Below are positions 1-40,988 of a stretch of 40,988 nt of DNA, one piece after another. The notes under the pieces were generated by a model that worked only from the letters and a program-made list of their open reading frames with translations, ran no database searches and had not been told where the DNA came from. The position numbers were made by a program, and so were the translations under genes. Source of the stretch: a virus; the UHGV virus genome UHGV-0160030; one strand, given 5' to 3'. The number at the start of each line of letters is the position of its first letter. Within the stretch, counting starts at the first letter, position 1.

Positions 1-575
1 CAGTAAATGGCGGCATGATTCGGCACCGATGAACCAAAACAGCACAGCAGCACATCGCCCGGCTGCGCCGCTGACAACGGCACCTGATACAGCCCTGTGG
101 CCTCCAGATTATCCAGATAGAGATTCTGGCCGTTACACCACCAGTCATCCTCACGATGAAAGTCCGGCATCTCAATCCCCGCCAGATGATAAGCATCCCG
201 GAACAGCGTGTAACAGTCCGTCGCCCCGTGCTCAAAGCGCCGCCCGGTAAGATGCGGCACACAGCGGAATTTATGAATCTCACCCCGGCAGACCAGCCAC
301 CAAGGCAAATCGCTCTGCACCTGCAGCCGCCTGTCAGCCTCACTCAGCCAGGGCAGGCCACCGGGGTGGCTGTGGACCAGCGCCACAATCTCACCCTGCA
401 TCTCTGCCCGCAGCCAGTCCTCCGGCGACATCCGGAAATACGCCTCCGGCTCACCGGAGATATTCACGCAGGGAAAATATCTTTCCCCTTCCGGCGTTCT
501 CACCACGAAGCCGCACGACTCCGCTGGCGCACATCGCCGGGCGTGCGCCAGAATCGCTGATTCTGTCTGTGTCAT
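1..575 (-). CDS. K: Tail assembly protein K, N-terminal 191 codons plus 2 nt (gene continues at window end)
   Basis: Minus-strand ATG at 575..573; translation MTQTESAILAHA... and ...AQPGDVLLCCFGSSVPNHAAIY match my recollection of lambda K; frame runs off the window start. Confidence 0.85.
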   Translation of the reverse strand, partial: MTQTESAILAHARRCAPAESCGFVVRTPEGERYFPCVNISGEPEAYFRMSPEDWLRAEMQGEIVALVHSHPGGLPWLSEADRRLQVQSDLPWWLVCRGEIHKFRCVPHLTGRRFEHGATDCYTLFRDAYHLAGIEMPDFHREDDWWCNGQNLYLDNLEATGLYQVPLSAAQPGDVLLCCFGSSVPNHAAIY

Positions 576-579
576 GGGA

Positions 580-1278
580 TTACTGCGAAAGTTTGTTAAT
601 GGAAAGGAAGCCGCCAAAGTTGCCGACGTTATTGCGGAACTTACAACCACTCAGGCATTTGCTGCATTTATCCTTCGTGATATCGGACGTCGGCTGGTCA
701 TATTCATCCGCAACCGCCGGACCGTGATAACCGCACTCATCACCGCGATAGGTCCAGGTGCAGGTGTTGGCCAGCATGGTACGTCCCGGAAAAACAGCAC
801 CATCCGTTTCCGTCGGCGTGGACAGTACAAAAGAGGCACTCACCGCGCTCAGTTCGCTGCACTGCTCGATGCGCCAGCGGCTGATCACCTCCTGCTCTGG
901 ATCGGCTTCGCTGTTTCCGTTGACGAAGTTCACCACATCCAGAAAACGGGCGTAAACCTTACGCCTGACCACCGTTCCGCCGACCAGACTCTGCAGGTCT
1001 TCCGCCATCCCGGTGACCATGCCGTGCAGATTAGAGACTTTCAGCGTTGGCCTTGCACTGGCTCCTTTGCCGTTCATCTCAAATCCACTTCCCTGAATGG
1101 GATAGGCCTGATACTGCCGCCCCTGCCAGGTGACTGGTTCACCTTTTTCGTTCTGCTCATTACAGAAGAAATAACGATCTCCGCCGACCTCTGTCAGATC
1201 AATTTCCCAGAGCACGACCAGCGCGGATTGCTCCGTTTTAGTGCACTCATTGAGTGTTTCCTGCTGTATATCCTGCAT
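580..1278 (-). CDS. L: Tail tip assembly protein L
   Basis: 232 aa, MQDIQQETLNEC...FGGFLSINKLSQ, near-identical to recalled lambda L; stop 4 nt upstream of K start. Confidence 0.9.
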   Translation of the reverse strand: MQDIQQETLNECTKTEQSALVVLWEIDLTEVGGDRYFFCNEQNEKGEPVTWQGRQYQAYPIQGSGFEMNGKGASARPTLKVSNLHGMVTGMAEDLQSLVGGTVVRRKVYARFLDVVNFVNGNSEADPEQEVISRWRIEQCSELSAVSASFVLSTPTETDGAVFPGRTMLANTCTWTYRGDECGYHGPAVADEYDQPTSDITKDKCSKCLSGCKFRNNVGNFGGFLSINKLSQ

Positions 1279-1577
1279 CAGTGAGTGACCTCTTCAAAGG
1301 TACAGTTAAAATCGGTATACATGGCATTATCCGAAATGCTCCACTCCCTGCAGACAACCCGGACAGTCCTGTTGTGTTTTGGCGGACGCCACAAAAAAGC
1401 ACGAACCCCGGCATGACGGGATAAAAAACTGTCCAGCGCGGCACGGGAATATTCATCCGTGACACGAAATACCGGTTTAAACGTTTTCAGATCTGCATTC
1501 AGACCACCAGCCCGTCGCTGTTCATATCCGTCACCGAACTTTACCGTAATAACAGATGGCTTTCGTGTCGTCTCCAT
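1278..1577 (-). CDS. M: Minor tail protein M
   Basis: Position between H and L; FGDGYEQR...FLW.PP motifs as in lambda M; start chosen at ATG 1577 (METTRKP...) because track ORF begins at an upstream non-conserved start; TGATG stop/start overlap with L. Confidence 0.75.
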   Translation of the reverse strand: METTRKPSVITVKFGDGYEQRRAGGLNADLKTFKPVFRVTDEYSRAALDSFLSRHAGVRAFLWRPPKHNRTVRVVCREWSISDNAMYTDFNCTFEEVTH

Positions 1578-1611
1578 CCCCTCGCGGGGGATCCAGTTAA
1601 AAACTTCAGAC

Positions 1612-4600
1612 TCAGGCACTGCATAATCCTCCGTCCCGACGTGATGACTGCATAATTGACACAACCCTGCTGTCGATCAGATCCACCAGTCCCTTGGCTG
1701 ACTGCGTATCTATCTCGCCATTGCTCCCTTTATTCTGAATACTGATGTGATATACGGGAGAATAAACAAATCCACCGCCACCATTCACATTGCCAATGGC
1801 TCTGACTCCAAGAGAGCCGTCCGCTGCCCGAGTCAGTGGCATGATAGCTTCAGGCCCGGCCTCGCCCATCAGCCCGGCACCTTTCGCAAAAGCAAAATAC
1901 GTCGGGGTATCCACAATGGTGTTACTGTAAGCACTCAGATTTGCCGATGTATAAACACCACCTTTTGCGTTTGCCACTGCACCGGAAAGCCAGTCGCCGA
2001 CTGTACCAAGCCATCCTCCGGCACCGGACATGCTTTTGGAAAGTGACTTCAGCCCGTTAACGATGGCAGCGTTCATCAGAATTTTTGAAACTTCCTGGAG
2101 AATTGAACTCCCCCAGTTTCTCCAGTCCACAACATTTCCGGCCAGTGCATCGGAAATATTTGATACCAGCCCGTCCATCGTGGAAACGACAGCATCTGCC
2201 GCCTGCGAAGCATAATCGGTGGCACTGTCTGCCCAGTTCGTCAGCCCCTCTTTGAGCCCGGCATTCCAGTTACTGCGTAAAGCATCAGCCTTTACATAAT
2301 AATCCTGCTGATCGCTGAGACGCTCTTCCAGATATTTTTTATTCAGCTCTTTCTCCTGTTTCCACAGGGCTTCTTCAATTTCTCCGGCCTGATACTGTCT
2401 CAGTAGCTCGTTATTTTTCTGCTCAAACTCCTGCCGGATGCTCCACATTTCCTGAAGTCGTTCACGCATCCGTGAGCCTTCACCATATCCCAGTAACTGA
2501 GCCTCATTTGATGCTCTGACACTGGCATTACTGTCCGCCAGACTGCTCTCATACGCAGCAAGCTGCTCACGAATCTTTTTCTGGTCGATAAGTGCTGCAT
2601 TCTGCAAAAGCGTTTTTTTCTGCGCTTCTGACAGGGTTGATAATTCGCCCTGACTGACCTGATATTTCATCTTAGCCAGTTCAGTATTCTGCCCTGCCAG
2701 TGCTATCTGTTCTTTTTGCTGTTTAATCAGCCGTTTATAAATATCCTCTGTTTTTTCCGCTTCGGTCTTTTTATGCGCTTTGGGTTTATTTGCCTGGTTA
2801 TTTCGCCATGCATCCAGTGAGTTATTTATATAATTCAGTCTTGCTGTCTGATACGCCTCTCCCACAAATCCGAGATCATCCGCAGCATAACCCAGGCGGG
2901 CACGCTCACGAGCTTCCCCCTTCAGGCGGGACAGAGCCAGTTCGCGCTCGCTGTTATTCAGTGCGGTCTGCTGTTTATCATCCAGGGTTGCCTGTGGTAG
3001 CCGTAACGGTACATTCACCAGCCCCTGTCGCTGCTGAAGTAATTCATTACCGAGCCCGAGAAGGCGATTAAACTCGGTATGCTGCCCATTCATGATCAAC
3101 AGGGACTGATACGCTTTGTTTTGTTCCGCTGCCTGTTGACGGATCAACGCCACCCGTCGCTCCTCCAGCCCGGCAAGCACATCCTGAATGGATTGCGCTT
3201 TGCCCTGCATTTGAGTGAGGCGAGACTGTTCAACTGCCAGTTGATTTGTTGCTTCTGCAAGCCCTTCTGTGACAGTTTTTACCGACGTCATGTGGTTAAT
3301 CATAAAACCGTTATCGGTTGTCCAGCCCGGGTTTGCCAGCACATACTGATAGCCAGCAATTTTTTCCTGTAAGGATTTAATCTTACTTTTCTGCTCGTCA
3401 ATTAACCTGTTTTGCTCCTTCAGTGCCTGTCGCGTCTTTTCCTCATTATCTGACGCTTCAGGAAGCGACATTGCCGACGTTTTCTGGCGAATTTCGTCGA
3501 TTGTTGCGGCATACTGGCGTGCAGATTCTCTGGCCTGCTCCTGATTCTGATACATCGTGTACCAGGCCGCAGCCCCCAGCATGACGAGTCCCGGCACACC
3601 ACCAACCAGCCCCAGCGCGCCACTTAATAAACGACTCCCCACTGACGTAACATTATTCAGCGTTGTCTGTGCCGCTGTTCTGGCCGCAATATTACGGGTA
3701 AGTGACACCTGGGCAGCTGTCAGCTTCGCTTCTGCTGCGGCCTGCCTTTCGGTACCGCGAGCAGCAACAACCGCCTGTTGCGCACGATAAACCGCCGCAC
3801 GCGCCCTGGCGGTTGCTATCTGTGTCCCCCGAAGTTGCACTTCAGCAAGAGCCACTTCGTTTCTGGCTGCAGTAATTAATCCGGCAGTTGCAGATCCAGC
3901 AGACGACGCCATATTGCCAAAATATCGGGCTACCCCGACGGCAACCAGAGCACCAGCAGCGGTTGCCACGGTGTCAATATTGCCTGCAATACCATTCAGC
4001 ACACCGGAGAGCGTCTTCGTCACTCCGCTTGCCTCGTTCGCACCACCAACCCAGGCCATAAAGGCGTTTTCAACTTTGGTTGCAGAGGATGAAACCGTAT
4101 CAGGCATTGCTGCATATTCATCACGCAACGCCCCAAGCTGACTAATCAGTGCAGGAACAACCTTATCGGCGGTCAGTTTTCCGTTATCCGCCATGGCCTT
4201 CAGATCCTTACGGGCAACCCCCATTCCCGCAGCCAGCGCACGAATAACACGATCGCCGTTCTCATTCACCGAGTTAAACTCTTCACCGCGCAGCACTCCC
4301 TGCGCCAGTGCCTGACTGAACTGCGTGATCACCGAACTGGCTTCTGCTGTACTGGCACCGGATAATTTCAGGCCCGTGGAGATCGCCTCGGTGACTTTCA
4401 GTACCTCCTCAGAACTGTAACCATACTCCCGCATGGAAGCTGCAGAACGGGCAAAAAGGCTGGCGTTATCAGAAAACGCCGTCCCCGTTCTCTGGCTGAT
4501 CGCCATTAATTCACGCTGTGATGACTGAAAATCATCACTGGACTGTGAGGCCTGCTTCAGACGGGCATTTACTGAATTCCACTCATCAGCGAGAGAAATA

Positions 4601-4857
4601 AGATGACCGGTAGCAAAAGCCCCGGCAAATGCCCCCGCCATGTTCAGTGCCGAAGATTTAGCTGTATTTATCTGATCCGTCACTTCTGCCAGTGCACGCC
4701 GCATTTCACGGGATGCAGCAGCGGACTGTCGGCCTCCGTTCTGCATGGTACGGTAGTAATCCTGCCCCATACGCGAAGCCCGGGAGATCTCTGACTGGAA
4801 TGACCGGGAATTTGCCGAGATTTTAATAATCAATTCACGTAATGTCGCCACACTCAT
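1612..4857 (-). CDS. H: Tail tape measure protein
   Basis: 1081 aa, coiled-coil rich, Gly-rich C-terminus, position between G/T and M. Confidence 0.85.
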   Translation of the reverse strand: MSVATLRELIIKISANSRSFQSEISRASRMGQDYYRTMQNGGRQSAAASREMRRALAEVTDQINTAKSSALNMAGAFAGAFATGHLISLADEWNSVNARLKQASQSSDDFQSSQRELMAISQRTGTAFSDNASLFARSAASMREYGYSSEEVLKVTEAISTGLKLSGASTAEASSVITQFSQALAQGVLRGEEFNSVNENGDRVIRALAAGMGVARKDLKAMADNGKLTADKVVPALISQLGALRDEYAAMPDTVSSSATKVENAFMAWVGGANEASGVTKTLSGVLNGIAGNIDTVATAAGALVAVGVARYFGNMASSAGSATAGLITAARNEVALAEVQLRGTQIATARARAAVYRAQQAVVAARGTERQAAAEAKLTAAQVSLTRNIAARTAAQTTLNNVTSVGSRLLSGALGLVGGVPGLVMLGAAAWYTMYQNQEQARESARQYAATIDEIRQKTSAMSLPEASDNEEKTRQALKEQNRLIDEQKSKIKSLQEKIAGYQYVLANPGWTTDNGFMINHMTSVKTVTEGLAEATNQLAVEQSRLTQMQGKAQSIQDVLAGLEERRVALIRQQAAEQNKAYQSLLIMNGQHTEFNRLLGLGNELLQQRQGLVNVPLRLPQATLDDKQQTALNNSERELALSRLKGEARERARLGYAADDLGFVGEAYQTARLNYINNSLDAWRNNQANKPKAHKKTEAEKTEDIYKRLIKQQKEQIALAGQNTELAKMKYQVSQGELSTLSEAQKKTLLQNAALIDQKKIREQLAAYESSLADSNASVRASNEAQLLGYGEGSRMRERLQEMWSIRQEFEQKNNELLRQYQAGEIEEALWKQEKELNKKYLEERLSDQQDYYVKADALRSNWNAGLKEGLTNWADSATDYASQAADAVVSTMDGLVSNISDALAGNVVDWRNWGSSILQEVSKILMNAAIVNGLKSLSKSMSGAGGWLGTVGDWLSGAVANAKGGVYTSANLSAYSNTIVDTPTYFAFAKGAGLMGEAGPEAIMPLTRAADGSLGVRAIGNVNGGGGFVYSPVYHISIQNKGSNGEIDTQSAKGLVDLIDSRVVSIMQSSRRDGGLCSA

Positions 4858-4867
4858 TCTCCGGACG

Positions 4868-4889
4868 AAAAAAAACCGCCGAAGCGGTT
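4868..4889 (-). terminator. Stem-loop (AACCGC-cgaa-GCGGTT) followed by U-run on minus-strand transcript, between T and H
   Basis: Read directly: plus strand aaaaaaaaccgccgaagcggtt. Confidence 0.45.
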
Positions 4890-4897
4890 ATGTTGAC

Positions 4898-5188
4898 TCA
4901 CTGAGACACTATTAAAAGCGCGTTTTCCAGTCCAGCAAATGGATCTGATACGCCTTCTGTCTGCTCCTTCTCCCACTGAAGAAGCGCATCATTCAGTGGC
5001 ACTTTGACCCCCTGCGCACCGTAAACAGCTGAAACAATCTGGGCAGCCCGGATATCAGCCCGTTCGTCCCCCAGCGGGCTGAACCTGTCAAATTCTGCCC
5101 ACATCATGATTTCTGATGCGGACATTTCCCGGCGTAACTCTGACAATGTGCGCCCCATCCTGAGCGCCAGCATCATCAGAAAACGCAT
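4898..5188 (-). CDS. T: Tail assembly chaperone frameshift extension (T-like segment, expressed as G-T fusion)
   Basis: ORF in -1 frame relative to G, begins immediately after the A AAA AAG slippery site; synteny G-T-H. Confidence 0.6.
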   Translation of the reverse strand: MRFLMMLALRMGRTLSELRREMSASEIMMWAEFDRFSPLGDERADIRAAQIVSAVYGAQGVKVPLNDALLQWEKEQTEGVSDPFAGLENALLIVSQ

Positions 5189-5199
5189 CCCCGGAAGCG

Positions 5200-5571
5200 C
5201 TACTTTTTTTTAACCTCGCCGGCATCACTGATTAGTTCCAGAGACTGCCGAAGAAGCCGCGCATGCACCGGGCCATACACGGCAATCACCTGTTCACGAT
5301 CATCCTCTGAAAATACAGGTTGCAGTCCGGTATCACACAGAACATCGATGAACAGTTCAACATCCGCTTCCAGATTTCGGCGGGCGCGCTCCGCAACGGA
5401 TAACGGTGTCTCATCATCTTTTGCTTTAACGATCTCCTGCCAGCGCAACCAGGCTTCTGCAGAAGGTTCCCGTAATACAACCGTTGCCCCTTCCCATTCA
5501 GGCACATCAACAGTTTTATGGCGAAACCCCGACATCGTTGCCAGTGCCAGATTACGGATATTTTTAGTCAT
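5200..5571 (-). CDS. G: Tail assembly chaperone (G-like)
   Basis: Position between major tail protein and tape measure; start at ATG 5571 preceded by AGGA; the track start at 5586 overlaps the V stop. Confidence 0.6.
   Translation of the reverse strand: MTKNIRNLALATMSGFRHKTVDVPEWEGATVVLREPSAEAWLRWQEIVKAKDDETPLSVAERARRNLEADVELFIDVLCDTGLQPVFSEDDREQVIAVYGPVHARLLRQSLELISDAGEVKKK
5203..5211 (-). promoter_or_regulatory. Programmed -1 ribosomal frameshift slippery site (A AAA AAG) at 3' end of G
   Basis: Minus strand reads gtt aaa aaa aag tag; shifting -1 continues into the T-like ORF. Confidence 0.6.
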
Positions 5572-5585
5572 CACATCTATCCTCA

Positions 5586-6290
5586 TTAACTGACGGTAAC
5601 AGTGCAGGAAGTAGAGGTCACTTTGTTAACCGGGCTTGCTGAATCAGAAATCTCGCAGGTATATGCACCCGCATAACCGGATACTGCCGATGCCTTACTG
5701 AACGTTGCCGCCGTCTGTCCGGAAACAGGAGAACCACCTTTCTTCCAGACATAAGAATAAGGCGGCACACCACCCGCAGCCTCAACCGCCATTTCAAGTT
5801 TCGATCCGGAAGCAACCCGCAGCGTGCTTTTTAAATCGACCTTCACTTTCAGCGGCTCTGTCGTCAGCACAGGTTTACCTTTCAGGCGCAGAGAAAACGT
5901 TGCAGCCACAACACCATTGGTTCCTGCAGACCAGGTATGCTGACGCACCTCTGCCATAAAGGTAAATCCGTTGCCTGACGGAAAAATAACTTTAAAGCCA
6001 TACGTGGTGTCATTGTCATAGGCACTGCGCAACGCGTTCTGGGCAGCATTGAGGTAAAAGTTGCCTGACATGGAAATCTCTGAAGCAGCACCAAGGCCGT
6101 TAATATTTTCCTGCTCAACAGAACACAGCGTGGTGACATCAATATCCTGCTTTTGTCCTGCAGTAAACTGCACCTCTTTGATTGTACAGCTCAGGCCAAG
6201 ATAGCTGGCAGAATCCAGGGTTTCTGCTGTTACCGGTGCAGACGAAATCATAATTTTCGTCAGTTGCGAACGCTCAAAATTAGAGGACAT
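5586..6290 (-). CDS. V: Major tail protein with C-terminal Ig-like domain
   Basis: 234 aa from ATG 6290 (MSSNFERS...) with GGAG upstream; position and size as lambda V; C-terminal Thr/Ser/Val-rich segment. Confidence 0.75.
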   Translation of the reverse strand: MSSNFERSQLTKIMISSAPVTAETLDSASYLGLSCTIKEVQFTAGQKQDIDVTTLCSVEQENINGLGAASEISMSGNFYLNAAQNALRSAYDNDTTYGFKVIFPSGNGFTFMAEVRQHTWSAGTNGVVAATFSLRLKGKPVLTTEPLKVKVDLKSTLRVASGSKLEMAVEAAGGVPPYSYVWKKGGSPVSGQTAATFSKASAVSGYAGAYTCEISDSASPVNKVTSTSCTVTVS

Positions 6291-6303
6291 ACTCGTCTCC
6301 TGA

Positions 6304-6328
6304 AAATAAAAAACCCGCCAGCGGCGGG
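6304..6328 (-). terminator. Stem-loop (CCCGCC-agc-GGCGGG) plus U-run between tail-terminator gene and major tail gene
   Basis: plus strand aaaataaaaaacccgccagcggcggg. Confidence 0.45.
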
Positions 6329-6349
6329 TGGGTAAAATCATTAACGACC

Positions 6350-6694
6350 TCAGGCTATTACCTGAAATTCAAGCGTGGCTCTGCTCAGACGGGAGTCAGG
6401 ATCATACCCCTGCGTTTTAGAAATAACGGAGGGTGCCAGTTTCCTTACTGCATCAAGCGCCTGCTCACGAATATCATCTGCGTCATCAGGTACTGTCGCC
6501 CAGACATCGATCTGCACGGTAATTCTGGATTCAGCCTGCCCATCAAGCACATCAGATGCCGTGTCAGACACCACAGAAAACACCAGCCACGGCGGAGATA
6601 CCGCAGGCTTTCCCTCCGTCAGCGGGACCACATAAGGATAAACCTGTCCTCCGGCCAGCTGAGACAACAGGGAATACAGTGTGCCCTCCCTCAT
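6350..6694 (-). CDS. Tail completion / tail terminator-like protein
   Basis: 114 aa; synteny directly upstream of major tail gene. Confidence 0.5.
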   Translation of the reverse strand: MREGTLYSLLSQLAGGQVYPYVVPLTEGKPAVSPPWLVFSVVSDTASDVLDGQAESRITVQIDVWATVPDDADDIREQALDAVRKLAPSVISKTQGYDPDSRLSRATLEFQVIA

Positions 6695-7140
6695 TTACTT
6701 AAGACCTCATCAATAGCCTGATTCATTCGCTGTATGGCAACCTGCGCCGCCAGCTCCTCTGTCGTATCGAAAGCCGGGCGAATGAATGGATGCGCGGGCA
6801 TGTTTATCGTTCCCAGCTCCACAAAGCGCCAGTAAAATGCATTTCGGGGATCGCTGGCTTTCATGCTGTTATCACTGTTTCCGGTTCGCAGGTTCCGTCC
6901 GCGAATGTGGACACCCGAGATAATTTCCCCCCGACGCTTTGAACGCTGAGTGAGAACAACCACATTTTTCTTCAGTTTCCCGGTTCGCTCCGGCGCACGT
7001 TCAACAACTGCATCCCGCATAACTTCAGCACCGGCACGGGTGGCATCGCGCAGAACCTTATTGTTTTCTGCCCTGCTGAGCGTCTCCAGATCCCGTGCAA
7101 TATCCGCCAGGCCGGAAAAATCAAGACTGAAATCCATCAC
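6691..7140 (-). CDS. HK97 gp10-like head-tail joining protein
   Basis: 149 aa; conserved-looking PAHPFIRPA motif; synteny. Confidence 0.55.
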   Translation of the reverse strand: MMDFSLDFSGLADIARDLETLSRAENNKVLRDATRAGAEVMRDAVVERAPERTGKLKKNVVVLTQRSKRRGEIISGVHIRGRNLRTGNSDNSMKASDPRNAFYWRFVELGTINMPAHPFIRPAFDTTEELAAQVAIQRMNQAIDEVLSK

Positions 7141-7475
7141 ACATTCCCCTTCAGGCTGCAGAGTATTTCAAGCCGGGTAGCGCGTGCATCCGGTATTGGT
7201 GGACCTTCTATACCCAGAATGGCCCCTTTAAATGCACCGGTCAGCACTTTCAGACGTGAAGTCGCTGTCACATCGCGCCGGAATCTCATCCAGACTCTGA
7301 CCGTAGCCTGAGCGGTTTCTGCTCCGCCTGAGATTATCTCCCTCCCGCTGATACCCTTAACTTCTGCCCATACGGTAGCTCCCTCCGTCACCGTCTCCAC
7401 CGGATGCCCTGACGGAGAGCGGGCGGTGGTGACATTCAGAATAATTACGCGATCACGTAATCTGCCCGCCTGCAT
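7137..7475 (-). CDS. Head closure / head-tail adaptor protein
   Basis: 112 aa; synteny between connector and gp10-like genes. Confidence 0.5.
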   Translation of the reverse strand: MQAGRLRDRVIILNVTTARSPSGHPVETVTEGATVWAEVKGISGREIISGGAETAQATVRVWMRFRRDVTATSRLKVLTGAFKGAILGIEGPPIPDARATRLEILCSLKGNV

Positions 7476-7483
7476 GTCTCCTC

Positions 7484-7801
7484 CTACAAAGGAATAAAAC
7501 GATAAGGCTCCAGCAGAGAAGAAAAACCAAACGGGACTGGTGCCTTGCTGACATCTGAGGAATTTTCCCGGTTTTCGTACCAGTGCCCGACCAGCAACAT
7601 GAGCGCCAGCAAAACATCATCAGCTATAAGCACCCCTTCAGGATCACCTTCCGGCACCGTCTCCTCATAAAGCTTACGGTTGATAAAATTTTCTGCCTTG
7701 CGGCAGGCAGCCCGGAAATACAGCATCAGTAACTCATCATCAGTTGCATCATCTGTATCAATACGGCACTGCGCCCTGAGTTTTTCCACTATTGCTGCCA
7801 T
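7484..7801 (-). CDS. Head-tail connector (gp6-like DNA packaging protein)
   Basis: Start at ATG 7801 (MAAIVEKL...) with AGGAG upstream; the upstream part of the track ORF overlaps a terminator hairpin. Confidence 0.5.
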   Translation of the reverse strand: MAAIVEKLRAQCRIDTDDATDDELLMLYFRAACRKAENFINRKLYEETVPEGDPEGVLIADDVLLALMLLVGHWYENRENSSDVSKAPVPFGFSSLLEPYRFIPL

Positions 7802-7834
7802 CAGAAACTCCTGCCCGCAACACTGTGCGGGCAT

Positions 7835-7856
7835 AAAAAAACCGCGTCGGCGCGGT
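7835..7856 (-). terminator. Intrinsic terminator-like hairpin (ACCGCG-tcgg-CGCGGT plus U7) immediately downstream of major capsid gene
   Basis: plus strand aaaaaaaccgcgtcggcgcggt. Confidence 0.55.
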
Positions 7857-7877
7857 CTGTAACTGAACAACGAGTGG

Positions 7878-9095
7878 TTATTTGCCAGTGAGCGCCTTGA
7901 TGGCTGCCACATCTTCCAGCACACAGTCAAAACGATGGAAAGCCAGAAATGCCACCTGATCAAACTCAGCATAACGCTCAACCAGACGTTTCAGTTCCAT
8001 ATAAGTAACGCGGCGAATGATAAAGCGGTTGAAATCCCCCAGGAAAATGAATTTTTTTCCGGTACCAATCCCGTCAATAGCCTGATCAATAACATAAGGG
8101 ATCCCCAGCACAGTAGCCGGCGTACCGCCTGCAATATCCGGCAGCCATAACGGGCGTTTCTGCCCATCCTCCATCTCTTCAATAGTCTGCAATGTGGCAT
8201 CATTGAATGCCCAGCGGTATTTCGGCCCACCACGATATGCCGGATCAATGGCATGTTTCAGGGCATTCATTTCTTTCCAGGTGAAAGCGGCAGAGGCTGC
8301 AGTCTGGATGGTTCCCGTCACCGACGCTGCCAGCCCTTTTGGCTGTAACGGTGATCCCGTTCCGGTCCCCTGAACCAGATATTTTGCCTCTCCACGACCA
8401 ATACGCTGGGCAATACGGTTTGCCAGATAAGATTCAATATCCACCCCACTGTCCTGGAGCAGCTCATTGGACACACGAATTATTTTTGATGACAGCTTTT
8501 TAGCCCCCAGAATAGCGGTCCCGAACGTCACATCCTGTTCCGTTGCGGCTGTATTTTCCGCCAGCAGTTCGCCCTCTTCAGTCGTGCCATCAGACGTTGA
8601 CCAGGTGATATCCTGCCCGGTTGATGTGGTCAGAAGTTGCGCCACACTGGCAATCCCGCCATAAGCCTTCATGGTGTCAATGATTTTGTTACGCATCTGC
8701 GTGGGCACCGTATATCCGCCCTGAGAATCCGTTGTTACACTCTGAGCCCGCAGTTCACGCATCAGATTACGCTCTTCAGCATTCAGTTCTGCAAATCCGG
8801 CACGCAGAAAACGGTTAAATGCCGCAGCGCGCTTCTCTTCCACCGCCTTTTTCCCGTTCTCCGCCTCATTATTCTGGCGCTCTTCCGGCCCGGACTCATC
8901 CACATATGCCTGATCCTGACGGCGCAACTCTTCTTCACGGGCGATTTGCTCATCCAGCGCATCCAGCTCAGCTTTCGCCCTGTTCCACTCTGCCCGTTGC
9001 TCATCAGTCCATGCGTTATCACCAATTTTTTCATGCAGTGCACGCATATCCTTTGCAATGGTGTTTCGTTTTTGCTTCATCTCATGAAGTTTCAT
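7878..9095 (-). CDS. Major capsid protein, HK97 fold, with N-terminal coiled-coil delta/scaffold domain
   Basis: 405 aa; N-terminal coiled coil (EQRAEWNRAKAELDALDEQIAREEELRR); synteny protease-portal upstream. Confidence 0.85.
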   Translation of the reverse strand: MKLHEMKQKRNTIAKDMRALHEKIGDNAWTDEQRAEWNRAKAELDALDEQIAREEELRRQDQAYVDESGPEERQNNEAENGKKAVEEKRAAAFNRFLRAGFAELNAEERNLMRELRAQSVTTDSQGGYTVPTQMRNKIIDTMKAYGGIASVAQLLTTSTGQDITWSTSDGTTEEGELLAENTAATEQDVTFGTAILGAKKLSSKIIRVSNELLQDSGVDIESYLANRIAQRIGRGEAKYLVQGTGTGSPLQPKGLAASVTGTIQTAASAAFTWKEMNALKHAIDPAYRGGPKYRWAFNDATLQTIEEMEDGQKRPLWLPDIAGGTPATVLGIPYVIDQAIDGIGTGKKFIFLGDFNRFIIRRVTYMELKRLVERYAEFDQVAFLAFHRFDCVLEDVAAIKALTGK

Positions 9096-9109
9096 CGTCA
9101 GTAGTATCC

Positions 9110-9709
9110 TTATGCATTAAGAAGGGTCAAAAGACGCTCACGCGCCATTCGTTCGTTAACAGCTTTCTTCAGCGCACCACTCGCCCGCGCTTCCTGCCAG
9201 GCTTTCATTGAGCGGACACCAGAGTCTGCGTCCTGATAGGCCGGATATGTCACCGGGCTGACGTCATACAGACGAGAAATGCGCGTGATTTCCCGGATAA
9301 CAATCCCCTCGTCGTCTTCATACCAGCTCTCTCCGTCACGGGCGACACGAAACGCGAACGAGGACTGATTAATGTCACCACGCAACATTGGAGACAGCAC
9401 CAGGTCACAAATAGTCGGAGTATCCGGTGCAACAATGTCATAACGTAAACCGCGTTCATCCACCGACAATGACAACGTGCCGGCAGAACTTCGTCCGAGA
9501 ATGAAATTAGGATCATGATTAAACAAGCCACGTACATCATCATTCAGTACATCATCAAAAGCCCCCGGCTTGATGATTTCACGAAATCCCCACAGAGGTT
9601 CTGAACGACTGTTAAATACCGAGCCATACCCCAGAATGTGGGTCGGGGCATTATCATATTGTTCCGCCCGCACCTCCCCGCTGTAACAGCGCGTTTCACG
9701 GTCATTCAT
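9110..9709 (-). CDS. Prohead maturation protease (HK97 family)
   Basis: 199 aa; position between portal and capsid; overlaps portal 3' end. Confidence 0.8.
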   Translation of the reverse strand: MNDRETRCYSGEVRAEQYDNAPTHILGYGSVFNSRSEPLWGFREIIKPGAFDDVLNDDVRGLFNHDPNFILGRSSAGTLSLSVDERGLRYDIVAPDTPTICDLVLSPMLRGDINQSSFAFRVARDGESWYEDDEGIVIREITRISRLYDVSPVTYPAYQDADSGVRSMKAWQEARASGALKKAVNERMARERLLTLLNA

Positions 9710-10928
9710 CGTTCTTTTCCTCTTTGCCTTTCGTATCTTTAAAGTTATTCAACGGATTTGCTGCATTTACGCTGACCAGCATTTCATCCAGACCGTCAAC
9801 CGGGTTCATATCCTCAAATGCCCTGGCTTCATTCCGACTCATCCAGCCATCTGTAATGGCAAAGTGATAGAACTGCGCACGCTCCTGTGGGGTCCCACGG
9901 AGCAACCCCGTGAGGTTGAAACGAACGTAATACCCGGCAGCCCGTTCTGTACGGGTAAACAGGCGACGGTTAAGCTCCTGCTCCCAGTTCGCAACCCAGG
10001 GCATCATCGTGTAGCGAACAAACTGAATCGCCTGCTGCGTAATATTCGAAAATGTGGCTTTTTCCAGGTCATTAATCATGTGCGCCGGGACATTAAAAAT
10101 CCCGGCAATCATCGACCGGTTCAGCTTGGTCATATCAATGATCTGAGCATCCACCGGAGAAACTGTCAGAGCGCGGTAATCCAGTTGCGCAGGCAGCAAC
10201 ATGGTTTTATTTTCCTGGCTGCGAAGCGCTGTCACCGCCCGCTGCCACATATTTTTAAGCCTGCCCCAGCTTTGTTCGTTCAGTTCATTTTTCACAGAAA
10301 TAATACCGGCAGGACGGGCATTACCGTTAAAAAAGGCGCTGGTATACTGCTGGCCACTCATTCCCATACCAATGGTTTCAGCATGCTGCATGATCGGGCT
10401 CAGTCCCATTTTCTGATTGTTTCCCAGCGCCCTGATATGGATCATGTCGTCCGGACTTACCGCAAATGCACCCTCTTCGTTATACACCCCGTAAGTATGA
10501 CGCCCACCGGTGTTAAGTAACGTGGTTTCCCATGGCATACAGCATTCAAGGCTGGTAACCTCTCCACGACGATTACGTTTTACCCACGTATAACCATTGC
10601 CCCACCCCAGCACATGACGCTGCTTCAGTTCCCGCCACTTATAGCTGGTCTGCCAGGCATTAGGTTCATCATGAACGAGCCAGAACAACGGATGATCGCG
10701 TGCCGGCTGAACATGCTCATTCGTTTTTCGCATCACATGCAGGGGCATCTGAGCCACACTGGATGAAATAACATAAATACAGGCATAGACAGCAGCCAGC
10801 TTCATGGATGTTTCCGGACTGACATACACATCCCGGGCAAAAATATTATCCGTCTCAGCGGCCTCTCCGGTTACCGGAACCGAGGGATTTTCCAGAGGCT
10901 CACTGCGAAACAGAGCATCAAGAAGCAT
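9702..10928 (-). CDS. Portal protein (HK97 family)
   Basis: 408 aa; synteny downstream of terminase. Confidence 0.8.
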   Translation of the reverse strand: MLLDALFRSEPLENPSVPVTGEAAETDNIFARDVYVSPETSMKLAAVYACIYVISSSVAQMPLHVMRKTNEHVQPARDHPLFWLVHDEPNAWQTSYKWRELKQRHVLGWGNGYTWVKRNRRGEVTSLECCMPWETTLLNTGGRHTYGVYNEEGAFAVSPDDMIHIRALGNNQKMGLSPIMQHAETIGMGMSGQQYTSAFFNGNARPAGIISVKNELNEQSWGRLKNMWQRAVTALRSQENKTMLLPAQLDYRALTVSPVDAQIIDMTKLNRSMIAGIFNVPAHMINDLEKATFSNITQQAIQFVRYTMMPWVANWEQELNRRLFTRTERAAGYYVRFNLTGLLRGTPQERAQFYHFAITDGWMSRNEARAFEDMNPVDGLDEMLVSVNAANPLNNFKDTKGKEEKNDE

Positions 10929-11075
10929 GTTTTCTCCTCATGGACACCACCAGTGCATAAAGCAGCAACAAACAGCCCGACAGCATCAGAGACGCTGGCA
11001 GACCTGCATACAGATAAACGCCAGCAGTGAGCAAACCGAAACCGATCAGCCCGGTCATATCAGTAATAAGCTGTT

Positions 11076-12833
11076 TCACAGAATTAACAGGTCCTCATCA
11101 GGATCAAGCGTGGACAGAAAGTCATTCACGCCCCCTCCATTTACCAGAAAGCGGCTCATGGCTGTAAAAAGCGCAACAGGGCCGTCGATTTTGGCTTCCG
11201 GCGTGGATTTATTCGGGAAGATGTTGTCGTTTTTGTCCGGTTTTACAGTAACGTTAGACATCATCCAGTTCATGACCGGATGATTGCTGTGATGGAAACG
11301 CCCGGCATAAACCAGTGATTCCGTTTCCTTCATGGCCTCTGACAGATTGCGGACCGTCTGCGGAACCTCCACCAGCGGTATCCCTTCTTCAGCCAGTGCC
11401 AGGCTGAACTGCATTGCGCTCCACGGGTCAAATCCCAGTTCCCTGAGGTTTTCACCGCCAATCCATTCCAGTAAGTCACTTTTTATCTGAGCATGATCGA
11501 TAACATCACCATCCGTCAGGATGAGCTTATCCATCTCCGCCCACTTCCGGTAAAGTTCTGCCTGCTGCCGCGAGCATCGTTCCAGCCGTCCTTCCGGAAG
11601 CCAGAATTTAAAATCAGCATGAACATGTCCGTTATCGGTTCGCCAGAGTTTTGCCGCCGCACAGATATCAATCTTATGAGCAAGGTCGACGCCGACCCAC
11701 ATGGGATATGTTTTCAGCTCATGTTGTGGAGCAATGTATTCGCACTTCTCCCACTTAATCATATCCATCCAGGCAGATTCGGCAGTGACCCACACATTCA
11801 TGTGTTTGGTAAAAAAATTCACCCGCGCAGAGACCTGCTCCTTCGCTTTTTTCGCCAGACGACGCAGATCATCCCAGCGTTTACAGATGCCCAGGCCAGG
11901 ATTCGCTTTCTGCCAGACCGTTTCATCAAACGGATCATCTCCCTCATCAAGCGTGTAAATGATCGCAAAGTAAGAGTCGTCTTTTACAGCGCCCTCCACG
12001 TCGCTGTTATAGCCTCGCAATACCTTGATGGCGTAATCACGCTGCTCGTAACAAATCCCTTCCTTGTTAAAGCCAGCCGTGGTGATACCAAATAACAGGG
12101 ACTGCAGACGGGCACCGGTTGCCGTTTCCAGAACGTCCCACACGTCGCGGGTTTTATGTGCATGCAGCTCATCAATAATGGCGCAGTGGATGTTCAGACC
12201 GTCCAGGTTGTTTGCATCCGAGGAAAGCGGTTCAAATTTTGATGCGCTCTGCTCCTGGTAAATCGCCAGCTTGTTGAAATCAAACAACCGCCCGAGTGTC
12301 GACCGGGCTTTTCTGACCATATTTTTGGCGTCTTCAAACACGATTCTGGCCTGGTCACGCGTGGTTGCGGCTGAATACACCTCAGCTCCGCCTTCACTAT
12401 CTGCCCCCGTCATATACAGGCCGATACCCGATGACAGTGTTGATTTTGCGTTTTTACGGGCGACTTCGTTGTACGCCGTCCGGAACCGGCGCACCATCAC
12501 CGGACGTCCGCTGCCATCGCTGCGCATGACAACTTCCCCGGTTTCTTCATTGACCAGCGGAATGACAAAACCAAAAATATTAATGAGGATAAATACATGC
12601 CAGTCCATCAACTCAATGGGCTGGCCTGCCAGTGCCCCTTTTACATGAGGCACAAATTTGTAGAAATTCAGGATGTGCTGCGCACGGGGTTCACTGAAAT
12701 AAATCCCCCGCTTTTCGCCGTACTTCAGATCATCAAGAAAACGCTGGCAGGCCAGGCGGACAAATTCGCCAGCAACAATTTCTCCTGCAACAACACGTTC
12801 GGCGTAGCGGATCCCGTCAGCCACTTTTGCCAT
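11076..12833 (-). CDS. Terminase large subunit
   Basis: 585 aa; synteny; TGA/ATG overlap with small subunit. Confidence 0.85.
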   Translation of the reverse strand: MAKVADGIRYAERVVAGEIVAGEFVRLACQRFLDDLKYGEKRGIYFSEPRAQHILNFYKFVPHVKGALAGQPIELMDWHVFILINIFGFVIPLVNEETGEVVMRSDGSGRPVMVRRFRTAYNEVARKNAKSTLSSGIGLYMTGADSEGGAEVYSAATTRDQARIVFEDAKNMVRKARSTLGRLFDFNKLAIYQEQSASKFEPLSSDANNLDGLNIHCAIIDELHAHKTRDVWDVLETATGARLQSLLFGITTAGFNKEGICYEQRDYAIKVLRGYNSDVEGAVKDDSYFAIIYTLDEGDDPFDETVWQKANPGLGICKRWDDLRRLAKKAKEQVSARVNFFTKHMNVWVTAESAWMDMIKWEKCEYIAPQHELKTYPMWVGVDLAHKIDICAAAKLWRTDNGHVHADFKFWLPEGRLERCSRQQAELYRKWAEMDKLILTDGDVIDHAQIKSDLLEWIGGENLRELGFDPWSAMQFSLALAEEGIPLVEVPQTVRNLSEAMKETESLVYAGRFHHSNHPVMNWMMSNVTVKPDKNDNIFPNKSTPEAKIDGPVALFTAMSRFLVNGGGVNDFLSTLDPDEDLLIL

Positions 12834-13315
12834 CAGTCTCTCGCTTTTAAAAGCTCTGCCAGCGGATCAACATTATCCGGTCCGGCGGTATTTACTTTTG
12901 CCCGGCTTGCCGGTGACATACCAAATTCTGCAAGCATCGCCCGGATCCGCTTCCAGGCATCCGCTTTCATCGCAGCAGCCGGGTGTGCCTTAATCAGCAC
13001 ATCACCGTTCTGCGTTTCCGAGCGGTAGGTGTACCCCTCAACATCGAGTGTTTCGCAGTGATGCCGGTATTCGGTATAGGCTTCCACCAGTAGCTCAAGC
13101 GCACGCGCATCAAGCTGAGAAATGATCCCTTCCGCATTCAGCTCTTCCGCCATTCGCCTGAACCAGTACTTCCCCTGCGCCCCTAAATGTTGCGGAATTT
13201 TAGGGAGACCTTTTTCATCCTTTTTAGCGGTTTTTTTGAGGTCTTTAACTGGCCGCTTTGAGGGGTTGCCTCGTATCAAATGCAGGCGTGGCGGGATTTT
13301 CGGGGGTCCAGACAT
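12833..13315 (-). CDS. Terminase small subunit
   Basis: 160 aa, basic N-terminus; directly upstream of and overlapping TerL. Confidence 0.7.
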   Translation of the reverse strand: MSGPPKIPPRLHLIRGNPSKRPVKDLKKTAKKDEKGLPKIPQHLGAQGKYWFRRMAEELNAEGIISQLDARALELLVEAYTEYRHHCETLDVEGYTYRSETQNGDVLIKAHPAAAMKADAWKRIRAMLAEFGMSPASRAKVNTAGPDNVDPLAELLKARD

Positions 13316-13462
13316 AATCGGTTTTACCTATCAATCATTTAATCACATTCCAAAAAAAAGTTTTCGAACCTGCGGCGATGCGAGGAAAGGTCAGGCGGCG
13401 GTACTGAACAGCCAGGGTTGCAGAGATTTGACCCGCCCCTCCCCTGCAGATGGGAGCTGTTA
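13316..13462. other. Predicted cos / packaging recognition interval between HNH gene and terminase small subunit
   Basis: Inference from HK97-type gene order (HNH-cos-TerS-TerL); GC-rich GCGGCGA / GGCGGCGG tracts present; exact cohesive end not determinable from sequence. Confidence 0.35.
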
Positions 13463-13813
13463 TCAATTGATGCGTTCGCGCGCTGTTTTTGCTTTATGAC
13501 AGGGCCAGCACAGACTCTGCAGGTTACTGTCTGCATCCGTGCCACCATGAGCTTTCGGAATGATGTGGTCCACAGTTCTGGCTTCAACGGCTCTCCCATT
13601 GCGCAGGCAGTTCTGACACAGATGATTATCACGCTTCAGTATGCGCGCACGTATGGCATCCCATTTCGAGCCATAGCCACGCTGGTGGCGGCTCAGTCCG
13701 CGTTGATGCTGTACCCATCCTTCGCCACGATGTTTATCGCAGTAACCAGAACTGTCTGTGGTTGTACCTGCACATCCACGCTTACGGCAGGCGCGTGGGA
13801 TTAGTGCTGGCAT
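13463..13813 (-). CDS. HNH endonuclease (packaging-associated)
   Basis: 116 aa; Cys pairs plus DHIIPKAHGG...N motif typical of HNH; location just upstream of terminase. Confidence 0.8.
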   Translation of the reverse strand: MPALIPRACRKRGCAGTTTDSSGYCDKHRGEGWVQHQRGLSRHQRGYGSKWDAIRARILKRDNHLCQNCLRNGRAVEARTVDHIIPKAHGGTDADSNLQSLCWPCHKAKTARERIN

Positions 13814-13951
13814 GTTTCGCCCTTATATAAATCAAAGGTGACCTGCATTGAGTATCTCCATGGAATAGATTTGCTGCTGATATGAGACAGATCAATAGAC
13901 TTCATGAGCCAACGGGTGTAGATATTACTTTTTACTTCAGAGGGTTAACTC

Positions 13952-14491
13952 ATGGATATTAAAGATAAAATCAATACCATTTTGTTATGTGACATTGCCA
14001 TCCACCTAGGTATCGAAACTGATATTGATCCACAGCTTGTTAAATATGCTGTGTCATCTGGTAATGATTGGGTTATCAAGGCCGAATATTCACATTTGGA
14101 TGTTGACGAACCAAGTAAAGAAGATCGTGATTTTGTTACTGCTGTCTTGAATATGTATCGCGGACTTTCCAATGCTTTCAGGAAACTTAGTGATGACGAG
14201 CAAAAAGAATTAGTCCGTGACCATCATCTAAAAATACATGATGGGGCAATTCAGCTCCCAGGTTTCGACGGTAATAATGAATGCGATTACTTCAGTATCA
14301 TTGAGGCATATCAGAAAATTGATCGCTTCCCCGAACAGAAACAGCCCATTGCCAATACTCATTCACGTACAGAACATCTCTATAACGCAATGCTTGATGA
14401 GTTTAAGAAAATTGACGCTGTAAATCGAAGCTGGGATTTATCGAAGGAAGAACTGGCATCCATTCTTTCCACAGCTCCACGCAGTTTCTAA
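13952..14491 (+). CDS. Hypothetical cytoplasmic protein, AT-rich moron opposite to the late operon
   Basis: 179 aa; AGAGGG RBS; no signal peptide; visibly lower GC than flanks; own terminator hairpin at 3' end. Confidence 0.6.
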   Translation: MDIKDKINTILLCDIAIHLGIETDIDPQLVKYAVSSGNDWVIKAEYSHLDVDEPSKEDRDFVTAVLNMYRGLSNAFRKLSDDEQKELVRDHHLKIHDGAIQLPGFDGNNECDYFSIIEAYQKIDRFPEQKQPIANTHSRTEHLYNAMLDEFKKIDAVNRSWDLSKEELASILSTAPRSF

Positions 14492-14496
14492 GTGCT

Positions 14497-14763
14497 TTAG
14501 GCGGGTTTCCAACCCGCCTTATTATGCTCGTATATAGAGAAGGAAGCACCCAAATTAACCAGCGCGGATTTCTTTTCCTCAATACGGCTGTTAAGTTCAG
14601 CAACTGCATGCGGGCGTATGGCCTCAAGAAAAGCACTATATTGATAGGCAGACTGGATTGTCACACCAAGCCCTGCACCACTTTCCAGTATACCTTTCTG
14701 TCGCTGTAGCTCTTTCATCTCGTTATAGATGTAATGTGCGTTACTTAGGTTTTCTACGTTCAC
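14497..14763 (-). CDS. Hypothetical protein (88 aa), convergent with the moron
   Basis: ORF with GTG start; its 3' end runs into the terminator hairpin, so coding status is uncertain. Confidence 0.3.
   Translation of the reverse strand: MNVENLSNAHYIYNEMKELQRQKGILESGAGLGVTIQSAYQYSAFLEAIRPHAVAELNSRIEEKKSALVNLGASFSIYEHNKAGWKPA
14499..14519 (+). terminator. Hairpin AGGCGGGTT-tcc-AACCCGCCT followed by ttattat, shared by convergent genes
   Basis: Read directly from sequence. Confidence 0.6.
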
Positions 14764-14918
14764 GCCCTAAGTTCTTCCTGCAGTTAGCCTGCACTGATTT
14801 GTTATGCGCCAATATGTCCCGCTTCGTCTGTTGCATTATCATAAGTAATAGCGTAGGTTGACACCTTGGCTCTCTTTCGCCACCGGCGAATCTTTAGCGG
14901 ATTATCCTTGGCCGGTTT

Positions 14919-15386
14919 TTATCTGAGACATTGCTCACGAATGTATAGCTGTGCCCCTTCCAGTTGCTTCTGCATCGTCATCAACCGTTCTCTGAGGGTG
15001 AAATAATCCCGTTCAGCGGTGTCTGCCAATCTGGGGCTGGTTGCATTATCCACGCTGGTGGGTCCGGTGGCTTCACGCACGGCTGCGGAGCAACTGGCAT
15101 TGACCCGCAGGCGCTTACGACCAGCGGCAACATCAGCGCGCAGAGTTTCATTTTCAGCTTTCGCATTGGCTAATTCTCTCGAGTACTTTGCATCGAGCGC
15201 AGCAACATCACGCTGACGCTGCTGCATGTCAGCGATGGTGGCGGTCAGCTGCTTCAGCTCACTGACTTTTTTATCACGCTGTTCTTTGTAGGTGATGGCG
15301 TTATCACGGTAATGATTGACCGCCCACGACAGGCAGACGATGATGCAGATAACCAGAGCATAAATAATCGCGGCGACTCTGCTCAC
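14919..15386 (-). CDS. Rz: Inner-membrane spanin Rz
   Basis: Translation [33 protein letters not shown]... closely matches recalled lambda Rz; GTG start overlapping endolysin stop (GTGA). Confidence 0.85.
14981..15166 (-). CDS. Rz1: Outer-membrane lipoprotein spanin Rz1, embedded in Rz in another frame
   Basis: [22 protein letters not shown]... lipobox and proline-rich tail, matches recalled lambda Rz1; fully nested in Rz. Confidence 0.8.
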
Positions 15387-15916
15387 TGATCTATTCCCCA
15401 ACAGGCTAATGCGCTTTCTTGGTCACGACGAATAACCTGTCCATAGCAGTTATTTGAACGTATGCGGCAATCGCGCCCACCATCTTTTATCCACCAGCGA
15501 ATCGCCTCGCATGCGCCCTTACGATCACCAGCATTCAGCCGCTTATAAAACGTCGATGGAAAACACTTACCGGGGCCAATGTTATAGGGACAAAATGACG
15601 CGATACCCGCTTTTTGTGGTTCGGTCAGTGGTACTTTAATATTGCGCTCCACCCATGCCAGCGCCTTATCACGCTCAATGGCGTTGACCTGGTCGCATTT
15701 TTCCTTCGACAGTTTCATACCGGGAAAAACGGGTTTTCCATCCACCATCGTGGCACCCCGACAGATGGTCCAGATGCCGGAACCATCGCGGTATGCCGTT
15801 GTGTGGTTACCTTCTTTTTCATCCAGAAACTGGTCGAGAATATCAGGCGCGGGCGCACCGACGGCAATCAGTGCCAGAACGGCAGCCGACAGGCCGTATC
15901 TGATTTTTGCGTTCAT
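15383..15916 (-). CDS. Endolysin, lysozyme-like with N-terminal SAR (signal-anchor-release) segment
   Basis: 177 aa; Gly/Ala-rich weakly hydrophobic N-terminus [14 protein letters not shown]; position upstream of Rz. Confidence 0.75.
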
Positions 15917-15979
15917 GGATATTTATCAGGATTTATCGGTTTCTGCCCACGGACAGGTTTATCTGTTCCGGTCAGTGAC

Positions 15980-16330
15980 TTAAGGTTGTGATTCCGGAGG
16001 AGTCTTCAGAGAACCAGTAATTCTTCCTGGTAGCTTTCCTTTGTAGGTTATCCACACATTCTGCGCCTCTAAAATTACGGGGCGCTTTTCCGGCGACTGC
16101 TCATCCCCTTCACATAACCCGGCAGCAACATCCAGGAAGACCTGTCTGATGCTCCTTCTGGCTGCTGCCTCATAAAACCCCAGCGCGGCACCTTCAACAC
16201 GGTCCAGCGAGATGTCCAGGTCAAAAATTTCACCGTCAAAGCGTTTTTTGTCCCGTAACGCTAAAGTTACCGTAACTTTATTCTCAAAATTGCGGATCCC
16301 TTTCACAATCAGTTCATAGTTTTGAGTCAT
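15980..16330 (-). CDS. Hypothetical protein inserted between holin and endolysin
   Basis: 116 aa; ATG 4 nt after holin stop with GGGAGAG RBS; no recognisable motif. Confidence 0.6.
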   Translation of the reverse strand: MTQNYELIVKGIRNFENKVTVTLALRDKKRFDGEIFDLDISLDRVEGAALGFYEAAARRSIRQVFLDVAAGLCEGDEQSPEKRPVILEAQNVWITYKGKLPGRITGSLKTPPESQP

Positions 16331-16334
16331 TGAA

Positions 16335-16550
16335 TTACTCTCCCCGTGCAGCCTTACGACGGTCCTCTCTGATTTTGAAATACAGGTTAGTCAGATATGT
16401 CAGGAAGCCCAGAACCAGACTCCCCAGTACACCAATCGCAGCCCACTGTGACGGACTGACCTGATCAAGCCACTGTAAAAACCAGTAGCCAGCACTGCCT
16501 GCGGAGGTGCCGTAGGCAATGCCCGTTGAAATTTTATCCATGGATTTCAT
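16335..16550 (-). CDS. S: Pinholin (phage 21 S-like class II holin) with dual start motif
   Basis: 71 aa [27 protein letters not shown]...; two TM segments; Met1/Met4 dual start; strong GGAGGTGAGG RBS; the track ORF start at 16649 is an upstream extension. Confidence 0.8.
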
Positions 16551-16990
16551 AGCCTCACCTCCGCAGCGAACGGATGGCGTAGTTATAAGGGGAGCGAAAA
16601 AGAAAGAATGCGCGATTGCGCAATATGGTAACGTCAGGGTATTATCCACTGGCTGAATAGATCACTTCACGTTTTTTGTTCCTTGCCGCCCGTATCCATA
16701 TGCGGGCTTTTTTTTGCATGTAAAAAGGCCCCAACACATGTGCGTGGGGCCTGAGAGTATACATGGTTTCAGTCAACTGCATGGTGCCGGGTGCCTCCCG
16801 GTGAATTCAGTACCAGCACCTGAATCCGCGATTATCCCATATACCTACTCGCTGATTGCCCCTCCGCACAGGGGGATTCACCATGCCAGTTTCTTTTAAC
16901 AAACTCCCCGCAAAACAGACAACTGTCAACCGTCTGAATTGTGAGACATTTAAAAAAAGGCCCGCAAAAGCGAGCCGGGAAAAATAAGTC

Positions 16991-17067
16991 TGGCGCGTTG
17001 TACTGGATTCGAACCAGTGACCGATTGCTTAGAAGGCAATTGCTCTGTCCGGTTGAGCTAACAACGC
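16991..17067 (-). tRNA. tRNA-Arg (anticodon UCU)
   Basis: Hand-folded cloverleaf: acceptor GCGTTGT/ACAACGC, anticodon loop CUUCUAA, T-loop TTCGAAT, CCA encoded. Confidence 0.8.
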
Positions 17068-17080
17068 AGGGTACAGATAA

Positions 17081-17157
17081 TGGACCGCCATCGAGGACTC
17101 GAACCCCGCGCAACCAGCTTCGAAGGCTGGCGCTCTATCCTGATGAGCTAATGGCGG
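17081..17157 (-). tRNA. tRNA-Arg (anticodon UCG)
   Basis: Hand-folded: anticodon stem CCAGC/GCTGG, loop CUUCGAA, T-loop TTCGAGT, 3' CCA; exact 5' end uncertain by 1 nt. Confidence 0.7.
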
Positions 17158-17164
17158 TATGTGA

Positions 17165-17240
17165 TGGTGGCCCTTGCTGGATTTGAACCAGCGACCTGGC
17201 GATTATGAGTCGCTCGCTCTCACCACTGAGCTAAAGGGCC
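17165..17240 (-). tRNA. tRNA with anticodon CAU (Ile2 lysidine-type or Met), resembles E. coli ileX
   Basis: GGCCCTTTAGCTCAGTGGT...CTCATAA...GGTTCAAATCC...CCACCA. Confidence 0.75.
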
Positions 17241-17280
17241 GGGAGCCGCATAATAACGACGCGTAATTAATTCTTCAATA

Positions 17281-17559
17281 TCATCCGTTCTGGCTGACTA
17301 AATCCTGTACTTCCCGAACCGTCTGCTCAAAACGTTCAGTCTCCAGCTCAACGCCAATTGCACGACGCCCGAGCGCCAGTGCCGCTTTCACTGTCGAACC
17401 CGACCCCATGAAAAAATCTGCAATCAGGTCACCCGGACGACTGCTAGCGCTGATTATCTGCTGCAGCATTTCTGCCGGTTTTTCGCACGGATGTTTCCCG
17501 GGATAGAACTGCACCGGTTTATGCGTCCAGACATCGGTATACGGCACCTGCGCCGTCAC
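17281..17559 (-). pseudogene. C-terminal remnant of an N6/N4-type DNA methyltransferase
   Basis: Carries only the C-terminal AdoMet motif (DFFMGSGST) and HPCEKP; the N-terminal half with the DPPY-type catalytic motif is absent; frame opens at GTG just downstream of the Q terminator. Confidence 0.55.
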
Positions 17560-17617
17560 GCCAAAATACCGCCGCAGTCGGCATTCACAACCACCAGCGC
17601 ATTTAACGTTCAGCCAT

Positions 17618-17640
17618 AAAAAAACCCGCTCGCGGCGGGT
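17618..17640 (-). terminator. tR'-like intrinsic terminator immediately downstream of Q
   Basis: plus strand aaaaaaacccgctcgcggcgggt; on the minus transcript GC stem followed by U-run, about 70 nt after Q stop. Confidence 0.65.
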
Positions 17641-17710
17641 TTAAGCTGTGTGGCGAAGTAACCACTCTTAACATACTGACATACTTTTTGCGGACCGCAC
17701 TAATCATTTT

Positions 17711-18091
17711 TTACTTTTTTAGCAGCCAGTCGTCCATCTCCAGTCTTACCCCCAGCACAGACAAACATCCGTCAATAAACCCTTCGGCTATCTGCATCTC
17801 AATTCGTATTGCTTTTTCGCTTTTCTTTCTCGTCCTGGCTATCTGTCTTTTTGATATTCGCAACAAATAATGAGCAATGAGAAGCGAATACTCCTCAGGT
17901 TTTTTCTGCTTCAGACGAGCAAGACAGTTTTCAATGATAAGTCCGTCATCATCGCAGCAGGCCGGACGTGGTTTAGTGGCAGATGGTAAAAGTCCTTTGA
18001 ATCCGGCAGCGATCGGAGAATAGTCCACCCCGGTGTTACCACTTGCAGCCCATGCCCCCCAGCGTTCAAGAACCATCTGAATATCACGCAT
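17711..18091 (-). CDS. Q: Late gene antiterminator Q (phage 21 / 933W-type Q family)
   Basis: MRDIQMVLERWGAWAA...CCDDD...RLEMD matches recalled Q21-type proteins; ATG at 18106 is an alternative upstream start. Confidence 0.8.
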   Translation of the reverse strand: MRDIQMVLERWGAWAASGNTGVDYSPIAAGFKGLLPSATKPRPACCDDDGLIIENCLARLKQKKPEEYSLLIAHYLLRISKRQIARTRKKSEKAIRIEMQIAEGFIDGCLSVLGVRLEMDDWLLKK

Positions 18092-18108
18092 CAACTTTCT
18101 CCACAAAA

Positions 18109-19128
18109 TCAGGACAGCACACCAATCGCCAGCGCGCGATCGATAAAACGAAATATCAGCTCCAGTTGGGAGCCATACTTCTCTTCAAATGCCACGGTAT
18201 CCGCATGCAGTTCGTCATGGTGTTTTCTGCACAAAGGCAACACAAAAAGGTCATGCGCTTTTGTTCCCATTCCACCCTGACCGTGACCTATCAGGTGGTG
18301 GGGATCATCAGCGGGCTTTCCACAACATGCACACGGCTGTGTCTTAACCCAGCGCGTGTACTTTTCATTAACCCAGCGGCGACGTTTTGGGCGTAACATA
18401 AAAGACTCCGGCGACTCCGGATCCACTTTCAGCGCCAGCACCTTTTTCGCCTTATCCCGGATGATGCTGGTGGCAGGAACCGAAGGCACAAGGTCACTTT
18501 CCCGGGTAACAGTCGGCACAACAGGCTTCGGTAATCTCAGTGCCTTACGGGCTGCACTTTCCGGTAAGGCATCCGCCAGATCATTACGAATCAGCCACCA
18601 GCACAGTTCCGGCATTGTCACAACGTGACTGTCATCAAAACCGAGATCCCGACGCACAACAGACAACACCCAGCGGGCACAGTTATCCGTTGCCCTTGAT
18701 TCCAGCCGTTCCGTGAACTGATCGCGCAGCTGATTATCGCAGTGCCAGCACAGACGGATTGCACCCGGAGCGTGTCGCATTGTGGTCATGTTCTCGCTGT
18801 GCCAGTCGGAATGAGGCCACTGGCAGCCTTTTTCACGAAGTAACCAGCTTTCAAGACATTCCACGCCACCAGCACGACGGATCACTGCCTCATTGCGGAA
18901 CACGGCCCGAACGGCAGGATCATCCGCCAGCGGTTGTGATGCCGCCGGAACGGCACCACTGGCGAAAGATGAATAACGTTCCGGCTCAGGCTCCAGCAGG
19001 ACACGCCCCTGCATAAACAGGGGCATCAGCTCTGAACCGGGCCTGAACAATACAATCCCCATACGCGGGGCAATTTCAGGGGTCAGCAGTGCTCTCACGG
19101 TCACCTCAGCAAACGATATTGAATGCAT
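18109..19128 (-). CDS. Hypothetical protein with C-terminal Cys/His (HNH- or NinG-like) metal-binding motif
   Basis: 339 aa; C-terminus CACCGKPADDPHHLIGHGQGG...CRKHHDELH; occupies the nin region between replication genes and Q. Confidence 0.6.
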   Translation of the reverse strand: MHSISFAEVTVRALLTPEIAPRMGIVLFRPGSELMPLFMQGRVLLEPEPERYSSFASGAVPAASQPLADDPAVRAVFRNEAVIRRAGGVECLESWLLREKGCQWPHSDWHSENMTTMRHAPGAIRLCWHCDNQLRDQFTERLESRATDNCARWVLSVVRRDLGFDDSHVVTMPELCWWLIRNDLADALPESAARKALRLPKPVVPTVTRESDLVPSVPATSIIRDKAKKVLALKVDPESPESFMLRPKRRRWVNEKYTRWVKTQPCACCGKPADDPHHLIGHGQGGMGTKAHDLFVLPLCRKHHDELHADTVAFEEKYGSQLELIFRFIDRALAIGVLS

Positions 19129-19149
19129 ACAGAGAAAAAAACTCAGTCA

Positions 19150-19407
19150 TCACGCAGTAAACTCCTTCACCAGTATTTCAAACTGGCTTACCTGTCCTTC
19201 CAGTTCCTCCACGCAATCCACCAGCTCATCCACCGCCTTTTGTGTACGGTGTTTTGCCTGCAGCAGATCACGAAGCGCCGGAGTAAGCTGCTTGCGGAGC
19301 GTATCTTTTGCCACGCTCGTTTTTTCCATCTGTTCAGCACAACGAAGCATCTCCTGCGCCTGCCGACGAAGTTGTTCCGGTGAAACAGTGGTTGTTCTGT
19401 TGTTCAA
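19150..19407 (-). CDS. Hypothetical small protein (85 aa, predicted coiled coil)
   Basis: ORF between helicase and the Cys/His-motif gene. Confidence 0.5.
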   Translation of the reverse strand: MNNRTTTVSPEQLRRQAQEMLRCAEQMEKTSVAKDTLRKQLTPALRDLLQAKHRTQKAVDELVDCVEELEGQVSQFEILVKEFTA

Positions 19408-20804
19408 AATAAACGCTCCGTTTTACTGCCCGACATGCGGTTATTGCTGTATCTGCGCGGATTGCCCGGCGTCATGGGTGTGGAAAGAACCCGGGCACTC
19501 TCCTGGTCCACAGGCAGAAAATGTCCGTTATGAAAACGCCGGTAAATGGTCCCGAGCGTGCCATTACGCTGTTTCGTGATGTTGATTTCTGCTATGCCTC
19601 TGGCCTGAGTTTCCGGGTTGTATACCTCATCCCTGTAAAGCATCAGAATGATGTCGGCATCCGCCTCGATTTCCCCGGAGTTTTTCAGGTCCGAGTTCAT
19701 TGGGCGTTTATTGGGTCTGGATTCCACGCCGCGGGAGAGCTGGCTCAGAGCAATCAGCGGAAAACCGCCGGATTTTGCCAGGCTTTTAAGTCCCTTTGAG
19801 ATTTCCCCCACCGCAAGGTCGTGACGCCCCGTGCTGCGGGTTTTAATCAGGCCGAGGTAATCGACCACCACCAGCGCCGTTTCCGGGTGTTTCATCCGGT
19901 GGTGCTTCGTGGTTGCACATATCTCATCAATGGTCAGGTTTGCCTGGTCCACCATCCAGATATTACGCCCCGTCATTCGTCCCACGCCCTGCGAGAAACG
20001 CGCCCAGTCTTCATCTTCAAAACGGGCAACAGACTTAAGACGGGATACCGGCATTCCACCGGCAGCAGACACCATACGTTCACCAATCTGGATGTTCGCC
20101 ATCTCCATGGTGAACAGAAGCACGCCATGCCCCTGCTCAGTCACCTTGTCGATGATGTCCAGCGCAAGTTCGGTTTTCCCCATCGAAGGACGGGCGGCAA
20201 TGAATACCAGGTCACCGGGCTCCATACCGCCCGTTTTTGCGTCCAGTTCATCAATACCGGTCATCAGCGCCCTGGATTTCTCCAGTCCCTGATTGCGGCA
20301 TTCAACACGGTCGACCACTTCCGGAAGGACATCATCAATGTGAACCGGCTGAATGACGCCCTTTCCGGTCGACAGTGAGGCCATCATGTTCTGCACATCC
20401 TTCAGGGCATCCTCGGCTGCTTCACAGGTATACGCATCACGTAAATTCTGTAATGCTTCAGTCAGTGTTTTTTCTGCATCGCGCAGTGCGGCATTGCGCC
20501 GCAACGCTGCGACATAGTGCTCCAGTGAAGACTTCACCCAGGTTTTGCGTCCGGTGTCGGTAATCACCGGGGCAAGTTCCGGCATCTCATTGCACAGCAG
20601 TACGGGGTCAATGACGCCGGATATGCGAGCCTGTCTGCAAATCCCCGCGTAAATATCCCGGTACTGACGCACAAAAAATACATCCGCCGGAAGTGTGGCC
20701 AGAATATCCATCACTTCCGGATCGGCCCCACGCAGAAAAAACGCACCGATGACAGCGCCTTCCAGGTCATCGTTACGCCATGCCGGGGTGTTCTGGCTGG
20801 TCAT
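19404..20804 (-). CDS. Replicative DNA helicase, DnaB family
   Basis: 466 aa; Walker A AARPSMGKTELAL; DnaB-like C-terminal RecA fold motifs. Confidence 0.85.
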   Translation of the reverse strand: MTSQNTPAWRNDDLEGAVIGAFFLRGADPEVMDILATLPADVFFVRQYRDIYAGICRQARISGVIDPVLLCNEMPELAPVITDTGRKTWVKSSLEHYVAALRRNAALRDAEKTLTEALQNLRDAYTCEAAEDALKDVQNMMASLSTGKGVIQPVHIDDVLPEVVDRVECRNQGLEKSRALMTGIDELDAKTGGMEPGDLVFIAARPSMGKTELALDIIDKVTEQGHGVLLFTMEMANIQIGERMVSAAGGMPVSRLKSVARFEDEDWARFSQGVGRMTGRNIWMVDQANLTIDEICATTKHHRMKHPETALVVVDYLGLIKTRSTGRHDLAVGEISKGLKSLAKSGGFPLIALSQLSRGVESRPNKRPMNSDLKNSGEIEADADIILMLYRDEVYNPETQARGIAEINITKQRNGTLGTIYRRFHNGHFLPVDQESARVLSTPMTPGNPRRYSNNRMSGSKTERLF

Positions 20805-21709
20805 GCGGCAACACCTCCGATACGAGAACGGTAGCTGGGCCAGTTAAACGACAACCAGTTGCGCCCGCCATCGGTGATCCTGTCGGCAATCCGGGGACTG
20901 ATGAACGCCCACAATTCTTCCGGTGAAAGGTTGCTGATCAGGATAGTTGGCAAAATACCCTCATACCGGGCATTGATAATTTCCTGCAAAATGGCCATTT
21001 CAGCCGCACTGCCAAACTGAACGCCGACTTCGTCGACAATCAGCAAATCCAGTGACGCATAATGCTCAATGACGTCATCCGCTGTTTTTTCACTGTCATT
21101 CCGCCAGCAGTTTTTCACAGCCCGGGTAAGGCGCATCACGTCGGTGATCTCCACACTGGCCAGATAGTTACGGATGATGTGTTTTGCCATTGATACCGCC
21201 AGATGATTTTTCCCGGTACCGCAACTGCCGGTCATAACAAGACTGGTACCGTTCTCCAGCATATCTGGCCAGTTCTCCGCATAGCGGCGACAGGCCGCAA
21301 GATTTCTGGCTGCGTCAGGATTAACCTCCAGATAATTATCAAACTCGCAGTCCCGAAAACGCAGAGCAATTCCGGCGTTATCAGTCAGTTCTTCCGCCTT
21401 GAGGGACGACAGTTCCATGGTCAAATCACTGGCCTCAGCGATCAAGCAGTCAGGGCAGCATGAAATTTTTTCTCTGTCCTCGCCATTACGATCGATCCAC
21501 ACCAGTATATGCGTACGATATTTACCGTGTTTTTCGCAATATCCGCGACCTTCACGCATCAGGCAGGAACGATAAGGCCATGGCTTTTCGCCCTTCTGAG
21601 CAAATGCAATCTCTGCCCGTAACTCATCCATTTCTGCCCGTAACTCATCCATTCGCGCCTGTAGTCTTGTTTGTTTCTCACGTTGGTCAATCGTCATCAT
21701 CGCTGTCAC
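20801..21709 (-). CDS. Helicase loader, DnaC/IstB-like AAA+ ATPase with N-terminal Cys cluster
   Basis: 302 aa; Walker A GSCGTGKNHLA, Walker B LLIVDEVG; N-terminal tandem MDELRAE duplication. Confidence 0.8.
   Translation of the reverse strand: MTAMMTIDQREKQTRLQARMDELRAEMDELRAEIAFAQKGEKPWPYRSCLMREGRGYCEKHGKYRTHILVWIDRNGEDREKISCCPDCLIAEASDLTMELSSLKAEELTDNAGIALRFRDCEFDNYLEVNPDAARNLAACRRYAENWPDMLENGTSLVMTGSCGTGKNHLAVSMAKHIIRNYLASVEITDVMRLTRAVKNCWRNDSEKTADDVIEHYASLDLLIVDEVGVQFGSAAEMAILQEIINARYEGILPTILISNLSPEELWAFISPRIADRITDGGRNWLSFNWPSYRSRIGGVAA
21613..21654. repeat. 21-bp tandem direct repeat x2 (20/21 identical), in frame within loader gene 5' end
   Basis: ctgcccgtaactcatccatt(t/c) twice in succession. 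Confidence 0.9.
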
Positions 21710-21710
21710 C

Positions 21711-22703
21711 TCAGAATGTCAATTTGTTACTGGATTTACCGAATTTGTCAGACATGGCTCCCAGGCCAGCCAGGACATCGACCTGTCGCTGTCGCCCACC
21801 TCCGTGAGCGGCTGGCTGTTGCCAGTAATCTTCGAAGTGACGATCGGGTCCAAAGAACGTCGCAGCCTGCTTCACGAACTGTGTGCCGGTATTTCCTGTA
21901 GCACGTACCCAGGCGGCATACCGCTTCACGCCATCAAGCATGGTCTCCGGTTTTATTCCCTCCCTGATACGGGCTTTCCAGGCTTTGAAGGCTGCTGACT
22001 TGGAATTGCCACCAGCACGTTTGGGATATTCCTGCCAGGCCTGTTCAAATTCCGATGAATATTCCTGTCGGGCAGAACGCGCTGGCGCAGACGCGTCAGC
22101 GGATGCATCAATAGTGTTTTTAGTCTCCGTTGTAATCTCTGTAGTAATCTCTGTATTTGTATCAACATTCGGCGTATCCCCTGTTCCGTTATGACGTCGG
22201 GGGGTGTTCCGTTTTAACGTAATAGCTGTATCGCTGATTGCATTATTGCTGTTACTTTCTGGCGAAACAGAAGAAGGTGTGGTGATGGCCGCAATTGCCT
22301 GTGGGTTGATCCCGACAAACAAAATATTGCTGCATTTCACCCCATCGAGCATTTCCACCGTGCGTAAATCCAGAGTAATAAACCCTGCATCGCGCAGACG
22401 CTTCAGCGCATCTGCGGTTTCCCTTTTCCCGAAACCAAACTGCTCAGCAAACGCCTGGTAGCTTCTTTGCAGTTTGTCGCCCTGAAAACGCTTGCGATAT
22501 CCCAGCAACGCTCCGGTGTGCTCATCCCTGACCTCTGTCGGGCGGTACCAGTAAACGATCTCTGAAAGCAGAGCGATAGCCGTCGCATCCGGACGCCCAC
22601 TGGGTAGTCGAATATATTTCCACCAGTTCGCAGGTGTAACATTGCCGGAAATATTAATTTGACCAATAGCCATAACTTCCGGTGTGGGGGCGTAACGGCT
22701 CAT
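21711..22703 (-). CDS. Replication initiation protein (O-like) with internal origin iterons
   Basis: 330 aa; position upstream of loader and helicase; central low-complexity linker TEITTEITTE encoded by the iterons. Confidence 0.65.
   Translation of the reverse strand: MSRYAPTPEVMAIGQINISGNVTPANWWKYIRLPSGRPDATAIALLSEIVYWYRPTEVRDEHTGALLGYRKRFQGDKLQRSYQAFAEQFGFGKRETADALKRLRDAGFITLDLRTVEMLDGVKCSNILFVGINPQAIAAITTPSSVSPESNSNNAISDTAITLKRNTPRRHNGTGDTPNVDTNTEITTEITTETKNTIDASADASAPARSARQEYSSEFEQAWQEYPKRAGGNSKSAAFKAWKARIREGIKPETMLDGVKRYAAWVRATGNTGTQFVKQAATFFGPDRHFEDYWQQPAAHGGGRQRQVDVLAGLGAMSDKFGKSSNKLTF
22132..22155. repeat. Putative ori iterons: 12-bp perfect tandem repeat gtaatctctgta x2 with degenerate flanking copies
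   Basis: Read directly; lies inside the initiator gene as in lambda ori. Confidence 0.6.
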
Positions 22704-22999
22704 ACAACCTCCTTCCGCGGCATGAGAATTGTGTAGCCACGCGCAGGTTGTAGTCTGGCTTTTGCATCAATAGTAAGCGTTGCAATTTTTCGGATATGAA
22801 GATAACCAGCTCTTTCCAGTGCCAGGGTTTCCCTGAATATCGCTTGCTTAGAACAACAGCAGAAATCAGCAAGCACCTGATGATCAATAACTCTCTCGCC
22901 TTCACCGTCTGAAGAACCCGACATCAAAACACGCAACATAATCAGGCGCTGAATCGGGTTATCGAAAGCACATCCGCACACAAACTGAAAACAGTTCAC
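22700..22999 (-). CDS. Hypothetical protein, possible winged-helix DNA-binding
   Basis: 99 aa ORF, overlapping stop/start with neighbours. Confidence 0.45.
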   Translation of the reverse strand: MNCFQFVCGCAFDNPIQRLIMLRVLMSGSSDGEGERVIDHQVLADFCCCSKQAIFRETLALERAGYLHIRKIATLTIDAKARLQPARGYTILMPRKEVV

Positions 23000-23220
23000 G
23001 CCACACCTCCCAGACGCTTAAACATTTTTCCAGACAGAAATACCGCCAGAGGGTAACTGATGGTGTAGCTACGCCCCTGTAGTTCGCACACGACTTTCTG
23101 GCTTTCAGCGTTGACTAGGCAAACCCGCAGAACGTGACCGTTGCTGGTGGCGAACCACTGCCCCACACGGGGGCAACGGTTGTATCGGTGATACAGGGAA
23201 TTAACGATGTGGCGGATCAT
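22996..23220 (-). CDS. Hypothetical protein (74 aa)
   Basis: ORF with coupled overlaps. Confidence 0.45.
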   Translation of the reverse strand: MIRHIVNSLYHRYNRCPRVGQWFATSNGHVLRVCLVNAESQKVVCELQGRSYTISYPLAVFLSGKMFKRLGGVA

Positions 23221-23411
23221 GGACGCACCTCCACCGTAGTTACGTATTTAACCGGGCTACCTTTCATTGAGATGGTTTCACACATCTCTGCCGCTTTCAG
23301 TTCCGCTGTTTTTCTGGATTTATAGCGACGGTGCCAGACAGATACATCCGTGCGAACTGATACATCGTTTCTGTATTCCGTAGTGGAGATGATGATTTCG
23401 TAACTAATCAT
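23217..23411 (-). CDS. Hypothetical protein (64 aa)
   Basis: ORF with coupled overlaps. Confidence 0.45.
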   Translation of the reverse strand: MISYEIIISTTEYRNDVSVRTDVSVWHRRYKSRKTAELKAAEMCETISMKGSPVKYVTTVEVRP

Positions 23412-23959
23412 GGGCGAACCTCCTTGTCAGAACCATTCAGCCTGGAATCAACAAGTGCAGCGCCAAAAACAGCATCACCAACACGGTCGTACAGTTTGCT
23501 AGCCAGCGGAGATTCAACGGCCTTAAGCATTGGATAAAGCTGGCTTGTCCAGATTTGATGGATTTCACGCAAATGCAGGTATACGCCTCTGGCGTTTCGT
23601 GCGACAGCTGACATATCAGACGCATCGGCACCTGATAAACTCTTCTCCATCAGGTTAAAGGCGTTGATGTATGCCTCTTTGAACCGGGCAGCACGTTTAC
23701 CAGTGAAGCCCATGGCAAGGAACGCGAAGCCATCGCGGGTGATTTGATAGCAAGGTAGTTTGCGGCCTGATGCGTCGGTGTATTCACTTAACACAAAATT
23801 GTGTTCAGTAAATTCAGCGGAACATTCGAGGTTTCTAATTCTATCTAAAACCCGCTCATGCCGTTTAGTAAAGTAATTAGCTACTGCAAGAGATGTGGTG
23901 ACAACGCGACCATTGATAATCGTGATTTCAGGGTGAGATTGGGTTGGGAGAGTAGTCAT
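23408..23959 (-). CDS. Phage regulatory protein Rha family
   Basis: ITIINGRVVTTSLAVANYFTKRHERVLDRIRNL...ITRDGFAFLAMGFTGKRAARFKEAYINAFN typical Rha signature; start moved to ATG 23959 (MTTLPTQ...). Confidence 0.7.
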   Translation of the reverse strand: MTTLPTQSHPEITIINGRVVTTSLAVANYFTKRHERVLDRIRNLECSAEFTEHNFVLSEYTDASGRKLPCYQITRDGFAFLAMGFTGKRAARFKEAYINAFNLMEKSLSGADASDMSAVARNARGVYLHLREIHQIWTSQLYPMLKAVESPLASKLYDRVGDAVFGAALVDSRLNGSDKEVRP

Positions 23960-24129
23960 GGTGACAGCCCCTATGTTGAATTCAATGAACTCACCACCAA
24001 GGCTTTCCACGACCATATAGGTGGTGAGACGTACAGGGGTGGAAATACCGGTCAACATAGAACCCGGCCCAACCGAAGTTGGCCCTGCACGCCCCACCAT
24101 AATTTGGGCGTAACGATGCTCATGACACG

Positions 24130-24150
24130 AAAAAACCGCATGAGCGCGGT
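24130..24150 (-). terminator. tR1-like intrinsic terminator in the early rightward operon
   Basis: plus strand aaaaaaccgcatgagcgcggt; minus transcript ACCGC-gcucau-GCGGU followed by U6. Confidence 0.55.
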
Positions 24151-24370
24151 TGTGCTCTATATTGAATTTCGGGTTTCCACGCCCGGCACCCGCTTTATAA
24201 GGTGCCTGAGCAGTGTAACGTCCCGGAATTGCAGAATCAATATTTGGTCTTGAAATGATCATATAGCTGCTGATATCTTTAGAACTGTTCTTGGATGTTT
24301 CGGAGCCGTTTTATGCGAAACAGCTCCCCGTTATTGATGTTGAGTGAGCCGGGTTACTCCCGGCTTTTTT

Positions 24371-25078
24371 TCATCGCTGCCAACCAATAACCTGAAATAA
24401 CCCCATTTTCGGGTGATACCAGCGAGTCCCTCGCGGTTCTGCTTCCTCCATAACCCGATAAAAAGCAGCCATAAACGGTTCCACAGCAACAATTGCGCGA
24501 CGTGACAACAATCCGTCCGGCGTCATGAACTCATGGGTGTCTGTAGGAATCTGATAGGCGTTCACCAGATTGCGGCATTTATCATCTGACAAACCGGTTT
24601 TTGCTTTCAGTTGGCGATATCCGGCATAGCCCTCACGAATAGTGCCCTTTTTAATTTGCTCGACTGTTTCAGCAACGTGGCTGACTTTTTCTTCCACCTG
24701 AGTGATCCGTTTCTGTTGGCGAACGGCTTCAAGAGCCATCGCGGCAACCATTTCGATTTCGCTCATTGGCTTACGGATCTGTTCTTCCAGTTCGCGCCAG
24801 CGATCTACCAGGCGAGCAGTGAATTCAGGGCAGAGCTGTGCGACGACAATGATGCTGTCGCGCTTACCTTGTTCTCCTTCAAACAGGTAATGCTCATATT
24901 GAACTTTAAAACCTAAGTTATTGATTTTCTCGGAAACAGCCATTGGCGGTTTCCGGATGATGTTTTTAGCAACCAGGCGTTCGATACTACGTTTAACATC
25001 TGAGTGCTGACTACCCACCAGCTCTGCGATCTCAACGCTGGTCATGGATGCTTTGTCGTTAAAAATTGCGGTGTTCAT
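24371..25078 (-). CDS. Antirepressor-like regulatory protein (Rha/AntA-type N-terminal domain)
   Basis: 235 aa; N-terminal MTSVEIAELVGSQHSDVKRSIERL; ATGA overlap with the upstream small ORF. Confidence 0.6.
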   Translation of the reverse strand: MNTAIFNDKASMTSVEIAELVGSQHSDVKRSIERLVAKNIIRKPPMAVSEKINNLGFKVQYEHYLFEGEQGKRDSIIVVAQLCPEFTARLVDRWRELEEQIRKPMSEIEMVAAMALEAVRQQKRITQVEEKVSHVAETVEQIKKGTIREGYAGYRQLKAKTGLSDDKCRNLVNAYQIPTDTHEFMTPDGLLSRRAIVAVEPFMAAFYRVMEEAEPRGTRWYHPKMGLFQVIGWQR

Positions 25079-25302
25079 TGTTGGTCTCCTGTGGGCTTGT
25101 CATCTTCTGTATTCGCTAGACTTGGGTGTGTATATGGAATGCTCGTATCCAGATGACAAAGAATGGCAACATCCTCCGGAACACCTCGCGTTTTCCACTT
25201 TCCAACACCTTGACTGCCACGAGGCCTTCCTTTCTTTGGGAACCTGCGACCAATAGCGGCATTGGTTTTAAATTGAATTTTTAATATTTCATAAAGGGTC
25301 AT
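25075..25302 (-). CDS. Small basic protein in the cro position, divergent from cI
   Basis: 75 aa; starts 111 bp from the cI start on the opposite strand; translationally coupled (ATGA) to next gene; weak RBS; no clear HTH. Confidence 0.35.
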   Translation of the reverse strand: MTLYEILKIQFKTNAAIGRRFPKKGRPRGSQGVGKWKTRGVPEDVAILCHLDTSIPYTHPSLANTEDDKPTGDQQ

Positions 25303-25413
25303 TCTTTAGTCTCACACCAGATACTTTGTTATCCAACGATGTTAACCACAGGAACCCAAAGTATCAAGAAATTCTGTTACTTTAGTATCAACAGCCATGA
25401 GAGGAGAAGAAAA
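25303..25413. promoter_or_regulatory. Right operator/promoter region (divergent PR/PRM-like) with CCAAAGTATCAA-type operator motifs
   Basis: GTATCA at 25361 and 25385, inverted partial copy at 25320; 12-mer CCAAAGTATCAA at 25356 repeated at 26095. Confidence 0.55.
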
Positions 25414-26070
25414 ATGAAGTCTTTAGGTGAACGTCTCATCAACGCACGGCAAAAAGCTGGGTTAACACAAGATGCGTTGGCTAAAAAAGCTGGGGTCACC
25501 AGAGTTGCAATCAGTAAAGCCGAGCAAGGCCTTACAAAAAGTTTCAACGGTGACACCCTTTTTAAAGTTGCAGCTGCACTGCAGTGTTCACCGCAGTGGC
25601 TTCAGAACGGAGATGAAAAAGATAAGCATTGGGAAAATAATGTTAAGAGCTGCCCACAGAGAGACACAGCATACTCTTACCCTGTAATTAACTGGGTTCA
25701 GGCAGGATTATTCGCAACTTCTGGTGATGACTACAACATGTATGATCAGGATAATTGGAGGCATTCTGTAAAATACGCTGGTGAGAGGGGGTTCTGGCTG
25801 GAAGTGCACGGAGACTCAATGACTTCGCCCGTAGGAATAACATTTCCTGAAGGAATGTCGATCCTTGTCAACCCAGATAAAGAAGTTTTTTCAGGGTGTT
25901 ACGTCATCGCCAGAAAAAAATCCACCAATGAAGCAACATTCAAAAAATATATTTCTGACATGGGAAAGGCGTTTCTAAAGCCCCTTAATCCACAATATCC
26001 AATCATAGAAATGGACAATGATTGCGAAATAGTAGGTGTTGTGGTTGATGCCAGGTGGGATATTTTCTAA
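25414..26070 (+). CDS. cI: CI-type repressor: N-terminal HTH plus C-terminal S24 (LexA-like) autopeptidase domain
   Basis: 218 aa from ATG 25414 with GAGGAG RBS; HTH LTQDALAKKAGVTRVAISKAEQG; Ala-Gly cleavage site; GDSM serine motif. Confidence 0.85.
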   Translation: MKSLGERLINARQKAGLTQDALAKKAGVTRVAISKAEQGLTKSFNGDTLFKVAAALQCSPQWLQNGDEKDKHWENNVKSCPQRDTAYSYPVINWVQAGLFATSGDDYNMYDQDNWRHSVKYAGERGFWLEVHGDSMTSPVGITFPEGMSILVNPDKEVFSGCYVIARKKSTNEATFKKYISDMGKAFLKPLNPQYPIIEMDNDCEIVGVVVDARWDIF

Positions 26071-26173
26071 CCAGACACAAAACACAAAAAGAAACCAAAG
26101 TATCAAAAATCACTTGCCACACCTTGATACCTTAGTTACCATAAAACAAAGTTCGTAACTGAGGTATCATCTC
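26071..26173. promoter_or_regulatory. Left operator/promoter region (PL-like) with the same operator motif
   Basis: CCAAAGTATCAA at 26095, inverted TTGATAC at 26124, GTATCA at 26164; candidate -35 TTGCCA / -10 TACCAT. Confidence 0.5.
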
Positions 26174-26590
26174 ATGATCAATAAAGCTACAACTCTTGAC
26201 TGTCTCGAAGAACTGAAAAACCTCGGCAGCCTCATTACACTAATAGCAAAAGCAACACCTGATGCTACGCTCTCTAGCGATATAGAGTCATGCGCAGGGC
26301 TGGCATGGGATATGACAAATAGCATATCCAGAAAGCTATCGTCAGCAATGCTTTTACAGAATAAAAATTCTGCAATCAACAACCGTCTTCGCACCCAACG
26401 CGAAGCCTGCGGCTTAACAACCGCCGAACTCGCCAGGCTGCTCGATCTCGATGAAGAAATTATCATCCAGTGGGAGAGCGGAGAGTATGAACCAACTATC
26501 AGTATGCTTATCCCACTGGCAAATATTCTTGGCTGCGATCCGATGTGGCTGTTAACTGGTAAACCAACAGGTGGGGATACTTGCGCATGA
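26174..26590 (+). CDS. XRE-family HTH protein with N-terminal extension, first gene of leftward operon
   Basis: 138 aa; C-terminal HTH LTTAELARLLDLDEEIIIQWESGEYEP. Confidence 0.6.
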   Translation: MINKATTLDCLEELKNLGSLITLIAKATPDATLSSDIESCAGLAWDMTNSISRKLSSAMLLQNKNSAINNRLRTQREACGLTTAELARLLDLDEEIIIQWESGEYEPTISMLIPLANILGCDPMWLLTGKPTGGDTCA

Positions 26591-26829
26591 AAAACTGTGA
26601 TGCTTACCATATTTGTCTCATTGGTGAATTGCTTGATTTCATACAAAAAAGCACTGCGCGCAATAATAAAAATATAACATATGGTGATCTGGTAATAATT
26701 TCAGAGGATATAAAGAGCATCGCTCTTAAATTCAAGAGCGACGCGAGTATTGATGACGCTATTTACGCTTATCTTGCGAAAATAATTGACGGATCCAAAA
26801 TCCAGCCTCTGGATGAACCTCGTCAGTGA
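26581..26829 (+). CDS. Hypothetical protein (82 aa)
   Basis: ORF overlapping previous gene 3' end; 3' end overlaps a convergent minus-strand gene. Confidence 0.4.
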   Translation: MRMKNCDAYHICLIGELLDFIQKSTARNNKNITYGDLVIISEDIKSIALKFKSDASIDDAIYAYLAKIIDGSKIQPLDEPRQ

Positions 26830-26986
26830 AAAACTCCTTTGATGAAGATGAGAACTGCTTCATAAACTTTACTTTATCTTCAGGTGAAACTACCTGACGA
26901 ATTAATGCGGAGATAGCAACTTTGTGCCAAATTAATTCTTTTTTGAGTTCTGAAATCTCTTTTTCGAGTTGCTCTGCGTTAATCAT
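26759..26986 (-). CDS. Hypothetical protein (75 aa), opposite strand to the surrounding operon
   Basis: Strong RBS GGAGGATAA before ATG 26986. Confidence 0.55.
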   Translation of the reverse strand: MINAEQLEKEISELKKELIWHKVAISALIRQVVSPEDKVKFMKQFSSSSKEFFTDEVHPEAGFWIRQLFSQDKRK

Positions 26987-27165
26987 TTATCCTCCATTGA
27001 GAGCTGAATTGAAAATGGGGACCAACACGCGGCTACGTGTGGTCGTGCGCCGGACACGGATAAGCATCCGGTAACTGATTATCAATCATTGCGGAAACAG
27101 TCTCAATATGAAAACACTTCTGAGACTCGCTATATAGCAGGACATATAAGTCAGCTGAGGAAGCC

Positions 27166-27531
27166 ATGAAAAAGTTCGAAAACATAACTGTTCTCCATGT
27201 TGATGACTTTGATTATACAAACCCGGAACTTCTCCCGGAGGTTGTAAAGGCAATAGATGTTGCCGATATAGTGATTAGAGGAAAGAGAATTGTCAAAAAC
27301 AGGCTCGCATGCACTTCAGAAGCAATGACAGAAACAACCTCACAGCAAGATAATTACGAAGGCATTTGTCTGGAGCCTGATTCATTTGCGGTAAATGTTT
27401 ATCATTTATTGCATGCAACACAGGTATTACATATGTCCAGTAATCACGAAACGAAAACACTCGGCAGCGAAATTCTGAATTTTGCATGTGAGTATGCAAA
27501 AACTGCTGCCGAAAAAGAATTAGCGCAATAA
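27166..27531 (+). CDS. Hypothetical protein (121 aa)
   Basis: GAGGAAG RBS; AT-rich coding sequence. Confidence 0.6.
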   Translation: MKKFENITVLHVDDFDYTNPELLPEVVKAIDVADIVIRGKRIVKNRLACTSEAMTETTSQQDNYEGICLEPDSFAVNVYHLLHATQVLHMSSNHETKTLGSEILNFACEYAKTAAEKELAQ

Positions 27532-27609
27532 CAACAAATATGCTCTGAACGTTTATTGCGGTTTTATCGCCGGGGATTGTTACAATCTTAATCCACAGGA
27601 GGATTTATT

Positions 27610-27723
27610 ATGACTTTTATAAAGAATATGGCATCACACAAGACCGCCTGTCTTATTGCACAATACGGTGAAAATTACATGCATATTGCCTGCTTATTTC
27701 TGCGTAAAGCATACGGGAAATAA
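27610..27723 (+). CDS. Micro-ORF (37 aa) with strong RBS
   Basis: ACAGGAGG then 7 nt then ATG; MTFIKNMASHKTACLIAQYGENYMHIACLFLRKAYGK; below the ORF-track size cutoff. Confidence 0.4.
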   Translation: MTFIKNMASHKTACLIAQYGENYMHIACLFLRKAYGK

Positions 27724-27726
27724 CAA

Positions 27727-28086
27727 ATGACACATGAACCCATTAATACATATCGTCGCCGTATAGCTGTTGCAGCACTCCATCGAATAAAACGTAAAAC
27801 AGGTGGTGATCTGCTTATTGTTGACCTTCTGGATGGGAACATTACGACCATAGAAATAACAGAACAGTTTATAAACCAGTTGCTGTTGCGCTTTGAAGAT
27901 ATTACCCGTGGTGAATTGGGTCGAGTGGAGGGTGAAACAGAATTCCGAACTGCATACCAGAATGCCATCGGGATTAATCAACATACTGAATACCAGGCTG
28001 AAACCGGAAAGTTAATTATAGACAACCTTTTACAAGAGGTTATTGATTACGCGAAAGAAAAATATATCAGCGGAGGAATTAACTGA
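27727..28086 (+). CDS. Hypothetical protein (119 aa)
   Basis: ORF, coupled ATGA overlap with next gene. Confidence 0.55.
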   Translation: MTHEPINTYRRRIAVAALHRIKRKTGGDLLIVDLLDGNITTIEITEQFINQLLLRFEDITRGELGRVEGETEFRTAYQNAIGINQHTEYQAETGKLIIDNLLQEVIDYAKEKYISGGIN

Positions 28087-28301
28087 TGGCTAATTTATCC
28101 CCTGTATCTGTTGTGCACGAAAAAGTGCAGATCGTTATGACAATTGAAAATGGCCAGGTAACAGATGTCTGCAAAGTCCGCGATGGAGAGCTGATTGCCA
28201 GCATGGATACATTCATATGGCTGGCAGAAAGAGCGGGGTATCAGATAACAGCACCTGCTCAGGAGGAAACCAGTGACATTAACAGCAACGCGAATTCCTG
28301 A
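28086..28301 (+). CDS. Hypothetical protein (71 aa)
   Basis: ORF, ATGA overlap with previous gene. Confidence 0.5.
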   Translation: MANLSPVSVVHEKVQIVMTIENGQVTDVCKVRDGELIASMDTFIWLAERAGYQITAPAQEETSDINSNANS

Positions 28302-28491
28302 GTGGGTCCACCAGCAGGCGTTGCTGGTCCTGCGGCGGTACAGATGCCGACGTATATTCCCGCATCGGATACAGCGCAACGGATATCTCAGTCTGAAGGT
28401 TAACCGTCGCTGGCGGCTGTTATCGAAAGACGACGGCCGGAACTGGGAAATAATGAGTCATGAACGTTATTCGGGAGAAATAAAGAAATGA
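28273..28491 (+). CDS. Hypothetical arginine-rich small protein (72 aa)
   Basis: GTG start 6 nt after AGGAGG; Arg-rich LLVLRRYRCRRIFPHRIQRNG...RRWRLL. Confidence 0.5.
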   Translation: MTLTATRIPEWVHQQALLVLRRYRCRRIFPHRIQRNGYLSLKVNRRWRLLSKDDGRNWEIMSHERYSGEIKK

Positions 28492-28880
28492 TCGACAACC
28501 GCACCGCCAGCGCCATTGACCAGGCATTACAGAAACATGATACACCCGTCGGCCCGTTATTTTTTGTAACACATCACGGAAGAACAAAAAAATGCCTCAC
28601 TCGAAAAACGGCAATTCGTTACCTGGCATTCTTTATGACCACCCGCGCTTTTGAACGTTCAGGATTCCGACAACGCCATCCTGACAAGCGTTTTATCTTC
28701 AACGGGAATGAAATATGGAAACGTGGAGAATCAACCACAGAGTACACCCGCGCACACCAGCGAACAATCAGACGACTGCGCAGACTCATCGCCAGGAAAC
28801 AGTATACAGAAAAATGGTTCAGAAAATATGACACATGGAGCGCCGGATATTACGAACTGATGGCAACAAAACCATTCTGA
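28488..28880 (+). CDS. Hypothetical basic protein (130 aa)
   Basis: ATGA overlap with previous gene. Confidence 0.55.
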   Translation: MIDNRTASAIDQALQKHDTPVGPLFFVTHHGRTKKCLTRKTAIRYLAFFMTTRAFERSGFRQRHPDKRFIFNGNEIWKRGESTTEYTRAHQRTIRRLRRLIARKQYTEKWFRKYDTWSAGYYELMATKPF

Positions 28881-28940
28881 CGTAAACGAAATTAACCATG
28901 ACGCAATTAAATAAGGCAAGCTGAATACAGCAGGAGGACC

Positions 28941-29129
28941 ATGAACATTTATTTCAGAATAGTTATATCACTGGCAATTATCGCATGTATTTACGGATTG
29001 CTCGTCCCGTTTCTGATATCAATGAAGGATACGGTAGCGGTGATTTCTGGCTTTGCACTGACGTTTCTAACCCCGCCATGTATTTATACCATTTATAAGG
29101 GGCTTTCTTTCACTAAGGATAAAAGATGA
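28941..29129 (+). CDS. Small two-transmembrane-helix protein (62 aa), coupled to SPFH gene
   Basis: AGGAGG RBS; two hydrophobic helices; stop overlaps start of next gene (ATGA). Confidence 0.65.
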   Translation: MNIYFRIVISLAIIACIYGLLVPFLISMKDTVAVISGFALTFLTPPCIYTIYKGLSFTKDKR

Positions 29130-29953
29130 AAAAAATTATTTTTTCTTTAGCCATTGTTCTGCCTGCCATTGGCCTTGTCGGTTGTGATCGTGTTGAGCCT
29201 GGTAATGTGGGCATCAAAGTCAACAAACTTGGCGACGACAAAGGCGTCGGTGAAGTGGTCGGTGTTGGTCGCTACTGGACAGGCTGGAACACTGAAGTTT
29301 ATATCTTCCCGACCTTTAAGCAGATGAAGACCTACGATGATCCATTCAGTTTCCAGATGAGCGATGGAACAACCATTGGTTACCACATCGGAGTAGCCTA
29401 CAAGGTTGATCCATCCAAAGTTACCACAGTCTTTCAGACCTACCGCAAAGGCGTGGACGACATTACCGACACCGACCTGCGCCAGAAGATAGCCGACGCA
29501 CTCAACCGACTGGCCAGCAAAATGACCACCGACAAATTTATCGACGGCGGCAAGTCTGAGCTGCTGGATGCAGCTCTTAAAGACATTCAGGAAGAAATGA
29601 CGCCCATCGGTATTCAGGTAATAAGCCTCTCATATGTGGGTAAGCCGGAGTACCCGCCTACTGTTATCGACAGCATTAATGCCAAAGTCACGGCGAACCA
29701 GAAAACTCTGCAACGCGAGCAGGAAGTAAAACAGCGCGAAGCGGAAGCCAACATGTTGCGCGCGGAAGCTGCCGGACAGGCTGATGCGATTCGCACAAAA
29801 GCCCAGGCTGAAGCCGATGCTATTCGTTTACGCGGTGAAGCTCTGCGTCAGAACCCCGGTGTTATGGAGCTGGAAGCCATCAATAAATGGAACGGCACGC
29901 TGCCGCAATACATGACCAGCGGTGCCAATACACCATTTATCCAGGTTAAATAA
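29126..29953 (+). CDS. SPFH/band-7 (stomatin/prohibitin/HflKC-like) domain lipoprotein
   Basis: 275 aa; signal peptide with lipobox LVGC; coiled-coil Ala/Glu/Gln-rich C-terminal region typical of SPFH proteins. Confidence 0.7.
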   Translation: MKKIIFSLAIVLPAIGLVGCDRVEPGNVGIKVNKLGDDKGVGEVVGVGRYWTGWNTEVYIFPTFKQMKTYDDPFSFQMSDGTTIGYHIGVAYKVDPSKVTTVFQTYRKGVDDITDTDLRQKIADALNRLASKMTTDKFIDGGKSELLDAALKDIQEEMTPIGIQVISLSYVGKPEYPPTVIDSINAKVTANQKTLQREQEVKQREAEANMLRAEAAGQADAIRTKAQAEADAIRLRGEALRQNPGVMELEAINKWNGTLPQYMTSGANTPFIQVK

Positions 29954-30024
29954 CTTAATATGCCCGGCAGGCCGTCGGGCTAAGGGAAAAGCAGATAAAC
30001 ACTCATAATACTCAACCGCAAATA

Positions 30025-30366
30025 ATGAACTATGACCCAAATCTGACGTCATGCGGACGCATGGCGAAACAAACCGTTCGATTAACTTTCGGGCAATGGG
30101 AATACCGCGAAACATTCGAAGTCACTGTCGGTGGCAACCTGACCGGACTCGATGTTATCAGTTGCGCTATTGAAAGCCTGTACGCAACGCTGCCTTATGA
30201 AGAAGTCGAGGATGAGCGTACAGGGGAAACAGATATCATGGCCACCATTAATATTGGCGAACTGACATGCCAGGATGAAGACCTGTCCGGAGAGCTCTGG
30301 CTTGCCGGGATGCTTATCTCAGCAGAAATTATCAGTATTGAACCCGCTACAAACATACGGCTCTGA
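30025..30366 (+). CDS. Hypothetical acidic protein
   Basis: ORF; start ambiguous (ATG 30025 or 30061), both with weak RBS. Confidence 0.4.
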   Translation: MNYDPNLTSCGRMAKQTVRLTFGQWEYRETFEVTVGGNLTGLDVISCAIESLYATLPYEEVEDERTGETDIMATINIGELTCQDEDLSGELWLAGMLISAEIISIEPATNIRL

Positions 30367-30397
30367 AGTTCTCACTATTCAGAGAGCAGGAGAAAAA

Positions 30398-30640
30398 ATG
30401 TTCGCTTTGATTAATCAGGGACAACTGTATACCGACAGTGCCGGTTACCCGGTAATAATTATTCGCTGCATAAACAACACTGTGTTGTACAGAAGAATTG
30501 ATGGGCGAACACAGTCAGTAAAAATAAACGATTTCAATGAACTGTTTGAACGGATTGATCACCAGGAATACCGACAAATTCTGGCAGAAACAGAGCAGGA
30601 GGCTCATCTGAAAAAATTACGGGCCATGAAAAGGAAGTAA
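30398..30640 (+). CDS. Hypothetical protein (80 aa)
   Basis: ATG 30398 preceded by AGGAG; the track start is an upstream extension. Confidence 0.55.
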   Translation: MFALINQGQLYTDSAGYPVIIIRCINNTVLYRRIDGRTQSVKINDFNELFERIDHQEYRQILAETEQEAHLKKLRAMKRK

Positions 30641-30643
30641 AGA

Positions 30644-30790
30644 ATGAATAAAGCGTTTGAGCTATGGGTGCGCCAGCGTTACGGCAATCGCTATGACCTG
30701 ACGCGAGATGTTGACGGCTTCCACTGTCGTGAAGTTGTGAAGCGAATGTTTGAAGTGTGGTGCCACTGCCGTGGGCTGAGTGTTGTGTGA
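30644..30790 (+). CDS. Small Cys-containing protein (48 aa)
   Basis: AAGGAAG RBS, ATG 30644; below ORF-track cutoff. Confidence 0.4.
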   Translation: MNKAFELWVRQRYGNRYDLTRDVDGFHCREVVKRMFEVWCHCRGLSVV

Positions 30791-30798
30791 GGTAATAC

Positions 30799-31035
30799 AT
30801 GGGCAATGTGATTCAACTGGCTCCCAATGAATGGGTTTGTGAAAGCGTTCTTATCGCAATTACCGGGCTCAAACCAGGCACAATTCTTCGGGCCCGGAAA
30901 GAATGCTGGATGGTTGGAAGAGAGTATATTCACGTATCACCAGACGGTAATCCAAAGCCTTCCAGTGAATGTATGTATAACAGAAAAGCAATAGATGCCT
31001 GGGTCGCCTCAATGAAAAACAAACAACCCAGGTGA
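30799..31035 (+). CDS. xis: Excisionase-like small protein
   Basis: 78 aa directly upstream of integrase, same strand; GAGG RBS. Confidence 0.6.
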   Translation: MGNVIQLAPNEWVCESVLIAITGLKPGTILRARKECWMVGREYIHVSPDGNPKPSSECMYNRKAIDAWVASMKNKQPR

Positions 31036-31090
31036 TTTAATATCATGAAATATGTAAGCTCGTATCGCTCTTGGGCGTCTGGAGGTATCG

Positions 31091-32404
31091 ATGGATAAAG
31101 TCAAATATCCAACAGGCGTCGAAAACCACGGCGGCACATTACGCATCTGGTTTAATTTTAAAGGTAAACGTGTCAGGGAAAATCTTGGTGTCCCTGACAC
31201 TGCCAAGAACAGGAAGATCGCCGGGGAACTGCGGACATCAGTATGTTTTGCCATCCGCACAGGAAGCTTTGATTATGCTGCACAGTTCCCTGACTCCCCC
31301 AACCTTCAGGCTTTTGGGGTAAGTAAAAAAGAAATTACGGTGAAGGAACTTGAAGAAAAGTGGCTGGATCTGAAACGAATGGAAATCTCTGCAAATGCAT
31401 TCAATCGCTATGAATCCGTTGCAAGAACGATGGTTCCGAAAATTGGAGGCAGTAGACTGGTGTCATCGGTAACCAAAGAGGAATTGCTGTATATCAGGAA
31501 AGATTTGCTTACCGGGTATCAGAATTCAACGAAAAACAAAGCAGCAGCAAAAGGACGGAGCGTCGTTACTGTAAATTATTACATGACGACAATCGCTGGA
31601 ATGTTTCAGTTTGCTGCAGATCACGGTTACTTAGAAGCAAATCCCTTCCAGGGAATTAAGCCTCTTAAAAGAGCCAGGGCAGAGCCAGATCCGCTAACTC
31701 GTGACGAATTTATTCGCCTGATAGATGCTTGCCGACATCAGCAGACGAAAAACCTGTGGTCATTGGCTGTGTACACAGGAATGCGTCACGGTGAACTGGT
31801 CTCCCTGGCCTGGGAAGATATCGATCTGAAGGCAGGAACAATTACCATCAGGCGCAATTATACGAAACTTGGTGAGTTCACTCTACCGAAAACTGAAGCA
31901 AGCACAAACAGGGTTGTGCACCTTATCCAGCCCGCTATCAGTGTCCTGAAAAATCAGGCTGAAATGACAAGACTGGGTAAGCAGTACAACATCAAGGTGC
32001 AACTACGTGAATATGGACGTTCAGTGAACCATGAATGTACTTTCGTGTTTAACCCTCAAGTGGTTAGAAAAAGCGAACAGGTAGGTTTTGTCTACAAAGT
32101 CGATTCTGTAGGTGACTCATGGGAAACAGCCATTAAGCGTGCAGGGATCAGGCATCGAAAGGCATACCAGTCACGACACACTTATGCGTGCTGGTCATTA
32201 TCTGCCGGAGCAAACCCAAGCTTCATTGCCAGCCAGATGGGCCATGCAAGTGCCCAGATGGTATTCAATGTATACGGAGCATGGATGACTGACAGCAATG
32301 CAGAACAGATCGCAATGCTGAATCAGAAGCTGACAGATTATGTCCCAATGATGCCCCATAGTCACCAAAGTGACACCAGAGGCTTATTAAAATCAGTAAG
32401 TTAA
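31091..32404 (+). CDS. int: Tyrosine integrase
   Basis: 437 aa; GGAGG RBS; C-terminal catalytic region with R...H..R...Y spacing (HRTYACWSLSAGANPSFIASQMGHASAQMVFNVYGAW). Confidence 0.85.
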   Translation: MDKVKYPTGVENHGGTLRIWFNFKGKRVRENLGVPDTAKNRKIAGELRTSVCFAIRTGSFDYAAQFPDSPNLQAFGVSKKEITVKELEEKWLDLKRMEISANAFNRYESVARTMVPKIGGSRLVSSVTKEELLYIRKDLLTGYQNSTKNKAAAKGRSVVTVNYYMTTIAGMFQFAADHGYLEANPFQGIKPLKRARAEPDPLTRDEFIRLIDACRHQQTKNLWSLAVYTGMRHGELVSLAWEDIDLKAGTITIRRNYTKLGEFTLPKTEASTNRVVHLIQPAISVLKNQAEMTRLGKQYNIKVQLREYGRSVNHECTFVFNPQVVRKSEQVGFVYKVDSVGDSWETAIKRAGIRHRKAYQSRHTYACWSLSAGANPSFIASQMGHASAQMVFNVYGAWMTDSNAEQIAMLNQKLTDYVPMMPHSHQSDTRGLLKSVS

Positions 32405-32630
32405 TCCTTAATACCCGTCATGTTAACTGCGTGATACGGGATTTTTAAAAATCACTAAAGAACGCCCAAGAGCATGTGTTTTCTTTAGAATAATCAAAGC
32501 GTTGGATTGCCATGTCATATGAAAATCGGCAAAGTTCATATGTAACAAAGTGTCCCAATCATGCCCCAAAATGCCCCACAACAAATATTTTTGCCCCATG
32601 CATGCCCCAAAAAATCACTTTCCCTCACCC
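32405..32630. other. attP region
   Basis: Located at int 3' end as in lambda; contains direct repeats and a hairpin after int; core not definable without a host sequence. Confidence 0.45.
32551..32610 (+). repeat. Four to five direct copies of (A)TGCCCCA, candidate arm-type integrase/accessory factor binding sites
   Basis: atgcccca at 32561, 32571, 32602; tgcccca at 32592; degenerate tgtccca at 32551. Confidence 0.6.
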
Positions 32631-32680
32631 TTGACACTGTTTATCTATACAGTTAAAAATAACACTGTATACAAACACAG
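32631..32680 (+). promoter_or_regulatory. Sigma70-like promoter (TTGACA -35) with two tandem LexA boxes
   Basis: CTGTTTATCTATACAG at 32637..32652 and CTGTATACAAACACAG at 32665..32680, both CTG-N10-CAG. Confidence 0.8.
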
Positions 32681-32695
32681 TATAGAGGGACTTTT

Positions 32696-32944
32696 ATGCG
32701 TATTGAAATCTGCATAGCCAAAGAAAAAATGACTAAAATGCCAACCGGTGCTGTGGATGCGTTAAAGGAAGAATTAACCCGACGCATCAGTAAACGTTAT
32801 GACGATGTAGAGGTGATCGTAAAAGCCACCAGCAACGATGGCCTTTCTGTTACGCGCACCGCCGATAAAGATTCAGCTAAAACTTTTGTTCAGGAAACTC
32901 TGAAAGATACCTGGGAGTCTGCTGACGAGTGGTTTGTTCACTAA
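32696..32944 (+). CDS. dinI: DinI-family protein (SOS-inducible RecA modulator)
   Basis: 82 aa; [27 protein letters not shown]...[16 protein letters not shown] closely resembles recalled E. coli DinI; AGAGGGA RBS. Confidence 0.8.
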
Positions 32945-33011
32945 TTAGCACGTAAAATCAGTAACAGCTGGAAATCATTCAATACTCGCACTATCGAAAG
33001 TTAACCAGCCA

Positions 33012-33050
33012 GCCGCAGTATCCTGTCATGACAAGTTACTGCGGCTTTTT
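33012..33050 (+). terminator. Intrinsic terminator after dinI (long GC stem around the palindrome tgtcatgaca, then T5)
   Basis: gccgcagtatcctgtcatgacaagttactgcggcttttt. Confidence 0.7.
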
Positions 33051-33061
33051 ACTTTTTATAT

Positions 33062-33349
33062 TTAACGGATCAACATCCAGATCAGCAGACACGCCACCAC
33101 CGGCACAGCAAAATCCATCAGGCTTGCCACATCCCATGCACGTGGATCAAAACCGCCCCACCACGGCATGTTAATCCGCTTGCCATGCCCGAACATTTCA
33201 ATCCAGCGATATTCTGCCTGGGTGTGTTCACGCGCAATGAAGAACGTACAACCGGCTATCGCCCCGTAAGCCCAGTTTCCGGTAAAAAGACCAGCCAGTA
33301 CCTGCACCGCCACGGCACAAAGCGCATGAAGTATCGACGTGATATCCAT
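33062..33349 (-). CDS. Predicted small inner-membrane protein (95 aa)
   Basis: AAGGGGAG RBS; hydrophobic segments; last gene of the tail-fibre operon. Confidence 0.55.
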   Translation of the reverse strand: MDITSILHALCAVAVQVLAGLFTGNWAYGAIAGCTFFIAREHTQAEYRWIEMFGHGKRINMPWWGGFDPRAWDVASLMDFAVPVVACLLIWMLIR

Positions 33350-33358
33350 CTGCTCCCC

Positions 33359-33637
33359 TTAAAACCACTCCCTGAGCGGGCGCTCTGGTGTAACCACCCA
33401 CTCACGGAACACGGATTCATCAAAGCCATCGTCAAGAAGACGAATATTAACAAAGTACCCTTCGTCTCGCGTGTATTCAGGCTCCCCGTCAGCAGAAACA
33501 CCTGACTCACTGAACGTAAAACCAATCTCATCAACCAGAACGGCATTCTGCAGCTCTTCGTCCTCTTCCCAGTTAAGTTTCCTGAGAAATGCCCTGAAAT
33601 CTGCTTTATCACTGAAACGCAACGTGAAATCTCTCAC
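33359..33637 (-). CDS. Hypothetical acidic protein (92 aa), possible tail fibre assembly/accessory protein
   Basis: GTG start overlapping stf stop (GTGA coupling); position of tfa in lambda but no sequence resemblance recognised. Confidence 0.45.
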   Translation of the reverse strand: MRDFTLRFSDKADFRAFLRKLNWEEDEELQNAVLVDEIGFTFSESGVSADGEPEYTRDEGYFVNIRLLDDGFDESVFREWVVTPERPLREWF

Positions 33638-35697
33638 TCCACAACCTCCCCAAGCTGCGCATCTGTTAGCTCTTTATGCCAGAGACGAAAATTCCTCACA
33701 TGCCCAAATAAATGGCGTAATCCTGCTGTAGTTTGTCCACCAATGCGAATGGTTGCTGTACTCCGGATATATTCCCATTTGGTTTTAGTTTCGCTGCTTA
33801 ACTTACCGTTACTGACTACACATGTGGACCGTTCGGACTTTACCCGCATACCAATAAGCATTTTTTCCAGCCCGGCATTTTCATTTATTCGTCGGTCTGA
33901 ACCACCTATATCGCAATACGGAAAACCGTCGTACCCACCTGATGAACCAAACCCCATTACGATCCCCGCATCTGCCTGATGCCGGTATGTGTCAAAAACA
34001 CGCGGTGCTGCATTTGGCGTTTTATACCAGTTCTTATGTACCTCACAAAGAACCGTAAAAGGAAGATTATAAAGATTATTCTTAATCGGAACTGTAACCA
34101 TATCGCTTGCCCGCGTTACCGGTGCCGTCCCCGTAACAATAAAAGATGATGCGCCTGTACCAGCCTCAATCTGTGGAGTGGTTACATCGAGATAATCCCC
34201 TGATGCAACCATCTGCCCTGTATCCGGAGAATACTGGACAAAACCACCAACCGTATTTTCTGTTGTATCTGCTTTTAATGTAGCCTCAAAAAATATCCAG
34301 CCAGTTGCATCATCCTTAACAGACCTTGCTGTAACACGGCTTGTCTGACCTGTCTTGCTAATTATGCGGGTGGTAAGGTTCAGGTTTGCTGCTCCTATTG
34401 ATGTCCTTACCTCCCCATCATAATGTTCAAATAAAATACGAACGGCGATATTATCAACTTCACTTTTTACCCGACAGGATATAGTTACATGCTTTTCGTC
34501 CCCTGAAGTATCAACCCCTCCGGTACTCGAATACAGTCCGATAATGGTATGCGCTTTACTTGTACCAACAATCGAATCCTGTACGACAAACCGGCCATAA
34601 TTAAACCCGAAACTATCTGTGCCTGTTTCTGTAACGTCCAGTGAAGTTGACTTATTCCACTTCGAAGGGTCTGTACTGTTCTGGAAGAAGTTCGTTCTTT
34701 GTCCCTCAATAAGCAGGCCATCACACTCAAATCGCGGCTCATTAATTTCCGCCGTTTTCAGTTCGCCAGATTTGTTGATATATGTTGCCGTTGATGCGCG
34801 ACTGAAATTAATCTGTTTATCACTGGCAACCTGAACCACATTATCGCCAATCTTCACTTTTTTATAACCCGGAGAATAGCCCGTAATCATATCCAGCGAA
34901 TCATTAAAGGGTATCCACACATCCGGCAGCGGCTGTAAAACATATCTGTACGGCTCTGCTGTCTGGTTTGCGTATTCTCTGGCAGCATCTTCACTTGCTT
35001 TTGCTGCCGTCTGGCTTGCTGCCGATGCTTTCGCCGAGTTCGCCGCCGCTGTTTCGCTCACCTTTGCGTTGGCTTCACTGTCTTTGGCATTCGTCTCACT
35101 GGTTTTCGCTGCCGTCTGGCTGGATTTTGCGTTTTTTTCGCTGGCCTTTGTGGCTGTCTCGCTATTTTTCGCGCTGGTTTCTGATTTTTTGGCTGCTGTC
35201 GCGGAGTTTGCCGATGCAGTCTGCGAGGCCGCTGCCGCCTGTGCGCTGTTAGCTGCATTCGTTTCTGAGGTTTTCGCCGCATTCTTCGATGAGGCTGCTG
35301 CCGTTTCGGATTTCTTTGCCGCCGCTGCACTCTGTGATGACGCTCCGGCATGACGTGCCACTTCATTCACCATCAGCTCAAAACGGCGCAGTGCCTCCGG
35401 ACGGGCATCATCCTCCGTCATGGCACCGAGAAAATCATTCAGCGTACCTGGTCTGGAACCTTCATAGACGGTAATGGTCCCGGCATGTGAAGGTGGAAAA
35501 CCTTCAACCAGCAGGGTGACGCTGTACTGGCCATACTCAACATCCATGCTGTAACGCCCGGCTTCATCCGGATTTTCAGAGGCCACCGTGTTCACCACCA
35601 CCGTGCTGCTGGTCCGTCTGGCCTTCAGCACAATGGTGCAGTTCTGTACTGGTTTTCCTGTGCCATCTTTAAGCACGCCAGAAATTTTTACTGTCAT
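33634..35697 (-). CDS. stf: Side tail fibre protein
   Basis: N-terminus MTVKISGVLKDGTGKPVQNCTI... matches recalled lambda Stf; Ala/Ser/Thr-rich repeats; divergent C-terminal domain. Confidence 0.85.
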   Translation of the reverse strand: MTVKISGVLKDGTGKPVQNCTIVLKARRTSSTVVVNTVASENPDEAGRYSMDVEYGQYSVTLLVEGFPPSHAGTITVYEGSRPGTLNDFLGAMTEDDARPEALRRFELMVNEVARHAGASSQSAAAAKKSETAAASSKNAAKTSETNAANSAQAAAASQTASANSATAAKKSETSAKNSETATKASEKNAKSSQTAAKTSETNAKDSEANAKVSETAAANSAKASAASQTAAKASEDAAREYANQTAEPYRYVLQPLPDVWIPFNDSLDMITGYSPGYKKVKIGDNVVQVASDKQINFSRASTATYINKSGELKTAEINEPRFECDGLLIEGQRTNFFQNSTDPSKWNKSTSLDVTETGTDSFGFNYGRFVVQDSIVGTSKAHTIIGLYSSTGGVDTSGDEKHVTISCRVKSEVDNIAVRILFEHYDGEVRTSIGAANLNLTTRIISKTGQTSRVTARSVKDDATGWIFFEATLKADTTENTVGGFVQYSPDTGQMVASGDYLDVTTPQIEAGTGASSFIVTGTAPVTRASDMVTVPIKNNLYNLPFTVLCEVHKNWYKTPNAAPRVFDTYRHQADAGIVMGFGSSGGYDGFPYCDIGGSDRRINENAGLEKMLIGMRVKSERSTCVVSNGKLSSETKTKWEYIRSTATIRIGGQTTAGLRHLFGHVRNFRLWHKELTDAQLGEVVE

Positions 35698-35711
35698 ACT
35701 TTTCCACCAAT

Positions 35712-35743
35712 AAAAAAAGCCCGCAGCAGTGACGCCACGGGCT
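35712..35743 (-). terminator. Intrinsic terminator downstream of lom
   Basis: plus strand aaaaaaagcccgcagcagtgacgccacgggct; minus-strand stem AGCCCG/CGGGCU then U7. Confidence 0.55.
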
Positions 35744-35848
35744 TCAGGACAATGTAACTTTACGTTTCCTCAAACGCAGTTCACCCCATAAGGCGGATGA
35801 ACCTGCGTATCATAACAATATTTACAGAAGATAAATCGGCGTCTGTTG

Positions 35849-36448
35849 TCAGAAACGGTATCCGATACCAACAATAAATGCATCCGTTCGCCAGTCGCCA
35901 CTGCCGGAGCCTTCATAAGCAATATCAATGGCCACGGATTCGGTCGGGTTAAACTGCACGCCAGCTCCCCACGCCAGAGAGGTATTGCTGTGGCGACCGT
36001 CATCACTTCCGGTCAGCACGTCGTGCGTTTTCCCCTTGTTGTCAGTTACGCGGAGATAATCCCCGGAGAAAGTCGACACACGGCTGTAAGCCACACCCGC
36101 GATCGCATACGCGCTGAACCATTCATTCACGCGCACAGACGGCCCCGCCATCACGCTGAACCAGCGGTTACGCACGGAATCTTCATGCCAGCGGGTATCG
36201 CTGTAATGCGTTTTTTGCTCATCTTTGGCATTGGCATAACTGAATGACGTCACCAGCCCCAGCGTGTCCGTAAATTCATAACGGTATTTCACGTTAATGC
36301 CCTTCAGGTCATCGCTGCCTGGCATATCAGTATGGGTCTGAAGATACCCGGCGCTTAGTGTGGACTGATGCTCTGCTGCGCTCGCTGGCGTACCAGCGGC
36401 AACCAGCCAGACTACTGCGGACAGAATAACAGCACATAATTTACGCAT
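35849..36448 (-). CDS. lom: Outer membrane beta-barrel protein Lom (Ail/Lom family)
   Basis: 199 aa; signal peptide; C-terminal aromatic residue (IGYRF); position between J and stf as in lambda. Confidence 0.85.
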   Translation of the reverse strand: MRKLCAVILSAVVWLVAAGTPASAAEHQSTLSAGYLQTHTDMPGSDDLKGINVKYRYEFTDTLGLVTSFSYANAKDEQKTHYSDTRWHEDSVRNRWFSVMAGPSVRVNEWFSAYAIAGVAYSRVSTFSGDYLRVTDNKGKTHDVLTGSDDGRHSNTSLAWGAGVQFNPTESVAIDIAYEGSGSGDWRTDAFIVGIGYRF

Positions 36449-36472
36449 AATTACCTCTCGCTTTTCTGCAAT

Positions 36473-36496
36473 AAAAAAGGCGCCATTTCTGGCGCC
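36473..36496 (-). terminator. Intrinsic terminator between J and lom (GGCGCC palindromic stem plus U-run)
   Basis: plus strand aaaaaaggcgccatttctggcgcc. Confidence 0.55.
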
Positions 36497-36515
36497 CGTA
36501 TTGGGGTTATAAAAT

Positions 36516-39500
36516 TCAGCTAATCGTGATGCCTGCAGTGGCTTTCTTCATCACAACAACCAGCAAATCGCTGATACTTGCTGTGGGATACCAGCCATTT
36601 ACCCACCATGCTGATACAGAAAACTCCAGCGTCATGTCGCCGCGACCAGCAGGCATATCAATAACACCACTGTAAACCAGCGTATTATCCATCGCGGTAC
36701 GGTTATAAATTTCAGCACCGTTTTTCTTCACTATCAGGCGGCATGACGAATAAGTATCGCTGTTCTCCCGCTCATGTCTGGCACCGCTGAAAGCCACCGC
36801 CGGAATAACAATCTGCCGGTTAAACGGCTGATCGTCATAAACCCTGACGGTAATGGTTCCTGATGGCCAACGCTTCGGTGCACGGGAGTCACGAGGGAAA
36901 GCCTTACCCACTGTTTTAACGAGATCGCCTTCAATCTGGTTTGCAGACAGTTTCCCTCTGATGACACAGTTCTTGTTAATGGTGACATTATTGAGCGTGC
37001 CGGTATTCGCCGTGATGGCTCCACTGATATCCGCATTGCGGGCTGTCAGCCTGCCATCCGGCGTCAGGGAAAACGTCGGAGGATTGCCGGATGACGTGAT
37101 GCTCACCGCAAACAGTCGCTTCAGGAACACGTCGTTCATGAACAGCTGATTCCCCTGCGCCACAAACAGCGGCGTGGTGTTGCCGTTCTCCGGGGTAATC
37201 ATCGCAATGCGATCGGCCTGCAGCAGAATGTTACTCAGGGTCTGACCATCAACATCCTCAATCCCCGCACCAATCCCGGCCACATAGGGAATACCGTTTT
37301 TTGTTTTCTGCACCTTCAGCATATACATGGCATTCAGCTCATTGCGCGTGTCTGACTGAACCCGCTGGATTTGCTGTATGGTCACGGCCTGGTCACCCAG
37401 CTTTTTATCCGTGGTCGAGGTAATTTCACTCCCTTTTTTATCCACGTACTGGCGGACCTGTGCTATCTGTCGGGCGTTTTCTGACTGCCCCTGGCTGACA
37501 GTCTGTGAGATTTCACTGCTCACCCGGTCCACTTTCTGGCTCACCTGCGCGATGGCCAGTGTCTGATCCTCATTCTTTTTCGCAACCAGCTGCGTGAGGC
37601 TGTTTTCCGCCTTCCCGATTTTCCGGGTCACTTCTGCGATATCCGTGTCCATCCGCTGACGGATATCTTCTTCCAGTTGCGTGACCTCCGTACGCAGCGC
37701 TGAAGCATCAATGCGCTCTTTCAGTGCCTGACCCAGAAGCGTCTCATCTATCAGCCCCCGGAAAATTTCCAGATACCCTTCACCATCATTGCTGGGCTGC
37801 CCGCTGGCTTCCACAAAAGCAGATTTTCCCACCAGGTTGACGCTTCGCACGTAAAACCAGAAATCCGTCCCCGGCTTAATCCGGCTCCCCTGGACAGTCC
37901 ACTGACTGCCGGTCCCCAGATAACGGGCAGATTTTTCCACCTGTGCTGTGTTCGTGATGCGTTTTTCTGAGAACCAGAATTCAAACTGTACCGTCGGGTC
38001 ATACACCGCAAGACGCGGGACCGCCGTTATCTGAAAATACCCCGGCGTCAGCTCAATGGTGGCGGGTTTTGCAGGTGCGTTAATCCGGAACGATACCGAC
38101 GCCGGATCGCCCTGCTGTCCCCGGGCATTTACCGCCCGGACCGTCAGCGTGTAACGCCCCAGCGCCAGCTGCCTGAAGCGGTAAGTGGTTTCCGCCGTCC
38201 GGGCCGTGCTGACCAGCCGCTCACTGCCGTCATCCGCTGTTACGGTCAGACGGAGCAGGAAGCTCACGCCCTTCACCACCTTCGGCGTGTCCCAGCGCGC
38301 CAGCACCTGATATTCCCCGCTGTCTGCGGTGACTTCGGCGGTCAGGTGCTGCACCGCTGGCGGCGTGACACCATTCACCGTGCCGCTCTGGTCGCCGTCA
38401 AAGTGCGCTCCGTTATCCACGATGGCCTCTTTTTCCGGTACATGCTGCACGGCGGTGATGGCATACGCACCGTCATCGTTCTCCCGGATACTCACACAGC
38501 GGAACAGGCGCTGGCGCAGCGTCGGCAGCTTCAGCCCCCACACGCTGTATTCGGCAACGCCGTCAGGAATACGGCTCACTTTCACCTTCACGCCGTCGGT
38601 GACGGACTGGACCTCCACGCTGACCGGATTCCCACTTCCGTCAACCAGGCTTATCAGCGTGGTGCCGGAGGATGACAGCATGATTTCACGGTCGAGCGTC
38701 AGCGTCCGGGTCTGGCTGTTCACCGCCAGCACGCGCCCGCCGGTGCTGATACCGGCATAGTCATCATCACAGATTTCAATGACATCGCCCGGAACATGGC
38801 GAAGCCCTTCTGCGCCGACGCTGAAGTCCACGGTCTGCGTTTCCAGCAGTTCTGTTTTAATCAGCCACAGCCCGGCGCGGTGTGCCTGCCCCCGGCTGGT
38901 ACAGCCAAAGGCATCCATCTTCGTGACGTTACGACCGTAACGGGCAATGGCCTGCGTGTCCTCCACAAGCTCTGTTGCCGTCTCCCAGCCGTTATCCGGG
39001 TCAATCCAGTTCACCTCAACGGCATTATGGCGGTCCTTCAGGGCGCTGAAGCTGTAGCGGAACGGCGCGCCATCATCCGGCATCACCACATTACTGCGGT
39101 TATAGGTCCACACCTTATCCGACGGTCGGTCCTGCACGAACGTCAGCGTCTGCCCGTTCCATACCGGCATACAGCGCATCGCCGAGCAAAAATCACTGAG
39201 CACATCCCACGCCTTGCGCTGTGTGGTCAGGTACGCATTACAGGTGATGCGCGGCTCCGTGCCGCCAAAGCCGTCCGGCACTGACTGGTCGCAGTACTGG
39301 CCGATGACATACAGCGCCCATTTATCCACATCCGCTGCACCAAGACGTTTCCCCATGCCGTAGCGCGGATGGGTCAGCATATCCCACAGACACCAGGCCA
39401 TGTTGTTGCTGTATGCCGGTTTAAACGTTCCGTCCCAGATACCGCTGTATTGCCGCGTCTGCGGGTTATAATTCGACGGCACCTGCAGAATACGCCCGCG

Positions 39501-40214
39501 CAGATGATAATTACGGCTCACCTGCTGGCTGCCGAACTGTTCCGAGTCCACCTGTACGCCGACCAGTGCCGTGTTCGGGTAGCACTGTTTCACATCGATG
39601 ATTTCGGTGTATGACGACCAGAGCGTTTTGTTCTGCAGCTGGTCTGTGGTGCTGTCCGGCGTCATCCTGCGCATCCGGATATTAAACGGGCGCGGCGGCA
39701 GGTTATCCACCACCACCGAGGCCAGATACTGCGAGGTGGTTTTGCCTTTAATGGTGATGTCTTTTTCCGTCACCCAGCCACCATTACGCTGTATCTGAAC
39801 CAGCAGGCGGACTTCCGACGGATTCCGGTCACCCTTTGAGGTGGTTTCCACCAGTGCCTGCACACCGAAGGTAAAGCGCAGACGGTCGATGTTTGCCGAC
39901 GTGATGGTGCGGGTGATCGGCGTGTCATATTTCACTTCTGTACCGAGCACCGTCTCGGAGCCGGAGGATTCAAAACCTTCCGGCGGTGTCTGCTCCTGCT
40001 CACCTGCCCGGAACACCACCGTGACGCCGGAGATGTTGGTATTCCCCTCACTGTCCAGCACCGGCGTACTGTTCAGCAGCACGCTTTTTAATCCATCCAC
40101 CGGACCTTCAATCGGCCCTTCGCTGATGGCATCAATCACACTCAGCAACTGCGTGGATTTCAGGTTGTCCTTCGCTTCGCGCGGGGTATGCCCCTTACTG
40201 CTTCCTTTGCCCAT
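36516..40214 (-). CDS. J: Central tail fibre / host specificity protein J
   Basis: 1232 aa; N-terminal ~900 aa match recalled lambda J ([37 protein letters not shown]...); C-terminal region longer and divergent. Confidence 0.9.
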
Positions 40215-40274
40215 TCGTCATGCTCCATAAACGACAAAACCGCCCGGAGGCGGTTTCACATGAAATATTTTGCA

Positions 40275-40922
40275 TCAGCGGCCAATCACCACAACCTGAC
40301 CACCGTCCCCTTCATCTGCCGTGCTGATCTCCTGAGAAACCACACGAGACCCCACGCGCATTTCACCGTACAGAACAGGCAGAACATTGCCCTGGGCAAC
40401 CATGTTATCCAGTGATGAGAAATAGGTGTTCTGCTTACCGTTATCCGTGCTGGTCGCTGTGGGCGTCCGGGCTTTCGGTGCCAGCATCTGGGCCACACCA
40501 CCCAGGATCATACTGGCCCCTGCCGCATACATGCCCGATACAGCCGCGGCACCCAGCCAGCCCACAGGGTTCCACCATGCCACCGCAATCAGCGCCGCCC
40601 CCAGCACCACCTGAAACACACCGCCACTTTTAGCTCCCGCCAGACGCGGCACGATGTGGATCACGGCACCATTTGCCAGCGGCTCATTAAGACGGGCAGA
40701 TAATTCGGTTTCACCTGCATCACGCCCGGCAATGCGCACCTGATACCAGCCGTCATTCAGTTTCTGACGAAACGCCGGGAGCTGTGTGGACAACGCCCGG
40801 ATGGCTTCAGCCCCCGTTTTTACACGAAGGTCGATGCGGCGGCCAAATCGTTGTAAATCCCCGTAAAGGCAGATGCGTGCCATGCCCGGTGACGCCAGAG
40901 GGAGTGTGTGCGTCGCTGCCAT
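40275..40922 (-). CDS. I: Tail assembly protein I
   Basis: 215 aa; MAATHTLPLASPGMARICLYGDLQRFGRRIDL...VVVIGR matches recalled lambda I. Confidence 0.9.
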   Translation of the reverse strand: MAATHTLPLASPGMARICLYGDLQRFGRRIDLRVKTGAEAIRALSTQLPAFRQKLNDGWYQVRIAGRDAGETELSARLNEPLANGAVIHIVPRLAGAKSGGVFQVVLGAALIAVAWWNPVGWLGAAAVSGMYAAGASMILGGVAQMLAPKARTPTATSTDNGKQNTYFSSLDNMVAQGNVLPVLYGEMRVGSRVVSQEISTADEGDGGQVVVIGR

Positions 40923-40988
40923 TTGTCGGTATACCTCTCTCGTTTGCTCAGTTGTTCAGGAATATGGTGCAACAGCTCACCGTCGCCG
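40820..40988 (-). CDS. K: Tail assembly protein K, C-terminal segment (continuation of the gene that starts at 575)
   Basis: Minus-strand translation from window end: (C)GDGELLHHIPEQLSKRERYTDKWQRRTHSLW..., stop at 40822..40820; overlaps I start as in lambda. Confidence 0.8.
   Translation of the reverse strand, partial: GDGELLHHIPEQLSKRERYTDKWQRRTHSLWRHRAWHASAFTGIYNDLAAASTFV

Follow-up and report, generated by a model that had tools for sequence, protein, structure and literature searches.

Gene content of the window

The DNA analysed here, referred to as the window, is the virus genome UHGV-0160030 with a length of 40,988 nucleotides, given as one strand. All lambdoid modules are present once, intact, and in lambdoid order: packaging, head, tail, lysis, late antitermination, replication, immunity, and integration (Table 1). 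This was assessed by Pfam searches with 20 window proteins, an ORF map, the collinearity with annotated relatives, and a repeat search. For the head block, the domains Phage_portal, Peptidase_S78, and Phage_capsid were considered together with the domains of identical neighbours, whereas the names of the early-left genes are PGAP names carried over from prophages that are approximately 98% identical to the window. The product of the gene at the Cro position had no Pfam match.

Table 1. Features of the window. Positions refer to the strand as given; the strand column gives the coding strand.
Feature	Position	Strand	Basis or remark
K, 5' part	1..575	-	tail tip; codons 1-191 and two bases of codon 192
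K, 3' part	40820..40988	-	third base of codon 192 through TAA stop
Tail block	580..5586	-	G, T, tape measure, M, L
L	580-1278	-	
M	1278-1619/1664	-	
Tape measure gene	1612-4857	-	
Slippery AAAAAAG of tail chaperone genes G and T	5203-5209		
Head block	5586..10928	-	portal, S78 prohead protease, HK97-fold major capsid, connector, head-closure, tail-completion, and major tail protein genes
Large terminase gene	11076-12833	-	Pfam
Small terminase gene (TerS)	12833-13315	-	Pfam Terminase_4, P27 family
Predicted cos, 10-nt cohesive end	13391..13400	-	minus-strand CGCCGCCTGA, downstream of conserved GGGGAGGGGCGGGTCAAATCTCTGCAACCCTGGCTGT
HNH endonuclease gene	13463..13813	-	Pfam HNH, E = 1.9e-16; next to cos, counterpart of HK97 gp74
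Lysis cassette	14919..16550	-	holin, YdfR-family protein, lysozyme, Rz/Rz1; ORF map and relatives' annotation
Three tRNA genes	16991..17240	-	downstream of Q; CAT anticodon, Arg-TCG, Arg-TCT
Late antiterminator gene Q	17711..18106	-	Pfam Phage_antitermQ, E = 1.6e-52
Early-right genes	19404..25078	-	include two Rha-family regulators; Pfam Phage_pRha
DnaB helicase	19404-20804	-	Pfam DnaB_C
DnaC/IstB-like loader	20801-21709	-	Pfam IstB_IS21
Replication initiator	21711-22703	-	name 'Replication protein' from exact-sequence cluster look-up
Cro-position gene	25075..25302	-	divergent from cI; assigned by position relative to cI in relatives
cI-type repressor gene	25339..26070	+	Pfam HTH_3 and Peptidase_S24 (HTH and S24 LexA-like peptidase)
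Early-left accessory genes	26174..30640	+	HTH protein, small ORFs, SPFH-domain protein (29126-29953), DUF5406 protein
Excisionase gene	30799..31035	+	Pfam DUF1233 putative excisionase, E = 9.5e-33
Tyrosine integrase gene, 437 aa	31091..32404	+	Pfam Arm-DNA-bind_2 and Phage_integrase
attP core TTAACTGCGTG	32423..32433		11 bp, single copy in the window
DinI-like gene	32696..32944	+	Pfam DinI, E = 1.1e-19; between tail fibre and attP
Two small ORFs after side tail fibre gene	33359-33637 and 33062-33349		
Side tail fibre gene, 687 aa	33634..35697	-	ORF map, relatives
Lom/Ail outer-membrane protein gene	35849..36448	-	ORF map, relatives
J, tail tip / host specificity, 1232 aa	36516..40214	-	ORF map
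I, tail assembly	40275..40922	-	Pfam Lambda_tail_I, E = 1.3e-24; same 215-aa protein called by PGAP in relatives

Some details of the gene map are worth recording. The longest ORF of I overlaps the 3' end of K, and the real start of I may lie more downstream. The tRNA with the CAT anticodon is called Met by ARAGORN and Ile by PGAP in the relatives. At 17281-17559 there is a remnant where the razor3 prophage carries a DNA methyltransferase of 1.2 kb. The J protein was found unchanged in 134 blocks of public assemblies, for the most part chromosomes of E. coli. An exact-sequence cluster look-up of four proteins returned only common E. coli prophage proteins; two queries were missed, probably due to the choice of the start codon.

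The original prediction held that the window is a whole circular phage genome in which every gene occurs once. No large internal repeat was detected in the window, which is collinear from core to core with the prophages of razor3 and JNEC-KY173; consequently each gene is present once, and the window contains no host DNA. No structural ORF is disrupted, and against the propagated phage PhiR49_2 these ORFs show 99.6% identity, so that the phage may well be viable, as far as intact ORFs can tell. The claim of a complete and seamless genome thus stands; the word 'circular' suits an assembly or an intracellular form, as the DNA in the virion is predicted to be linear (see below).

Tail gene K is continuous across the window ends

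The window begins with the letters 'ca' and ends with 'g'. Translating the minus strand from 575 to 1 reproduced the 191 codons ending with SSVPNHAAIY and the leftover bases TG noted originally. The complement of base 40988 is C, which completes the split codon TGC (Cys192); past the junction, K reads GDGELLHHIPEQLSKRERY and continues up to the TAA stop at 40822..40820. Concatenating the end with the start, a check that had been proposed, gave a single ORF of 744 nt (247 amino acids plus stop), which is uninterrupted across 40988|1. An in-frame join of two ends occurs by chance alone in one of three cases; for this reason, four further results were used to settle the junction in K. At the protein level, the joined K is identical to K of the chromosomal razor3 prophage (247/247 residues) and nearly so to K of phage PhiR49_2 (245/247). 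It also equals lambda K through CCFGSSVPNHAAIYCGDGELLHHIPEQLSKR, and the motif AAIYCG, expected to arise from the split codon, is borne out by this match. Pfam detects a Prok-JAB domain (residues 3-105, E = 2.6e-14) and, over residues 111-224, an NLPC_P60 domain that is complete (model positions 1-105 of 105, E = 6.5e-13) and contains the junction residue 192. K therefore possesses both complete domains of a lambda-type tail tip protein K: JAB/MPN at the N-terminus and NlpC/P60 at the C-terminus. Its placement is of the lambda type as well, with L upstream and I downstream; the predicted order of K followed by I, as in lambda, was found, with J next.

At the DNA level, 40988|1 was aligned without gaps with three independent genomes. 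A piece of 6 kb across the junction has 0 gaps relative to PhiR49_2 (98.8% identity) and to razor3 (98.3%), and in the JNEC-KY173 prophage the segment corresponding to window 32423-40988 (99.977%, 0 gaps) continues straight into window 1-4889. Direct repeats of at least 40 nt joining the two window ends were not found. Neither a frameshift nor a duplication, which would have spoken against the original reading, is present: the junction is seamless and in frame.

The attachment site and the form of the genome

The attP core is flanked by a P arm on the integrase side and a P' arm on the DinI side. A base-by-base comparison showed that they correspond to the arms on the phage side of attL and attR in E. 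coli prophages inserted in yecE; in the lysogens, each phage arm is joined to one half of yecE. The matches in chromosomes break exactly at the core, as they end at 32433 or begin at 32423, and the prophages with about 98% identity, which are widespread in E. coli, end exactly at 32433 in 26 chromosomes. The attL of the phiP27 record is annotated at the same place, and yecE is the integration site of phiP27 (PMC8065619). An intact copy of the predicted empty attB in yecE was found in 4,903 of 5,426 E. coli genomes. The window thus combines the attL phage arm, the core, which is also part of attB, and the attR phage arm, as in a phiP27-type attP, and adjoining it are an excisionase and an integrase with arm-binding and catalytic domains. 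The window shows a phiP27-type phage, which integrates in yecE by a tyrosine integrase, in its non-integrated (attP) form. The block of integrase, attP, 'b-region' and tail fibre described originally is indeed contiguous and contains a true attP; 'b-region' is a lambda term, and what lies there is the DinI-like gene and two small ORFs.

A free genome must be distinguished from a segment, one genome long, of a tandem double lysogen or a replication concatemer. A slice from an attL-phage-attP-phage-attR arrangement would also carry an intact attP and in-frame ends, and tandem or adjacent prophage records of about 90 kb exist among the matched Stx-phage records. Such a slice, however, would need the exact unit length to the base: the 0 gaps at the junction are expected for a circular contig and a coincidence for a slice. 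Moreover, no contiguous attP of this phage was found in the complete E. coli genomes. The only chromosomal place with at least 80% coverage is in H41 (CEA106S), the one chromosome having the integrase gene beside the tail fibre gene; it was rejected as an attP since it is the remnant of an IS1-mediated deletion with the halves of yecE flanking it. A tandem origin is hence very improbable.

A second concern is an artefactual attP junction, resulting from a prophage excised in silico and rotated or from a misassembly of attL with attR. Edits of this kind do occur in the group, as the record of PhiR49_2 was evidently cut in prophage coordinates and retains 2-3 nt of yecE at its ends. After a manual cut, leftover host bases or a doubled core would be more likely, as in PhiR49_2, but the window has a clean P-core-P' with one 11-bp core and no residual yecE bases, which is expected from site-specific excision or from virion DNA. 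We regard an artefact as highly unlikely. The window is also not a rotated version of the PhiR49_2 record PV340570.1, although both comprise 40,988 bp: no rotation matches, BLAST gave a mosaic of 89-100% identity with several blocks replaced, and the equal length is a coincidence.

The circular, non-integrated form of the sequence would likewise suit a stable circular episome, i.e. a phage-plasmid or a carrier state, as the mode of maintenance in place of integration. This reading is extremely unlikely. The window encodes an integrase and an excisionase, its attP corresponds to an attB in wide use, and hundreds of relatives are integrated. Neither the Pfam results for the window nor the PGAP annotation of the prophages with about 98% identity contain partition or plasmid-replication genes, and no plasmid record covered at least 80% of the half of the window that was searched (20001-40988). 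The candidate class of phage-plasmids was rejected on these grounds.

We conclude with high confidence that the window is one whole copy, without redundancy, of a temperate lambdoid siphophage in attP configuration, whose circle was opened arbitrarily inside K. Exact matches to 30-mers and 25-mers of the attP were absent from IMG/VR, JGI metagenome contigs, and GTDB representative genomes; the free form is therefore without an independent second sighting.

Packaging and the proposed life cycle

The HNH gene is followed by a spacer of 147 bp and then by TerS, and the layout in HK97 is identical. HK97 has a 10-nt 3' overhang, and its HNH protein gp74 stimulates cos cleavage (PMC11331095). A multiple alignment with phiP27, the cos of which is annotated, and with SfV and HK97, for which the record termini were used, places the predicted cos of the window at 13391-13400. 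This position is deduced by alignment to the annotated cos site of phiP27 and the right terminus of HK97; the predicted cohesive end differs at 5 of 10 positions from that of phiP27 and at 3 of 10 from that of HK97. Packaging is likely of the HK97-type, HNH-assisted cos mode. With the predicted cos located elsewhere, the window ends appear to be arbitrary and not physical ends, and the sequence identifies the window as an assembly closed into a circle, or as the intracellular circle, of what is by its genes a cos phage. Virions, an excised circle, or an assembler product could each have been the source of the DNA, as the sequence is compatible with all of them. In its make-up, the phage pairs a head of the HK97 type and this probable packaging mode with a tail of the lambda type, and its early region and integrase resemble those of phiP27.

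Judging from the families involved, the life cycle would be as follows. In the virion, a linear DNA would carry cohesive ends of 10 nt, generated by a cut between the HNH and the small terminase genes. After injection, annealing of these ends would give the circle represented by the window. Int would then recombine the 11-bp core with the identical sequence in the host yecE, leading to the integrated order yecD-yecE'-DinI...tail...head...lysis...Q...replication...cI...xis-int-'yecE. Reversal by Int and Xis would restore precisely the attP junction that the window shows. The interruption of K stems from assembly or write-out and marks no biological end.

Relationship to known phages and prophages

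The prophages of razor3 (NZ_CP176051.1, 2130.7-2173.0 kb) and JNEC-KY173 (NZ_AP045169.1, 2252.9-2293.9 kb) share with the window the gene order over the full length, the att core, and an identical K; unlike the window with its attP, they are integrated and have attL and attR in yecE. Identity to razor3 is 99.4% over window 1-17576 and 98.1% over 17609-32433; to JNEC-KY173 it is 99.98% over 32423-40988. In the latter prophage, the tape measure gene is preceded by an additional zinc-ribbon gene, and the replication-initiator block (window 22113-23003) differs. The best match in the phage database is PhiR49_2 (PV340570.1, host ECOR13), which has the same integrase and att; its record begins at the att core. 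Over the structural genes (window 1-13453) the identity is 99.6%, and over stf-J-I-K it is 98.8%, whereas the immunity, early-left, and lysis-proximal blocks have either been exchanged or reach no more than 89-95% identity. A literature search found no source paper for the PhiR/ECOR13 phage series.

The early region and the integrase are approximately 93% identical to those of the Stx2e phage phiP27 (AJ298298 / NC_003356) over window 20001-32433. The annotated attL and 10-nt cos of phiP27 align to the core and the predicted cos of the window, the cohesive end being CGCCCGCCCC in phiP27 and the predicted CGCCGCCTGA here. Unlike phiP27, the window lacks stx genes and has lambda-like tail genes. 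HK97 (NC_002167) shares the order HNH, cos, P27-family TerS, TerL, portal, S78 protease, and HK97-fold capsid as well as a conserved cos-proximal motif; however, sequence identity is low (only 86/258 for K), and the lambda-type att core and the early genes differ. Lambda (NC_001416) shares the tail tip order M-L-K-I-J-lom-stf, and 196 of 205 aligned K residues are identical, AAIYCG included, although K is annotated with 199 amino acids in lambda and comprises 247 in the window. Lambda differs in its head and terminase (cos with Nu1/A), in its int/att, for which attB lies between gal and bio, and in its immunity.

Implications

The phage is of a common E. coli temperate kind (lambda/HK97/phiP27-like), already known and ordinary, and the outcome is mostly housekeeping that opens no new biological question. 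It is improbable that the sequence stems from a genuine and abundant circle of the yecE prophage outside the chromosome of uninduced cells, either in a carrier state or spontaneously excised and replicating, in place of an assembly of virion DNA or a rotation made in bookkeeping; if it did, this would suggest an unusually high excision rate or episomal persistence in a widespread E. coli prophage lineage. For practical purposes, the window serves as a complete phage genome in which no gene is truncated, K is whole, and there is no duplication. An annotation would better begin at the predicted cos, on the minus strand at about 13.39 kb, or else at attP. Knowing the integration site, i.e. the 11-bp core in yecE, and the likely HK97-type packaging helps to interpret other findings in the window.

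Closure of the genome inside K

According to the original prediction, the window is a whole circular phage genome whose ends join in frame inside the tail tip gene K. Concatenating its end ('...caccgtcgccg') to its start ('cagtaaatgg...') and translating across the junction gave one uninterrupted minus-strand ORF of 744 nt (575..1, then 40988..40820) with the product MTQTESAIL...SSVPNHAAIY-C-GDGELLHHIPEQLSKRERY...AASTFV. All details of the prediction were correct: codon 192, split as tg/c after AAIY, encodes cysteine, and the stop codon TAA occupies 40822-40820. The joined product is identical at 247/247 positions to K of the yecE prophage in E. coli razor3 (NZ_CP176051.1), which PGAP labels 'C40 family peptidase', and at 245/247 positions to K of PhiR49_2 (PV340570.1); it matches lambda K identically through CCFGSSVPNHAAIYCGDGELLHHIPEQLSKR. 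Pfam assigns residues 3-105 to Prok-JAB and 111-224 to a complete NlpC/P60 domain (model positions 1-105 of 105), which straddles the junction. A 6-kb piece centred on the junction aligned without any gap both to PhiR49_2 (98.8%) and to the prophage of razor3 (98.3%). In the prophage of E. coli JNEC-KY173 (NZ_AP045169.1), the block for window 32423-40988 (99.977%, 2 mismatches, 0 gaps) continues straight into the block for window 1-4889. Given the identity of K, the domain spanning the junction and the gapless alignments, the in-frame join is not a one-in-three accident; judged by these alignments, the junction is also free of frameshift and duplication, no base being lost or doubled. No direct repeats of at least 40 nt link the window ends.

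In lambda (NC_001416, 14128-14290), the homologue of the K N-terminus (codons 1-50; MTQTESAILAHARRCAPAESCGFVVSTPEGERYFPCVNISGEPEA) lies in a frame other than that of annotated K, which comprises 199 aa and starts with MSPEDW. After GEPEA, the lambda frame is shifted by one base relative to the window phage; consequently, the annotated lambda K is missing the beginning of the JAB domain.

attP and integration in yecE

Among 5,426 complete E. coli genomes, matches on the DinI/tail-fibre side begin abruptly at window 32411-32423, and int-side matches end at 32433 in 26/26 chromosomes, namely those with a prophage covered to at least 80% at about 98% identity. The prophage flanks locate the insertion inside yecE (DUF72), between yecD and yecN. 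Base by base, the window reads ...ACCCGTCATG-TTAACTGCGTG-ATACGGGATTTTT..., the lysogen ...GCCCGCCACT-TTAACTGCGTG-ATACGGGATTTTT... on the DinI side and ...ACCCGTCATG-TTAACTGCGTG-GAGGGCAACACC... on the int side. The att core (11 bp, 32423-32433) is unique in the window, which by this comparison has the P-core-P' arrangement of a true attP, P being the int-side and P' the DinI-side arm. The predicted empty site attB, assembled as host arm, core and host arm, is uninterrupted in yecE of 4,903 of the 5,426 genomes, in many at 100% identity. The free-phage arrangement postulated from the contiguous int/attP/tail-fibre block is thus borne out by a single-core attP with matching attB, attL and attR. 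In the phiP27 record, the annotated attL coincides in position with the window core; PMC8065619 (citing Recktenwald & Schmidt 2002) gives yecE as the phiP27 integration site. CharmingMan provides one diverged free-phage attP (79%). CEA106S, the sole chromosome in which int adjoins the tail fibre, was rejected as attP: it is an IS1 deletion remnant with the yecE halves still flanking.

The razor3 and JNEC-KY173 prophages run collinear with the window from one core to the other and depart from it only in brief stretches without a match and in a replaced block or two; the window is therefore free of host DNA. A slice one unit in length from a tandem lysogen or a concatemer would look the same as a circle, but its length would have to match the unit to the exact base, and the contiguous attP of this phage occurs in none of the 5,426 complete E. 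coli genomes, so that a circular genome is preferred and the slice is unlikely. Excision of a prophage in silico is less likely because the window junction is clean; the 'complete genome' of PhiR49_2 instead keeps 2-3 bases of host yecE at its ends and splits the core. In window orientation, these ends (positions 1-5 and 40984-40988) read ...TTAACTGTGTGGA and TGATACGG...; evidently, prophage coordinates, and not cos or a clean attP, determined where this record was cut.

In the integrated state, the P arm (window 32386-32433) gives the 3' part of yecE a new N-terminus (loci L003, 8944-9714, and L004, 1508-2278), reading ...NTRHVNCVEGN... versus native ...EEYARHFNCVEGN...; PGAP calls a 256-aa DUF72 protein here, whose gene shares 19 bp with the 3' end of int. 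As the similarity reaches imperfectly past the 11-bp core (CGYCAYKTTAACTGCGTG), yecE expression may persist in lysogens. In JNEC-KY173 (L020, locus 1-1400), the yecE fragment past the int end is truncated and followed by a 'recombinase family protein', which suggests a second mobile element in the same gene.

Predicted cohesive ends

Neither end of the window is a biological terminus. The spacer between HNH and small terminase (TerS) genes contains GGGGAGGGGCGGGTCAAATCTCTGCAACCCTGGCTGT, then ...ACCGCCGCCTGA..., conserved in an alignment with phiP27, SfV and HK97. Window 13400..13391 (minus strand, CGCCGCCTGA) is where both the 10 nt annotated as 'cos-site' in phiP27 (CGCCCGCCCC) and the right end of the HK97 record (...CGCCGCCAAA) align. 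The records of SfV, SfIV and SfI, cos phages with this HNH gene, end 13-30 bases beyond the aligned HNH region. The 3' overhang of HK97 virion DNA is 10 nt long, and gp74, its HNH protein adjacent to cos, stimulates cos cleavage (PMC11331095). On the basis of these alignments and record ends, cohesive ends are predicted at ~13391-13400, roughly 13 kb away from the window ends.

Going by the families involved, the cohesive ends would circularise linear virion DNA, Int would recombine the core with yecE, Int and Xis would excise the prophage and recreate the attP junction seen in the window, and concatemers would be cut at cos by terminase and HNH. That the sequence breaks off inside K reflects how an assembler or depositor opened the circle.

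Gene content

The window contains a full lambdoid gene set with every module once. ORF map, Pfam and annotated relatives, against which gene names were cross-checked, agree with the expectation that each gene is present once and that I follows K. A phage-plasmid lifestyle is not supported: int, xis and attP are present, partition genes are absent from the window (Pfam, annotated relatives), and no plasmid record matched at least 80% of window 20001-40988, the half used as query.

Features of the window (positions in nt unless a length is given)
Feature	Position	Strand	Remarks
HNH endonuclease	13463-13813	-	ORF map, Pfam
HNH-TerS spacer	147 bp		between HNH and small terminase
Small terminase	12833-13315	-	P27/Terminase_4 family
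Large terminase	11076-12833	-	
Portal, S78 prohead protease, HK97-fold capsid		-	after terminases
Connector and tail-completion genes, then major tail protein		-	after capsid
G/T chaperones	5203-5209 (slippery site)	-	AAAAAAG
Tape measure, then M and L	1612-4857 (tape measure)	-	
K		-	spans window ends, between L and I
I, then J, then Lom	36516-40214 (J)	-	
Side tail fibre, then two small ORFs	33634-35697 (fibre)	-	
DinI-like gene	32696-32944	+	
Integrase	31091-32404	+	upstream of DinI-like gene in window coordinates
Excisionase	30799-31035	+	
Early-left accessory genes	26759-30640	+	between excisionase and cI in listed order
cI-type repressor	25339-26070	+	
cro-position gene, then two Rha-family regulators		-	
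Replication initiator, DnaC-like loader, DnaB, DUF968 protein		-	
Q	17711-18106	-	
Three tRNAs	16991-17240	-	downstream of Q
Lysis genes		-	after tRNAs

The tRNAs have the anticodon CAT, Arg-TCG and Arg-TCT. The first is called Met by ARAGORN and, in relatives, Ile by PGAP; it is thus probably of the lysidine-modified Ile2 type. Stx phages carry ileZ-argN-argO and then stx at the corresponding position; no stx genes were found in the tRNA cluster region of the window. Between Q and the tRNAs (17281-17609) there is only a 92-aa DNA methyltransferase remnant. This deleted form is shared by PhiR49_2 and JNEC-KY173, whereas the razor3 prophage has ~1.2 kb more, with a full-length gene (1,050 bp) for a site-specific DNA methyltransferase.

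The stretch between lysis genes and HNH (13814-14950) looks like a moron insertion, given its low GC content (~44% vs ~51% overall), an 88-aa ORF and an oppositely oriented gene of the YfbU family (13952-14491, +); PhiR49_2 has different DNA in its place. The early-left operon encodes an SPFH-domain protein (29126-29953), a DUF5406 protein and a 72-aa ORF (28273-28491), whose identical JNEC-KY173 copy PGAP labels 'ParE family toxin-like protein'; these accessory genes may have a role in exclusion or defence. Downstream of the side tail fibre gene, in the stretches 33019-33349 and 33062-33637, the window has two small ORFs, of 92 and 95 aa, and no tail-fibre assembly (tfa) gene; razor3 and similar relatives have only a truncated tfa pseudogene there.

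Relation to known phages

The closest full-length relatives are E. coli yecE prophages (98-99.98% identity by module). Public assemblies have the exact J protein in 134 blocks, which are mostly E. coli chromosomes of megabase size. The phage resembles phiP27 in its early region and integrase (about 93%), HK97 in the plan of its head and packaging genes, and lambda in its tail tip. The best phage-database match, PhiR49_2, has exactly the length of the window, 40,988 bp; identity of the two sequences was rejected, as several blocks are replaced. Block lengths are unequal (window 13454-14948 vs 1,162 bp; 25092-30541 vs 6,135 bp), and the equal total looks like a coincidence. The exact mosaic or attP junction of the window was in none of the searched collections (E. 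coli genomes, plasmids, IMG/VR, JGI, GTDB representatives).

Conclusion

The window closes seamlessly and has a true attP with attB, attL and attR, complete modules and a conserved cos region beside HNH and TerS. The original prediction was right in observation and interpretation: the window holds the whole genome of a temperate phage, given as a circle that was cut open at an arbitrary position. Phages of this kind are well known and widespread, and the finding is an ordinary one. Its value lies in annotation: K is intact, no gene is cut short, and the origin is to be reset at cos or attP.

What the first reader, a model, noticed from the sequence alone, without database searches (positions are those of the whole stretch)
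13814..14763. AT-rich moron in the bor position, on the opposite strand between lysis genes and cos
A 179-aa cytoplasmic protein gene (13952..14491) lies opposite to the late operon with its own AGAGGG RBS, a candidate upstream promoter and a clean terminator hairpin. Its base composition is visibly more AT-rich than the flanking phage genes, suggesting horizontal acquisition. It occupies the slot where lambda carries bor. A convergent 88-aa ORF shares the terminator. I could not match either protein to anything I know. Morons here are usually lysogen-expressed fitness or defence factors.
Basis: partly seen in the sequence, partly recalled or inferred. Interest (0 to 1): 0.65.

Follow-up and report, generated by a model that had tools for sequence, protein, structure and literature searches.

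The report
Prophage YfbU-family moron, likely anti-phage
The AT-rich gene sitting backwards between the lysis and packaging genes of this E. coli prophage is real, belongs to the poorly understood YfbU protein family, and is most likely a single-gene defence against other phages, like its one tested relative in Lactococcus.

Summary
A 179-aa ORF (13952-14491, +) lies antisense to the late operon, between Rz/Rz1 and the HNH-terminase genes. It has an AGAGGG ribosome-binding site, a 9-bp G+C-rich hairpin just after its stop codon, and 39% GC against 50% for the window.

It is an indel cassette, since sibling phages have 42 bp there instead of 1105 bp. Homologues at 50-83% identity occupy the same antisense slot in at least eight other lambdoid prophage lineages. 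These span three packaging-module types. Each homologue has its own hairpin and low GC, and dN/dS is about 0.1. Other cargo in that slot includes a TIR protein and a PD-T4-6-like kinase.

The only YfbU-domain protein with a tested mobile-element role is lactococcal Kamadhenu, a 180-aa single-gene abortive-infection system. The best reading is therefore a lysogen-expressed, Kamadhenu-like exclusion gene. Neither expression nor defence has been shown.

The 88-aa ORF is an unrelated late-strand phage gene, and the hairpin lies inside its 3' end. Verdict: a new member of a known kind, of moderate interest.

The parts
13814..14948 (.). Indel cassette relative to sibling phages. 1135 bp here replaces about 85 bp in phi467, 606R7 and Evi. 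The left junction is directly after the HNH start codon. The right junction is inside the last 9 codons of Rz.
   Evidence: Empty-site comparison. Megablast identity to the sibling phages stops at 13813. Cassette GC is 41.9%.
13866..13951 (+). Conserved 5' regulatory region (promoter and leader) of the YfbU-like gene. It contains the conserved blocks ATAGACT and GTGT(A/T)GATATTA.
   Evidence: 76% identity to L021 and L023, and 81-82% over the proximal 62 nt. In the same pairs the synonymous sites of the coding region differ at 65-79%.
13901..13928 (+). Low-confidence sigma-70 candidate: -35 TTCATG (13901-13906), 16-nt spacer, -10 TATTAC (13923-13928). An overlapping GATATT at 13921-13926 is an alternative -10.
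   Evidence: The same aligned position gives the same kind of candidate in the window, L021, L023 and L024. The generic scan did not call it. This is inference only.
13939..13944 (+). Shine-Dalgarno sequence AGAGGG, 7 nt before the ATG.
   Evidence: Sequence. Conserved in homologues.
13952..14491 (+). 179-aa YfbU-family protein. It is soluble and acidic (pI 4.9), with the family motif PGFDGNNE...THS.
14499..14525 (+). Intrinsic-terminator-like hairpin (9-bp stem, 3-nt loop) plus UUAUUAU, 8 nt after the stop codon.
   Evidence: dG -16.2 kcal/mol, z -3.35. Nearly all of the homologous loci aligned (clear in at least 8 of 9; Providencia L005 has an A+T-rich inverted repeat instead) have a hairpin at this place, with different stem sequences.
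14497..14763 (-). 88-aa late-strand ORF (phrog_5415, unknown function). It travels in the same cassette here but is independent of the YfbU-like gene.
   Evidence: phrog_5415 E=2e-38, over residues 1-76 only. It is absent from the Enterobacter and Providencia YfbU loci. Homologues occur in unrelated temperate and virulent phages, and downstream of the lysis genes without YfbU in Citrobacter phage Chris1.

Best explanation
The feature is a self-contained, horizontally acquired transcription unit (a moron). It sits in the variable slot between the lysis cassette and the packaging genes of a lambdoid E. coli prophage, and it encodes a solo 179-aa protein of the YfbU family.

The most likely role is a prophage-borne, single-gene superinfection-exclusion (abortive-infection) factor of the Kamadhenu type. 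In this reading the gene is transcribed antisense to the late operon, in the same orientation as the cI-like repressor, from its own weak promoter while the prophage is repressed. The cytoplasmic protein, probably an oligomer like E. coli YfbU, stays inert until an incoming phage makes a trigger protein. By analogy with Kamadhenu escape mutants, that trigger is a single-strand annealing or recombination protein. The protein then blocks a late step of the infection, at the cost of the infected cell.

Shown here:
- gene reality and purifying selection
- the YfbU fold
- cassette (indel) status
- a terminator feature that is conserved across homologues
- a conserved 5' region
- conserved position across lineages
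- defence-type neighbours

Inferred, not shown: lysogenic expression, any defence phenotype, the trigger and the killing mechanism.
For: Family and fold:
- Pfam PF03887 scores above its threshold.
- Profile-sequence comparison (hhalign) of a 113-member family alignment (A5) with K-12 YfbU gives probability 99%, E=3.8e-18.

Moron status:
- Sibling phages show the empty site.
- GC is 39% against 50% here, and 10-16 points below the flanks in 8 other loci.
- The hairpin after the stop is present in nearly all of the 9 loci aligned, with different stems.
- The 5' region is conserved despite saturated synonymous sites.

Functional gene: dN/dS is 0.075-0.126. The cassette is present in 225 of 5426 complete E. 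coli genomes.

Conserved slot: homologues lie in the same antisense position in prophages with HNH/Terminase_4, Nu1-like/GpA and Terminase_2/Terminase_6 packaging modules and with different lysis cassettes.

Defence association:
- In other prophages the same slot holds a PDC-S66/ThsB-like TIR protein (E=1e-113) and a PD-T4-6/Stk2-like kinase. On an Acinetobacter plasmid a YfbU gene lies close to AbiD, with one small hypothetical gene between them.
- In the wider family, 6 of 79 loci pair the gene with an FRG-domain protein (PADLOC defence candidate PDC-S15). Another 29 of 79 pair it with a conserved membrane-anchored partner.

Precedent: Kamadhenu is a 180-aa, PF03887-only, single-gene abortive-infection system on a lactococcal plasmid (PMC11381338). 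Its escape mutants map to G22 of a Sak-like annealing protein (PMC12184496). It has no effect on phage DNA replication, transcription or translation (PMC13064643).
Against: - No expression data exist, and the consensus scan finds no sigma-70 site on the + strand upstream.
- PADLOC-DB 2023 gives no hit. This says little, because Kamadhenu was described later.
- I could not obtain the Kamadhenu sequence, so the link is only at the level of Pfam family, size and architecture.
- The protein is only 21% identical to E. coli YfbU. The family is very large and has no known biochemistry: 2112 representative clusters at E<=1e-3. Function may therefore differ between branches.
- Many relatives carry partner genes that this one lacks.
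- Neighbourhood to defence genes is suggestive, not a controlled enrichment test.
Confidence: 0.5

Rival explanations
1. It is a lysogenic-conversion factor that acts on host physiology rather than on phages. As a divergent paralogue of chromosomal YfbU, it would supplement or interfere with the host YfbU pathway. That pathway has been reported as needed for mazEF-linked death after DNA damage. The gene could thereby alter survival or prophage-induction outcomes under SOS stress.
For: - Same fold and shared GFD..E..TH motif as E. coli YfbU.
- Deletion of yfbU protected cells from death after DNA damage (PMC2646832).
- Morons in the bor slot include non-defence host-fitness genes such as bor itself (my own knowledge).
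- A GlgS-like gene sits in this slot in L019.
Against: - Identity to YfbU is only 21% and the score is below the NCBIfam equivalog cut-off (34.8 against 90), so it is not an orthologue.
- The family recurs on small plasmids and beside defence genes in many phyla. That pattern fits conflict systems better than housekeeping functions.
- The one mobile member tested is an anti-phage gene (PMC11381338).
Confidence: 0.2
2. It is a phage accessory or counter-defence protein that acts for the phage during infection or induction. For example, it could be an acidic protein that binds and neutralises a host factor or a host YfbU-type system, rather than a lysogen-expressed defence.
For: - The protein is small, soluble and acidic (pI 4.9).
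- It is carried by many temperate phages.
- The host encodes a YfbU paralogue that could be a target.
Against: - The gene is antisense to, and insulated from, the late operon by its own terminator.
- It shares orientation with the repressor gene.
- It is dispensable in sibling phages.
- Relatives are abundant on plasmids and chromosomes that have no phage context.
Confidence: 0.12
3. It is an addiction or stabilisation module. The YfbU-like protein would be toxic, or would guard against loss of the element, which would explain its presence on very small plasmids.
For: - YfbU-family genes occur on 3.4-16 kb plasmids of Pseudomonas, Psychrobacter, Acinetobacter and Mycobacterium.
- Many relatives form tight two-gene operons.
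Against: - The phage subfamily is solo in every lineage examined, so there is no antitoxin candidate.
- Kamadhenu was expressed constitutively from a high-copy vector without reported toxicity (PMC11381338).
Confidence: 0.08

Closest known systems
Kamadhenu (Lactococcus plasmid pUCCL624_130; Grafakou et al. 2024, PMC11381338)
   Same: - A single gene of about 180 aa consisting only of a YfbU (PF03887) domain, carried on a mobile element.
- It sits beside other defence cargo.
   Different: - Gram-positive plasmid versus Gram-negative prophage.
- Direct sequence similarity could not be measured.
- The defence phenotype, the abortive-infection behaviour and the annealing-protein escape mutants are known only for Kamadhenu (PMC12184496).
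E. coli chromosomal YfbU (b2294; PDB 1WPB, 4LR3)
   Same: - Same two-domain helical fold.
- Same Pfam family.
- Shared GFD..E..TH motif.
   Different: - 21% identity, BLASTP E=0.044.
- Fails the NCBIfam equivalog cut-off.
- 15 residues longer, with a GFDGNNE/NSH-type motif.
- Mobile, AT-rich and prophage-borne, rather than a conserved core gene next to hxpA and yfbV.
Lambda bor and the post-lysis moron slot of lambdoid phages
   Same: Same genomic position and orientation: antisense, immediately after Rz/Rz1 and before the packaging genes. It is an autonomous unit.
   Different: Bor is a small lipoprotein that confers serum resistance (my own knowledge). This protein has no signal or lipobox-like hydrophobic segment and no Bor match. 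The two are analogous in position, not homologous.
Single-protein prophage abortive-infection genes such as HepS of Gifsy-1 (PMC13043305) and BstA (PMC8585504)
   Same: The concept is the same: one prophage-encoded protein that both senses an incoming phage and aborts the infection. The host prophage must avoid triggering it.
   Different: The folds are unrelated (HEPN nuclease; BstA). No catalytic domain is recognisable here.

Membership tests
YfbU family (Pfam PF03887 / UPF0304) | Scores above the Pfam gathering threshold | tested here: met
   46.3 bits against a cut-off of 25, E=6.5e-12, residues 46-172. All close homologues carry PF03887.
YfbU family (Pfam PF03887 / UPF0304) | Two-domain all-helical YfbU fold (1WPB, 4LR3) | tested here: met
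YfbU family (Pfam PF03887 / UPF0304) | Conserved GFD..E and T/S-H motif | tested here: met
   G104, F105, D106, E110 and H137 are invariant or nearly so. They align with LGFDAATE...THG of K-12 YfbU.
Chromosomal YfbU orthologue (NCBIfam NF003936 equivalog) | Scores above the equivalog cut-off | tested here: not met
   34.8 bits against a cut-off of 90. It is a distant mobile paralogue, not the housekeeping orthologue.
Kamadhenu anti-phage system | Single-gene system whose product is a roughly 180-aa YfbU-domain-only protein | tested here: met
   179 aa with PF03887 as the only domain. No conserved partner in 9 prophage lineages. Table 1 of PMC11381338 gives 180 aa and PF03887 for Kamadhenu.
Kamadhenu anti-phage system | Detectable direct sequence or profile similarity to pUCCL624_130 | not testable with these tools
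   The sequence (BioProject PRJNA1086404) is not held. There were no text supplements, and no Lactococcus hit in the plasmid, protein or genome searches.
Kamadhenu anti-phage system | Confers phage resistance with an abortive-infection phenotype; escape through a phage annealing protein | not testable with these tools
   This needs plaque and liquid-infection assays. It is known only for the lactococcal protein (PMC11381338, PMC12184496).
Moron (extra autonomous gene in a phage late region) | Present in some phages and absent from otherwise near-identical siblings | tested here: met
   phi467, 606R7 and Evi have 42 bp between Rz and HNH. The window has 1105 bp.
Moron (extra autonomous gene in a phage late region) | Base composition differs from the flanking phage genes | tested here: met
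   39.1% against 50.4% GC, z=-2.3. The same offset is seen in 8 other loci.
Moron (extra autonomous gene in a phage late region) | Own terminator | tested here: met
   Hairpin dG -16.2 kcal/mol, z -3.35. The feature is conserved with different stems in the homologous loci aligned.
Moron (extra autonomous gene in a phage late region) | Own promoter, active in the lysogen | tested here: inconclusive
   The generic scan gives no hit on the + strand. The 5' region is conserved, with a positionally conserved weak -35/-10 candidate. There are no expression data.
Lambda Bor lipoprotein family | Signal peptide or lipobox, and the Bor domain | tested here: not met
   No Bor hit in Pfam. No hydrophobic segment: maximum 19-aa Kyte-Doolittle score 1.25.

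The most novel reading that the evidence does not exclude
The 'GFDGNNE' branch of the YfbU family would be a widespread, so far unrecognised class of anti-phage modules in Proteobacteria and beyond. It has 2112 representative clusters.

The modules would be solo in lambdoid prophages. Elsewhere they would be paired with a membrane-anchored partner or with an FRG-domain protein. The E. coli prophage gene would be the first Gram-negative Kamadhenu-type abortive-infection protein, sensing phage recombination proteins. The chromosomal 'death gene' yfbU would be a domesticated relative.
Probability: 0.3. Interest if true: 0.6.

Novelty: new member of a known kind. Interest (0 to 1): 0.42.

Why it matters
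YfbU is a conserved E. coli protein. It has had two crystal structures for years and still has no known biochemical function.

A prophage-borne paralogue under strong purifying selection offers a tractable E. coli system for asking what the fold does. It is parked in a slot that elsewhere holds TIR and kinase defence genes, and it is related by family to a proven lactococcal abortive-infection gene. Tests with the standard coliphage collections would be straightforward.

If it works, it would extend Kamadhenu from a lactococcal curiosity to a broadly distributed defence family. It would also mark the post-lysis, pre-terminase slot of lambdoid prophages as a place to mine for defence cargo. About 4% of complete E. 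coli genomes carry this exact cassette.

Tried and rejected
- Direct comparison with Kamadhenu failed. The paper has no text supplements. tblastn of the plasmid collection with the window protein, K-12 YfbU and a Bacillota family member found no Lactococcus record. A profile search of the large protein collection listed no Lactococcus among its 120 best hits.
- PADLOC gave no hit for either ORF. I judged this uninformative, because the 2023 library predates Kamadhenu.
- The idea that the 88-aa ORF is a functional partner was rejected. It is absent from the Enterobacter and Providencia YfbU loci searched by tblastn, and it occurs alone in unrelated phages.
- Sequence search of solved structures with the single protein found nothing relevant. 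Only the fold search recovered YfbU.
- Rfam found no RNA family inside the cassette.
- Literature searches on the YfbU structures and on YfbU with phage added nothing beyond the lactococcal papers and the mazEF 'death gene' report.
- I looked for a single-strand annealing protein in this phage, as a possible self-trigger. None was recognised among the early-region ORFs scanned. Several of those ORFs have unknown function, so absence is not established.

Full report
**Observation**

The window is a lambdoid temperate phage genome whose late genes are on the minus strand. Their order is:

- Q antiterminator, 17711-18106
- three tRNAs
- holin, 16335-16649
- DUF1327, 15980-16330
- lysozyme, 15383-15916
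- Rz, 14919-15401, with Rz1 embedded
- an 88-aa ORF, 14497-14763
- HNH endonuclease, 13463-13813
- small terminase, 12833-13315
- large terminase, 11076-12833

The 179-aa ORF at 13952-14491 is the only plus-strand gene in this stretch.

- AGAGGG lies 7 nt before its ATG.
- A 9-bp G+C-rich hairpin at 14499-14519 follows, and then UAUUAU. It starts 8 nt after the stop codon. dG is -16.2 kcal/mol and z is -3.35.
- On the other strand the same hairpin has no U-run.
- The ORF is 39.1% GC (GC3 33.9%). The window is 50.4% and the neighbouring genes are 52-54%. Only 1.4% of 540-bp windows are as low.
- The generic promoter scan finds nothing on the plus strand upstream.

**What the protein is**

It is a YfbU-family protein:

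- Pfam PF03887 scores 46.3 bits against a threshold of 25.
- It matches phrog_6084, a family of unknown function.
- RefSeq annotates identical copies as 'YfbU family protein'.

It is a distant paralogue, not the housekeeping gene. Identity to K-12 YfbU is 21% with BLASTP E=0.044. It falls below the NCBIfam equivalog cut-off.

The invariant residues form the motif PGFDGNNE...THS, together with C13, W40 and Y144. A scan of 1.84 billion representative proteins (50%-identity clusters) with a profile of alignment A1 finds 2112 clusters at E<=1e-3.

**It is a cassette**

Sibling phages phi467, vB_EcoM-606R7 and Evi are about 97-99% identical through the HNH gene (phi467 and 606R7, which cover it fully) or the 3' end of Rz (Evi). 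They have only 42 bp between the Rz stop and the HNH start. The window has 1105 bp there.

The left junction is exactly after the HNH start codon. The right junction lies inside Rz, whose last nine codons differ. About 1135 bp (13814-14948) therefore replaces about 85 bp. This is a mosaic joint rather than a clean insertion.

The cassette occurs at near-identity in 225 of 5426 complete E. coli genomes and in two induced phage isolates.

**Conserved position and architecture**

Homologues at 50-83% identity were located in other Enterobacterales prophages, including Enterobacter, Providencia and Superficieibacter. In every case the gene sits antisense between the lysis/spanin genes and the small terminase. 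The lysis cassettes differ between these phages.

The packaging modules are of three kinds:

- HNH with Terminase_4 and TerL
- Nu1-like DUF1441 with GpA
- Terminase_2 with Terminase_6

Further shared features:

- Nearly every locus has its own hairpin just after the stop, with a different stem sequence.
- Every copy is 10-16 GC points below its flanks.
- Synonymous sites are saturated (pS 0.65-0.9). dN/dS is 0.075-0.126 where it can be measured.
- Against that background the 62 nt upstream of the ATG stay 81-82% identical to the 81-83% homologues. This argues for a constrained promoter and leader.
- A weak -35/-10 pair (TTCATG, 16 nt, TATTAC) recurs at the same aligned position. I treat it as a candidate only.

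**The 88-aa ORF**

It is a real phage gene family: phrog_5415, E=2e-38, matching residues 1-76. It lies on the late strand and has no homologue in the Enterobacter and Providencia YfbU loci searched (L001-L008). It occurs in unrelated temperate and virulent phages. One example is Citrobacter phage Chris1, where it lies after the lysis genes with no YfbU gene.

The hairpin lies inside its last codons. The ORF therefore overlaps the terminator rather than sharing it.

**Function**

No biochemical activity is known for any YfbU protein. Chromosomal yfbU was reported as needed for death after DNA damage in the mazEF pathway (PMC2646832).

The only mobile family member with a tested role is Kamadhenu:

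- It is a 180-aa, PF03887-only, single-gene abortive-infection system on a lactococcal plasmid (PMC11381338).
- Escape mutants carry a change at G22 of a Sak-like single-strand annealing protein (PMC12184496).
- It does not affect phage DNA replication, transcription or translation (PMC13064643).

Context supports a conflict role here:

- In other prophages the same slot holds a PDC-S66/ThsB-like TIR protein and a PD-T4-6/Stk2-like kinase.
- A YfbU gene lies close to AbiD on a small Acinetobacter plasmid, with one small hypothetical gene between them.
- YfbU-family genes are common on plasmids of many phyla.
- Among 79 species-representative genomes, 29 pair the gene with a conserved membrane-anchored upstream partner.
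- Another 6 of the 79 pair it with an FRG-domain protein that matches the PADLOC candidate PDC-S15.

The gene shares orientation with the cI-like repressor at 25339-26070.

I therefore favour a lysogen-expressed, Kamadhenu-like exclusion gene, with confidence about 0.5. Three rivals remain:

- a host-physiology conversion factor acting through the YfbU pathway (0.2)
- a phage accessory or counter-defence protein (0.12)
- an addiction-type module (0.08)

**Limits**

- I could not obtain the Kamadhenu sequence, so the relationship is at the level of family and architecture only.
- PADLOC's lack of a hit is uninformative, because its 2023 library predates Kamadhenu.
- Expression in lysogens, any defence phenotype, the trigger and the killing step are all inferred.

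**Verdict**

It is sharpened from 'unknown protein' to 'solo YfbU-family gene in a conserved cargo slot'. This is a new member of a known kind. It is of moderate interest as a testable lead into an old protein of unknown function.

Noticed in passing
L030-L109 (e.g. L041:4465-4968:+, L038:4452-4973:+): In 29 of 79 species-representative genomes, the YfbU-like gene is preceded on the same strand by a conserved 161-202-aa protein with an N-terminal transmembrane helix. The gap is -29 to +25 nt. The partner has no Pfam or PADLOC match. This looks like an undescribed two-gene module.
   Followed up: partly
L048:5545-6228:+, L096:4144-4860:+, L087:4008-4832:+: Six loci pair the YfbU-like gene with an adjacent FRG-domain protein (PF08867). 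That protein matches the PADLOC defence candidate PDC-S15, with E-values down to 6e-82.
   Followed up: partly
L024:1397-2275:+ and L017:6990-8488:-: The same post-lysis, pre-terminase slot in other prophages carries a PDC-S66/ThsB-like TIR protein. In another it carries a PD-T4-6/Stk2-like Ser/Thr kinase with a PP2C phosphatase. The slot looks like a defence-cargo hotspot of lambdoid phages.
   Followed up: partly
window 14497-14763 (-): The 88-aa late-strand ORF (phrog_5415) has homologues in large virulent phages (Erwinia jumbo phages and the roughly 110-kb Escherichia phages vB_EcoM_IME392 and EP_H11). Only its first 76 residues match the family. The last 12 residues run into the terminator hairpin of the opposite gene. 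This suggests a C-terminus altered by the recombination that built the cassette.
   Followed up: partly
window 14919-14948 (-): The last nine codons of Rz (…LYIREQCLR*) differ from those of sibling phages (…EYIRTQCIK*). The mosaic joint therefore falls inside a gene without breaking it.
   Followed up: yes
window 24017-24205 (-): Rfam finds a C4 antisense RNA (82 bits) and isrK (62 bits). They overlap the 5' end of an Ash/Rha-domain ORF (23408-24262). This is a P1/P7-type antisense-controlled antirepressor module inside a lambdoid phage that also has a cI-like S24 repressor.
   Followed up: no
window 16716-17240 (-): Between Q and the holin lie tRNA-Met(cat), tRNA-Arg(tcg), tRNA-Arg(tct) and the sRNA STnc100 (140 bits).
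   Followed up: no
L025:5001-6044 and L026:5001-6038 (Enterococcus plasmids): 257 Enterococcus plasmid records carry a YfbU-family gene. In the two examined, it is followed within 0-6 nt by a gene of about 170 aa with no confident family. They sit among IS1216, Fic and recombinase genes. This is another possible two-gene form of the family.
   Followed up: partly
L029:2956-3534 (Yersinia phage vB_YenM_324, Peduoviridae): A 32%-identical YfbU-like gene sits downstream of the tail-fibre genes of a P2-like phage. This is a different cargo site in a different phage type.
   Followed up: no
E. coli genomes and protein clusters (H26; P0029, P0032, P0035, P0038): One genome has an ISSen4 element inserted within the 1.6-kb stretch around the cassette (window 13400-15000). 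Several protein clusters are 143-156-aa variants that match only the first 100 or so residues and lose the Pfam domain. Some copies are therefore decaying.
   Followed up: no
window 26100-31000 (+): No Red-beta, RecT, Erf or Sak-type annealing protein was recognised among the early-region ORFs scanned, several of which have unknown function. If the Kamadhenu analogy holds, absence of the trigger would give the prophage trivial self-immunity.
   Followed up: partly

Follow-up and report, generated by a model that had tools for sequence, protein, structure and literature searches.

The closest described relative of the gene studied here is ydfR of Escherichia coli K-12 (b1555, P76160), which belongs to the cryptic prophage Qin and shares with our locus the gene order essQ (holin)–ydfR–rrrQ (lysozyme)–rzpQ/rzoQ. 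In a full-text search of the literature, a single paper presented real data on this family (PMC13232886, RNA Biol 2026), the other mentions (sigma-S transcription in vitro, a gene-cluster label and a single sentence in a genome comparison) being incidental. Residues 1-72 of K-12 YdfR were recovered three times in a bacterial two-hybrid library screen, the full-length protein gave signals with Rne(1-597), and FLAG-tagged Rne(1-598) co-eluted with Strep-YdfR (PMC13232886). The YdfR eluate was rich in DNase-resistant nucleic acid, which was taken as RNA, although the authors could not exclude a contaminant. In the same study, YdfR overproduction left growth unaffected and changed few transcripts, and uninduced K-12 cells yielded almost no ydfR reads. 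The supplement of a CPRG screen lists the K-12 ydfR deletion among the envelope-defective mutants, together with the ydfU deletion (PMC3879167). Both genes lie upstream of rrrQ in Qin, ydfU even upstream of the antiterminator, and read-through from the resistance cassette or polar activation of the SAR lysozyme gene rrrQ may explain both phenotypes; the ydfR phenotype was set aside as evidence for a role in lysis, ydfU having scored too in that supplement.

The YdfR ORFs of Stx and lambdoid phages (BP-4795 ORF47, H-19B, mEp460_055 and Stx1a/Stx2c phages) occupy the same position after an S21-type holin gene and carry the same N-domain as the protein described here, with identities of 62-94% over this domain. 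Most of them also share its C-terminal module. Their C-termini vary, giving proteins of 72, 104, 114, 169, 183 or 263-268 aa, and some of the genes are followed by antisense ORFs.

The window analysed here is the whole 40,988-nt stretch of the virus genome UHGV-0160030, and its lysis genes are encoded on the minus strand (Table 1). An earlier note, made from the letters of this stretch, had reported an extra gene wedged between a pinholin and a SAR endolysin, and the Pfam matches on both sides bear this arrangement out. The upstream product matches 'Bacteriophage P21 holin S' (PF04971, E = 8.6e-36) and is 83% identical to K-12 EssQ. The downstream product is a lysozyme of PF00959 whose N-terminus is weakly hydrophobic and rich in Gly and Ala and whose sequence contains E35, D44 and T50. 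The start of Rz was set following the MS8345 annotation. The gene is indeed an addition to the canonical holin–endolysin–Rz/Rz1 cassette, S and R being adjacent in phage 933W. Its tight coupling to the holin gene and its good ribosome-binding site can both be read directly from the minus-strand junction, ...CGGGGAGAG-TAA-TTCA-ATG-ACT... (in codons, ...CGG GGA GAG TAA TTCA ATG ACT CAA...), where a GGAG core lies 9 nt 5' of the ATG, within the final codons of the holin gene.

Table 1 Features of the lysis region of the window and of its upstream surroundings
Feature	Positions	Strand	Description	Basis
Three tRNA genes and truncated DNA methyltransferase ORF	16994-17240 and 17281-17559	minus	between Q and the holin gene	
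STnc100 (RF02076) match	16716-16915	minus	sRNA family, full-length match	140 bits vs gathering score of 47 (Rfam)
Phage-21-type class II holin (pinholin)	16335..16550	minus	71 aa, MKSMDK..., dual-start motif M1/M4	PF04971
Shine-Dalgarno for the DUF1327 start	16338..16345	minus	GGGGAGAG, inside the final codons of the holin gene	read from sequence
Holin stop	16335-16337	minus		read from sequence
Gap, holin stop to DUF1327 ATG	16331-16334	minus	4 nt	read from sequence
DUF1327 ATG	16328-16330	minus		read from sequence
YdfR/DUF1327-family gene	15980..16330	minus	ATG start, 116 aa plus stop	ORF list
Conserved DUF1327 core domain	16106..16330	minus	codons 1-75	AlphaFold2 model, K-12 identity, short members
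Exchangeable C-terminal module	15983..16105	minus	codons 76-116 (PEKRPVILEAQNVWITYKGKLPGRITGSLKTPPESQP)	low AlphaFold2 confidence, comparison
Spacer, DUF1327 stop to endolysin start	15917..15979	minus	63 nt	read from sequence
AU-rich endolysin leader	15917-15940	minus	GATAAATCCTGATAAATATCC-ATG	
SAR-type lysozyme (R21-like)	15383..15916	minus	177 aa	PF00959, E = 1.4e-24
Rz i-spanin	14919..15386	minus	GTG start overlapping the R stop	PF03245, E = 1.6e-49
Rz1	14981-15166	minus	embedded in Rz	ORF

A consensus scan, whose site counts were near those of shuffled sequence, revealed no promoter-like or terminator-like site adjoining the gene, and none within the spacer that separates its end from the lysozyme start. 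Since such sites are missing beside it, the gene belongs to the late lysis-gene transcript. The predicted fold of the spacer RNA is not better than that of shuffled sequence (z = -0.28). The endolysin gene R itself has no Shine-Dalgarno sequence and starts behind the AU-rich leader, which is conserved in BP-4795.

Some features of the surroundings deserve mention in their own right. The STnc100 match, which ends at a terminator-like hairpin, lies directly upstream of the holin gene, much where a late-promoter leader RNA such as lambda 6S would be placed. The Q gene, however, is found about 800 nt further upstream, with the tRNA genes in between. The tRNAs, annotated as Arg, Arg and Ile in the identical MS8345 prophage, adjoin a truncated DNA methyltransferase ORF, an arrangement also seen in Stx-type phages, whose stx genes occupy that place. 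Over 91% of its first 25 kb the window is about 97% identical to Escherichia phage PhiR49_2 (PV340570.1), and the lysis regions are 94.9% identical; PhiR49_2 is a close relative with a different sequence.

The 116-aa protein matches Pfam DUF1327 (PF07041) over residues 1-112, with an E-value of 9.2e-42 and 141.6 bits for a gathering cut-off of 25 bits. The search that the earlier note had suggested, against prophage DUF families found between holin and lysozyme, thus yields DUF1327/YdfR, and the gene was called unknown too readily, as the family is named, very common and includes one experimentally studied member (PMC13232886). Close relatives in NCBI are called 'YdfR family protein' or 'DUF1327 domain-containing protein', and the DNA of the gene is 100% identical to that encoding the 'YdfR family protein' WP_000193289.1 in a prophage of E. 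coli MS8345. This prophage also shares the neighbourhood: Q antiterminator, truncated methyltransferase, three tRNAs, class II holin, YdfR, lysozyme and lysis protein. Both PHROG matches of the protein (406 and 2091) are listed as 'unknown function'. Annotations of this gene, with its family and its position, already exist in thousands of public records.

Megablast matches are present in 4104 of the 5426 complete E. coli genomes, at up to 8 places per genome. DUF1327 was also found in 101 phage records, including H-19B, BP-4795, mEp460 and many Stx1a- and Stx2c-converting phages, and the order holin–YdfR–lysozyme is common to K-12 Qin, BP-4795 and mEp460. When one genome from each of 185,579 species was considered, matches were restricted to Escherichia, Shigella and two MAGs. 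Only 64 clusters were found by HMMER among 1.84 billion representative proteins, so the family is narrow, without a sequence bridge to any known family. A homologue search started from a distant member (P0174) returned 2 proteins only. The 116-aa protein matched no family in an NCBIfam scan, no PDB sequence at E ≤ 10 and no PADLOC defence model at E ≤ 1; its sole Pfam match at E ≤ 0.1 was DUF1327, with no similarity to a described antiholin family. Seven gene calls of 139-187 aa fuse the holin (PF04971) and DUF1327 (PF07041) domains. They are probably frameshift or sequencing artefacts, because a stop codon plus 4 nt separates the two genes.

The protein has a mass of 13.0 kDa and a pI of 6.3. 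Its highest 19-residue Kyte-Doolittle mean is only 0.69, compared with 1.72 for the holin and 1.87 (at residue 9) for the lysozyme, so it has no transmembrane segment and no signal peptide, as had been noticed earlier, and it is predicted to be soluble and cytoplasmic. Its first 74 residues are 80% identical and 95% similar to those of K-12 YdfR. After residue 74 the two proteins are unrelated, a 29-residue tail in K-12 (EKVESYLQHQYSFKIENPANKHERPHHKY..) contrasting with the PEKRP...KTPPESQP module of the window. The stop codon of the Qin ydfR overlaps the lysozyme start (ATGA), where the window has its 63-nt spacer instead.

In an AlphaFold2 prediction of the full 116 aa, the N-domain was modelled with moderate confidence and the C-terminus without confidence (pLDDT 34-41). 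Modelled alone, the N-domain reached a mean pLDDT of 90.7 and a pTM of 0.75, with three antiparallel strands (residues 5-14, 18-27 and 34-43) packed on one long helix (50-73). It would be a simple two-layer beta3-alpha unit without a diagnostic structural relative; a Foldseek search of the BFVD viral structures gave no match with E ≤ 0.001. Stand-alone family members of 71-73 aa correspond to this core domain alone. In both of the alignments used, which reach down to members with 31-38% identity, E6, G47, Y53, E54 and A57 are invariant; the same holds for E46 in one of the two. An acidic/aromatic motif, E46-G47-x-x-L50-x-x-Y53-E54, is located at the start of the helix.

The C-termini of the family form a mosaic: some members carry the PEKRP...KTPP module, others coiled-coil extensions (169-268 aa) or nothing, and K-12 YdfR has its unrelated tail; neither K-12 YdfR nor the 72-aa members have the module of the window. 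Among the 55 distinct DNA alleles, divergent pairs have a dN/dS of about 0.25-0.45 (based on pN/pS) over codons 1-75. For the same pairs, pS is 0.15-0.20 in the C-terminal module and 0.49-0.65 in the N-domain. Given this much lower pS, the C-terminal module has had a separate recombination history, with a recombination boundary near codon 75. The Pfam score, the purifying selection and the confident N-domain model establish the ORF as a real protein-coding gene.

The genomic context was compared in 97 Escherichia-type loci drawn from IMG/VR, GTDB genomes, GenBank phages and E. coli genomes. The DUF1327 gene directly follows an S21-type holin gene in all 97, after 4 nt in nearly all of them and after 3 nt in PhiR12_2_star. 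On the other hand, the holin is present in 438 phage records versus 101 for DUF1327, which leaves about 77% of the holin-bearing records without the gene, and in phi458 a 100%-identical holin is followed directly by a different lysin. The DUF1327 gene is therefore optional for lysis cassettes with a phage-21-type holin. In 933W, which lacks it, endolysin R occupies the same slot, 4 nt after S (GGGGAGAG-TAA-GCTG-ATG). The same GGGGAGAG-TAA-NNNN-ATG junction precedes the YdfR gene in BP-4795, as in the window, and Qin has the variant GAGGAGAG-TAA-NNNN-ATG before ydfR, also with a 4-nt gap after the holin stop. Because the DUF1327 gene takes the holin-embedded ribosome-binding site, the endolysin starts behind a leader without Shine-Dalgarno sequence; with its start 63 nt further on, R is translated in a different way. 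The S–R junction is also a recombination hot spot.

No holin adjoins the gene in the three most distant members with an assignable position, each of them known from a single contig, and in each the gene is on the late strand. Tail genes M and L flank P0174 (31% identity), tail genes I and J flank P0171 (38% identity), and P0158 (51% identity) directly follows an Rz gene whose product has its nearest relative in the Rz of a Cronobacter phage. The two tail-cluster loci (L101 and L102) had no megablast match among phages.

In nine of the loci, the two tail-cluster loci included, a longer or stand-alone DUF1327 variant has a convergent antisense ORF of 74-104 aa behind it. The antisense ORFs fall into at least four PHROG families listed as 'unknown function' (2572, 2411, 1853 and 25324), each C-terminal variant of DUF1327 having its own antisense family. 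The phrog_25324 partner accompanies a 72-aa DUF1327 at two sites, between S and R in phage Evi and among tail genes in L101, and the two copies are 61% identical. The window represents the minimal form, with no antisense ORF and the short spacer only. A further variant is found in phiSTEC1575-Stx2k (locus L094, positions 2281-4299), which keeps the holin and DUF1327 genes while a second, unrelated lysis cassette, made up of two holin-like genes and an M15 metallopeptidase gene, replaces the R21-type lysozyme and the spanin. This phage appears to carry two holin systems.

Several scenarios may explain these observations. The one that we tentatively favor, with a probability a little short of even, is that of an accessory late gene standing outside the holin–endolysin–spanin machinery, whose product binds a host target through its N-domain. 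The gene, whose translation starts from the ribosome-binding site at the end of the pinholin gene, would travel as a passenger of the late operon, not as a component of the lysis machinery. Late in infection, the N-domain would bind its host target, which, by analogy with residues 1-72 of K-12 YdfR, would most likely be the catalytic N-terminal half of RNase E and/or RNA, and this binding might then modulate RNA turnover during virion production and lysis timing. The earlier note had offered three guesses (a lysis regulator, a second cell-wall enzyme or unrelated cargo riding late expression), and the last of these fits the comparative data best. Nevertheless, two observations speak against a passenger: the position directly after the holin in 97 of 97 Escherichia-type loci would also be expected of a holin partner, and phiSTEC1575-Stx2k retained the holin–DUF1327 pair when its endolysin and spanin were replaced. 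The link to RNase E was reported in a single paper, for a paralogue whose C-terminus differs (PMC13232886), and the mildly acidic N-domain (pI 5.3) does not point to direct binding of RNA.

The alternative that survives best, although it seems unlikely, is a cytoplasmic regulator of the pinholin (an antiholin or a timing factor) comparable to T4 RIII or P1 LydB. Triggering would be delayed or sharpened by binding of the acidic helix start to the C-terminal tail of the holin, which is basic and cytoplasmic. A soluble protein with an invariant acidic motif would suit this role, and so would the invariable place of its gene behind an S21-type holin, the shared ribosome-binding site embedded in the holin gene and the survival of the pair through the swap of the endolysin module in phiSTEC1575-Stx2k. 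There is also a precedent in T4 RIII, a small cytoplasmic antiholin that touches RNA metabolism by binding ribosomal protein S1 (PMC9409239). Yet the association with a holin, which should be obligate for an antiholin, is not so: most phage records with the holin lack DUF1327, phi458 uses the same holin allele without it, and the distant members sit in tail-gene clusters or after Rz. Moreover, the dual start of the holin already encodes an antiholin of its own, and the pairing of alleles gives no sign of co-evolution between the two proteins, a single DUF1327 allele (at least 97% identical) occurring with holin alleles of 79%, 86% and 99% identity. What stands of the lysis regulator proposed earlier is the constant place beside the holin in Escherichia-type loci; the idea is weakened by the many cassettes with the same holin and no such gene and by the members in tail clusters.

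If the protein itself mattered little, the ORF could serve mainly to space translation, freeing the endolysin from the ribosome-binding site in the holin gene and so setting the holin-to-endolysin ratio. This is improbable, even though the junction used by the endolysin of 933W is used by DUF1327 in the window, R is left behind a conserved leader without Shine-Dalgarno sequence, and the overlap of the ydfR stop with the rrrQ start in Qin indicates coupling. Purifying selection on the amino-acid sequence, the confident fold of the N-domain, the retention of homologues at other genomic sites and the binding of a defined host protein by one homologue (PMC13232886) all count against a mere spacer.

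Equally improbable is a moron active in the prophage state, be it for lysogenic conversion, for defence or as a toxin-antitoxin-type system perhaps involving the antisense genes. As in a moron, the gene is inserted between genes that are adjacent in a relative, 933W having S and R joined by the same junction. The antisense ORFs that follow the longer variants, from at least four PHROG families, and the recurrence of the phrog_25324 partner at two genomic sites (Evi and L101) would also fit. In addition, a CFT073 ydfR probe was preferentially transcribed in vitro by sigma-S RNA polymerase (PMC3141248), and a comparative study placed a 'ydfR' gene cluster among its toxin-antitoxin hits (PMC10575684). 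The copy in the window, by contrast, has neither an antisense partner nor, by the consensus scan and with 4 nt to the holin gene, a promoter or terminator of its own. No PADLOC defence model matched, and in K-12 overproduced YdfR is not toxic and ydfR is almost silent without induction (PMC13232886).

A second cell-wall-degrading enzyme, as the earlier note had also considered, has nothing but its position between holin and lysozyme in its favor and can practically be discarded, as the protein has no export signal, no match to an enzyme family in Pfam, NCBIfam or PDB sequences and, in its 75-residue conserved beta3-alpha domain, no enzyme-like structural match.

The accessory late gene binding a host target, which remains the preferred reading, can be extended to a more general proposal, which we consider rather doubtful: the DUF1327 N-domain might be a portable RNase E-binding module for host takeover, inserted at several points of the late operons of enterobacterial temperate phages (after the holin, after Rz and between tail genes) and combined with exchangeable C-terminal tails and antisense partners. 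If this were true, its position in the lysis cassette would link late RNA turnover to lysis timing, as does the dual role of T4 RIII. Lysis and, in Stx phages, the release of toxin are under the control of the operon that contains the gene. Modulation of either RNase E or pinholin timing, if it occurs, would therefore affect burst timing and toxin release in pathogenic strains and would provide a function for the long-standing y-gene ydfR. The present analysis adds to the existing annotation the domain boundary, a confident model of the N-domain and the separate history of the C-terminal module. It also shows the S-to-DUF1327 junction to be equivalent to the S-to-R junction, places distant members outside lysis cassettes and brings out the pattern of antisense partners.

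Three kinds of known systems can be compared with this gene. The lambda morons bor and lom resemble it in being extra genes between genes that are adjacent in related phages, at a recombination hot spot. Unlike them, the DUF1327 gene is on the late strand and linked to the holin gene in translation, and the scan showed neither a promoter-like nor a terminator-like site belonging to it. T4 RIII, which acts on holin T, and P1 LydB, which acts on LydA, are likewise small soluble proteins encoded with or beside a holin gene. No homology to them was detected, however; most cassettes with the same holin do without DUF1327, and its distant relatives are not beside holin genes. Phage-encoded modulators of RNase E are also known, such as Dip of phiKZ and T4 Srd; we know of no sequence relation between Srd and DUF1327. 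Srd binds the N-terminal half of RNase E and stimulates the decay of host mRNA (cited in PMC13232886). Its source is a virulent phage and its effect on RNA decay is clear, whereas overproduction of YdfR changed few transcripts. Nevertheless, both are small phage proteins, binding to that half of RNase E has been reported for the YdfR homologue of the window gene as well, and the authors of that study themselves liken binders of the N-terminal half such as YdfR to T4 Srd (PMC13232886).

Follow-up and report, generated by a model that had tools for sequence, protein, structure and literature searches.

Features between the antiterminator and holin genes

The window analyzed here is the whole 40,988-nt stretch of the virus genome UHGV-0160030, and the region of interest extends from the late antiterminator gene Q to the holin gene S. 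Every feature in this interval lies on the minus strand, with transcription running from high to low coordinates. In this order, the features are as follows:

17711-18091 (open frame to 18106), minus strand: late antiterminator Q of the "QO111" type, 126 aa (Pfam)
17618-17674, minus strand: putative pR'/qut leader segment, by homology (933W alignment)
17615-17642 (hairpin 17642-17622), minus strand: tR'-like intrinsic terminator, AAACCCGC-CGCGA-GCGGGTTT followed by T7
17577-17579, no strand: junction of a deletion of 1181 bp, as compared with the full-length methyltransferase allele (alignment to comparison sequence L004)
17281-17577, minus strand: remnant (pseudogene) of a beta-class N6/N4 DNA methyltransferase, residues 255-352 of 352
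17250-17278, minus strand: pT, a tRNA promoter-like site, TTGAAG-17 nt-TATTAT (promoter scan)
17165-17240, minus strand: tRNA with anticodon CAU, ileZ-type tRNA-Ile2 (ARAGORN; Rfam RF00005, 72.5 bits)
17081-17157, minus strand: tRNA-Arg UCG, argN type, reading CGA/CGG (ARAGORN; Rfam RF00005, 56.0 bits; alignment to 933W argN)
16991-17067, minus strand: tRNA-Arg UCU, argO type, reading AGA/AGG (ARAGORN; Rfam RF00005, 70.1 bits; alignment to 933W argO and K-12 argU)
16952-16976 (hairpin 16976-16959), minus strand: hairpin resembling an intrinsic terminator, GGCTCGC-TTTT-GCGGGCC with a T7 tail, at the end of the tRNA unit
16949-16952, no strand: empty toxin site, 4 nt instead of the 1335-bp stx2A-stx2B cassette of Stx2a phages (comparison with LC567818)
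16716-16915, minus strand: STnc100-family sRNA gene with its own terminator (Rfam RF02076)
16335-16550, minus strand: holin S of the P21 type, the gene that opens the lysis cassette and bounds the Q-S interval on its downstream side (Pfam PF04971)

The product of Q matched the Pfam family Phage_antitermQ (PF06530) over its full length (E = 1.6e-52) and is assigned to that family. Its amino acid identity is 99.2% to the Q of the Stx2a phage Stx2_14040 and 48% to the Q of 933W, and a 126-aa QO111 class of Q has been described (PMC10462455). Downstream of Q, 58 nt of the leader segment share 83% identity with 933W positions 20692-20748 (L005 1193-1249), a stretch that takes in the final bases of pR' as annotated, then the start region and qut, and also the first terminator. 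A consensus promoter scan detected no pR' hexamers between Q and the hairpin, so that the promoter is placed by the 933W homology alone. The original prediction had a strong terminator hairpin following Q within about 70 nt, and the hairpin at 17642-17622, which begins 69 nt after the Q stop codon, agrees with it: its arms are complementary at 8/8 positions around a 5-nt loop, with a T7 tail and a folding energy of -16.0 kcal/mol, and in 933W its homologue is the first feature annotated as a "possible rho-independent terminator". However, the mapped 3' end of the 933W/Sp5 pR' leader RNA corresponds to the second terminator, 258 nt downstream of pR' (PMC7547250; NC_000924), rather than to the homologue of this hairpin, and its efficiency as tR' is therefore only putative. 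Taken together, sequence comparison points to a pR'/qut leader and an intrinsic terminator directly downstream of Q, which, with the Q protein and its predicted read-through of the terminator, would make up a lambdoid Q antitermination module.

At the other end of the interval, the STnc100 gene matched its Rfam family over the full length (positions 1-206) with 140.2 bits, far above the gathering score of 47, and its terminator comprises a stem at about 16755-16727 with a T-run to 16722. The holin was identified by PF04971 (E = 8.6e-36) and is annotated in the same way in the phage PhiR49_2. Other Rfam matches in the interval (Trp_leader, an isrK-like match on the pR' leader, YrlA and others) scored far below their gathering scores and were taken as chance. 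In total, 6 terminator-like sites were observed in the region, compared with 2.0 +/- 1.5 in shuffled sequences. The activities ascribed below to promoters and terminators are based on homology to 933W and on published dRNA-seq data from a related prophage.

The empty toxin site

It had been predicted that the slot downstream of Q is the position at which Stx phages carry their toxin genes, and the comparison with LC567818 bears this out, as its stx2A and stx2B lie between the same post-argO hairpin and STnc100. In the window, position 16953 corresponds to L004 2769 and position 16948 to L004 4105, and the absent cassette consists of stx2A and stx2B flanked by 53 nt on the 5' side and 41 nt on the 3' side. 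The actual insertion point thus lies at 16949-16952, the very edge of the interval first singled out, and directly upstream of the adjoining STnc100 gene, which the earlier description of the slot had missed. A member of the STnc100 family is also found 75 nt after stx2B in an Stx2a phage (L002), and an STnc100-family sRNA after stx2B has been reported in the literature (PMC12370729; PMC12711010). Searches with tblastn revealed no homologue of stx (Stx2A, Stx2B) or nanS-p anywhere in the window. As a Shiga-toxin-converting phage is one with stxA and stxB between Q and S, the window does not represent such a phage.

The precision of this gap raises the question of whether the toxin-free state is secondary, that is, whether a former Stx2-converting phage lost stx2AB by a precise deletion. 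Exactly the stx2A and stx2B cassette is missing, with 4 nt in its place, the Q protein is 99.2% identical to that of an Stx2a phage, and the upstream flank is 93% identical to an Stx2a phage. Nevertheless, we regard such a loss as unlikely. The downstream flank, from STnc100 to the holin, is just 69-76% identical to the Stx2a phage, which indicates that the window is no simple deletion derivative of any Stx phage examined, and the same empty junction is a widespread allele, occurring in 184 of 5426 genomes. Moreover, mosaic recombination between lambdoid prophages accounts for the pattern equally well, and two sequences cannot give the direction of change. The region is very probably, as judged from these alignments, a toxin-free sibling of the "QO111-type" Stx2a-converting phages that is nearly identical to PhiR49_2.

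The tRNA cluster, codon usage and the methyltransferase remnant

ARAGORN called all three tRNAs with the anticodons originally proposed (CAU, UCG and UCU), and their Rfam scores of 56.0-72.5 bits, against a gathering score of 29 bits for RF00005, passed the covariance-model check. The 3' CCA is encoded in all three genes. The CAU tRNA is identical to 933W ileZ and matches K-12 ileX at 68/76 positions, and is much less like metU (elongator tRNA-Met); PGAP names it tRNA-Ile. It has a tRNA-Ile2 body, carrying the acceptor pairs C4-G69 and C5-G68, which are TilS determinants, and would read AUA after lysidine modification of C34. The proposal that each tRNA is flanked by hairpins was not borne out. 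An inverted-repeat search of 16930-17660 yielded only the tR' hairpin and 6-nt palindromes, and no hairpin lies inside the inter-tRNA spacers; as these spacers are only 7 and 13 nt long, it is the cluster as a whole that is bracketed, by the hairpin at 17642-17622 (upstream of the methyltransferase remnant) and by that at 16976-16959. The latter begins 14 nt after the third tRNA, has a folding energy of -14.4 kcal/mol, and equals the 933W [quoted passage not shown]. The promoter-like site ends 9 nt upstream of the point at which the mature first tRNA begins and aligns with the 933W feature "pT; putative tRNA promoter", and a primary transcription start site has been mapped at the position of pT in the Sakai Stx2a prophage (PMC7547250).

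Sequence homologous to the tRNA cluster was found in 4875 of 5426 genomes, at up to 17 places per genome. The notion of a "cargo slot" needs to be divided: the position was correctly recognized, but the tRNAs and the methyltransferase belong to the conserved backbone of this phage group rather than to variable cargo.

The codons read by the three tRNAs are common in the phage. In mechanically selected ORFs of the window, the frequencies per 1000 codons were 7.5 for AGA, 5.5 for AGG, 6.0 for CGA, 11.6 for CGG and 9.0 for AUA, compared with 1.8, 0.9, 2.8, 3.8 and 2.5, respectively, in 50 kb of the K-12 core genome with ORFs called by the same method. For the cognate rare codons taken together, the odds ratio between the window and the K-12 core region was 3.5 (p = 3e-37), consistent with the earlier claim that the tRNAs read rare AGA, CGA and AUA codons. 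The codon tally that had been suggested for the late genes showed the enrichment to be weaker in late than in early/accessory genes (odds ratio 0.53), which fits constitutive expression from pT better than a purely late role. In stx2A, 15 AUA and 6 AGA codons occur among 319. A literature search for ileZ/argN/argO and for discussion of tRNAs or rare codons in Stx phages returned nothing useful.

A different role for the cluster can be conceived, in which ileZ-argN-argO would be kept chiefly to counter tRNA-cleaving toxins and defence nucleases, acting as decoys or as replacement tRNAs, with codon supplementation being secondary. Candidate attackers would be nucleases, including anticodon nucleases, that cut tRNA-Arg or tRNA-Ile. 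Phage tRNAs elsewhere counter tRNA-targeting defences, and tRNA-Arg UCG is not known from the E. coli K-12 tRNA set, so that under such a role the UCG isoacceptor would be an arginine decoder that the host otherwise lacks. The extremely wide distribution of the cluster (4875/5426 genomes) and its expression, in lysogens carrying a related prophage, from a promoter of its own would also suit a protective role. However, the CAU and UCU anticodon loops do not differ from those of the host tRNAs ileX and argU, so that no escape mutation is visible, the cluster has no linked nuclease or defence gene, and the clear enrichment of the cognate rare codons in the phage is covered by the simple explanation. 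We thus consider protection highly improbable as the chief function, and codon supplementation remains the preferred one.

The methyltransferase frame had been described as retaining only the C-terminal AdoMet-binding motif, and this proved accurate. The frame covers only positions 135-220 of the 221-position PF01555 profile (E = 1.6e-24) and, at 95% identity, corresponds to residues 255-352 of a full-length homologue of 352 aa. AdoMet-binding motif I (FxGxG) is present as DFFMGSGST, and the catalytic motif IV DPPY, located at residues 34-37 of the full-length homologue, is absent. As the frame lacks both DPPY and the full-length domain and is closed by stops upstream, it is a remnant rather than a member enzyme of PF01555, and PGAP labels the identical sequence a pseudogene with "missing N-terminus". 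An intact or split methyltransferase upstream, with a catalytic motif, was also looked for and rejected, because the in-frame translation meets stop codons and tblastn with the full-length protein found only residues 255-352, with no further piece of this protein in the window.

Alignment to the full-length methyltransferase, the check originally suggested for defining the breakpoint, placed the junction at 17577-17579, where window position 17579 corresponds to L004 962 and position 17577 to L004 2144. Relative to the full-length allele, the 1181-bp deletion takes out methyltransferase codons 1-254. When the junction was checked for a simple origin by microhomology, at most 0-1 nt were shared with the available parent-like sequence, which is not necessarily that of the true parent. 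Of 5426 complete E. coli genomes, 104 have this same junction, and E. coli genomes sort into discrete methyltransferase breakpoint classes. These data, together with a different and larger truncation in 933W, support the suggestion of past rearrangement at a hotspot. We also considered that the methyltransferase 3' end might be retained as an upstream activating sequence for pT, which was ruled out by genomes without it; in many genomes, the homology stops exactly at the methyltransferase stop codon or within the pT spacer; the tRNA-Ile gene is undamaged there, and an antiterminator gene lies 143 nt upstream.

That the remaining 92-98 aa work as a small protein in their own right, for instance by binding AdoMet or as a regulatory fragment, is highly improbable: a 92-codon open frame from a GTG is preserved and annotated as "DNA adenine methylase" in PhiR49_2, and the allele is at least 99% conserved in about 100 genomes, but this identity reflects recent common descent of the carriers, the catalytic DPPY and the N-terminal 72% of the protein are missing, no Shine-Dalgarno sequence was seen by eye upstream of either possible start codon (GTG at 17559, ATG at 17469), PGAP calls a pseudogene, and other prophages keep about 37 codons or none, so that no minimal methyltransferase unit is conserved.

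Proposed operation and comparison with known systems

With a probability of about 85%, we read the interval as the late-regulatory region, from Q to S, of a temperate lambda-like phage of E. coli, and propose that it operates as follows. In the lysogen, RNA polymerase starting from pR' just downstream of Q would halt at the hairpin at 17642-17622, whereas upon induction the Q-modified polymerase would pass this hairpin and all later terminators into the lysis and structural genes. With their own promoter (pT, 17278-17250) and terminator (16976-16959), the tRNAs would be made in the lysogen and, in addition, over-transcribed as part of the late transcript. They may thereby add decoding capacity for AUA (tRNA-Ile2), CGA/CGG (tRNA-Arg UCG) and AGA/AGG (tRNA-Arg UCU), codons that are rare in E. 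coli but occur several times more often in the phage, and at very high frequency in stx2A if the phage carries this gene. The methyltransferase frame is very probably a dead leftover of the 1181-bp deletion with no function of its own, and the toxin site, which lies between the terminator of the tRNA unit and the STnc100 gene, is empty.

The arrangement has been annotated since the 933W genome; most E. coli genomes have it, and GenBank already includes this exact allele. These results therefore carry little weight as a discovery, although they are of modest practical value. The window offers a clean view of a 4-nt empty toxin site, in a phage with 99% identity to Stx2a phages in its Q protein, which helps to set the boundaries of the stx2 cassette, and toxin-free siblings have both flanks in common with toxin phages. 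In addition, the remnant in PhiR49_2, labelled "DNA adenine methylase" in GenBank, should be relabelled as a truncated pseudogene.

In 933W and Sakai Sp5, the order is Q933 - pR' - tR' - pT - ileZ-argN-argO - terminator - stx2AB - (STnc100/EcOnc27) - nanS-p - S (NC_000924). The NC_000924 feature table, from which the 933W annotation was taken, gives pR', qut, two terminators, pT, ileZ, argN, argO and the pre-stx terminator at positions homologous to those in the window. The order of elements is the same, with ileZ identical, argN and argO near-identical, pT, the post-argO terminator and the first leader hairpin homologous, a methyltransferase remnant upstream of pT, and STnc100 downstream. In contrast, the 933W Q is another allele (48% amino acid identity), only about 111 nt of the methyltransferase are left there, the leader contains about 220 nt of unrelated sequence bearing the mapped tR', and 933W has stx2AB and nanS-p, both lacking in the window.

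The QO111-type Stx2a phages, for example Stx2_14040, LC567818 and the prophage of O111 strain 11128, are closer to the window. They show 99.2% identity in Q, a single substitution in the leader and hairpin and 93% identity in the tRNA block, and the region is collinear throughout, with two clean gaps in the window of 1181 bp and 1335 bp relative to LC567818. Unlike the window, these phages carry the full 352-aa methyltransferase with a 76-aa ORF upstream of it, as well as stx2AB and nanS-p, and their STnc100 and holin alleles are just 69-76% identical to those of the window.

The closest relatives are toxin-free. PhiR49_2 (PV340570.1, from E. coli ECOR13) is 99.7% identical from Q to S with the same gene order, and a prophage in E. 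coli JNEC-KY173 is 100% identical over the Q-to-S segment. Some 100 complete E. coli genomes contain prophages of this kind, 99.7-100% identical from Q to S, and these, like PhiR49_2, share both the deletion junction and the empty toxin site with the window. PhiR49_2 differs in its early region, which is 89-95% identical to that of the window, and its label for the remnant does not flag the truncation.

Finally, the proposed role of the tRNAs resembles the codon-compensation concept, in which phage tRNA genes offset differences in codon usage between phage and host, as attributed to Bailly-Bechet et al. (2007) in the citing article (PMC7946995). The anticodons in the window match codons over-represented in the phage relative to the host; the differences are that this phage is temperate and carries three tRNAs only, and that, as the tRNAs would be expressed from their own promoter in the lysogen, the host may benefit as well.

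Organization of the Q-to-holin interval and the empty toxin site

The original prediction, made from the sequence alone, placed a terminator hairpin, a truncated methyltransferase gene and three tRNA genes directly downstream of Q, in the slot where Stx phages carry their toxin. Its observation was confirmed, with one detail wrong and one element missed, and its interpretation was supported. The whole finding is encoded on the minus strand and transcribed from high to low coordinates:

18106/18091..17711, minus: Q antiterminator ORF (Pfam PF06530, E 1.6e-52)
17642..17622, minus: tR'-like hairpin with a perfect 8-bp stem, 5-nt loop and T7 tail (-16.0 kcal/mol)
17577..17281, minus: methyltransferase remnant frame (PF01555 positions 135-220 of 221, E 1.6e-24)
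17278..17250, minus: pT-like promoter site, TTGAAG-17-TATTAT, aligning with the pT of phage 933W
17240..17165, minus: tRNA with anticodon CAU (ARAGORN; Rfam 72.5 bits, threshold 29)
17157..17081, minus: tRNA with anticodon UCG (ARAGORN; Rfam 56.0 bits, threshold 29)
17067..16991, minus: tRNA with anticodon UCU (ARAGORN; Rfam 70.1 bits, threshold 29)
16976..16959, minus: second hairpin with a T7 tail (-14.4 kcal/mol), 14 nt after the third tRNA
16915..16716, minus: full-length STnc100-family sRNA with its own terminator (Rfam 140 bits, threshold 47)
16550..16335, minus: holin gene S (PF04971)

Of the Stx phages, Stx2a converters such as Stx2_14040 (LC567818) come closest: their Q, which belongs to the 126-aa “QO111” class (PMC10462455), shares 99.2% protein identity with that of the window. 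The two Q-S intervals are collinear save for two clean gaps, one of which directly demonstrates the predicted toxin slot. In this alignment, window positions 16953 and 16948 correspond to positions 2769 and 4105 of the LC567818 interval, and the 1335 bp absent from the window comprise the stx2A and stx2B genes, flanked by 53 nt on the 5' side and 41 nt on the 3' side. The cassette is replaced by 4 nt directly past the tRNA terminator and approximately 35 nt before STnc100, and the actual insertion point, 16949-16952, is thus at the edge of the interval originally proposed. No homologue of stx or nanS-p was found by tblastn anywhere in the window. A phage that formerly carried stx and then lost it would fit the clean, cassette-sized gap and the near-identity of Q to the Stx2a-phage protein, but we regard such a loss as unlikely, as the downstream flank is just 69-76% identical to that of the Stx2a phage and the allele with the empty junction is common, occurring in 184 of the 5426 complete E. 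coli genomes.

Downstream of this empty toxin site, STnc100 lies between the tRNA terminator and S, and was overlooked in the original prediction. Published work on Stx2 phages puts STnc100 75 nt past the stx2 operon (PMC12370729); it partly overlaps the Hfq-binding sRNA EcOnc27/sRNA103 (PMC12711010) and has been linked to PasD (bioRxiv 10.64898/2026.05.13.724894). Stx2a phages likewise carry it 75 nt after stx2B; the window allele is only ~69% identical to the Stx2a-phage copy. The small “hypothetical proteins” placed over STnc100 in the PGAP and PhiR49_2 (Escherichia phage PV340570.1) records are on opposite strands (16738-16896, plus; 16642-16782, minus); neither has a Pfam match, and in both cases the sRNA gene has probably been mis-annotated as coding sequence. 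A hairpin situated between STnc100 and the holin gene (16688-16707) is flanked by an A-run and, on its opposite side, a T8 run, which suggests a bidirectional terminator; at the equivalent place in the Stx2a phage, the stem differs in sequence yet still pairs.

The late leader and the tRNA block

The leader hairpin begins 69 nt past the Q stop codon, in agreement with the ~70 nt predicted, and the region holds six terminator-like sites versus 2.0 ± 1.5 in shuffles. In 933W, the first annotated terminator is homologous to this hairpin (83% over 58 nt, leader included), whereas the 3' end of the pR' leader RNA of 933W/Sp5 (StxS) was mapped to a different site, the second annotated terminator, 258 nt downstream of pR'. 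This second terminator has no homologue in the window, and the corresponding stretch of its QO111-type relative falls inside the 1181-bp deletion described below. As the window lacks it, the hairpin at 17642..17622 is the only strong candidate tR'. The pR'-to-terminator leader (17619-17691, minus) also gave an isrK-like Rfam match below threshold (18.3 bits, E 0.29), which may be due to chance or to both being short, promoter-proximal, terminated phage RNAs. Elsewhere, isrK (61.6 bits) and C4 antisense RNA (82.4 bits) occur in tandem at 24017-24205 (minus). The pair overlaps or immediately precedes an ORF bearing Ash and Rha domains (23408-24262, minus), an arrangement that resembles a P1/Gifsy-like antirepressor module under RNA control in a lambdoid early region.

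All three tRNAs have the anticodons predicted and pass the covariance-model threshold. Hairpins had been proposed to flank each tRNA, but the 7- and 13-nt spacers hold none, and only the whole block is bracketed. The CAU tRNA, named tRNA-Ile by PGAP, is identical to 933W ileZ, matches K-12 ileX at 68 of 76 positions and is far from elongator tRNA-Met; it contains the TilS determinants C4-G69 and C5-G68. In 933W, the counterparts of the two Arg tRNAs are argN and argO. Position 37 of argO, adjoining the anticodon, is G in 933W (segment L005, 1796-1872) and A in the window (16991-17067), the QO111-type Stx2a phage and K-12 argU; G37 could alter the t6A modification of the 933W tRNA.

By their anticodons, the tRNAs should decode AUA (once the CAU tRNA carries lysidine), CGA/CGG and AGA/AGG. 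Codons were counted in mechanically selected ORFs and compared with 50 kb of K-12 core.

Codon frequencies per 1000 codons
AGA: window 7.5, K-12 core 1.8
AGG: window 5.5, K-12 core 0.9
CGA: window 6.0, K-12 core 2.8
CGG: window 11.6, K-12 core 3.8
AUA: window 9.0, K-12 core 2.5

For AGA, AGG, CGA and AUA pooled, the odds ratio was 3.5 (p = 3e-37). The original stress on late genes requires modification, as enrichment is weaker there (odds ratio 0.53, p = 1.5e-8) than in early and accessory genes; this early-over-late demand for rare codons is mildly useful to know. The stx2A gene of the Stx2a relative contains 15 AUA and 6 AGA in 319 codons. That the tRNAs serve to counter tRNA-cleaving defences is very improbable, since their anticodon loops equal those of host tRNAs and codon enrichment already accounts for them.

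Judging from 933W homology and general lambdoid biology, pR' would be constitutive, with polymerase terminating at the hairpin after Q; Q, produced late after induction, would let transcription pass the leader terminator and those beyond it and so reach the genes for lysis and morphogenesis. As the tRNA unit appears to have its own promoter and terminator, the tRNAs are probably expressed in the lysogen, with late transcription raising their level further.

The methylase scar and breakpoint classes

The remnant covers only the final 40% of the N6/N4 DNA methylase profile and corresponds, at 95% identity, to residues 255-352 of a 352-aa methylase. As predicted, it retains the C-terminal AdoMet-binding motif (motif I, DFFMGSGST) and lacks the catalytic motif (DPPY, residues 34-37 of the full-length protein) along with most of the protein. 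No intact methyltransferase frame lies upstream: stop codons close the upstream frame, and tblastn with the full-length protein matches residues 255-352 only; no ribosome-binding site is visible for the remnant, and PGAP flags a pseudogene “missing N-terminus”. Alignment with LC567818 located the breakpoint, window 17579 and 17577 corresponding to positions 962 and 2144; the missing 1181 bp comprise a 76-aa hypothetical ORF and codons 1-254 of the methylase. The remnant is a scar, and its GenBank product name calls for correction. A weak 5-bp terminator-like hairpin created across the junction (17570-17583, minus) is probably fortuitous. We give almost no credence to a functional small protein, as other prophages hold only ~37 codons or none; retention as a pT activator was dropped on the same grounds.

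Matches to a query that extends from ileZ into the remnant were found in 3036 genomes, where homology falls in discrete classes:

Stops at 17577: full-length methylase (the majority; one example with a 1050-bp CDS)
Crosses the window's junction: 104 genomes with a junction query
Stops near 17388: 933W type
Stops at 17280: methylase absent, antiterminator gene 143 nt upstream of tRNA-Ile
Stops within pT or at the tRNA

Among relatives, PhiR5_1 shares the Q type of the window and lacks the tRNAs; in vB_EcoS-611R1 (locus L013, 2020-3158), ileZ is truncated by an inserted 945-bp CDS. Of two further loci (L014, L015), one has another antiterminator, a full-length methylase and two tRNAs only, then DUF3927, IraM and an esterase gene, and the other an antiterminator followed directly by tRNAs. 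These classes and variants bear out the suggestion of past rearrangement, and the evidence indicates that the Q-S interval is a rearrangement hotspot, one already known.

Comparison with known phages

The segment (1.46 kb) shares 99.7% identity with PhiR49_2, from E. coli ECOR13, and a prophage of E. coli JNEC-KY173 carries it at 100% identity; both annotations agree in gene order, and parts of the segment have matches in 4875 of the 5426 complete E. coli genomes. The window and the PhiR49_2 record are both 40988 bp, the window being reverse-complemented and circularly permuted, but their early regions are only 89-95% identical, and the window is therefore a close mosaic relative and not an identical sequence. 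The exact allele is already deposited as PhiR49_2, and it is mildly useful to have base-precise limits for the methylase deletion and for the empty stx2 site.

The feature itself is already known: the 933W record annotates it, papers on Stx phages discuss it and most E. coli genomes contain it. Stx2a phages have either 50-aa methylase remnants or a 352-aa gene downstream of Q (PMC10462455); 933W keeps the last ~111 nt (2330-2440 of the LC567818 interval), with a breakpoint unlike that of the window. The 933W annotation (NC_000924) reads pR', qut, first terminator, second terminator, “pT; putative tRNA promoter”, ileZ, argN, argO and a terminator upstream of stx, the last of which aligns with the window hairpin at 16976..16959.

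Follow-up and report, generated by a model that had tools for sequence, protein, structure and literature searches.

What is encoded by the 411 bp that separate two genes of the early operon in the virus genome UHGV-0160030, and how is transcription carried past the terminator found there? The window, i.e. the whole stretch of DNA that was analysed (40,988 nt), is a phiP27/Eru-type lambdoid E. coli prophage of about 41 kb with a CI/Cro switch. A preliminary description, made from the sequence alone, considered the gap apparently non-coding and likened it to a tR1-type regulatory leader. RefSeq, on the other hand, calls a 284-aa 'Rha family' protein there, so that an 'intergenic' stretch lying under a public CDS has to be explained. 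The explanation favored here, which is considered highly probable, is that the gap is an antisense-RNA immunity or gating module of the P4/P1/Gifsy-1 type, placed within the pR-like early operon.

The early operon around the gap

All coordinates are window coordinates, and the early (pR-like) operon is located on the minus strand. The features that frame the gap are the following:

25302..25075, minus strand: cro-like ORF of the early operon
24371..25078, minus strand: gene upstream of the gap, coding for a Roi/Ant-like protein with a Rha domain (profile searches; the PhiR49_2 counterpart is annotated Roi)
24346..24366, plus strand: GC-rich hairpin followed by U7, just past the roi-like stop codon (folding z=-4.7)
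23960..24370, minus strand: the gap, which follows the stop codon of the Roi/Rha-like gene (25078..24371) and ends just before ATG 23959, where the Rha-family gene starts
23408..23959, minus strand: Rha-family (Bro-network) regulator or putative antirepressor, short form, 183 aa (Pfam Phage_pRha, 105.8 bits)
18106..17711, minus strand: Q antiterminator (176.8 bits), serving the late genes

After the gap, the operon continues with the Rha-family gene (ATG 23959), three small ORFs, the O-like, DnaC-like and DnaB-like genes, DUF968 and Q. The first gene of the leftward operon encodes an HTH_3 protein (Pfam), as the preliminary description had proposed in placing an HTH protein at its head. A 100% identical gap sequence occurs in no fewer than 13 complete E. 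coli genomes, and matches at lower identity extend to 1,206 of the 5,426 genomes; the copies in E. coli number roughly 1,450. E. coli NMBU_W05E18 is one example of a lysogen with the identical prophage. The nearest phage records to the window are PhiR49_2, phiP27 and several Stx2a phages.

The hairpin at 24346..24366 is terminator-like only for plus-strand (antisense) transcription, and the early minus-strand transcript carries it as a hairpin without a U-run. Plus-strand Rfam matches at 24244..24375 (sroD, PrrF, SorX, SorY and ncS16) are far under threshold and were set aside as terminator-driven noise.

Tandem isrK and C4 elements in the gap

The minus strand of the gap contains two RNA elements in tandem, preceded by a putative promoter and followed by a short target leader:

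24235..24240, minus strand: -35 hexamer TTGATT of a putative internal promoter (PisrK, counterpart of the P4 PLE), read from the sequence
24212..24217, minus strand: -10 hexamer TACACT of the same putative promoter, identical in Stx2a_EH2201 and PhiR49_2
24129..24205, minus strand: isrK / P4 seqA-like leader RNA (Rfam RF01394, 61.6 bits, gathering score 50; full-length match, positions 1-77)
24181..24174, minus strand: box a1, CGUGGAAA, in the loop of IsrK hairpin 2
24165..24155, minus strand: box b1, UCAAUAUAGAG, in IsrK
24151..24134, followed by U6, minus strand: intrinsic terminator with the stem AACCGC/GCGGTT
24017..24104, minus strand: C4 / P4 CI-type antisense RNA (Rfam RF01695, 82.4 bits, gathering score 45; E=7.6e-15, positions 1-87 of 87)
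24063..24052, minus strand: loop L2, antisense element of C4, GUUCUAUGUUGA
24046..24039, minus strand: junction J, antisense element of C4, AUUUCCAC
23960..24016, minus strand: target leader of 57 nt with boxes a2 and b2
24011..24004, minus strand: box a2, CGUGGAAA
23979..23969, minus strand: box b2, UCAACAUAGGG, overlapping the Shine-Dalgarno sequence
23972..23968, minus strand: Shine-Dalgarno sequence AGGGG, 8 nt before ATG 23959

The IsrK-like element starts with hairpins 1 and 2, the latter presenting box a1 in the loop, and continues with box b1 and the intrinsic terminator. A further Rfam family, c4-a1b1, overlaps the isrK match below threshold (23.6 vs 46.7). The terminator, which had been noticed before at 24130..24150, points along early transcription and is the 3' hairpin of the isrK match. 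The suggestion of a tR1-type regulatory leader is thus correct in that an RNA leader with a terminator is present, but its type is that of isrK (61.6 bits) and C4 (82.4 bits) and not that of tR1/nut.

The putative promoter has an ideal geometry, with a spacer of 17 nt and a distance of 6 nt from the -10 hexamer to G24205, at which the isrK match begins (position 1). It agrees with the consensus at only 8 of 12 positions, and for this reason it was missed by a generic promoter scan. The pattern TTGNNN-N16-18-TANNNT is found at the equivalent place in 33 of 57 C4 loci and in 2 of 273 control windows. A hairpin with a T-run upstream of C4 was recorded by a strict detector in 26 of 58 loci, compared with 16 of the 273 controls; the former count is a lower bound, as by eye most loci carry such a hairpin and T-run.

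C4 starts 25 nt downstream of the IsrK element. Its structure consists of a 17-bp outer stem around a UUCG hairpin and a second hairpin (loop L2), followed by junction J. Structure prediction over the gap, proposed earlier as a check, gave for C4 a minimum-free-energy fold equal to the family consensus (-44.5 kcal/mol, z=-5.2) and for 24205..24129 a fold in accord with the isrK family structure. Hairpin 1 of C4 covaries in 14-20 of 32 sequences and is broken in none. RNAalifold on a MAFFT alignment recovered only the inner C4 hairpins, because the variable length of the junction misaligns the 3' strand of the outer stem; this stem is taken from the Rfam model and the single-sequence fold.

The two antisense elements of C4 find their complements on both sides of it. 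L2 can pair over 11 contiguous positions with the b2 region and over 12, G-U allowed, with the b1 region, and J over 7 with each of the a1 and a2 regions. A search across the window for further perfect targets of L2 and J returned none besides a1/b1 and a2/b2.

Co-variation of the antisense elements and their targets

The pairing was followed through viral contigs scanned with a C4 core pattern. Selection for a good outer stem left 78 unique loci, among which 58 distinct L2/J specificities are represented. In nearly all of the 78 loci the L2 target is placed on the Shine-Dalgarno sequence, 5-9 nt ahead of the ATG. Cognate complementarity exceeds non-cognate complementarity for both L2 and J against both flanks (four comparisons over the 58 specificities; Mann-Whitney p 6e-20 to 6e-31), and the flanks of the same locus are the best or joint-best partner of C4 in 46 of the 58 cases.

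The clearest case comes from two close relatives. From the end of roi up to and including IsrK hairpin 1, with the promoter in between, the window, Stx2a_EH2201 and PhiR49_2 are identical in sequence, and isrK and C4 score above threshold in both relatives. All six boxes differ among the three phages, yet they match one another within each phage. The cognate duplex energy is the best in five of five rows, among which the upstream duplex energies of P4 are not meaningful, its seqA having been missed by the 100-nt search span. Given the matched box changes and the cognate energies, the three phages are predicted to be heteroimmune at the C4 switch.

Proposed mode of action

The main task of the module would be to mask the ribosome-binding site of the Rha-family gene downstream. 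The internal promoter (-35 at 24240, -10 at 24217, start at about 24205) would produce IsrK, and readthrough past the IsrK terminator would lead to C4, which would be cut out as a stable RNA. Subsequently, C4 would pair with a2/b2 and block translation from ATG 23959. By polarity, this block would limit transcription into the replication genes and Q. As IsrK carries decoy copies of the boxes, it could titrate C4 or remodel the leader, in the way that IsrK activates anrP in Gifsy-1. Each set of specificities would provide a second, RNA-based immunity.

The experimental models for such modules differ in sign, with C4 acting as a repressor in one and IsrK as an activator in the other. P1 and P4 are the precedents for a C4 RNA that acts in trans as an antisense repressor. 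The activator model comes from Gifsy-1, where anrP is transcribed from the isrK promoter, the IsrK terminator lets some transcripts through, a processed RNA (STnc1160) is found downstream of IsrK, and IsrK provided in trans raises the translation of anrP more than 100-fold (PMC4825925). The route from IsrK through antirepressor translation to prophage induction was shown experimentally in this prophage, and Hfq binding and trans-activation of the downstream gene by IsrK are known only for it (PMC4825925).

The Salmonella Gifsy-1 sequence contains isrK (79.3 bits) and C4 (69 bits) in tandem ahead of anrP. Its 'orf45' is the C4-family RNA read in one frame, and the first AUG (+107) is part of the AUGGUGG of the C4 5' stem. 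The corresponding ORF, in the frame that is annotated as Ash in the window, has 45 codons, with an in-frame TGA upstream and a terminal TGA that overlaps the anrP ATG.

A pure Gifsy-1-type activator might accordingly be envisaged in the window. The readthrough RNA would be folded into a silent form and opened by IsrK in trans, translation would start at AUG 24099 in the C4 5' stem (the orf45 counterpart) to give an N-terminally extended Rha protein, and C4 would not be a trans-acting repressor. Besides the Gifsy-1 genetics (PMC4825925), the presence of the same stem AUG in frame with Rha speaks for this account, and so does the full readthrough RNA, which folds stably with the a2/b2 leader in a hairpin of its own (z=-4.7). 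It is nevertheless judged improbable, given that the two loops of C4 co-vary with the Shine-Dalgarno boxes over 58 specificities, which is what a trans-acting antisense repressor predicts, and that AUG 24099 is enclosed in the 17-bp stem and lacks a Shine-Dalgarno sequence. The two models are moreover not exclusive, as IsrK in the role of an anti-antisense RNA fits both.

The long open reading frame and the Ash domain

One long ORF passes through the gap, on the minus strand from 24262 to 23408 and in frame with the Rha gene:

23408..24262, minus strand: long nested ORF of 284 aa (RefSeq WP_001551256.1), starting at ATG 24262; annotated by PGAP over its whole length

Its start codon lies 22 nt upstream of the -35 hexamer, in the same frame as ATG 23959. 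If this ORF encoded a genuine two-domain Ash-Rha protein, the gap would simply be coding and the RNA matches would be incidental. Several database matches speak for such a protein. The first ~101 codons match the Pfam family Phage_ASH PF10554 (38.4 bits, cutoff 26), with ORF residues 16-112 aligned to profile positions 1-106 of 107. PHROGs 821 and 995 span the whole 284-aa ORF, PGAP annotates it, and 109 'ash family' homologues are found in enterics. The frame is also open in relatives; in the heteroimmune ones, start and frame of the long ORF are preserved, with two 3-nt gaps as the sole indels.

The sequence of the Ash part does not behave as that of a protein. Over 28 loci, the third codon position of the Ash frame has no excess of positional entropy (0.89/0.94/0.88), and the same holds within three groups (0.58/0.61/0.57, 0.23/0.35/0.29 and 0.28/0.33/0.23), whereas such an excess is seen in the control genes that directly follow in these loci (0.40/0.45/0.87, 0.28/0.26/0.59 and 0.28/0.27/0.50). 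When the whole ORF was submitted to AlphaFold2, residues 1-106 were returned with pLDDT 26-38 and no secondary structure, although the alignment has more depth in the Ash part than in Rha; the Rha domain reached pLDDT 82-92.

The conservation of the Ash residues follows the RNA elements. Near-invariant residues come from the translation of RNA stems, of the terminator T-run and of CCGGG motifs, and the variable ones from that of the specificity boxes. In this way, APYKAGAG corresponds to the 3' arm of hairpin 1 and CCGGG, AVF to the terminator and its T-run, IMVGRAG to the C4 5' stem, and PV(R/W) to the C4 3' stem.

The openness of the frame is limited to part of the loci. Of the 50 specificities that have a usable ATG downstream, 28 (enteric type) are free of stops in the Ash frame across the module, and in these the other two frames usually hold several stops; these open frames occur among related sequences and are not independent observations. 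In about half of all C4 loci the frame is closed. The long ORF is absent from Gifsy-1 (in-frame TGA), from one otherwise enteric-type locus (L188) and from the non-enteric loci, and therefore translation through the module is not general to C4 modules. In addition, the Shine-Dalgarno sequence and ATG at 23959 occupy the very position at which such a pair is found in all other C4 modules. ATG 24262, on the other hand, has no clear Shine-Dalgarno sequence and, lying 108 nt past the roi-like stop codon, is not translationally coupled. In other groups the long ORF begins a few nt after the stop codon of the upstream gene, as it does in P4.

Taken together, the Ash stretch is the IsrK/C4 RNA module as translated in one frame by a gene caller, and not a folded domain. 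Ash as a folded protein domain is largely refuted, and a genuine Ash-Rha protein with incidental RNA matches is regarded as highly improbable. The preliminary description had held that the gap contains no protein-like gene and that its long ORF is non-protein-like. Both statements are borne out by the missing codon-position signature, the low pLDDT and the conservation on RNA elements. A conserved protein gene detected in the gap by profile search had been named as evidence to the contrary; the Phage_ASH match is formally such a detection, but as a real protein it fails on entropy, AlphaFold2 and the RNA-stem residues.

The long ORF is the counterpart of P4 eta, in a nested-gene arrangement of the eta/kil type. 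The short form begins with MTTLPTQSHPE, a Kil/Icd-like N-terminus that resembles that of P4 Kil, MATTLTPSHPEF.

Possible passage of the early transcript without N

Antitermination had been considered possibly RNA-based or absent, and the window was searched for the components of a lambda-type system. No N homologue was found with Pfam and PHROGs among the ORFs at the head of both early operons, as had been reported. The one N-like candidate put forward on composition turned out to be something else:

28273..28491: Arg-rich 72-aa ORF, ParE-like toxin (Pfam PF24732, 63.7 bits)

The boxA consensus has a single match in the window, at 26721, which is at chance level, inside an ORF and far from the gap; a boxB-like hairpin sought at this match was not found. 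Lambda N/nut antitermination in the window was rejected, as neither an N homologue among these ORFs nor a leader with boxA and boxB was found. RNA-based control and the lack of N therefore stand from the earlier view of antitermination, which was incomplete in that a Q-type antiterminator serves the late genes. A lambda-type tR1 leader, at which an unrecognised N-like protein or a put-like RNA at a nut-like site beats the terminator, could appeal to the position of this terminator, the first after the cro-like gene and ahead of the replication genes, and to the competing routes past it being predicted only, but it is left with hardly any probability by the lack of an N-like protein among the ORFs heading either operon (the Arg-rich ORF being ParE-like), by the lone chance-level boxA far from the gap and without boxB, and by the terminator being part of a full-length isrK match with C4 RNA next to it.

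Within the antisense-RNA module preferred here, translation may offer a different way past the terminator. AUG 24262 would be present on pR transcripts only, because it is upstream of the internal transcript start. On these transcripts, ribosomes starting at ATG 24262 may translate through the terminator and C4 and prevent both, and the lytic transcript would pass without N, by analogy with P4 eta. This translational override is a more speculative part of the scheme than the antisense switch, and the missing clear Shine-Dalgarno sequence and coupling of ATG 24262 speak against it.

A wider reading is put forward tentatively, being possible but rather doubtful. In N-less lambdoid prophages of the phiP27/Eru type, among which are widespread Stx2a phages, the module would stand in for tR1/N. 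C4 would act as a gate on the replication genes, Q and, in relatives, stx, and the gate would be overridden by ribosomes translating the sequence-unconstrained Ash ORF, not by a protein antiterminator. A corollary of this reading is that Pfam Phage_ASH would overall not be a protein domain, but an RNA module in an open frame.

Significance of the module

The module of the window follows a known principle and is of the same kind as those of P4, P1 and Gifsy-1. The analysis adds that the Ash annotation of Pfam and RefSeq is an RNA module in an open frame, together with the testable idea that translation of the Ash frame replaces N at this position. An Ash 'domain' of unknown function was noted in the Rha proteins of Stx phages (PMC8951638). 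This 'domain' is the IsrK/C4 RNA module.

In this phage group, which is related to the Stx2a-converting phages, the module follows the CI/Cro switch and precedes the replication and Q genes. From this position, an extra layer of control over induction and, in relatives, over toxin expression is plausible. The module would also give RNA-based immunity between otherwise near-identical prophages.

With regard to public records, the CI RNA remains covered by a 'cI gene product' CDS in the P4 RefSeq entry, and the name 'ash family protein' is in wide use for gene products.

Comparison with known systems

In P4, the CI RNA and seqA are located inside the gene eta, which also contains a constitutive promoter; readthrough leads to translation of the truncated form, Kil, while full-length Eta is made only from an upstream late promoter and its translation prevents termination (PMC10111431). 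The Rfam pair isrK and C4 corresponds in P4 to seqA (with its terminator) and the CI immunity RNA. The P4 immunity region (PLE - seqA - CI RNA - seqC, eta/kil) and the window have isrK and then C4 in the same order, a promoter lying within a long ORF whose start is a short distance upstream of this promoter, antisense loops complementary to boxes on both sides, and a short nested ORF after CI/C4 whose N-terminus is Kil-like (P4, MATTLTPSHPEF; window, MTTLPTQSHPE). The two differ in that P4 is a satellite and the window a 41-kb lambdoid prophage with a CI/Cro switch. The nested gene of P4 is the 65-aa Kil, whereas that of the window continues into a Rha domain. The long ORF is coupled to the upstream gene in P4 and uncoupled in the window, and the spacer from the seqA-like element to C4 measures 25 nt in the window and about 108 nt in P4.

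The immI region of P1/P7 (c4 - icd - ant) is the classical precedent for the module of the window. P1/P7 have a C4-family RNA with a' and b' elements, with boxes a1/b1 upstream and a2/b2 on the ribosome-binding site of the next gene. The controlled output is an antirepressor-type gene, and heteroimmune specificity variants exist. The C4 elements, the two box pairs, the antirepressor-type output and the specificity variants are shared with the window. Unlike P1/P7, the window has no separate icd ORF, and the ribosome-binding site masked by C4 would be the own one of the Rha-family gene.

The likeness to Gifsy-1 consists of a tandem isrK-C4 arrangement before an antirepressor-like gene and of a leaky IsrK terminator, the leakiness being a prediction for the window. 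The Gifsy-1 module is located downstream of Q, whereas that of the window lies between cro/roi and the replication genes. The Ash frame extends over 45 codons in Gifsy-1; in the window it is open over 101 codons and fused to the Rha gene.

The comparison with lambda (tR1/nutR/N) concerns position and logic. Both have a terminator early in the rightward operon that gates, or in the window would gate, the replication and Q genes. Unlike lambda, the window has neither N nor nut, and its terminator belongs to a small-RNA gene. The gate in the window would be an antisense RNA and, possibly, translation.

Annotation over the RNA genes

In the RefSeq record of phage P4 (NC_001609), a CDS (8168..8584) described as 'cI gene product (AA 1-137), transcriptional repressor' is placed over the CI RNA, and in the E. 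coli locus L001, which matches the window, the 284-aa ORF (5449..6303) is named 'Rha family phage regulatory protein' by PGAP. The RNAs are unannotated in both records. In Salmonella Gifsy-1, a full-length match to the Rfam C4 family (34131..34214, 69 bits) coincides with 'orf45', the ORF published for the isrK locus, whose start codon is that of the AUGGUGG in the C4 outer stem.

Mosaic structure and relatives

The similarity to many Stx2a/Stx2d phages starts at the roi-like gene and ends at about 24165-24182, and therefore a mosaic joint lies inside the IsrK RNA. Downstream of the joint, from the IsrK box region on, the window is unlike those phages throughout. The Escherichia phage PhiR49_2 (PV340570.1), a close relative carrying its own isrK and C4, has the same length as the window (40,988 bp), with an identity of only 88-94% over the regions compared and different coordinates. 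The equal length is either a coincidence or a sign of related isolates.

Spacer separating the long ORF from the roi-like gene

Two hairpins are located downstream of a promoter-like site on the plus strand (segment 24250..24375):

24250..24279, plus strand, promoter-like site (TTGAAA-18-TATCTT, extended TG)
24346..24366, plus strand, canonical terminator (hairpin and U7), the second of the two hairpins 3' of the promoter-like site

The RNA predicted from the sequence of this segment would have about 90 nt and be antisense to the spacer. This putative RNA has a good fold (z=-4.1), and its comparison with Rfam gave no family above threshold. Nine phage records share the segment at 98% identity or more, which makes its conservation uninformative.

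Leftward operon and ParE-like toxin

26174..26829, plus strand, first leftward-operon gene (138 aa) and the next ORF (82 aa)
within 28086..28491, plus strand, ParE-like toxin, the Arg-rich 72-aa ORF (Pfam PF24732)
28086..28301, plus strand, 71-aa ORF overlapping the start of the toxin ORF

The first leftward-operon gene encodes 138 aa in the window versus 167 aa in the otherwise matching L001, and covers profile positions 1-135 of the 167 in PHROG 4739. The end of this gene and the 82-aa ORF share 10 nt. In the window, the gene may carry a frameshift or a truncation. The 71-aa ORF, which has no match in Pfam, could be the antitoxin of the ParE-like toxin.

Region 3' of the Q antiterminator gene

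16716..17240, minus strand, STnc100 (Rfam, 140 bits) and three tRNA genes

These genes are placed directly 3' of the Q antiterminator gene (18106..17711). The same Q / STnc100 / tRNA layout is found in Stx phages, where it is located upstream of stx.

Follow-up and report, generated by a model that had tools for sequence, protein, structure and literature searches.

Six predicted operator dyads flank the cI-type repressor gene of a phiP27-group immunity region

Results

Genes of the immunity region

The window, by which we mean the whole 40,988-bp stretch of viral DNA analyzed here (UHGV-0160030), has the overall character of a siphovirus-like E. coli prophage or phage. Its immunity region (Table 1) encodes a cI-type repressor, a divergent 75-aa protein in the position of Cro with a Rha-family gene beyond it, and, on the repressor strand, a 138-aa HTH protein whose gene is followed by further plus-strand ORFs. 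A preliminary description of this DNA, made from its letters, had given the same layout of a cro-position gene, an S24-domain repressor gene, and an operon beyond it, and our analysis agrees with it. As in a lambdoid switch, a small Cro-type gene diverges from the repressor gene. The intergenic region between cI and the next gene is 103 bp long, and the two intergenic regions flanking cI together span 214 bp, or 0.5% of the window.

Table 1. Genes, predicted promoters, and predicted operator sites of the immunity region. Coordinates are those of the window; site positions are given relative to a +1 set ~7 nt past each −10 element.
Feature	Coordinates	Strand	Description
Rha-family gene	24371-25078	-	
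cro-position gene, 75 aa	25075-25302	-	Divergent from cI; predicted all-alpha Cro fold
cI-type repressor gene, 218 aa	25414-26070	+	HTH_3 and Peptidase_S24
138-aa HTH_3 protein gene	26174-26590	+	First gene of predicted PL operon; Pfam HTH_3
Predicted PR, toward cro-position gene	25367-25339	-	−35 TTGATA (25367-25362), 17-bp spacer, −10 TAACAT (25344-25339); sigma-70-like consensus scan
Predicted PL, toward 138-aa gene/operon	26114-26142	+	−35 TTGCCA, 17-bp spacer, −10 TACCAT; consensus scan
Candidate weak PRM −10 for cI, TAGTAT	25384-25389	+	Inside site C; speculative
Predicted operator site A, GATAC-TTTG-TTATC	25320-25333		~−1 to +13 of PR; nearest cro-position gene, OR1-like; one mismatch to dyad consensus
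Predicted operator site B, GAACC-CAAA-GTATC	25352-25365		~−33 to −20 of PR; OR2-like; holds 12-mer at 25356
Predicted operator site C, GTTAC-TTTA-GTATC	25376-25389		~−57 to −44 of PR; nearest cI, OR3-like
Predicted operator site D, GAAAC-CAAA-GTATC	26091-26104		~−58 to −45 of PL; holds 12-mer at 26095
Predicted operator site E, GATAC-CTTA-GTTAC	26126-26139		~−23 to −10 of PL, between −35 and −10
Predicted operator site F, GTAAC-TGAG-GTATC, GTAACTGAGGTATC	26155-26168		~+6 to +20 of PL

The repressor contains Pfam HTH_3 (6.7e-15) and Peptidase_S24 (3.2e-22) domains. In comparisons with the PDB it matched lambda cI over residues 12-215 (2e-34) and the N-terminal domain of P22 c2 (1ADR; 3e-9), and its identity to P22-type c2 is 47% overall and 43% over the N-terminal 70 aa. 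The recognition helix, T29-RVAISKA-E37, lies in the N-terminal HTH. Ala97-Gly98, Ser135, and Lys178 align with the cleavage site and catalytic residues of lambda cI; because the cleavage site and the Ser/Lys pair are retained, RecA-dependent derepression of the switch would be expected. The 75-aa protein belongs to phrog_4749, an unannotated family, and searches against Pfam, NCBIfam, and PDB profiles returned nothing meaningful for it.

The DNA of the immunity region is 95% identical to that of the Stx2e phage phiP27 and 82-84% identical to that of several Stx1a and Stx2a phages, and the repressor is 98% identical to a copy in IMG/VR (L094). Judged by this similarity, the window belongs to the phiP27 immunity group. 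Of 5,426 complete E. coli genomes, 275 (~5%) carry the same immunity type.

The repeat unit is a 14-bp dyad

The preliminary description had drawn attention to a 12-mer, CCAAAGTATCAA, at 25356 and 26095, and these are exactly the two occurrences of this sequence in 40,988 bp, compared to an expectation of 0.19 for the window even with one mismatch allowed. It had also listed the hexamer GTATCA/TGATAC at 25385, 26125, and 26164, all of which are present, the copy at 26125 on the minus strand, and we found further copies at 25361 and 26100; the inverted partial copy that it placed at 25320 reads GATAC and is the left half of a 14-bp dyad. Its count of five or more hexamers in ~200 bp holds to the extent that the two intergenic regions, 214 bp in all, contain five, but the real unit is a different one. 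The repeat unit is neither the hexamer nor the 12-mer but an imperfect palindrome of 14 bp, GATAC-N4-GTATC, present as six sites, and the 12-mer consists of the right half of site B or site D together with a common flank and spacer. With its flanks, the half-site reads roughly T-G-A-T/A-A-C-Y. None of the six sites is symmetric; each pairs a consensus half with a degenerate one. An unsupervised repeat search linked all six to one another in both orientations and found no alternative repeated motif in the two intergenic regions.

The hexamer GTATCA occurs 37 times in the window, compared to 15.0 ± 3.8 expected, and because this 2.5-fold excess makes it common across the whole window it is a weak statistic by itself; we dropped the hexamer count as a descriptor in favor of the dyad. 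Enrichment of the motif over the genome, which the preliminary description had named as a check on its proposal, was nonetheless evident: the five hexamers in 214 bp compare to 0.17 expected from the rate outside (Poisson P ~1e-6), a density ~30 times that outside. The sequence GWWACNNNNGTATC has four matches in the window, all inside the two intergenic regions, compared to 0.17 expected. With two or fewer mismatches, GATACNNNNGTATC has 23 matches in the window (10.7 ± 3.2 expected), and 6 of the 23 lie in the 214 bp, where 0.06-0.09 are expected (P ~1e-10 to 1e-9); because this consensus was drawn from the same six sites, the enrichment is in part circular, and the evidence from relatives described below is independent of it. 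The sole other dyad match in the window with at most one mismatch (39438-39451) lies inside a 1,232-aa ORF and was taken as a chance occurrence.

Position of the dyads relative to predicted promoters

One trio of dyads overlaps predicted PR and the other overlaps predicted PL. Each trio places a single site ahead of the promoter, a second within the core promoter, and a third on the start point or just past it. The centers of the sites are separated by 32 bp (A-B), 24 bp (B-C), 35 bp (D-E), and 29 bp (E-F), and the distance from OL to OR is ~775 bp. Because the A-B and D-E spacings exceed those in lambda, pairwise cooperativity between repressors bound at these sites is not assured.

Several sites share bases with expression signals. 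The consensus half of site B, together with its flank, doubles as the predicted PR −35 element TTGATA. The degenerate right half of site E (GTTAC) is conserved and overlaps the start of the PL −10 element TACCAT. The ribosome-binding site of the 138-aa gene, GAGG, falls inside site F, and site C overlaps the only plausible weak PRM −10 element.

We also scanned equivalent promoter positions in eight loci. A PR equivalent of the form TTGATA-17/18-TAnnnT occupies the same place in 8 of 8, including the prophages of Klebsiella, Providencia, and Salmonella that are described below. A PL equivalent was found in 7 of 8, and both PL hexamers are invariant in the alignment of the window's family. A consensus-like sigma-70 promoter facing cI was not found in the window or in most of the eight loci scanned, and the autoregulatory part of the model presented below is weak for this reason. 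A weak TAGTAT or TAGTTT element is conserved inside site C, and its role as a PRM-type maintenance promoter of cI is speculative. No terminator follows cI in the window's lineage, unlike in relatives, which have one.

Half-sites are selectively conserved among close relatives

Phage records, E. coli genomes, and IMG/VR contigs together yielded ~70 loci of this immunity type, which collapse to 25 distinct OR and 32 distinct OL sequences. With the most divergent locus (L107) excluded, and over 25 distinct OR and 31 distinct OL sequences, 9 of 60 half-site columns are variable compared to 69 of 130 other intergenic columns (Fisher p=5e-7); under the same exclusion, 9 of the 24 spacer columns vary. 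The spacers in the window itself are TTTG, CAAA, TTTA, CTTA, and TGAG. Site E is nearly invariant across the ~70 loci, and the half-sites of site F are invariant in the family alignment. This selective conservation of the half-sites supports a function as operators.

The arrangement is conserved as well. Three plus three sites are found at equal offsets in all six sequence variants of the family. The distance of site A from the cro start, 16-19 bp, is the same in nine loci, and L001 has all six sites at identical offsets. Individual sites that are imperfect in the window are perfect palindromes in some relatives: site A reads GATACTTAAGTATC in Stx2_12E129_yecE (L002), and site D reads GATACTTTAGTATC in L107, where the repressor is 85% identical to that of the window and the intergenic DNA is otherwise mostly different.

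The dyads persist with the same recognition helix and change with a different one

Homologues of the cro-position protein led to more distant loci in prophages of Klebsiella/Raoultella, Providencia, and Salmonella. The S24 repressors of these prophages are 64% (Klebsiella), 54% (Providencia), and 75% (Salmonella) identical to the repressor of the window, and the recognition helix TRVAISKAE is identical in all three. Each of these prophages has three GATAC-type OR dyads at offsets of ~17, 49, and 73 from the cro start, and, with two or fewer mismatches, OL dyads number two in Klebsiella, three in Providencia, and one in Salmonella. Outside the sites, the OR and OL regions of these prophages cannot be aligned with those of the window. 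The same helix is thus paired with the same sites across four genera. A logo of 102 half-sites, which are not independent of one another, reads T-T-G-A-(T/A)-A-C-Y, with G1, A4, and C5 nearly invariant.

Two further groups carry other helices. The repressor of a Serratia prophage, 51% identical to that of the window and accompanied by a homologous Cro-like gene, has the helix SRMAISKIE, and TAAAC-N4-GTTTA dyads, two of them perfect, occupy the same two places. In a group of IMG/VR phages, the repressors are 47% identical to that of the window, the helix is SNAAISQWE, and the dyads are TTAAG-N4-CTTAA; the N-terminal domain of these repressors is essentially that of P22 c2 (E 3.6e-34 to 1ADR). 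When each of the three consensus dyads was scanned against all three families, the pattern was cleanly diagonal (36/0/1, 1/4/0, and 1/2/38). Six loci of the window's family contain 36 GATAC-type dyads compared to one of the TTAAG type, a specificity different from that of P22 immunity.

Compared to P22 c2, the repressor of the window has Arg30, Lys35, and Ala36 in place of Asn32, Gln37, and Trp38, and the change in half-site coincides with helix substitutions at the equivalents of these three P22 positions. Val31 corresponds to P22 Val33 and is retained; in P22, the recognition-helix valine packs against thymine methyls (PMC5175364).

Loci with other repressors served as controls. The heteroimmune phage Stx2_14040 has the same flanking genes, the Rha gene among them, but its cI and cro are unrelated to those of the window; GATAC dyads are absent, and AATCAAG-type repeats occur instead. 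A scan of one genome per species with the repressor of the window returned only relatives that are at most 51% identical; most of these have other HTH motifs, and GATAC dyads were absent from most of them, which were used as negative controls.

Discussion

Probable right and left operator sets

Because the sites are conserved, are kept at their offsets where the helix is the same, and are changed where the helix is changed, the comparisons support operator function. Dyads of one consensus lie on both sides of the repressor gene and overlap both predicted early promoters, and the operator sequence tracks repressor specificity, as in lambdoid switches. On this comparative evidence, we consider it highly probable that one motif cluster serves as the right and the other as the left operator set in an immunity switch of the lambdoid kind. 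The proposal in the preliminary description, that the repeats are OR/OL-like operator sets for the S24-domain repressor, is likewise supported by the selective conservation, the fixed offsets across genera, and the covariation of half-site and helix.

Genes for three HTH-type proteins lie within 1.5 kb of one another, and the dyads could be regulatory elements read by the Cro-like 75-aa protein alone or by the 138-aa protein, with the S24 repressor recognizing something else. The Cro-like gene covaries with cI in every locus examined, and because the two proteins always co-occur, the comparison cannot tell which of them reads the sites or whether both do. In lambda, 434, and P22, Cro shares the operators of the repressor rather than replacing it, and this textbook behavior runs against a Cro-like protein that acts alone. 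The repressor is argued to be a ligand because the 5-N4-5 geometry of the dyads matches that of P22 c2; it is exactly the geometry of this structurally characterized homologue (PMC4267663), and the two intergenic regions offer no alternative repeated motif. As for the 138-aa protein, it is dissociated from the sites in two loci: Stx2_14040 has no GATAC dyads but encodes a regulator that shares 84% identity with the 138-aa protein in the HTH, and OL sites persist in the Serratia locus, where the protein has no homologue. We therefore give a reader other than the repressor only a small chance. The 75-aa protein, with its predicted Cro fold, is a likely second ligand of the same operators, and expression of the 138-aa protein, an unlikely ligand, would be controlled from sites D-F.

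A different possibility concerns the left trio, in which sites D-F would be a roadblock or attenuator against read-through from cI, or a relic of a duplication of OR, instead of PL operators. The missing cI terminator in this lineage, unlike in relatives, would fit a roadblock, and the 81% identity over 26 nt between site D with its flanks and site B with its flanks would fit a duplication. Neither version accounts for a −35/−10 pair that brackets site E exactly and is conserved in 7 of 8 loci or for a trio that is kept in position and sequence where the flanks cannot be aligned, and a roadblock role would add to repression of the promoter rather than exclude it, so that we regard this reading of D-F as quite improbable. 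Least credible, at a very low probability, is that the repeats are reiterated promoter elements or part of a window-wide excess of GTATCA instead of protein-specific operators: GTATCA is indeed over-represented 2.5-fold across the window, and four consensus half-sites follow T or TT and so create TTGATA, which resembles a −35 hexamer and in one case is that of predicted PR, but this leaves unexplained the constant 4-bp spacing of the inverted halves and the perfect palindromes of relatives, the three-plus-three layout at fixed offsets across genera, the stronger conservation of half-sites compared to neighboring bases, and the switch of half-site with recognition helix.

A model for the switch

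If the clusters are operator sets of the S24 repressor, a dimer of the 218-aa protein would bind each dyad through its helix-turn-helix (TRVAISKAE), contacting the outer bases around a central 4 bp that would be non-contacted, variable, and A/T-rich, as in P22 c2. Occupancy of sites A and B would block PR, which is predicted to drive cro, the Rha genes, and replication, and occupancy of sites E and F would block PL. Sites C and D would be the promoter-distal members of their trios. Repressor at site C, which covers the region of the putative weak promoter of cI, could allow negative autoregulation; binding at site B could stimulate that promoter. RecA-stimulated self-cleavage of cI would release repression, and the 75-aa Cro-like protein, probably acting on the same sites, would then lock in lytic growth.

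A set of bolder ideas can be added to this model, and we hold it as a whole to be doubtful. Within the structural family of P22 c2, the locus would define a widespread and previously uncharacterized immunity specificity, in which Asn→Arg, Gln→Lys, and Trp→Ala substitutions recode TTAAG to GATAC and in which the Val→Met and Ala→Ile changes in Serratia allow reading of TAAAC. The E. coli lineage would have lost the cI terminator, and repressor bound at D-F would also serve as a roadblock that insulates the early-left operon and its HTH gene from cI read-through.

Comparison with known switches

The architecture of the switch is that of the textbook and is mechanistically ordinary, and its immunity type is that of the phiP27 group. 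The overall logic, the gene order, and the presence of three sites at each of two early promoters resemble lambda, and the C-terminal domain of the repressor is most similar to that of lambda cI (2e-34), with the Ala-Gly and Ser/Lys residues conserved. Compared to lambda, however, the operators are 14-bp (5-N4-5) rather than 17-bp sites, the DNA-binding domain is closer to those of P22 c2 and 434, no rex genes lie between OL and OR, and cI has a Shine-Dalgarno leader instead of a leaderless start.

For DNA recognition, sequence and geometry indicate that the closest mechanistic model is P22 c2 rather than lambda cI. P22 c2 is a homologous repressor (structures 2R1J and 1ADR) with six operators, OR1-3 and OL1-3, that likewise form two trios of dyads flanking the repressor gene. 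The P22 operator consensus is ATTTAAGATATCTTAAAT, with the core TTAAG-N4-CTTAA and six natural sites (PMC5175364), and the central four base pairs are non-contacted in the c2-operator structures (PMC4267663; PMC5175364). Both systems thus have conserved 5-bp half-sites around a variable, A/T-rich 4-bp center (PMC4267663; PMC5175364). The window differs from P22 in its half-site, GATAC rather than TTAAG, in a Cro family that shares a predicted fold with P22 Cro but no detectable sequence similarity, and in the absence of a terminator after the repressor gene.

The closest relatives in immunity, phiP27 (genes L11 and L12) and the Stx1a and Stx2a phages of the same type, have all six sites at the same offsets, and phiP27 differs from the window in that a further gene, L13 (672 bp), separates cro from the Rha gene. 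Dyad operators in both OR and OL are likewise a feature of the lambdoid switch of Stx phage 933W (PMC3317979; PMC8065619), but its sites are 15 bp long around a central base pair, have another sequence, and number three in OR and two in OL (PMC3317979; PMC8065619).

In the searchable literature, which does not include the original phiP27 paper, we found no published operator definition for the phiP27 immunity group and no binding, footprint, or transcript data for this repressor. When five operator sequences were searched for in full text, the only papers retrieved were unrelated ones on Cannabis, and searches for phiP27 with operator or repressor returned passing mentions only. In sequence records, L11 and L12 are called 'putative lambda repressor', HTH-domain protein, or hypothetical protein and lack operator features.

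In Stx phages, spontaneous induction and the release of toxin occur at a rate set by repressor-operator affinity. The dyads described here provide a concrete operator consensus for the immunity type found in the 275 E. coli genomes, in phiP27, and in several Stx1a- and Stx2a-converting phages. The GATAC, TAAAC, and TTAAG half-sites, paired with three variants of one helix and anchored by the solved structure of P22 c2 bound to DNA, form a compact natural data set for a change in the specificity of an HTH repressor without a change in operator geometry. As a smaller matter of annotation, phrog_4749 could now be labeled Cro-like.

Immunity module and neighboring genes

Over positions 1–24937, the window is 97% identical to Escherichia phage PhiR49_2 (PV340570.1), but only 36% of its immunity region matches that phage. 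From these alignments, the window looks like either a close relative of PhiR49_2 or a mosaic, in both cases carrying a different immunity module.

Genes flanking cI and the cro-position gene in the window
Feature	Coordinates	Strand	Position
Second HTH_3 protein, 138 aa, phrog_4739	26174–26590	+	First gene 3′ of cI
Two successive Rha-family regulator genes	23408–24262 and 24371–25078	−	After the cro-position gene

The two Rha-family genes, the second of which encodes an Ash-family N-terminal domain, occupy the place of cII in phage lambda, and no cII homologue was seen in the stretch that they span (23408–25078). In phiP27, an additional 672-bp gene, L13 (hypothetical; positions 3833–4504 of the phiP27 locus, L001), separates the cro-position gene from the Rha-family gene. 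The window has no L13, and its cro-position and Rha-family genes share a 4-bp overlap (~25075).

On the other side of cI, the 138-aa HTH_3 protein matched DicA and cII-like proteins weakly. The heteroimmune phage Stx2_14040 encodes a 242-aa regulator (L004 3461–4189) with two HTH domains in tandem, one of which shares 84% identity with the HTH of the 138-aa protein. With this domain shared by a heteroimmune phage, the 138-aa protein behaves as a module that is not tied to immunity type.

No hairpin or T-run terminator was found between the cI stop codon and the region of the predicted promoter PL in the window (26071–26173), phiP27, the Stx-phage variants, or L107, the most divergent locus of the window's immunity family. 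An obvious intrinsic terminator lies directly 3′ of cI in all of the Serratia, Klebsiella, Providencia, Salmonella, and P22-type relatives compared (L006 3161–3215, L122, L124, L126, and L110–L117). Transcripts of the window cI gene may read through into the 138-aa HTH gene, unless blocked by repressor bound to putative operator sites D–F, downstream of cI.

Motif copies elsewhere in the window

The GTATCA/TGATAC hexamer occurs 37 times in the whole window, compared to 15.0 ± 3.8 copies expected from dinucleotide-preserving shuffles, and 32 of these copies fall outside the operator regions, mostly within ORFs; this window-wide excess may reflect codon or k-mer bias. At ≤1 mismatch, the sole other copy of the 14-bp operator-like dyad (GATAC-N4-GTATC) in the window is GATACCGCTGTATT at 39438–39451, within a 1,232-aa ORF on the minus strand. 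This dyad is probably a chance match; it is also a possible candidate for an extra repressor target.

Follow-up and report, generated by a model that had tools for sequence, protein, structure and literature searches.

A minimal RelE/ParE-fold protein encoded in a mosaic early-left accessory region of a lambdoid Escherichia coli prophage

Introduction

The early endoribonuclease RegB of phage T4, which has a RelE/YoeB fold, inactivates mRNAs without the involvement of a classical antitoxin (PMC3014915). A toxin of the ParE family is encoded by paaR2-paaA2-parE2 of the cryptic lambdoid prophage CP-933P from E. coli O157:H7, which form an addictive toxin-antitoxin (TA) system (PMC8630535). The paaR2-paaA2-parE2 genes are co-transcribed with a CI-like repressor gene and are therefore expressed in the lysogen. 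Lambdoid phages furthermore carry accessory genes in the early-left operon (nin/ea/b-region-like; in lambda kil, cIII, ral and ea), and with Kil, lambda provides a precedent for an early-left gene product that is toxic to the host and kept silent by the repressor.

Here, six consecutive open reading frames (ORFs), named A to F, were analyzed in a 40,988-nucleotide stretch of viral DNA (UHGV-0160030), referred to as the window. A preliminary description, made from the letters of the sequence, had presented them as one operon of tightly coupled, AT-rich genes of unknown function. ORFs A to F have the same position and orientation as the accessory genes of lambda and resemble them in being small and packed, in their mosaic assortment and in their lower GC content; homology to named lambda genes was not detected in PHROG, Pfam and NCBIfam searches.

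Results

The window carries a lambda-like E. coli prophage of the phiP27/Stx-phage-like lambdoid type, integrated next to yecE. The placement of the six ORFs between the immunity region and xis/int, as proposed previously, was confirmed: they lie 3' of an OL-like operator cluster (Table 1) and constitute the middle part of the cI-repressed early-left (PL-type) transcription unit, i.e., the classical accessory slot. The motif ACYWWRGTATCA, with at most one mismatch, was matched nine times in the window as compared to 1.4 matches expected, and six of these nine matches were located in two clusters flanking cI, at 25355-25390 (OR) and 26094-26169, the two regions being connected by inverted repeats. 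Under the distal cluster, a promoter-like TTGCCA-17-TACCAT was recognized at 26114-26142 by consensus match only. All genes from that for the XRE/DicA-like helix-turn-helix (HTH) protein, which forms the upstream end of the same-strand chain and matched the NCBIfam DicA subfamily at 9e-12, to int are encoded on the same strand. A consensus scan detected no plus-strand terminator-like site at 25225-30438. Since the totals of the promoter and terminator scans did not overall exceed those of shuffled controls, the individual sites are to be taken as leads only. Taken together, the second operator set past cI, the co-orientation with xis/int and the continuous unit are those of a lambdoid early-left (PL) operon, and the transcription unit containing the six ORFs likely starts at the PL-like promoter. 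In lysogens, read-through from the cI transcript is a possible alternative source of expression. Genes of the exo/bet/gam type are absent between cI and int, as had been noted before; this accords with how a 99.6%-identical prophage is annotated in RefSeq. Delimiting the block at six genes is arbitrary, since the chain runs on via gene G (28941) and the genes for an SPFH lipoprotein (H), DUF5406 and DUF4222 to xis and int.

Table 1. Features of the early-left region analyzed in this study
Feature	Position	Strand	Remarks
OL-like operator cluster and PL-like promoter	26094-26169	+	ACYWWRGTATCA matches; directly 3' of cI
XRE/DicA-like HTH protein gene	26174-26590	+	138 aa; first gene past the operators; Pfam HTH_3 (2.6e-11)
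A	27166-27531	+	121 aa
B	27610-27723	+	37 aa
C	27727-28086	+	119 aa
D	28086-28301	+	71 aa; pI 4.3
E	28273-28491	+	72 aa; pI 11.3; GTG start
F	28488-28880	+	130 aa; pI 10.8

The six ORFs were found at the positions described before and are genuine genes, not products of chance: PHROG families were matched by A, C, D, E and F with E-values of 1e-25 to 1e-82, and the median dN/dS values across homologues (B 0.23, C 0.15, D 0.28, E 0.19 and F 0.19) revealed purifying selection. AGGAGG ribosome-binding sites precede B (27597-27602, 7 nt 5' of its ATG) and the GTG start of E (28261-28266), and arginine accounts for 13 of the 72 residues of E; both sites, the GTG start and the Arg-rich character of E had been noted initially. 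By contrast, two characteristics attributed to the whole region hold only in part. Overlaps of the ATGA type occur at two of the five junctions, namely C/D (TGATG, 1-nt overlap) and E/F (ATGA), but not at D/E (29-nt overlap), B/C (3-nt spacing) and A/B (78-nt gap). Similarly, the region is AT-rich overall, with 43.3% GC as compared to 51.4% for positions 1-24000, but unevenly so, as A, B and C have a GC content of 37-40% whereas that of E is 51.6%.

When all six proteins were compared to Pfam, NCBIfam and PADLOC, the sole assignment was that of E to Pfam family PF24732, and the PADLOC defence-system models returned only one weak match, to C (E-value 0.0076). Thus, the designation as genes of unknown function stands for A, B, C, D and F, which received no functional assignment in Pfam, NCBIfam, PADLOC, PHROG, PDB-sequence or fold searches, and not for E, which also carries the kind of assignable motif that had been thought absent from all six. 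In these profile and fold searches, the proteins did not all resolve to known early-left families. A literature search retrieved no paper dealing with PF24732 or with any of these phage genes.

The match of E to PF24732 (ParE_like) was well above the curated gathering threshold (63.7 bits, cutoff 24.4, E-value 1.6e-17) and covered model positions 1-65 of 67; the same domain is carried by all E homologues listed in the protein database. With the RelE/ParE fold defined as one or more N-terminal helices on a three- to four-stranded antiparallel sheet followed by a short C-terminal helix, E is a minimal member of this structural superfamily. It has the fold in common with the toxins RelE, HigB, YoeB, YafQ and ParE, but possesses a single N-terminal helix instead of two and is shorter than known toxins of 84-121 aa. 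The fold search returned a list of mixed RelE/ParE-type activities, and no solved toxin was matched at the sequence level when PDB chains were compared with the E sequence or the E family profile. Charged and aromatic residues, namely R48, H63, E64, Y66, W47 and W58, are the most conserved across distant homologues, R48, H63 and Y66 being invariant and E64 nearly so, and they group in strand 3 and where strand 4 meets the C-terminal helix, as do the active sites of RelE, YoeB and HigB. Independently, one E homologue is annotated as HigB-like mRNA interferase in a phage record. E-like genes are widespread in phages, some of them apparently virulent, and the family resides essentially in phages, with no occurrence found in classical plasmid TA contexts. 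The dN/dS value of E denotes strong purifying selection, which is compatible with a toxic as well as with an inert protein.

The gene order was compared across about 190 related loci, and neighbours were counted in 115 E-selected and 77 C-selected loci. In the E-selected loci, the 5' neighbour of E was D in 91 cases and C directly in 14, and its 3' neighbour was F in 75 cases and otherwise belonged to 12 other families, including xis. Among the C-selected loci the pattern BCDEF prevailed (41), followed by BC alone (14), BCDE (9) and BC with F (9), while BC with E and F (2), CDEF (1) and BC with E (1) were rare. Hence, E lacked D in 14 of the 115 E-selected and in 3 of the 77 C-selected loci, and four loci had E with neither D nor F. 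Conversely, Fels-1 possesses B, C, D and F but not E, and is the only case seen of D without E. B occurred without C in an Stx1a phage and in PhiR49_2, and alternative cargo was found in the slot 3' of C. In more distant contexts, an E-like gene is enclosed by two methyltransferase genes in the P2-like phage SW3, and another lies beside unrelated genes in a Murrayvirus. Thus, the view of the six genes as one coupled unit is contradicted by at least four independently assorting cassettes: the region is a mosaic of the accessory cassettes A, B(-C), D, E and F, in which E has no obligate neighbour. The cassettes were found in many prophages of E. coli, Klebsiella, Enterobacter, Citrobacter and Salmonella, including Fels-1 and relatives of Stx-converting phages.

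D matched phrog_340 (2e-25) and, weakly, the C-terminal part of an anti-repressor PHROG (5.6e-5), and its acidic character contrasts with that of the basic E. F matched phrog_1886 (6e-59); it is a frequent but dispensable 3' neighbour of E, to which it is coupled by ATGA, and it also occurs without E, then following directly after C or D. No relative of D or F was found in Pfam, with every aligned family member, or in the PDB, with the sequence and the family profile, and HTH, RHH, AbrB and Phd-type domains were not detected in either protein by Pfam, NCBIfam and PDB-profile searches. Natural fusions of D with E (P0326, P0011 and P0014) were considered as Rosetta-stone evidence, as were a fusion of B with C (P0155) and an in-frame C-E read-through (L010) as evidence for interaction; because such cases are rare and some contain frameshifted segments, they were taken as stop-loss or sequencing artefacts and discarded.

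For A, the NCBI annotation by PGAP starts at an internal ATG (27325), giving a protein of 68 aa, and wide conservation is confined to the C-terminal approximately 60 aa (27343-27531). A matched phrog_5451 (1.7e-82) and, over residues 57-121, phrog_4587 (2e-28). By an iterated HMM, the A domain was detected in the window and in 102 of 200 fetched loci, either alone (ORFs of 53-121 aa) or N-terminal to an HTH domain (ORFs of 139-230 aa). As judged from this sequence comparison, the C-terminal part of A corresponds, in stand-alone form, to the N-terminal domain of XRE regulators of 139-192 aa, which hold the first early-left position in related phages. A probably modulates the XRE regulator by heteromerisation. 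Likenesses of the A domain, noticed by eye, to a 69-aa ORF between B and C in one related locus (L072) and to the N-terminus of the HTH protein of the window itself were unsupported by HMM and BLASTP.

B is a conserved microprotein of 32-44 aa with the motif A..A..L...G...IA.LYLRKAYG and a strong ribosome-binding site; its homologues share 49-68% identity across Enterobacterales prophages, and variation is concentrated at the third codon position. Its C-terminus is a conserved KAYG[RK] followed by the stop codon. PGAP does not annotate B, nor do many phage records, and a PHROG scan of the B family gave only a weak match to an unnamed family. Where C is present, it is nearly always preceded by B. 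The N-terminal helix of C is conserved and Arg-rich (YRRRI..AAL.R..RKTG), and the confidently predicted compact fold of C (pLDDT 88) is without known match, i.e., C is a fold orphan according to the model. In line with this, the C family profile had no meaningful match among PDB chains, Pfam had none for ten distant C relatives, and a profile HMM searched against 1.84 billion representatives returned a small family without domain fusions, which is confined to enterobacterial temperate phages.

Discussion

The comparison of related loci dissolves the six-gene block into mosaic early-left cassettes. We propose that, within this mosaic, E is a repressor-gated RegB-like mRNA interferase or poison and D its optional modulator, an explanation which we favour over the others and to which we attach an even chance of being correct. 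Upon loss of cI repression by induction or infection, the PL transcript would express the whole gene set. E, a small basic protein, would then poison the cell in the manner of RelE/HigB. It would most likely be an mRNA endonuclease associated with the ribosome, having R48, H63, Y66 and possibly E64 as active residues, and would shut down host translation early in lytic growth much like RegB of T4, its proposed functional analogue. D, being acidic and translationally overlapped with E, may serve as an E-associated modulator or inhibitor. We infer that E requires no addiction-type antitoxin because the prophage repressor silences it in lysogens. B, C and F would be separate candidates for host takeover or anti-defence. 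The roles in host takeover, exclusion and anti-defence which had been suggested for the region are plausible, the toxin fold of E being the one result pointing to them.

The arrangement of D and E resembles that of a type II TA system. A small acidic protein is followed by a small basic one with a RelE/ParE fold, their genes overlap by 29 nt, D precedes E in most E-selected loci and is almost never present without it, as would fit a cognate antitoxin, and an addictive ParE-family TA system inside a lambdoid immunity region is on record (PMC8630535). D-E, perhaps together with C or F, might thus be an addiction module stabilising the prophage. However, the loci with E but without D, four of which also lack F, and the unrelated neighbours of E-like genes in other phage types are the opposite of what is expected for an indispensable antitoxin. 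Moreover, D has no detectable DNA-binding domain and matched no known antitoxin family, and since the stop codon of C overlaps the start codon of D, there is no intergenic space for a dedicated promoter and operator. Accordingly, neither a constant, co-inherited adjacent antitoxin nor a DNA-binding antitoxin autoregulating its own promoter was found, and the essentially phage-borne E family differs in its distribution from classical plasmid-encoded TA systems. In contrast to paaR2-paaA2-parE2, D-E lies outside the repressor operon, past the repressor-controlled OL-type operators and in the lytic early-left unit; in every search run, D and C were unrelated to PaaA2 and PaaR2, and the partner genes of E are dispensable across its relatives. 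On balance, an addiction module appears unlikely.

Similarly improbable in our view is that E, while possessing the RelE fold, is catalytically inert and serves a non-toxic purpose, either as a small regulator or as a ribosome- or antitoxin-binding decoy, the latter of which would counter TA-based abortive infection by the host. Its minimal size, the missing second N-terminal helix, the lack of an obligate neutraliser, its wide occurrence in phages including apparently virulent ones and the compatibility of the fold with several activities, as seen from the mixed list of fold matches, would be in accordance with such a role. Contrarily, the conserved residues R48, H63, E64, Y66, W47 and W58 sit where the active sites of RelE-type RNases are located.

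A more elaborate proposal, which we consider doubtful as a whole, combines two readings. B and C could form a two-component early effector acting in host takeover or counter-defence via nucleic-acid or ribosome binding, while D-E would follow a repressor-gated toxin design, in which a minimal RelE-fold poison, silenced by the prophage repressor and not by an obligatory antitoxin, would commit the induced cell to lysis. That C is instead an N-like antiterminator, its Arg-rich stretch binding a nut-type RNA hairpin to let early-left transcription continue into xis/int, was rejected as highly improbable: despite the Arg-rich N-terminal helix, a size similar to that of N and a location close to the beginning of the early-left operon, a compact fold is predicted for C in contrast to the intrinsically disordered N of lambda, the structure of the A-B intergenic RNA did not exceed shuffled controls (z = 0.37), boxA-like CGCTCTTAA occurred once, i.e., at chance level, and without a partner in the rightward operon, Rfam had no match in the region, and upstream of 30439 the plus strand offers no terminator-like site that would have to be overridden.

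The region is fairly ordinary but offers a few good experimental leads, and its practical importance is modest unless toxicity or a phenotype is shown. Nevertheless, the comparison across loci splits a hypothetical block into units that can be deleted or expressed separately, and it brings to notice the conserved microprotein B, often overlooked by standard annotation, and the small fold-orphan family of C. In clinically relevant lysogens, a toxin-fold gene expressed only upon induction could affect the shut-off of the host, the burst size and what becomes of induced cells. E differs from RelE/ParE type II toxins in having no constant adjacent antitoxin and in its location within an early phage operon under repressor control. 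If it acts like RegB, it would represent a temperate-phage counterpart to the T4 enzyme.

Results

All six plus-strand ORFs (A-F) were found at the coordinates assigned to them in the preliminary description, which was largely correct as an observation, except in framing the block as a single operon of six and in stating that no gene carries an assignable motif. Judged from sequence, these ORFs are real genes, since A, C, D, E and F matched PHROG families at expect values of 1e-25 to 1e-82, median pairwise dN/dS was low among dozens of distinct homologues (B 0.23, C 0.15, D 0.28, E 0.19, F 0.19), and micro-ORF B displayed the third-position excess expected of coding sequence. In the NCBI (PGAP) annotation of a near-identical prophage of E. 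coli ZH063, A starts at the internal ATG 27325, yielding 68 aa, and B is left uncalled. The AGGAGG ribosome binding sites described for B (27597-27602, ATG 7 nt on) and E (28261-28266, 6 nt 5' of the GTG) were confirmed, as was the arginine richness of E (13 of 72 residues, pI 11.3). The proposed chain of ATGA-type overlaps held for C/D and E/F and not for A/B, B/C or D/E. Likewise, the region is AT-richer than the structural genes as claimed (43.3% GC vs 51.4% for positions 1-24000), but unevenly so: the low GC is due to A, B and C (37-40%), with E at 51.6%.

Coordinates of features of the immunity and early-left region
Feature	Coordinates	Strand	Description	Junction with next gene
Operator-like cluster 1	25355-25390		between cro and cI	
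Operator-like cluster 2	26094-26169		just 3' of cI stop, directly before HTH gene 26174	
Promoter-like site	26114-26142		TTGCCA-17-TACCAT, under distal operator cluster; consensus scan	
First gene past promoter-like site	26174		XRE/DicA-like HTH protein	
75-aa gene	26759-26986	minus	phrog_20080; breaks plus-strand chain, antisense in early-left unit	
A	27166-27531	plus		78-nt gap
B	27610-27723	plus		3-nt gap
C	27727-28086	plus		TGATG, 1-nt overlap
D	28086-28301	plus		29-nt overlap, frames differ
E	28273-28491	plus		ATGA
F	28488-28880	plus		
G	28941 onward	plus	directly after F; 62-aa hydrophobic membrane protein, phrog_1130 (membrane protein/moron)	ATGA
H	to 29953	plus	275-aa SPFH/Band-7 lipoprotein, Pfam 2.9e-31	

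Of the 20 complete E. coli genomes among the matches listed, 17 carried prophages with 99.6% identity to the 3.1 kb around these genes, and at least 80% of the stretch was carried by 33 genomes. In ZH063 the gene order is Rha-type regulators, LexA-family (S24) repressor, HTH protein, genes A-F, SPFH lipoprotein, DUF5406, DUF4222, excisionase, integrase and a chromosomal DUF72 (yecE-type) gene, which agrees with the placement of the block between the immunity region and xis/int. The nearest named phages were phiP27 and PhiR49_2, with similarity confined to the first half of the stretch (PhiR49_2, PV340570.1: about 27% of the 3.1-kb query matched at 98% identity). From this gene order and these relatives, the host element is classified as a phiP27-like lambdoid prophage. 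The region itself is a mosaic of accessory early-left genes, as is typical of lambdoid prophages.

The 12-nt motif ACYWWRGTATCA, allowing at most one mismatch, occurs nine times in the window vs 1.4 expected, and six of these matches, inverted copies included, fall into two repressor-operator-like clusters, one each side of cI, in what reads as an OR/OL arrangement. Since the consensus scan detected no plus-strand terminator-like site between 25225 and 30438, the six genes appear to make up the central part of a single long early-left unit running onward via G and H to xis and int. Taken overall, the promoter and terminator scans gave no excess over shuffled controls, so that the promoter-like site is a lead and not a demonstration. 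The minus-strand 75-aa gene has its own terminator-like hairpin (26744-26717). A plus-strand ORF of 82 aa (26581-26829), uncalled by PGAP, overlaps this gene with its 3' end. The G-H pair, which recurs alongside the D-E-F block in many loci, could act at the membrane, in exclusion or as a moron. Within the rightward early operon, 3' of the two Rha-type genes, Rfam detected three elements on the minus strand: a C4 antisense RNA at 24017-24104 (82 bits), the Hfq-binding RNA isrK at 24129-24205 (62 bits) and, below threshold, an a1/b1 C4-target element at 24166-24218. The stretch 24017-24218 thus resembles an antirepressor module under antisense control, in the style of P1/P7, within a lambdoid prophage.

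Gene E is the sole assignable gene of the region and encodes a minimal RelE/ParE-fold protein, matching Pfam PF24732 "ParE-like toxin domain" with 63.7 bits against a gathering threshold of 24.4. It is already catalogued in Pfam and named after this family by PGAP, and one deposited Klebsiella phage record independently names a homologue "mRNA interferase HigB". No solved structure related to E was detectable by sequence or by family profile. The AlphaFold2 model, built with 65 homologues and of very high confidence (pLDDT 95, pTM 0.80), predicts a short strand, then one long helix, then three strands, with a further helix at the C terminus. Among homologues down to 38-40% identity, including those of a P2-like Salmonella phage and a Murrayvirus, P9, L20, W47, R48, G55, W58, H63 and Y66 are invariant and E64 nearly so. 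The predicted model places R48 in the middle strand, and H63/E64/Y66 where the last strand meets the C-terminal helix. These positions would correspond to those of the catalytic residues in the RNase branch of the fold, namely R61, R81 and Y87 in RelE, R65, H83 and Y84 in YoeB, and the catalytic residues of HigB. E-like RelE-fold genes keeping the core WRLLS...W.LMSHE.Y were also observed in the P2-like Salmonella phage SW3 (locus L119, 2468-2695), wedged between Dam and Dcm methyltransferase genes, and in the Murrayvirus Escherichia phage vB-Eco-KMB41 (L117, 800-1036), just 5' of the lysis cassette.

Gene neighbourhoods were compared in 115 loci selected for an E relative (34 GTDB genomes, 80 IMG/VR contigs and the ZH063 locus L001) and in 80 loci selected for a C relative, 77 of them usable. 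In the former set, the gene ending at the E start was D in 91 loci, C itself without D in 14 and another family in 5, with no call in 5; the gene starting at the E stop was F in 75 and came from twelve further families, xis among them, in the rest, and 4 loci had neither D nor F. The C-selected loci displayed the patterns BCDEF (41), BC (14), BCDE (9), BCF (9), BCEF (2), CDEF (1) and BCE (1). E is missing from Salmonella phage Fels-1, where D abuts F and both B and C are present; in an Stx1a-converting phage and in PhiR49_2, unrelated genes follow B; and where D-E-F is missing, the slot after C is taken by a 167-aa family that elsewhere comes after E. The block is therefore a mosaic and not one system. 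C nearly always accompanies B and D nearly always E, and E, F and B are each found without their window neighbours. Apparent in-frame fusions occur in databases, namely C-E in a Pseudocitrobacter genome (L010, 3623-4219) and B-C and D-E in metagenomes (P0155, P0326, P0011, P0014); given frameshifted segments in some, these are probably stop-loss or assembly artefacts, although they could be natural variants.

Wide conservation of A is restricted to its C-terminal ~60 residues, a domain that iterated HMM searches found alone (53-121-aa ORFs) or as the N-terminal part of XRE regulators (139-230 aa) whose genes directly follow the operators in related phages; this suggests a regulator-modulating role for A. 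B (32-44 aa) has no clear PHROG family and shows a helix-turn-helix-hairpin-like pattern in which the C-terminal LRKAYG hardly varies. Its conservation extends from Escherichia to Cronobacter and Salmonella, though it is often missing from annotations. An arginine-rich helix prompted consideration of C as an N-like antiterminator; this was rejected, as C is predicted to be folded, lacks structured RNA 5' of it and terminators to override, the one boxA-like match is no more than chance would give, and Rfam finds nothing. F is basic (130 aa, pI 10.8), with no relatives detectable outside its PHROG.

Discussion

We propose that the prophage repressor would keep E silent in lysogens, that induction or infection would release it as an early poison, and that D may be an optional modulator. 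The chances of this reading, in which E is a RegB-like toxin gated by the repressor, acts early and has an acidic partner that it can do without, appear about even. The solitary endoribonuclease RegB of phage T4, which has the RelE/YoeB fold, is a precedent for this putative role (PMC3014915). By contrast, paaR2-paaA2-parE2 of prophage CP-933P is addictive, and its ParE toxin and antitoxin share a transcript with the CI-like repressor (PMC8630535). That D-E forms a classical toxin-antitoxin pair is unlikely: D is indeed small and acidic (pI 4.3), lies 5' of E and overlaps it translationally, but no DNA-binding or antitoxin domain was detectable in D, and the overlap of the C stop with the D start leaves no room for a dedicated D-E promoter. 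Moreover, E occurs without D in 17 loci, whereas for an antitoxin that is indispensable the asymmetry should run the other way, with the toxin never alone. Furthermore, the E-like genes of SW3-type P2-like phages are flanked by two methyltransferase genes, the neighbours of the Murrayvirus gene are unrelated to C or F, and plasmid matches to the E family are mostly phage-like, non-mobilizable 37-41-kb replicons and not classical plasmid toxin-antitoxin loci. On these grounds, a repressor-silenced E with an optional D is the preferred reading. That E is an inert decoy is about as unlikely as the classical toxin-antitoxin pair. A toxin held under a prophage repressor instead of an antitoxin would, if true, be among the most interesting ideas to come from this region, the other most interesting part being the B-C pair of a microprotein and a fold orphan.
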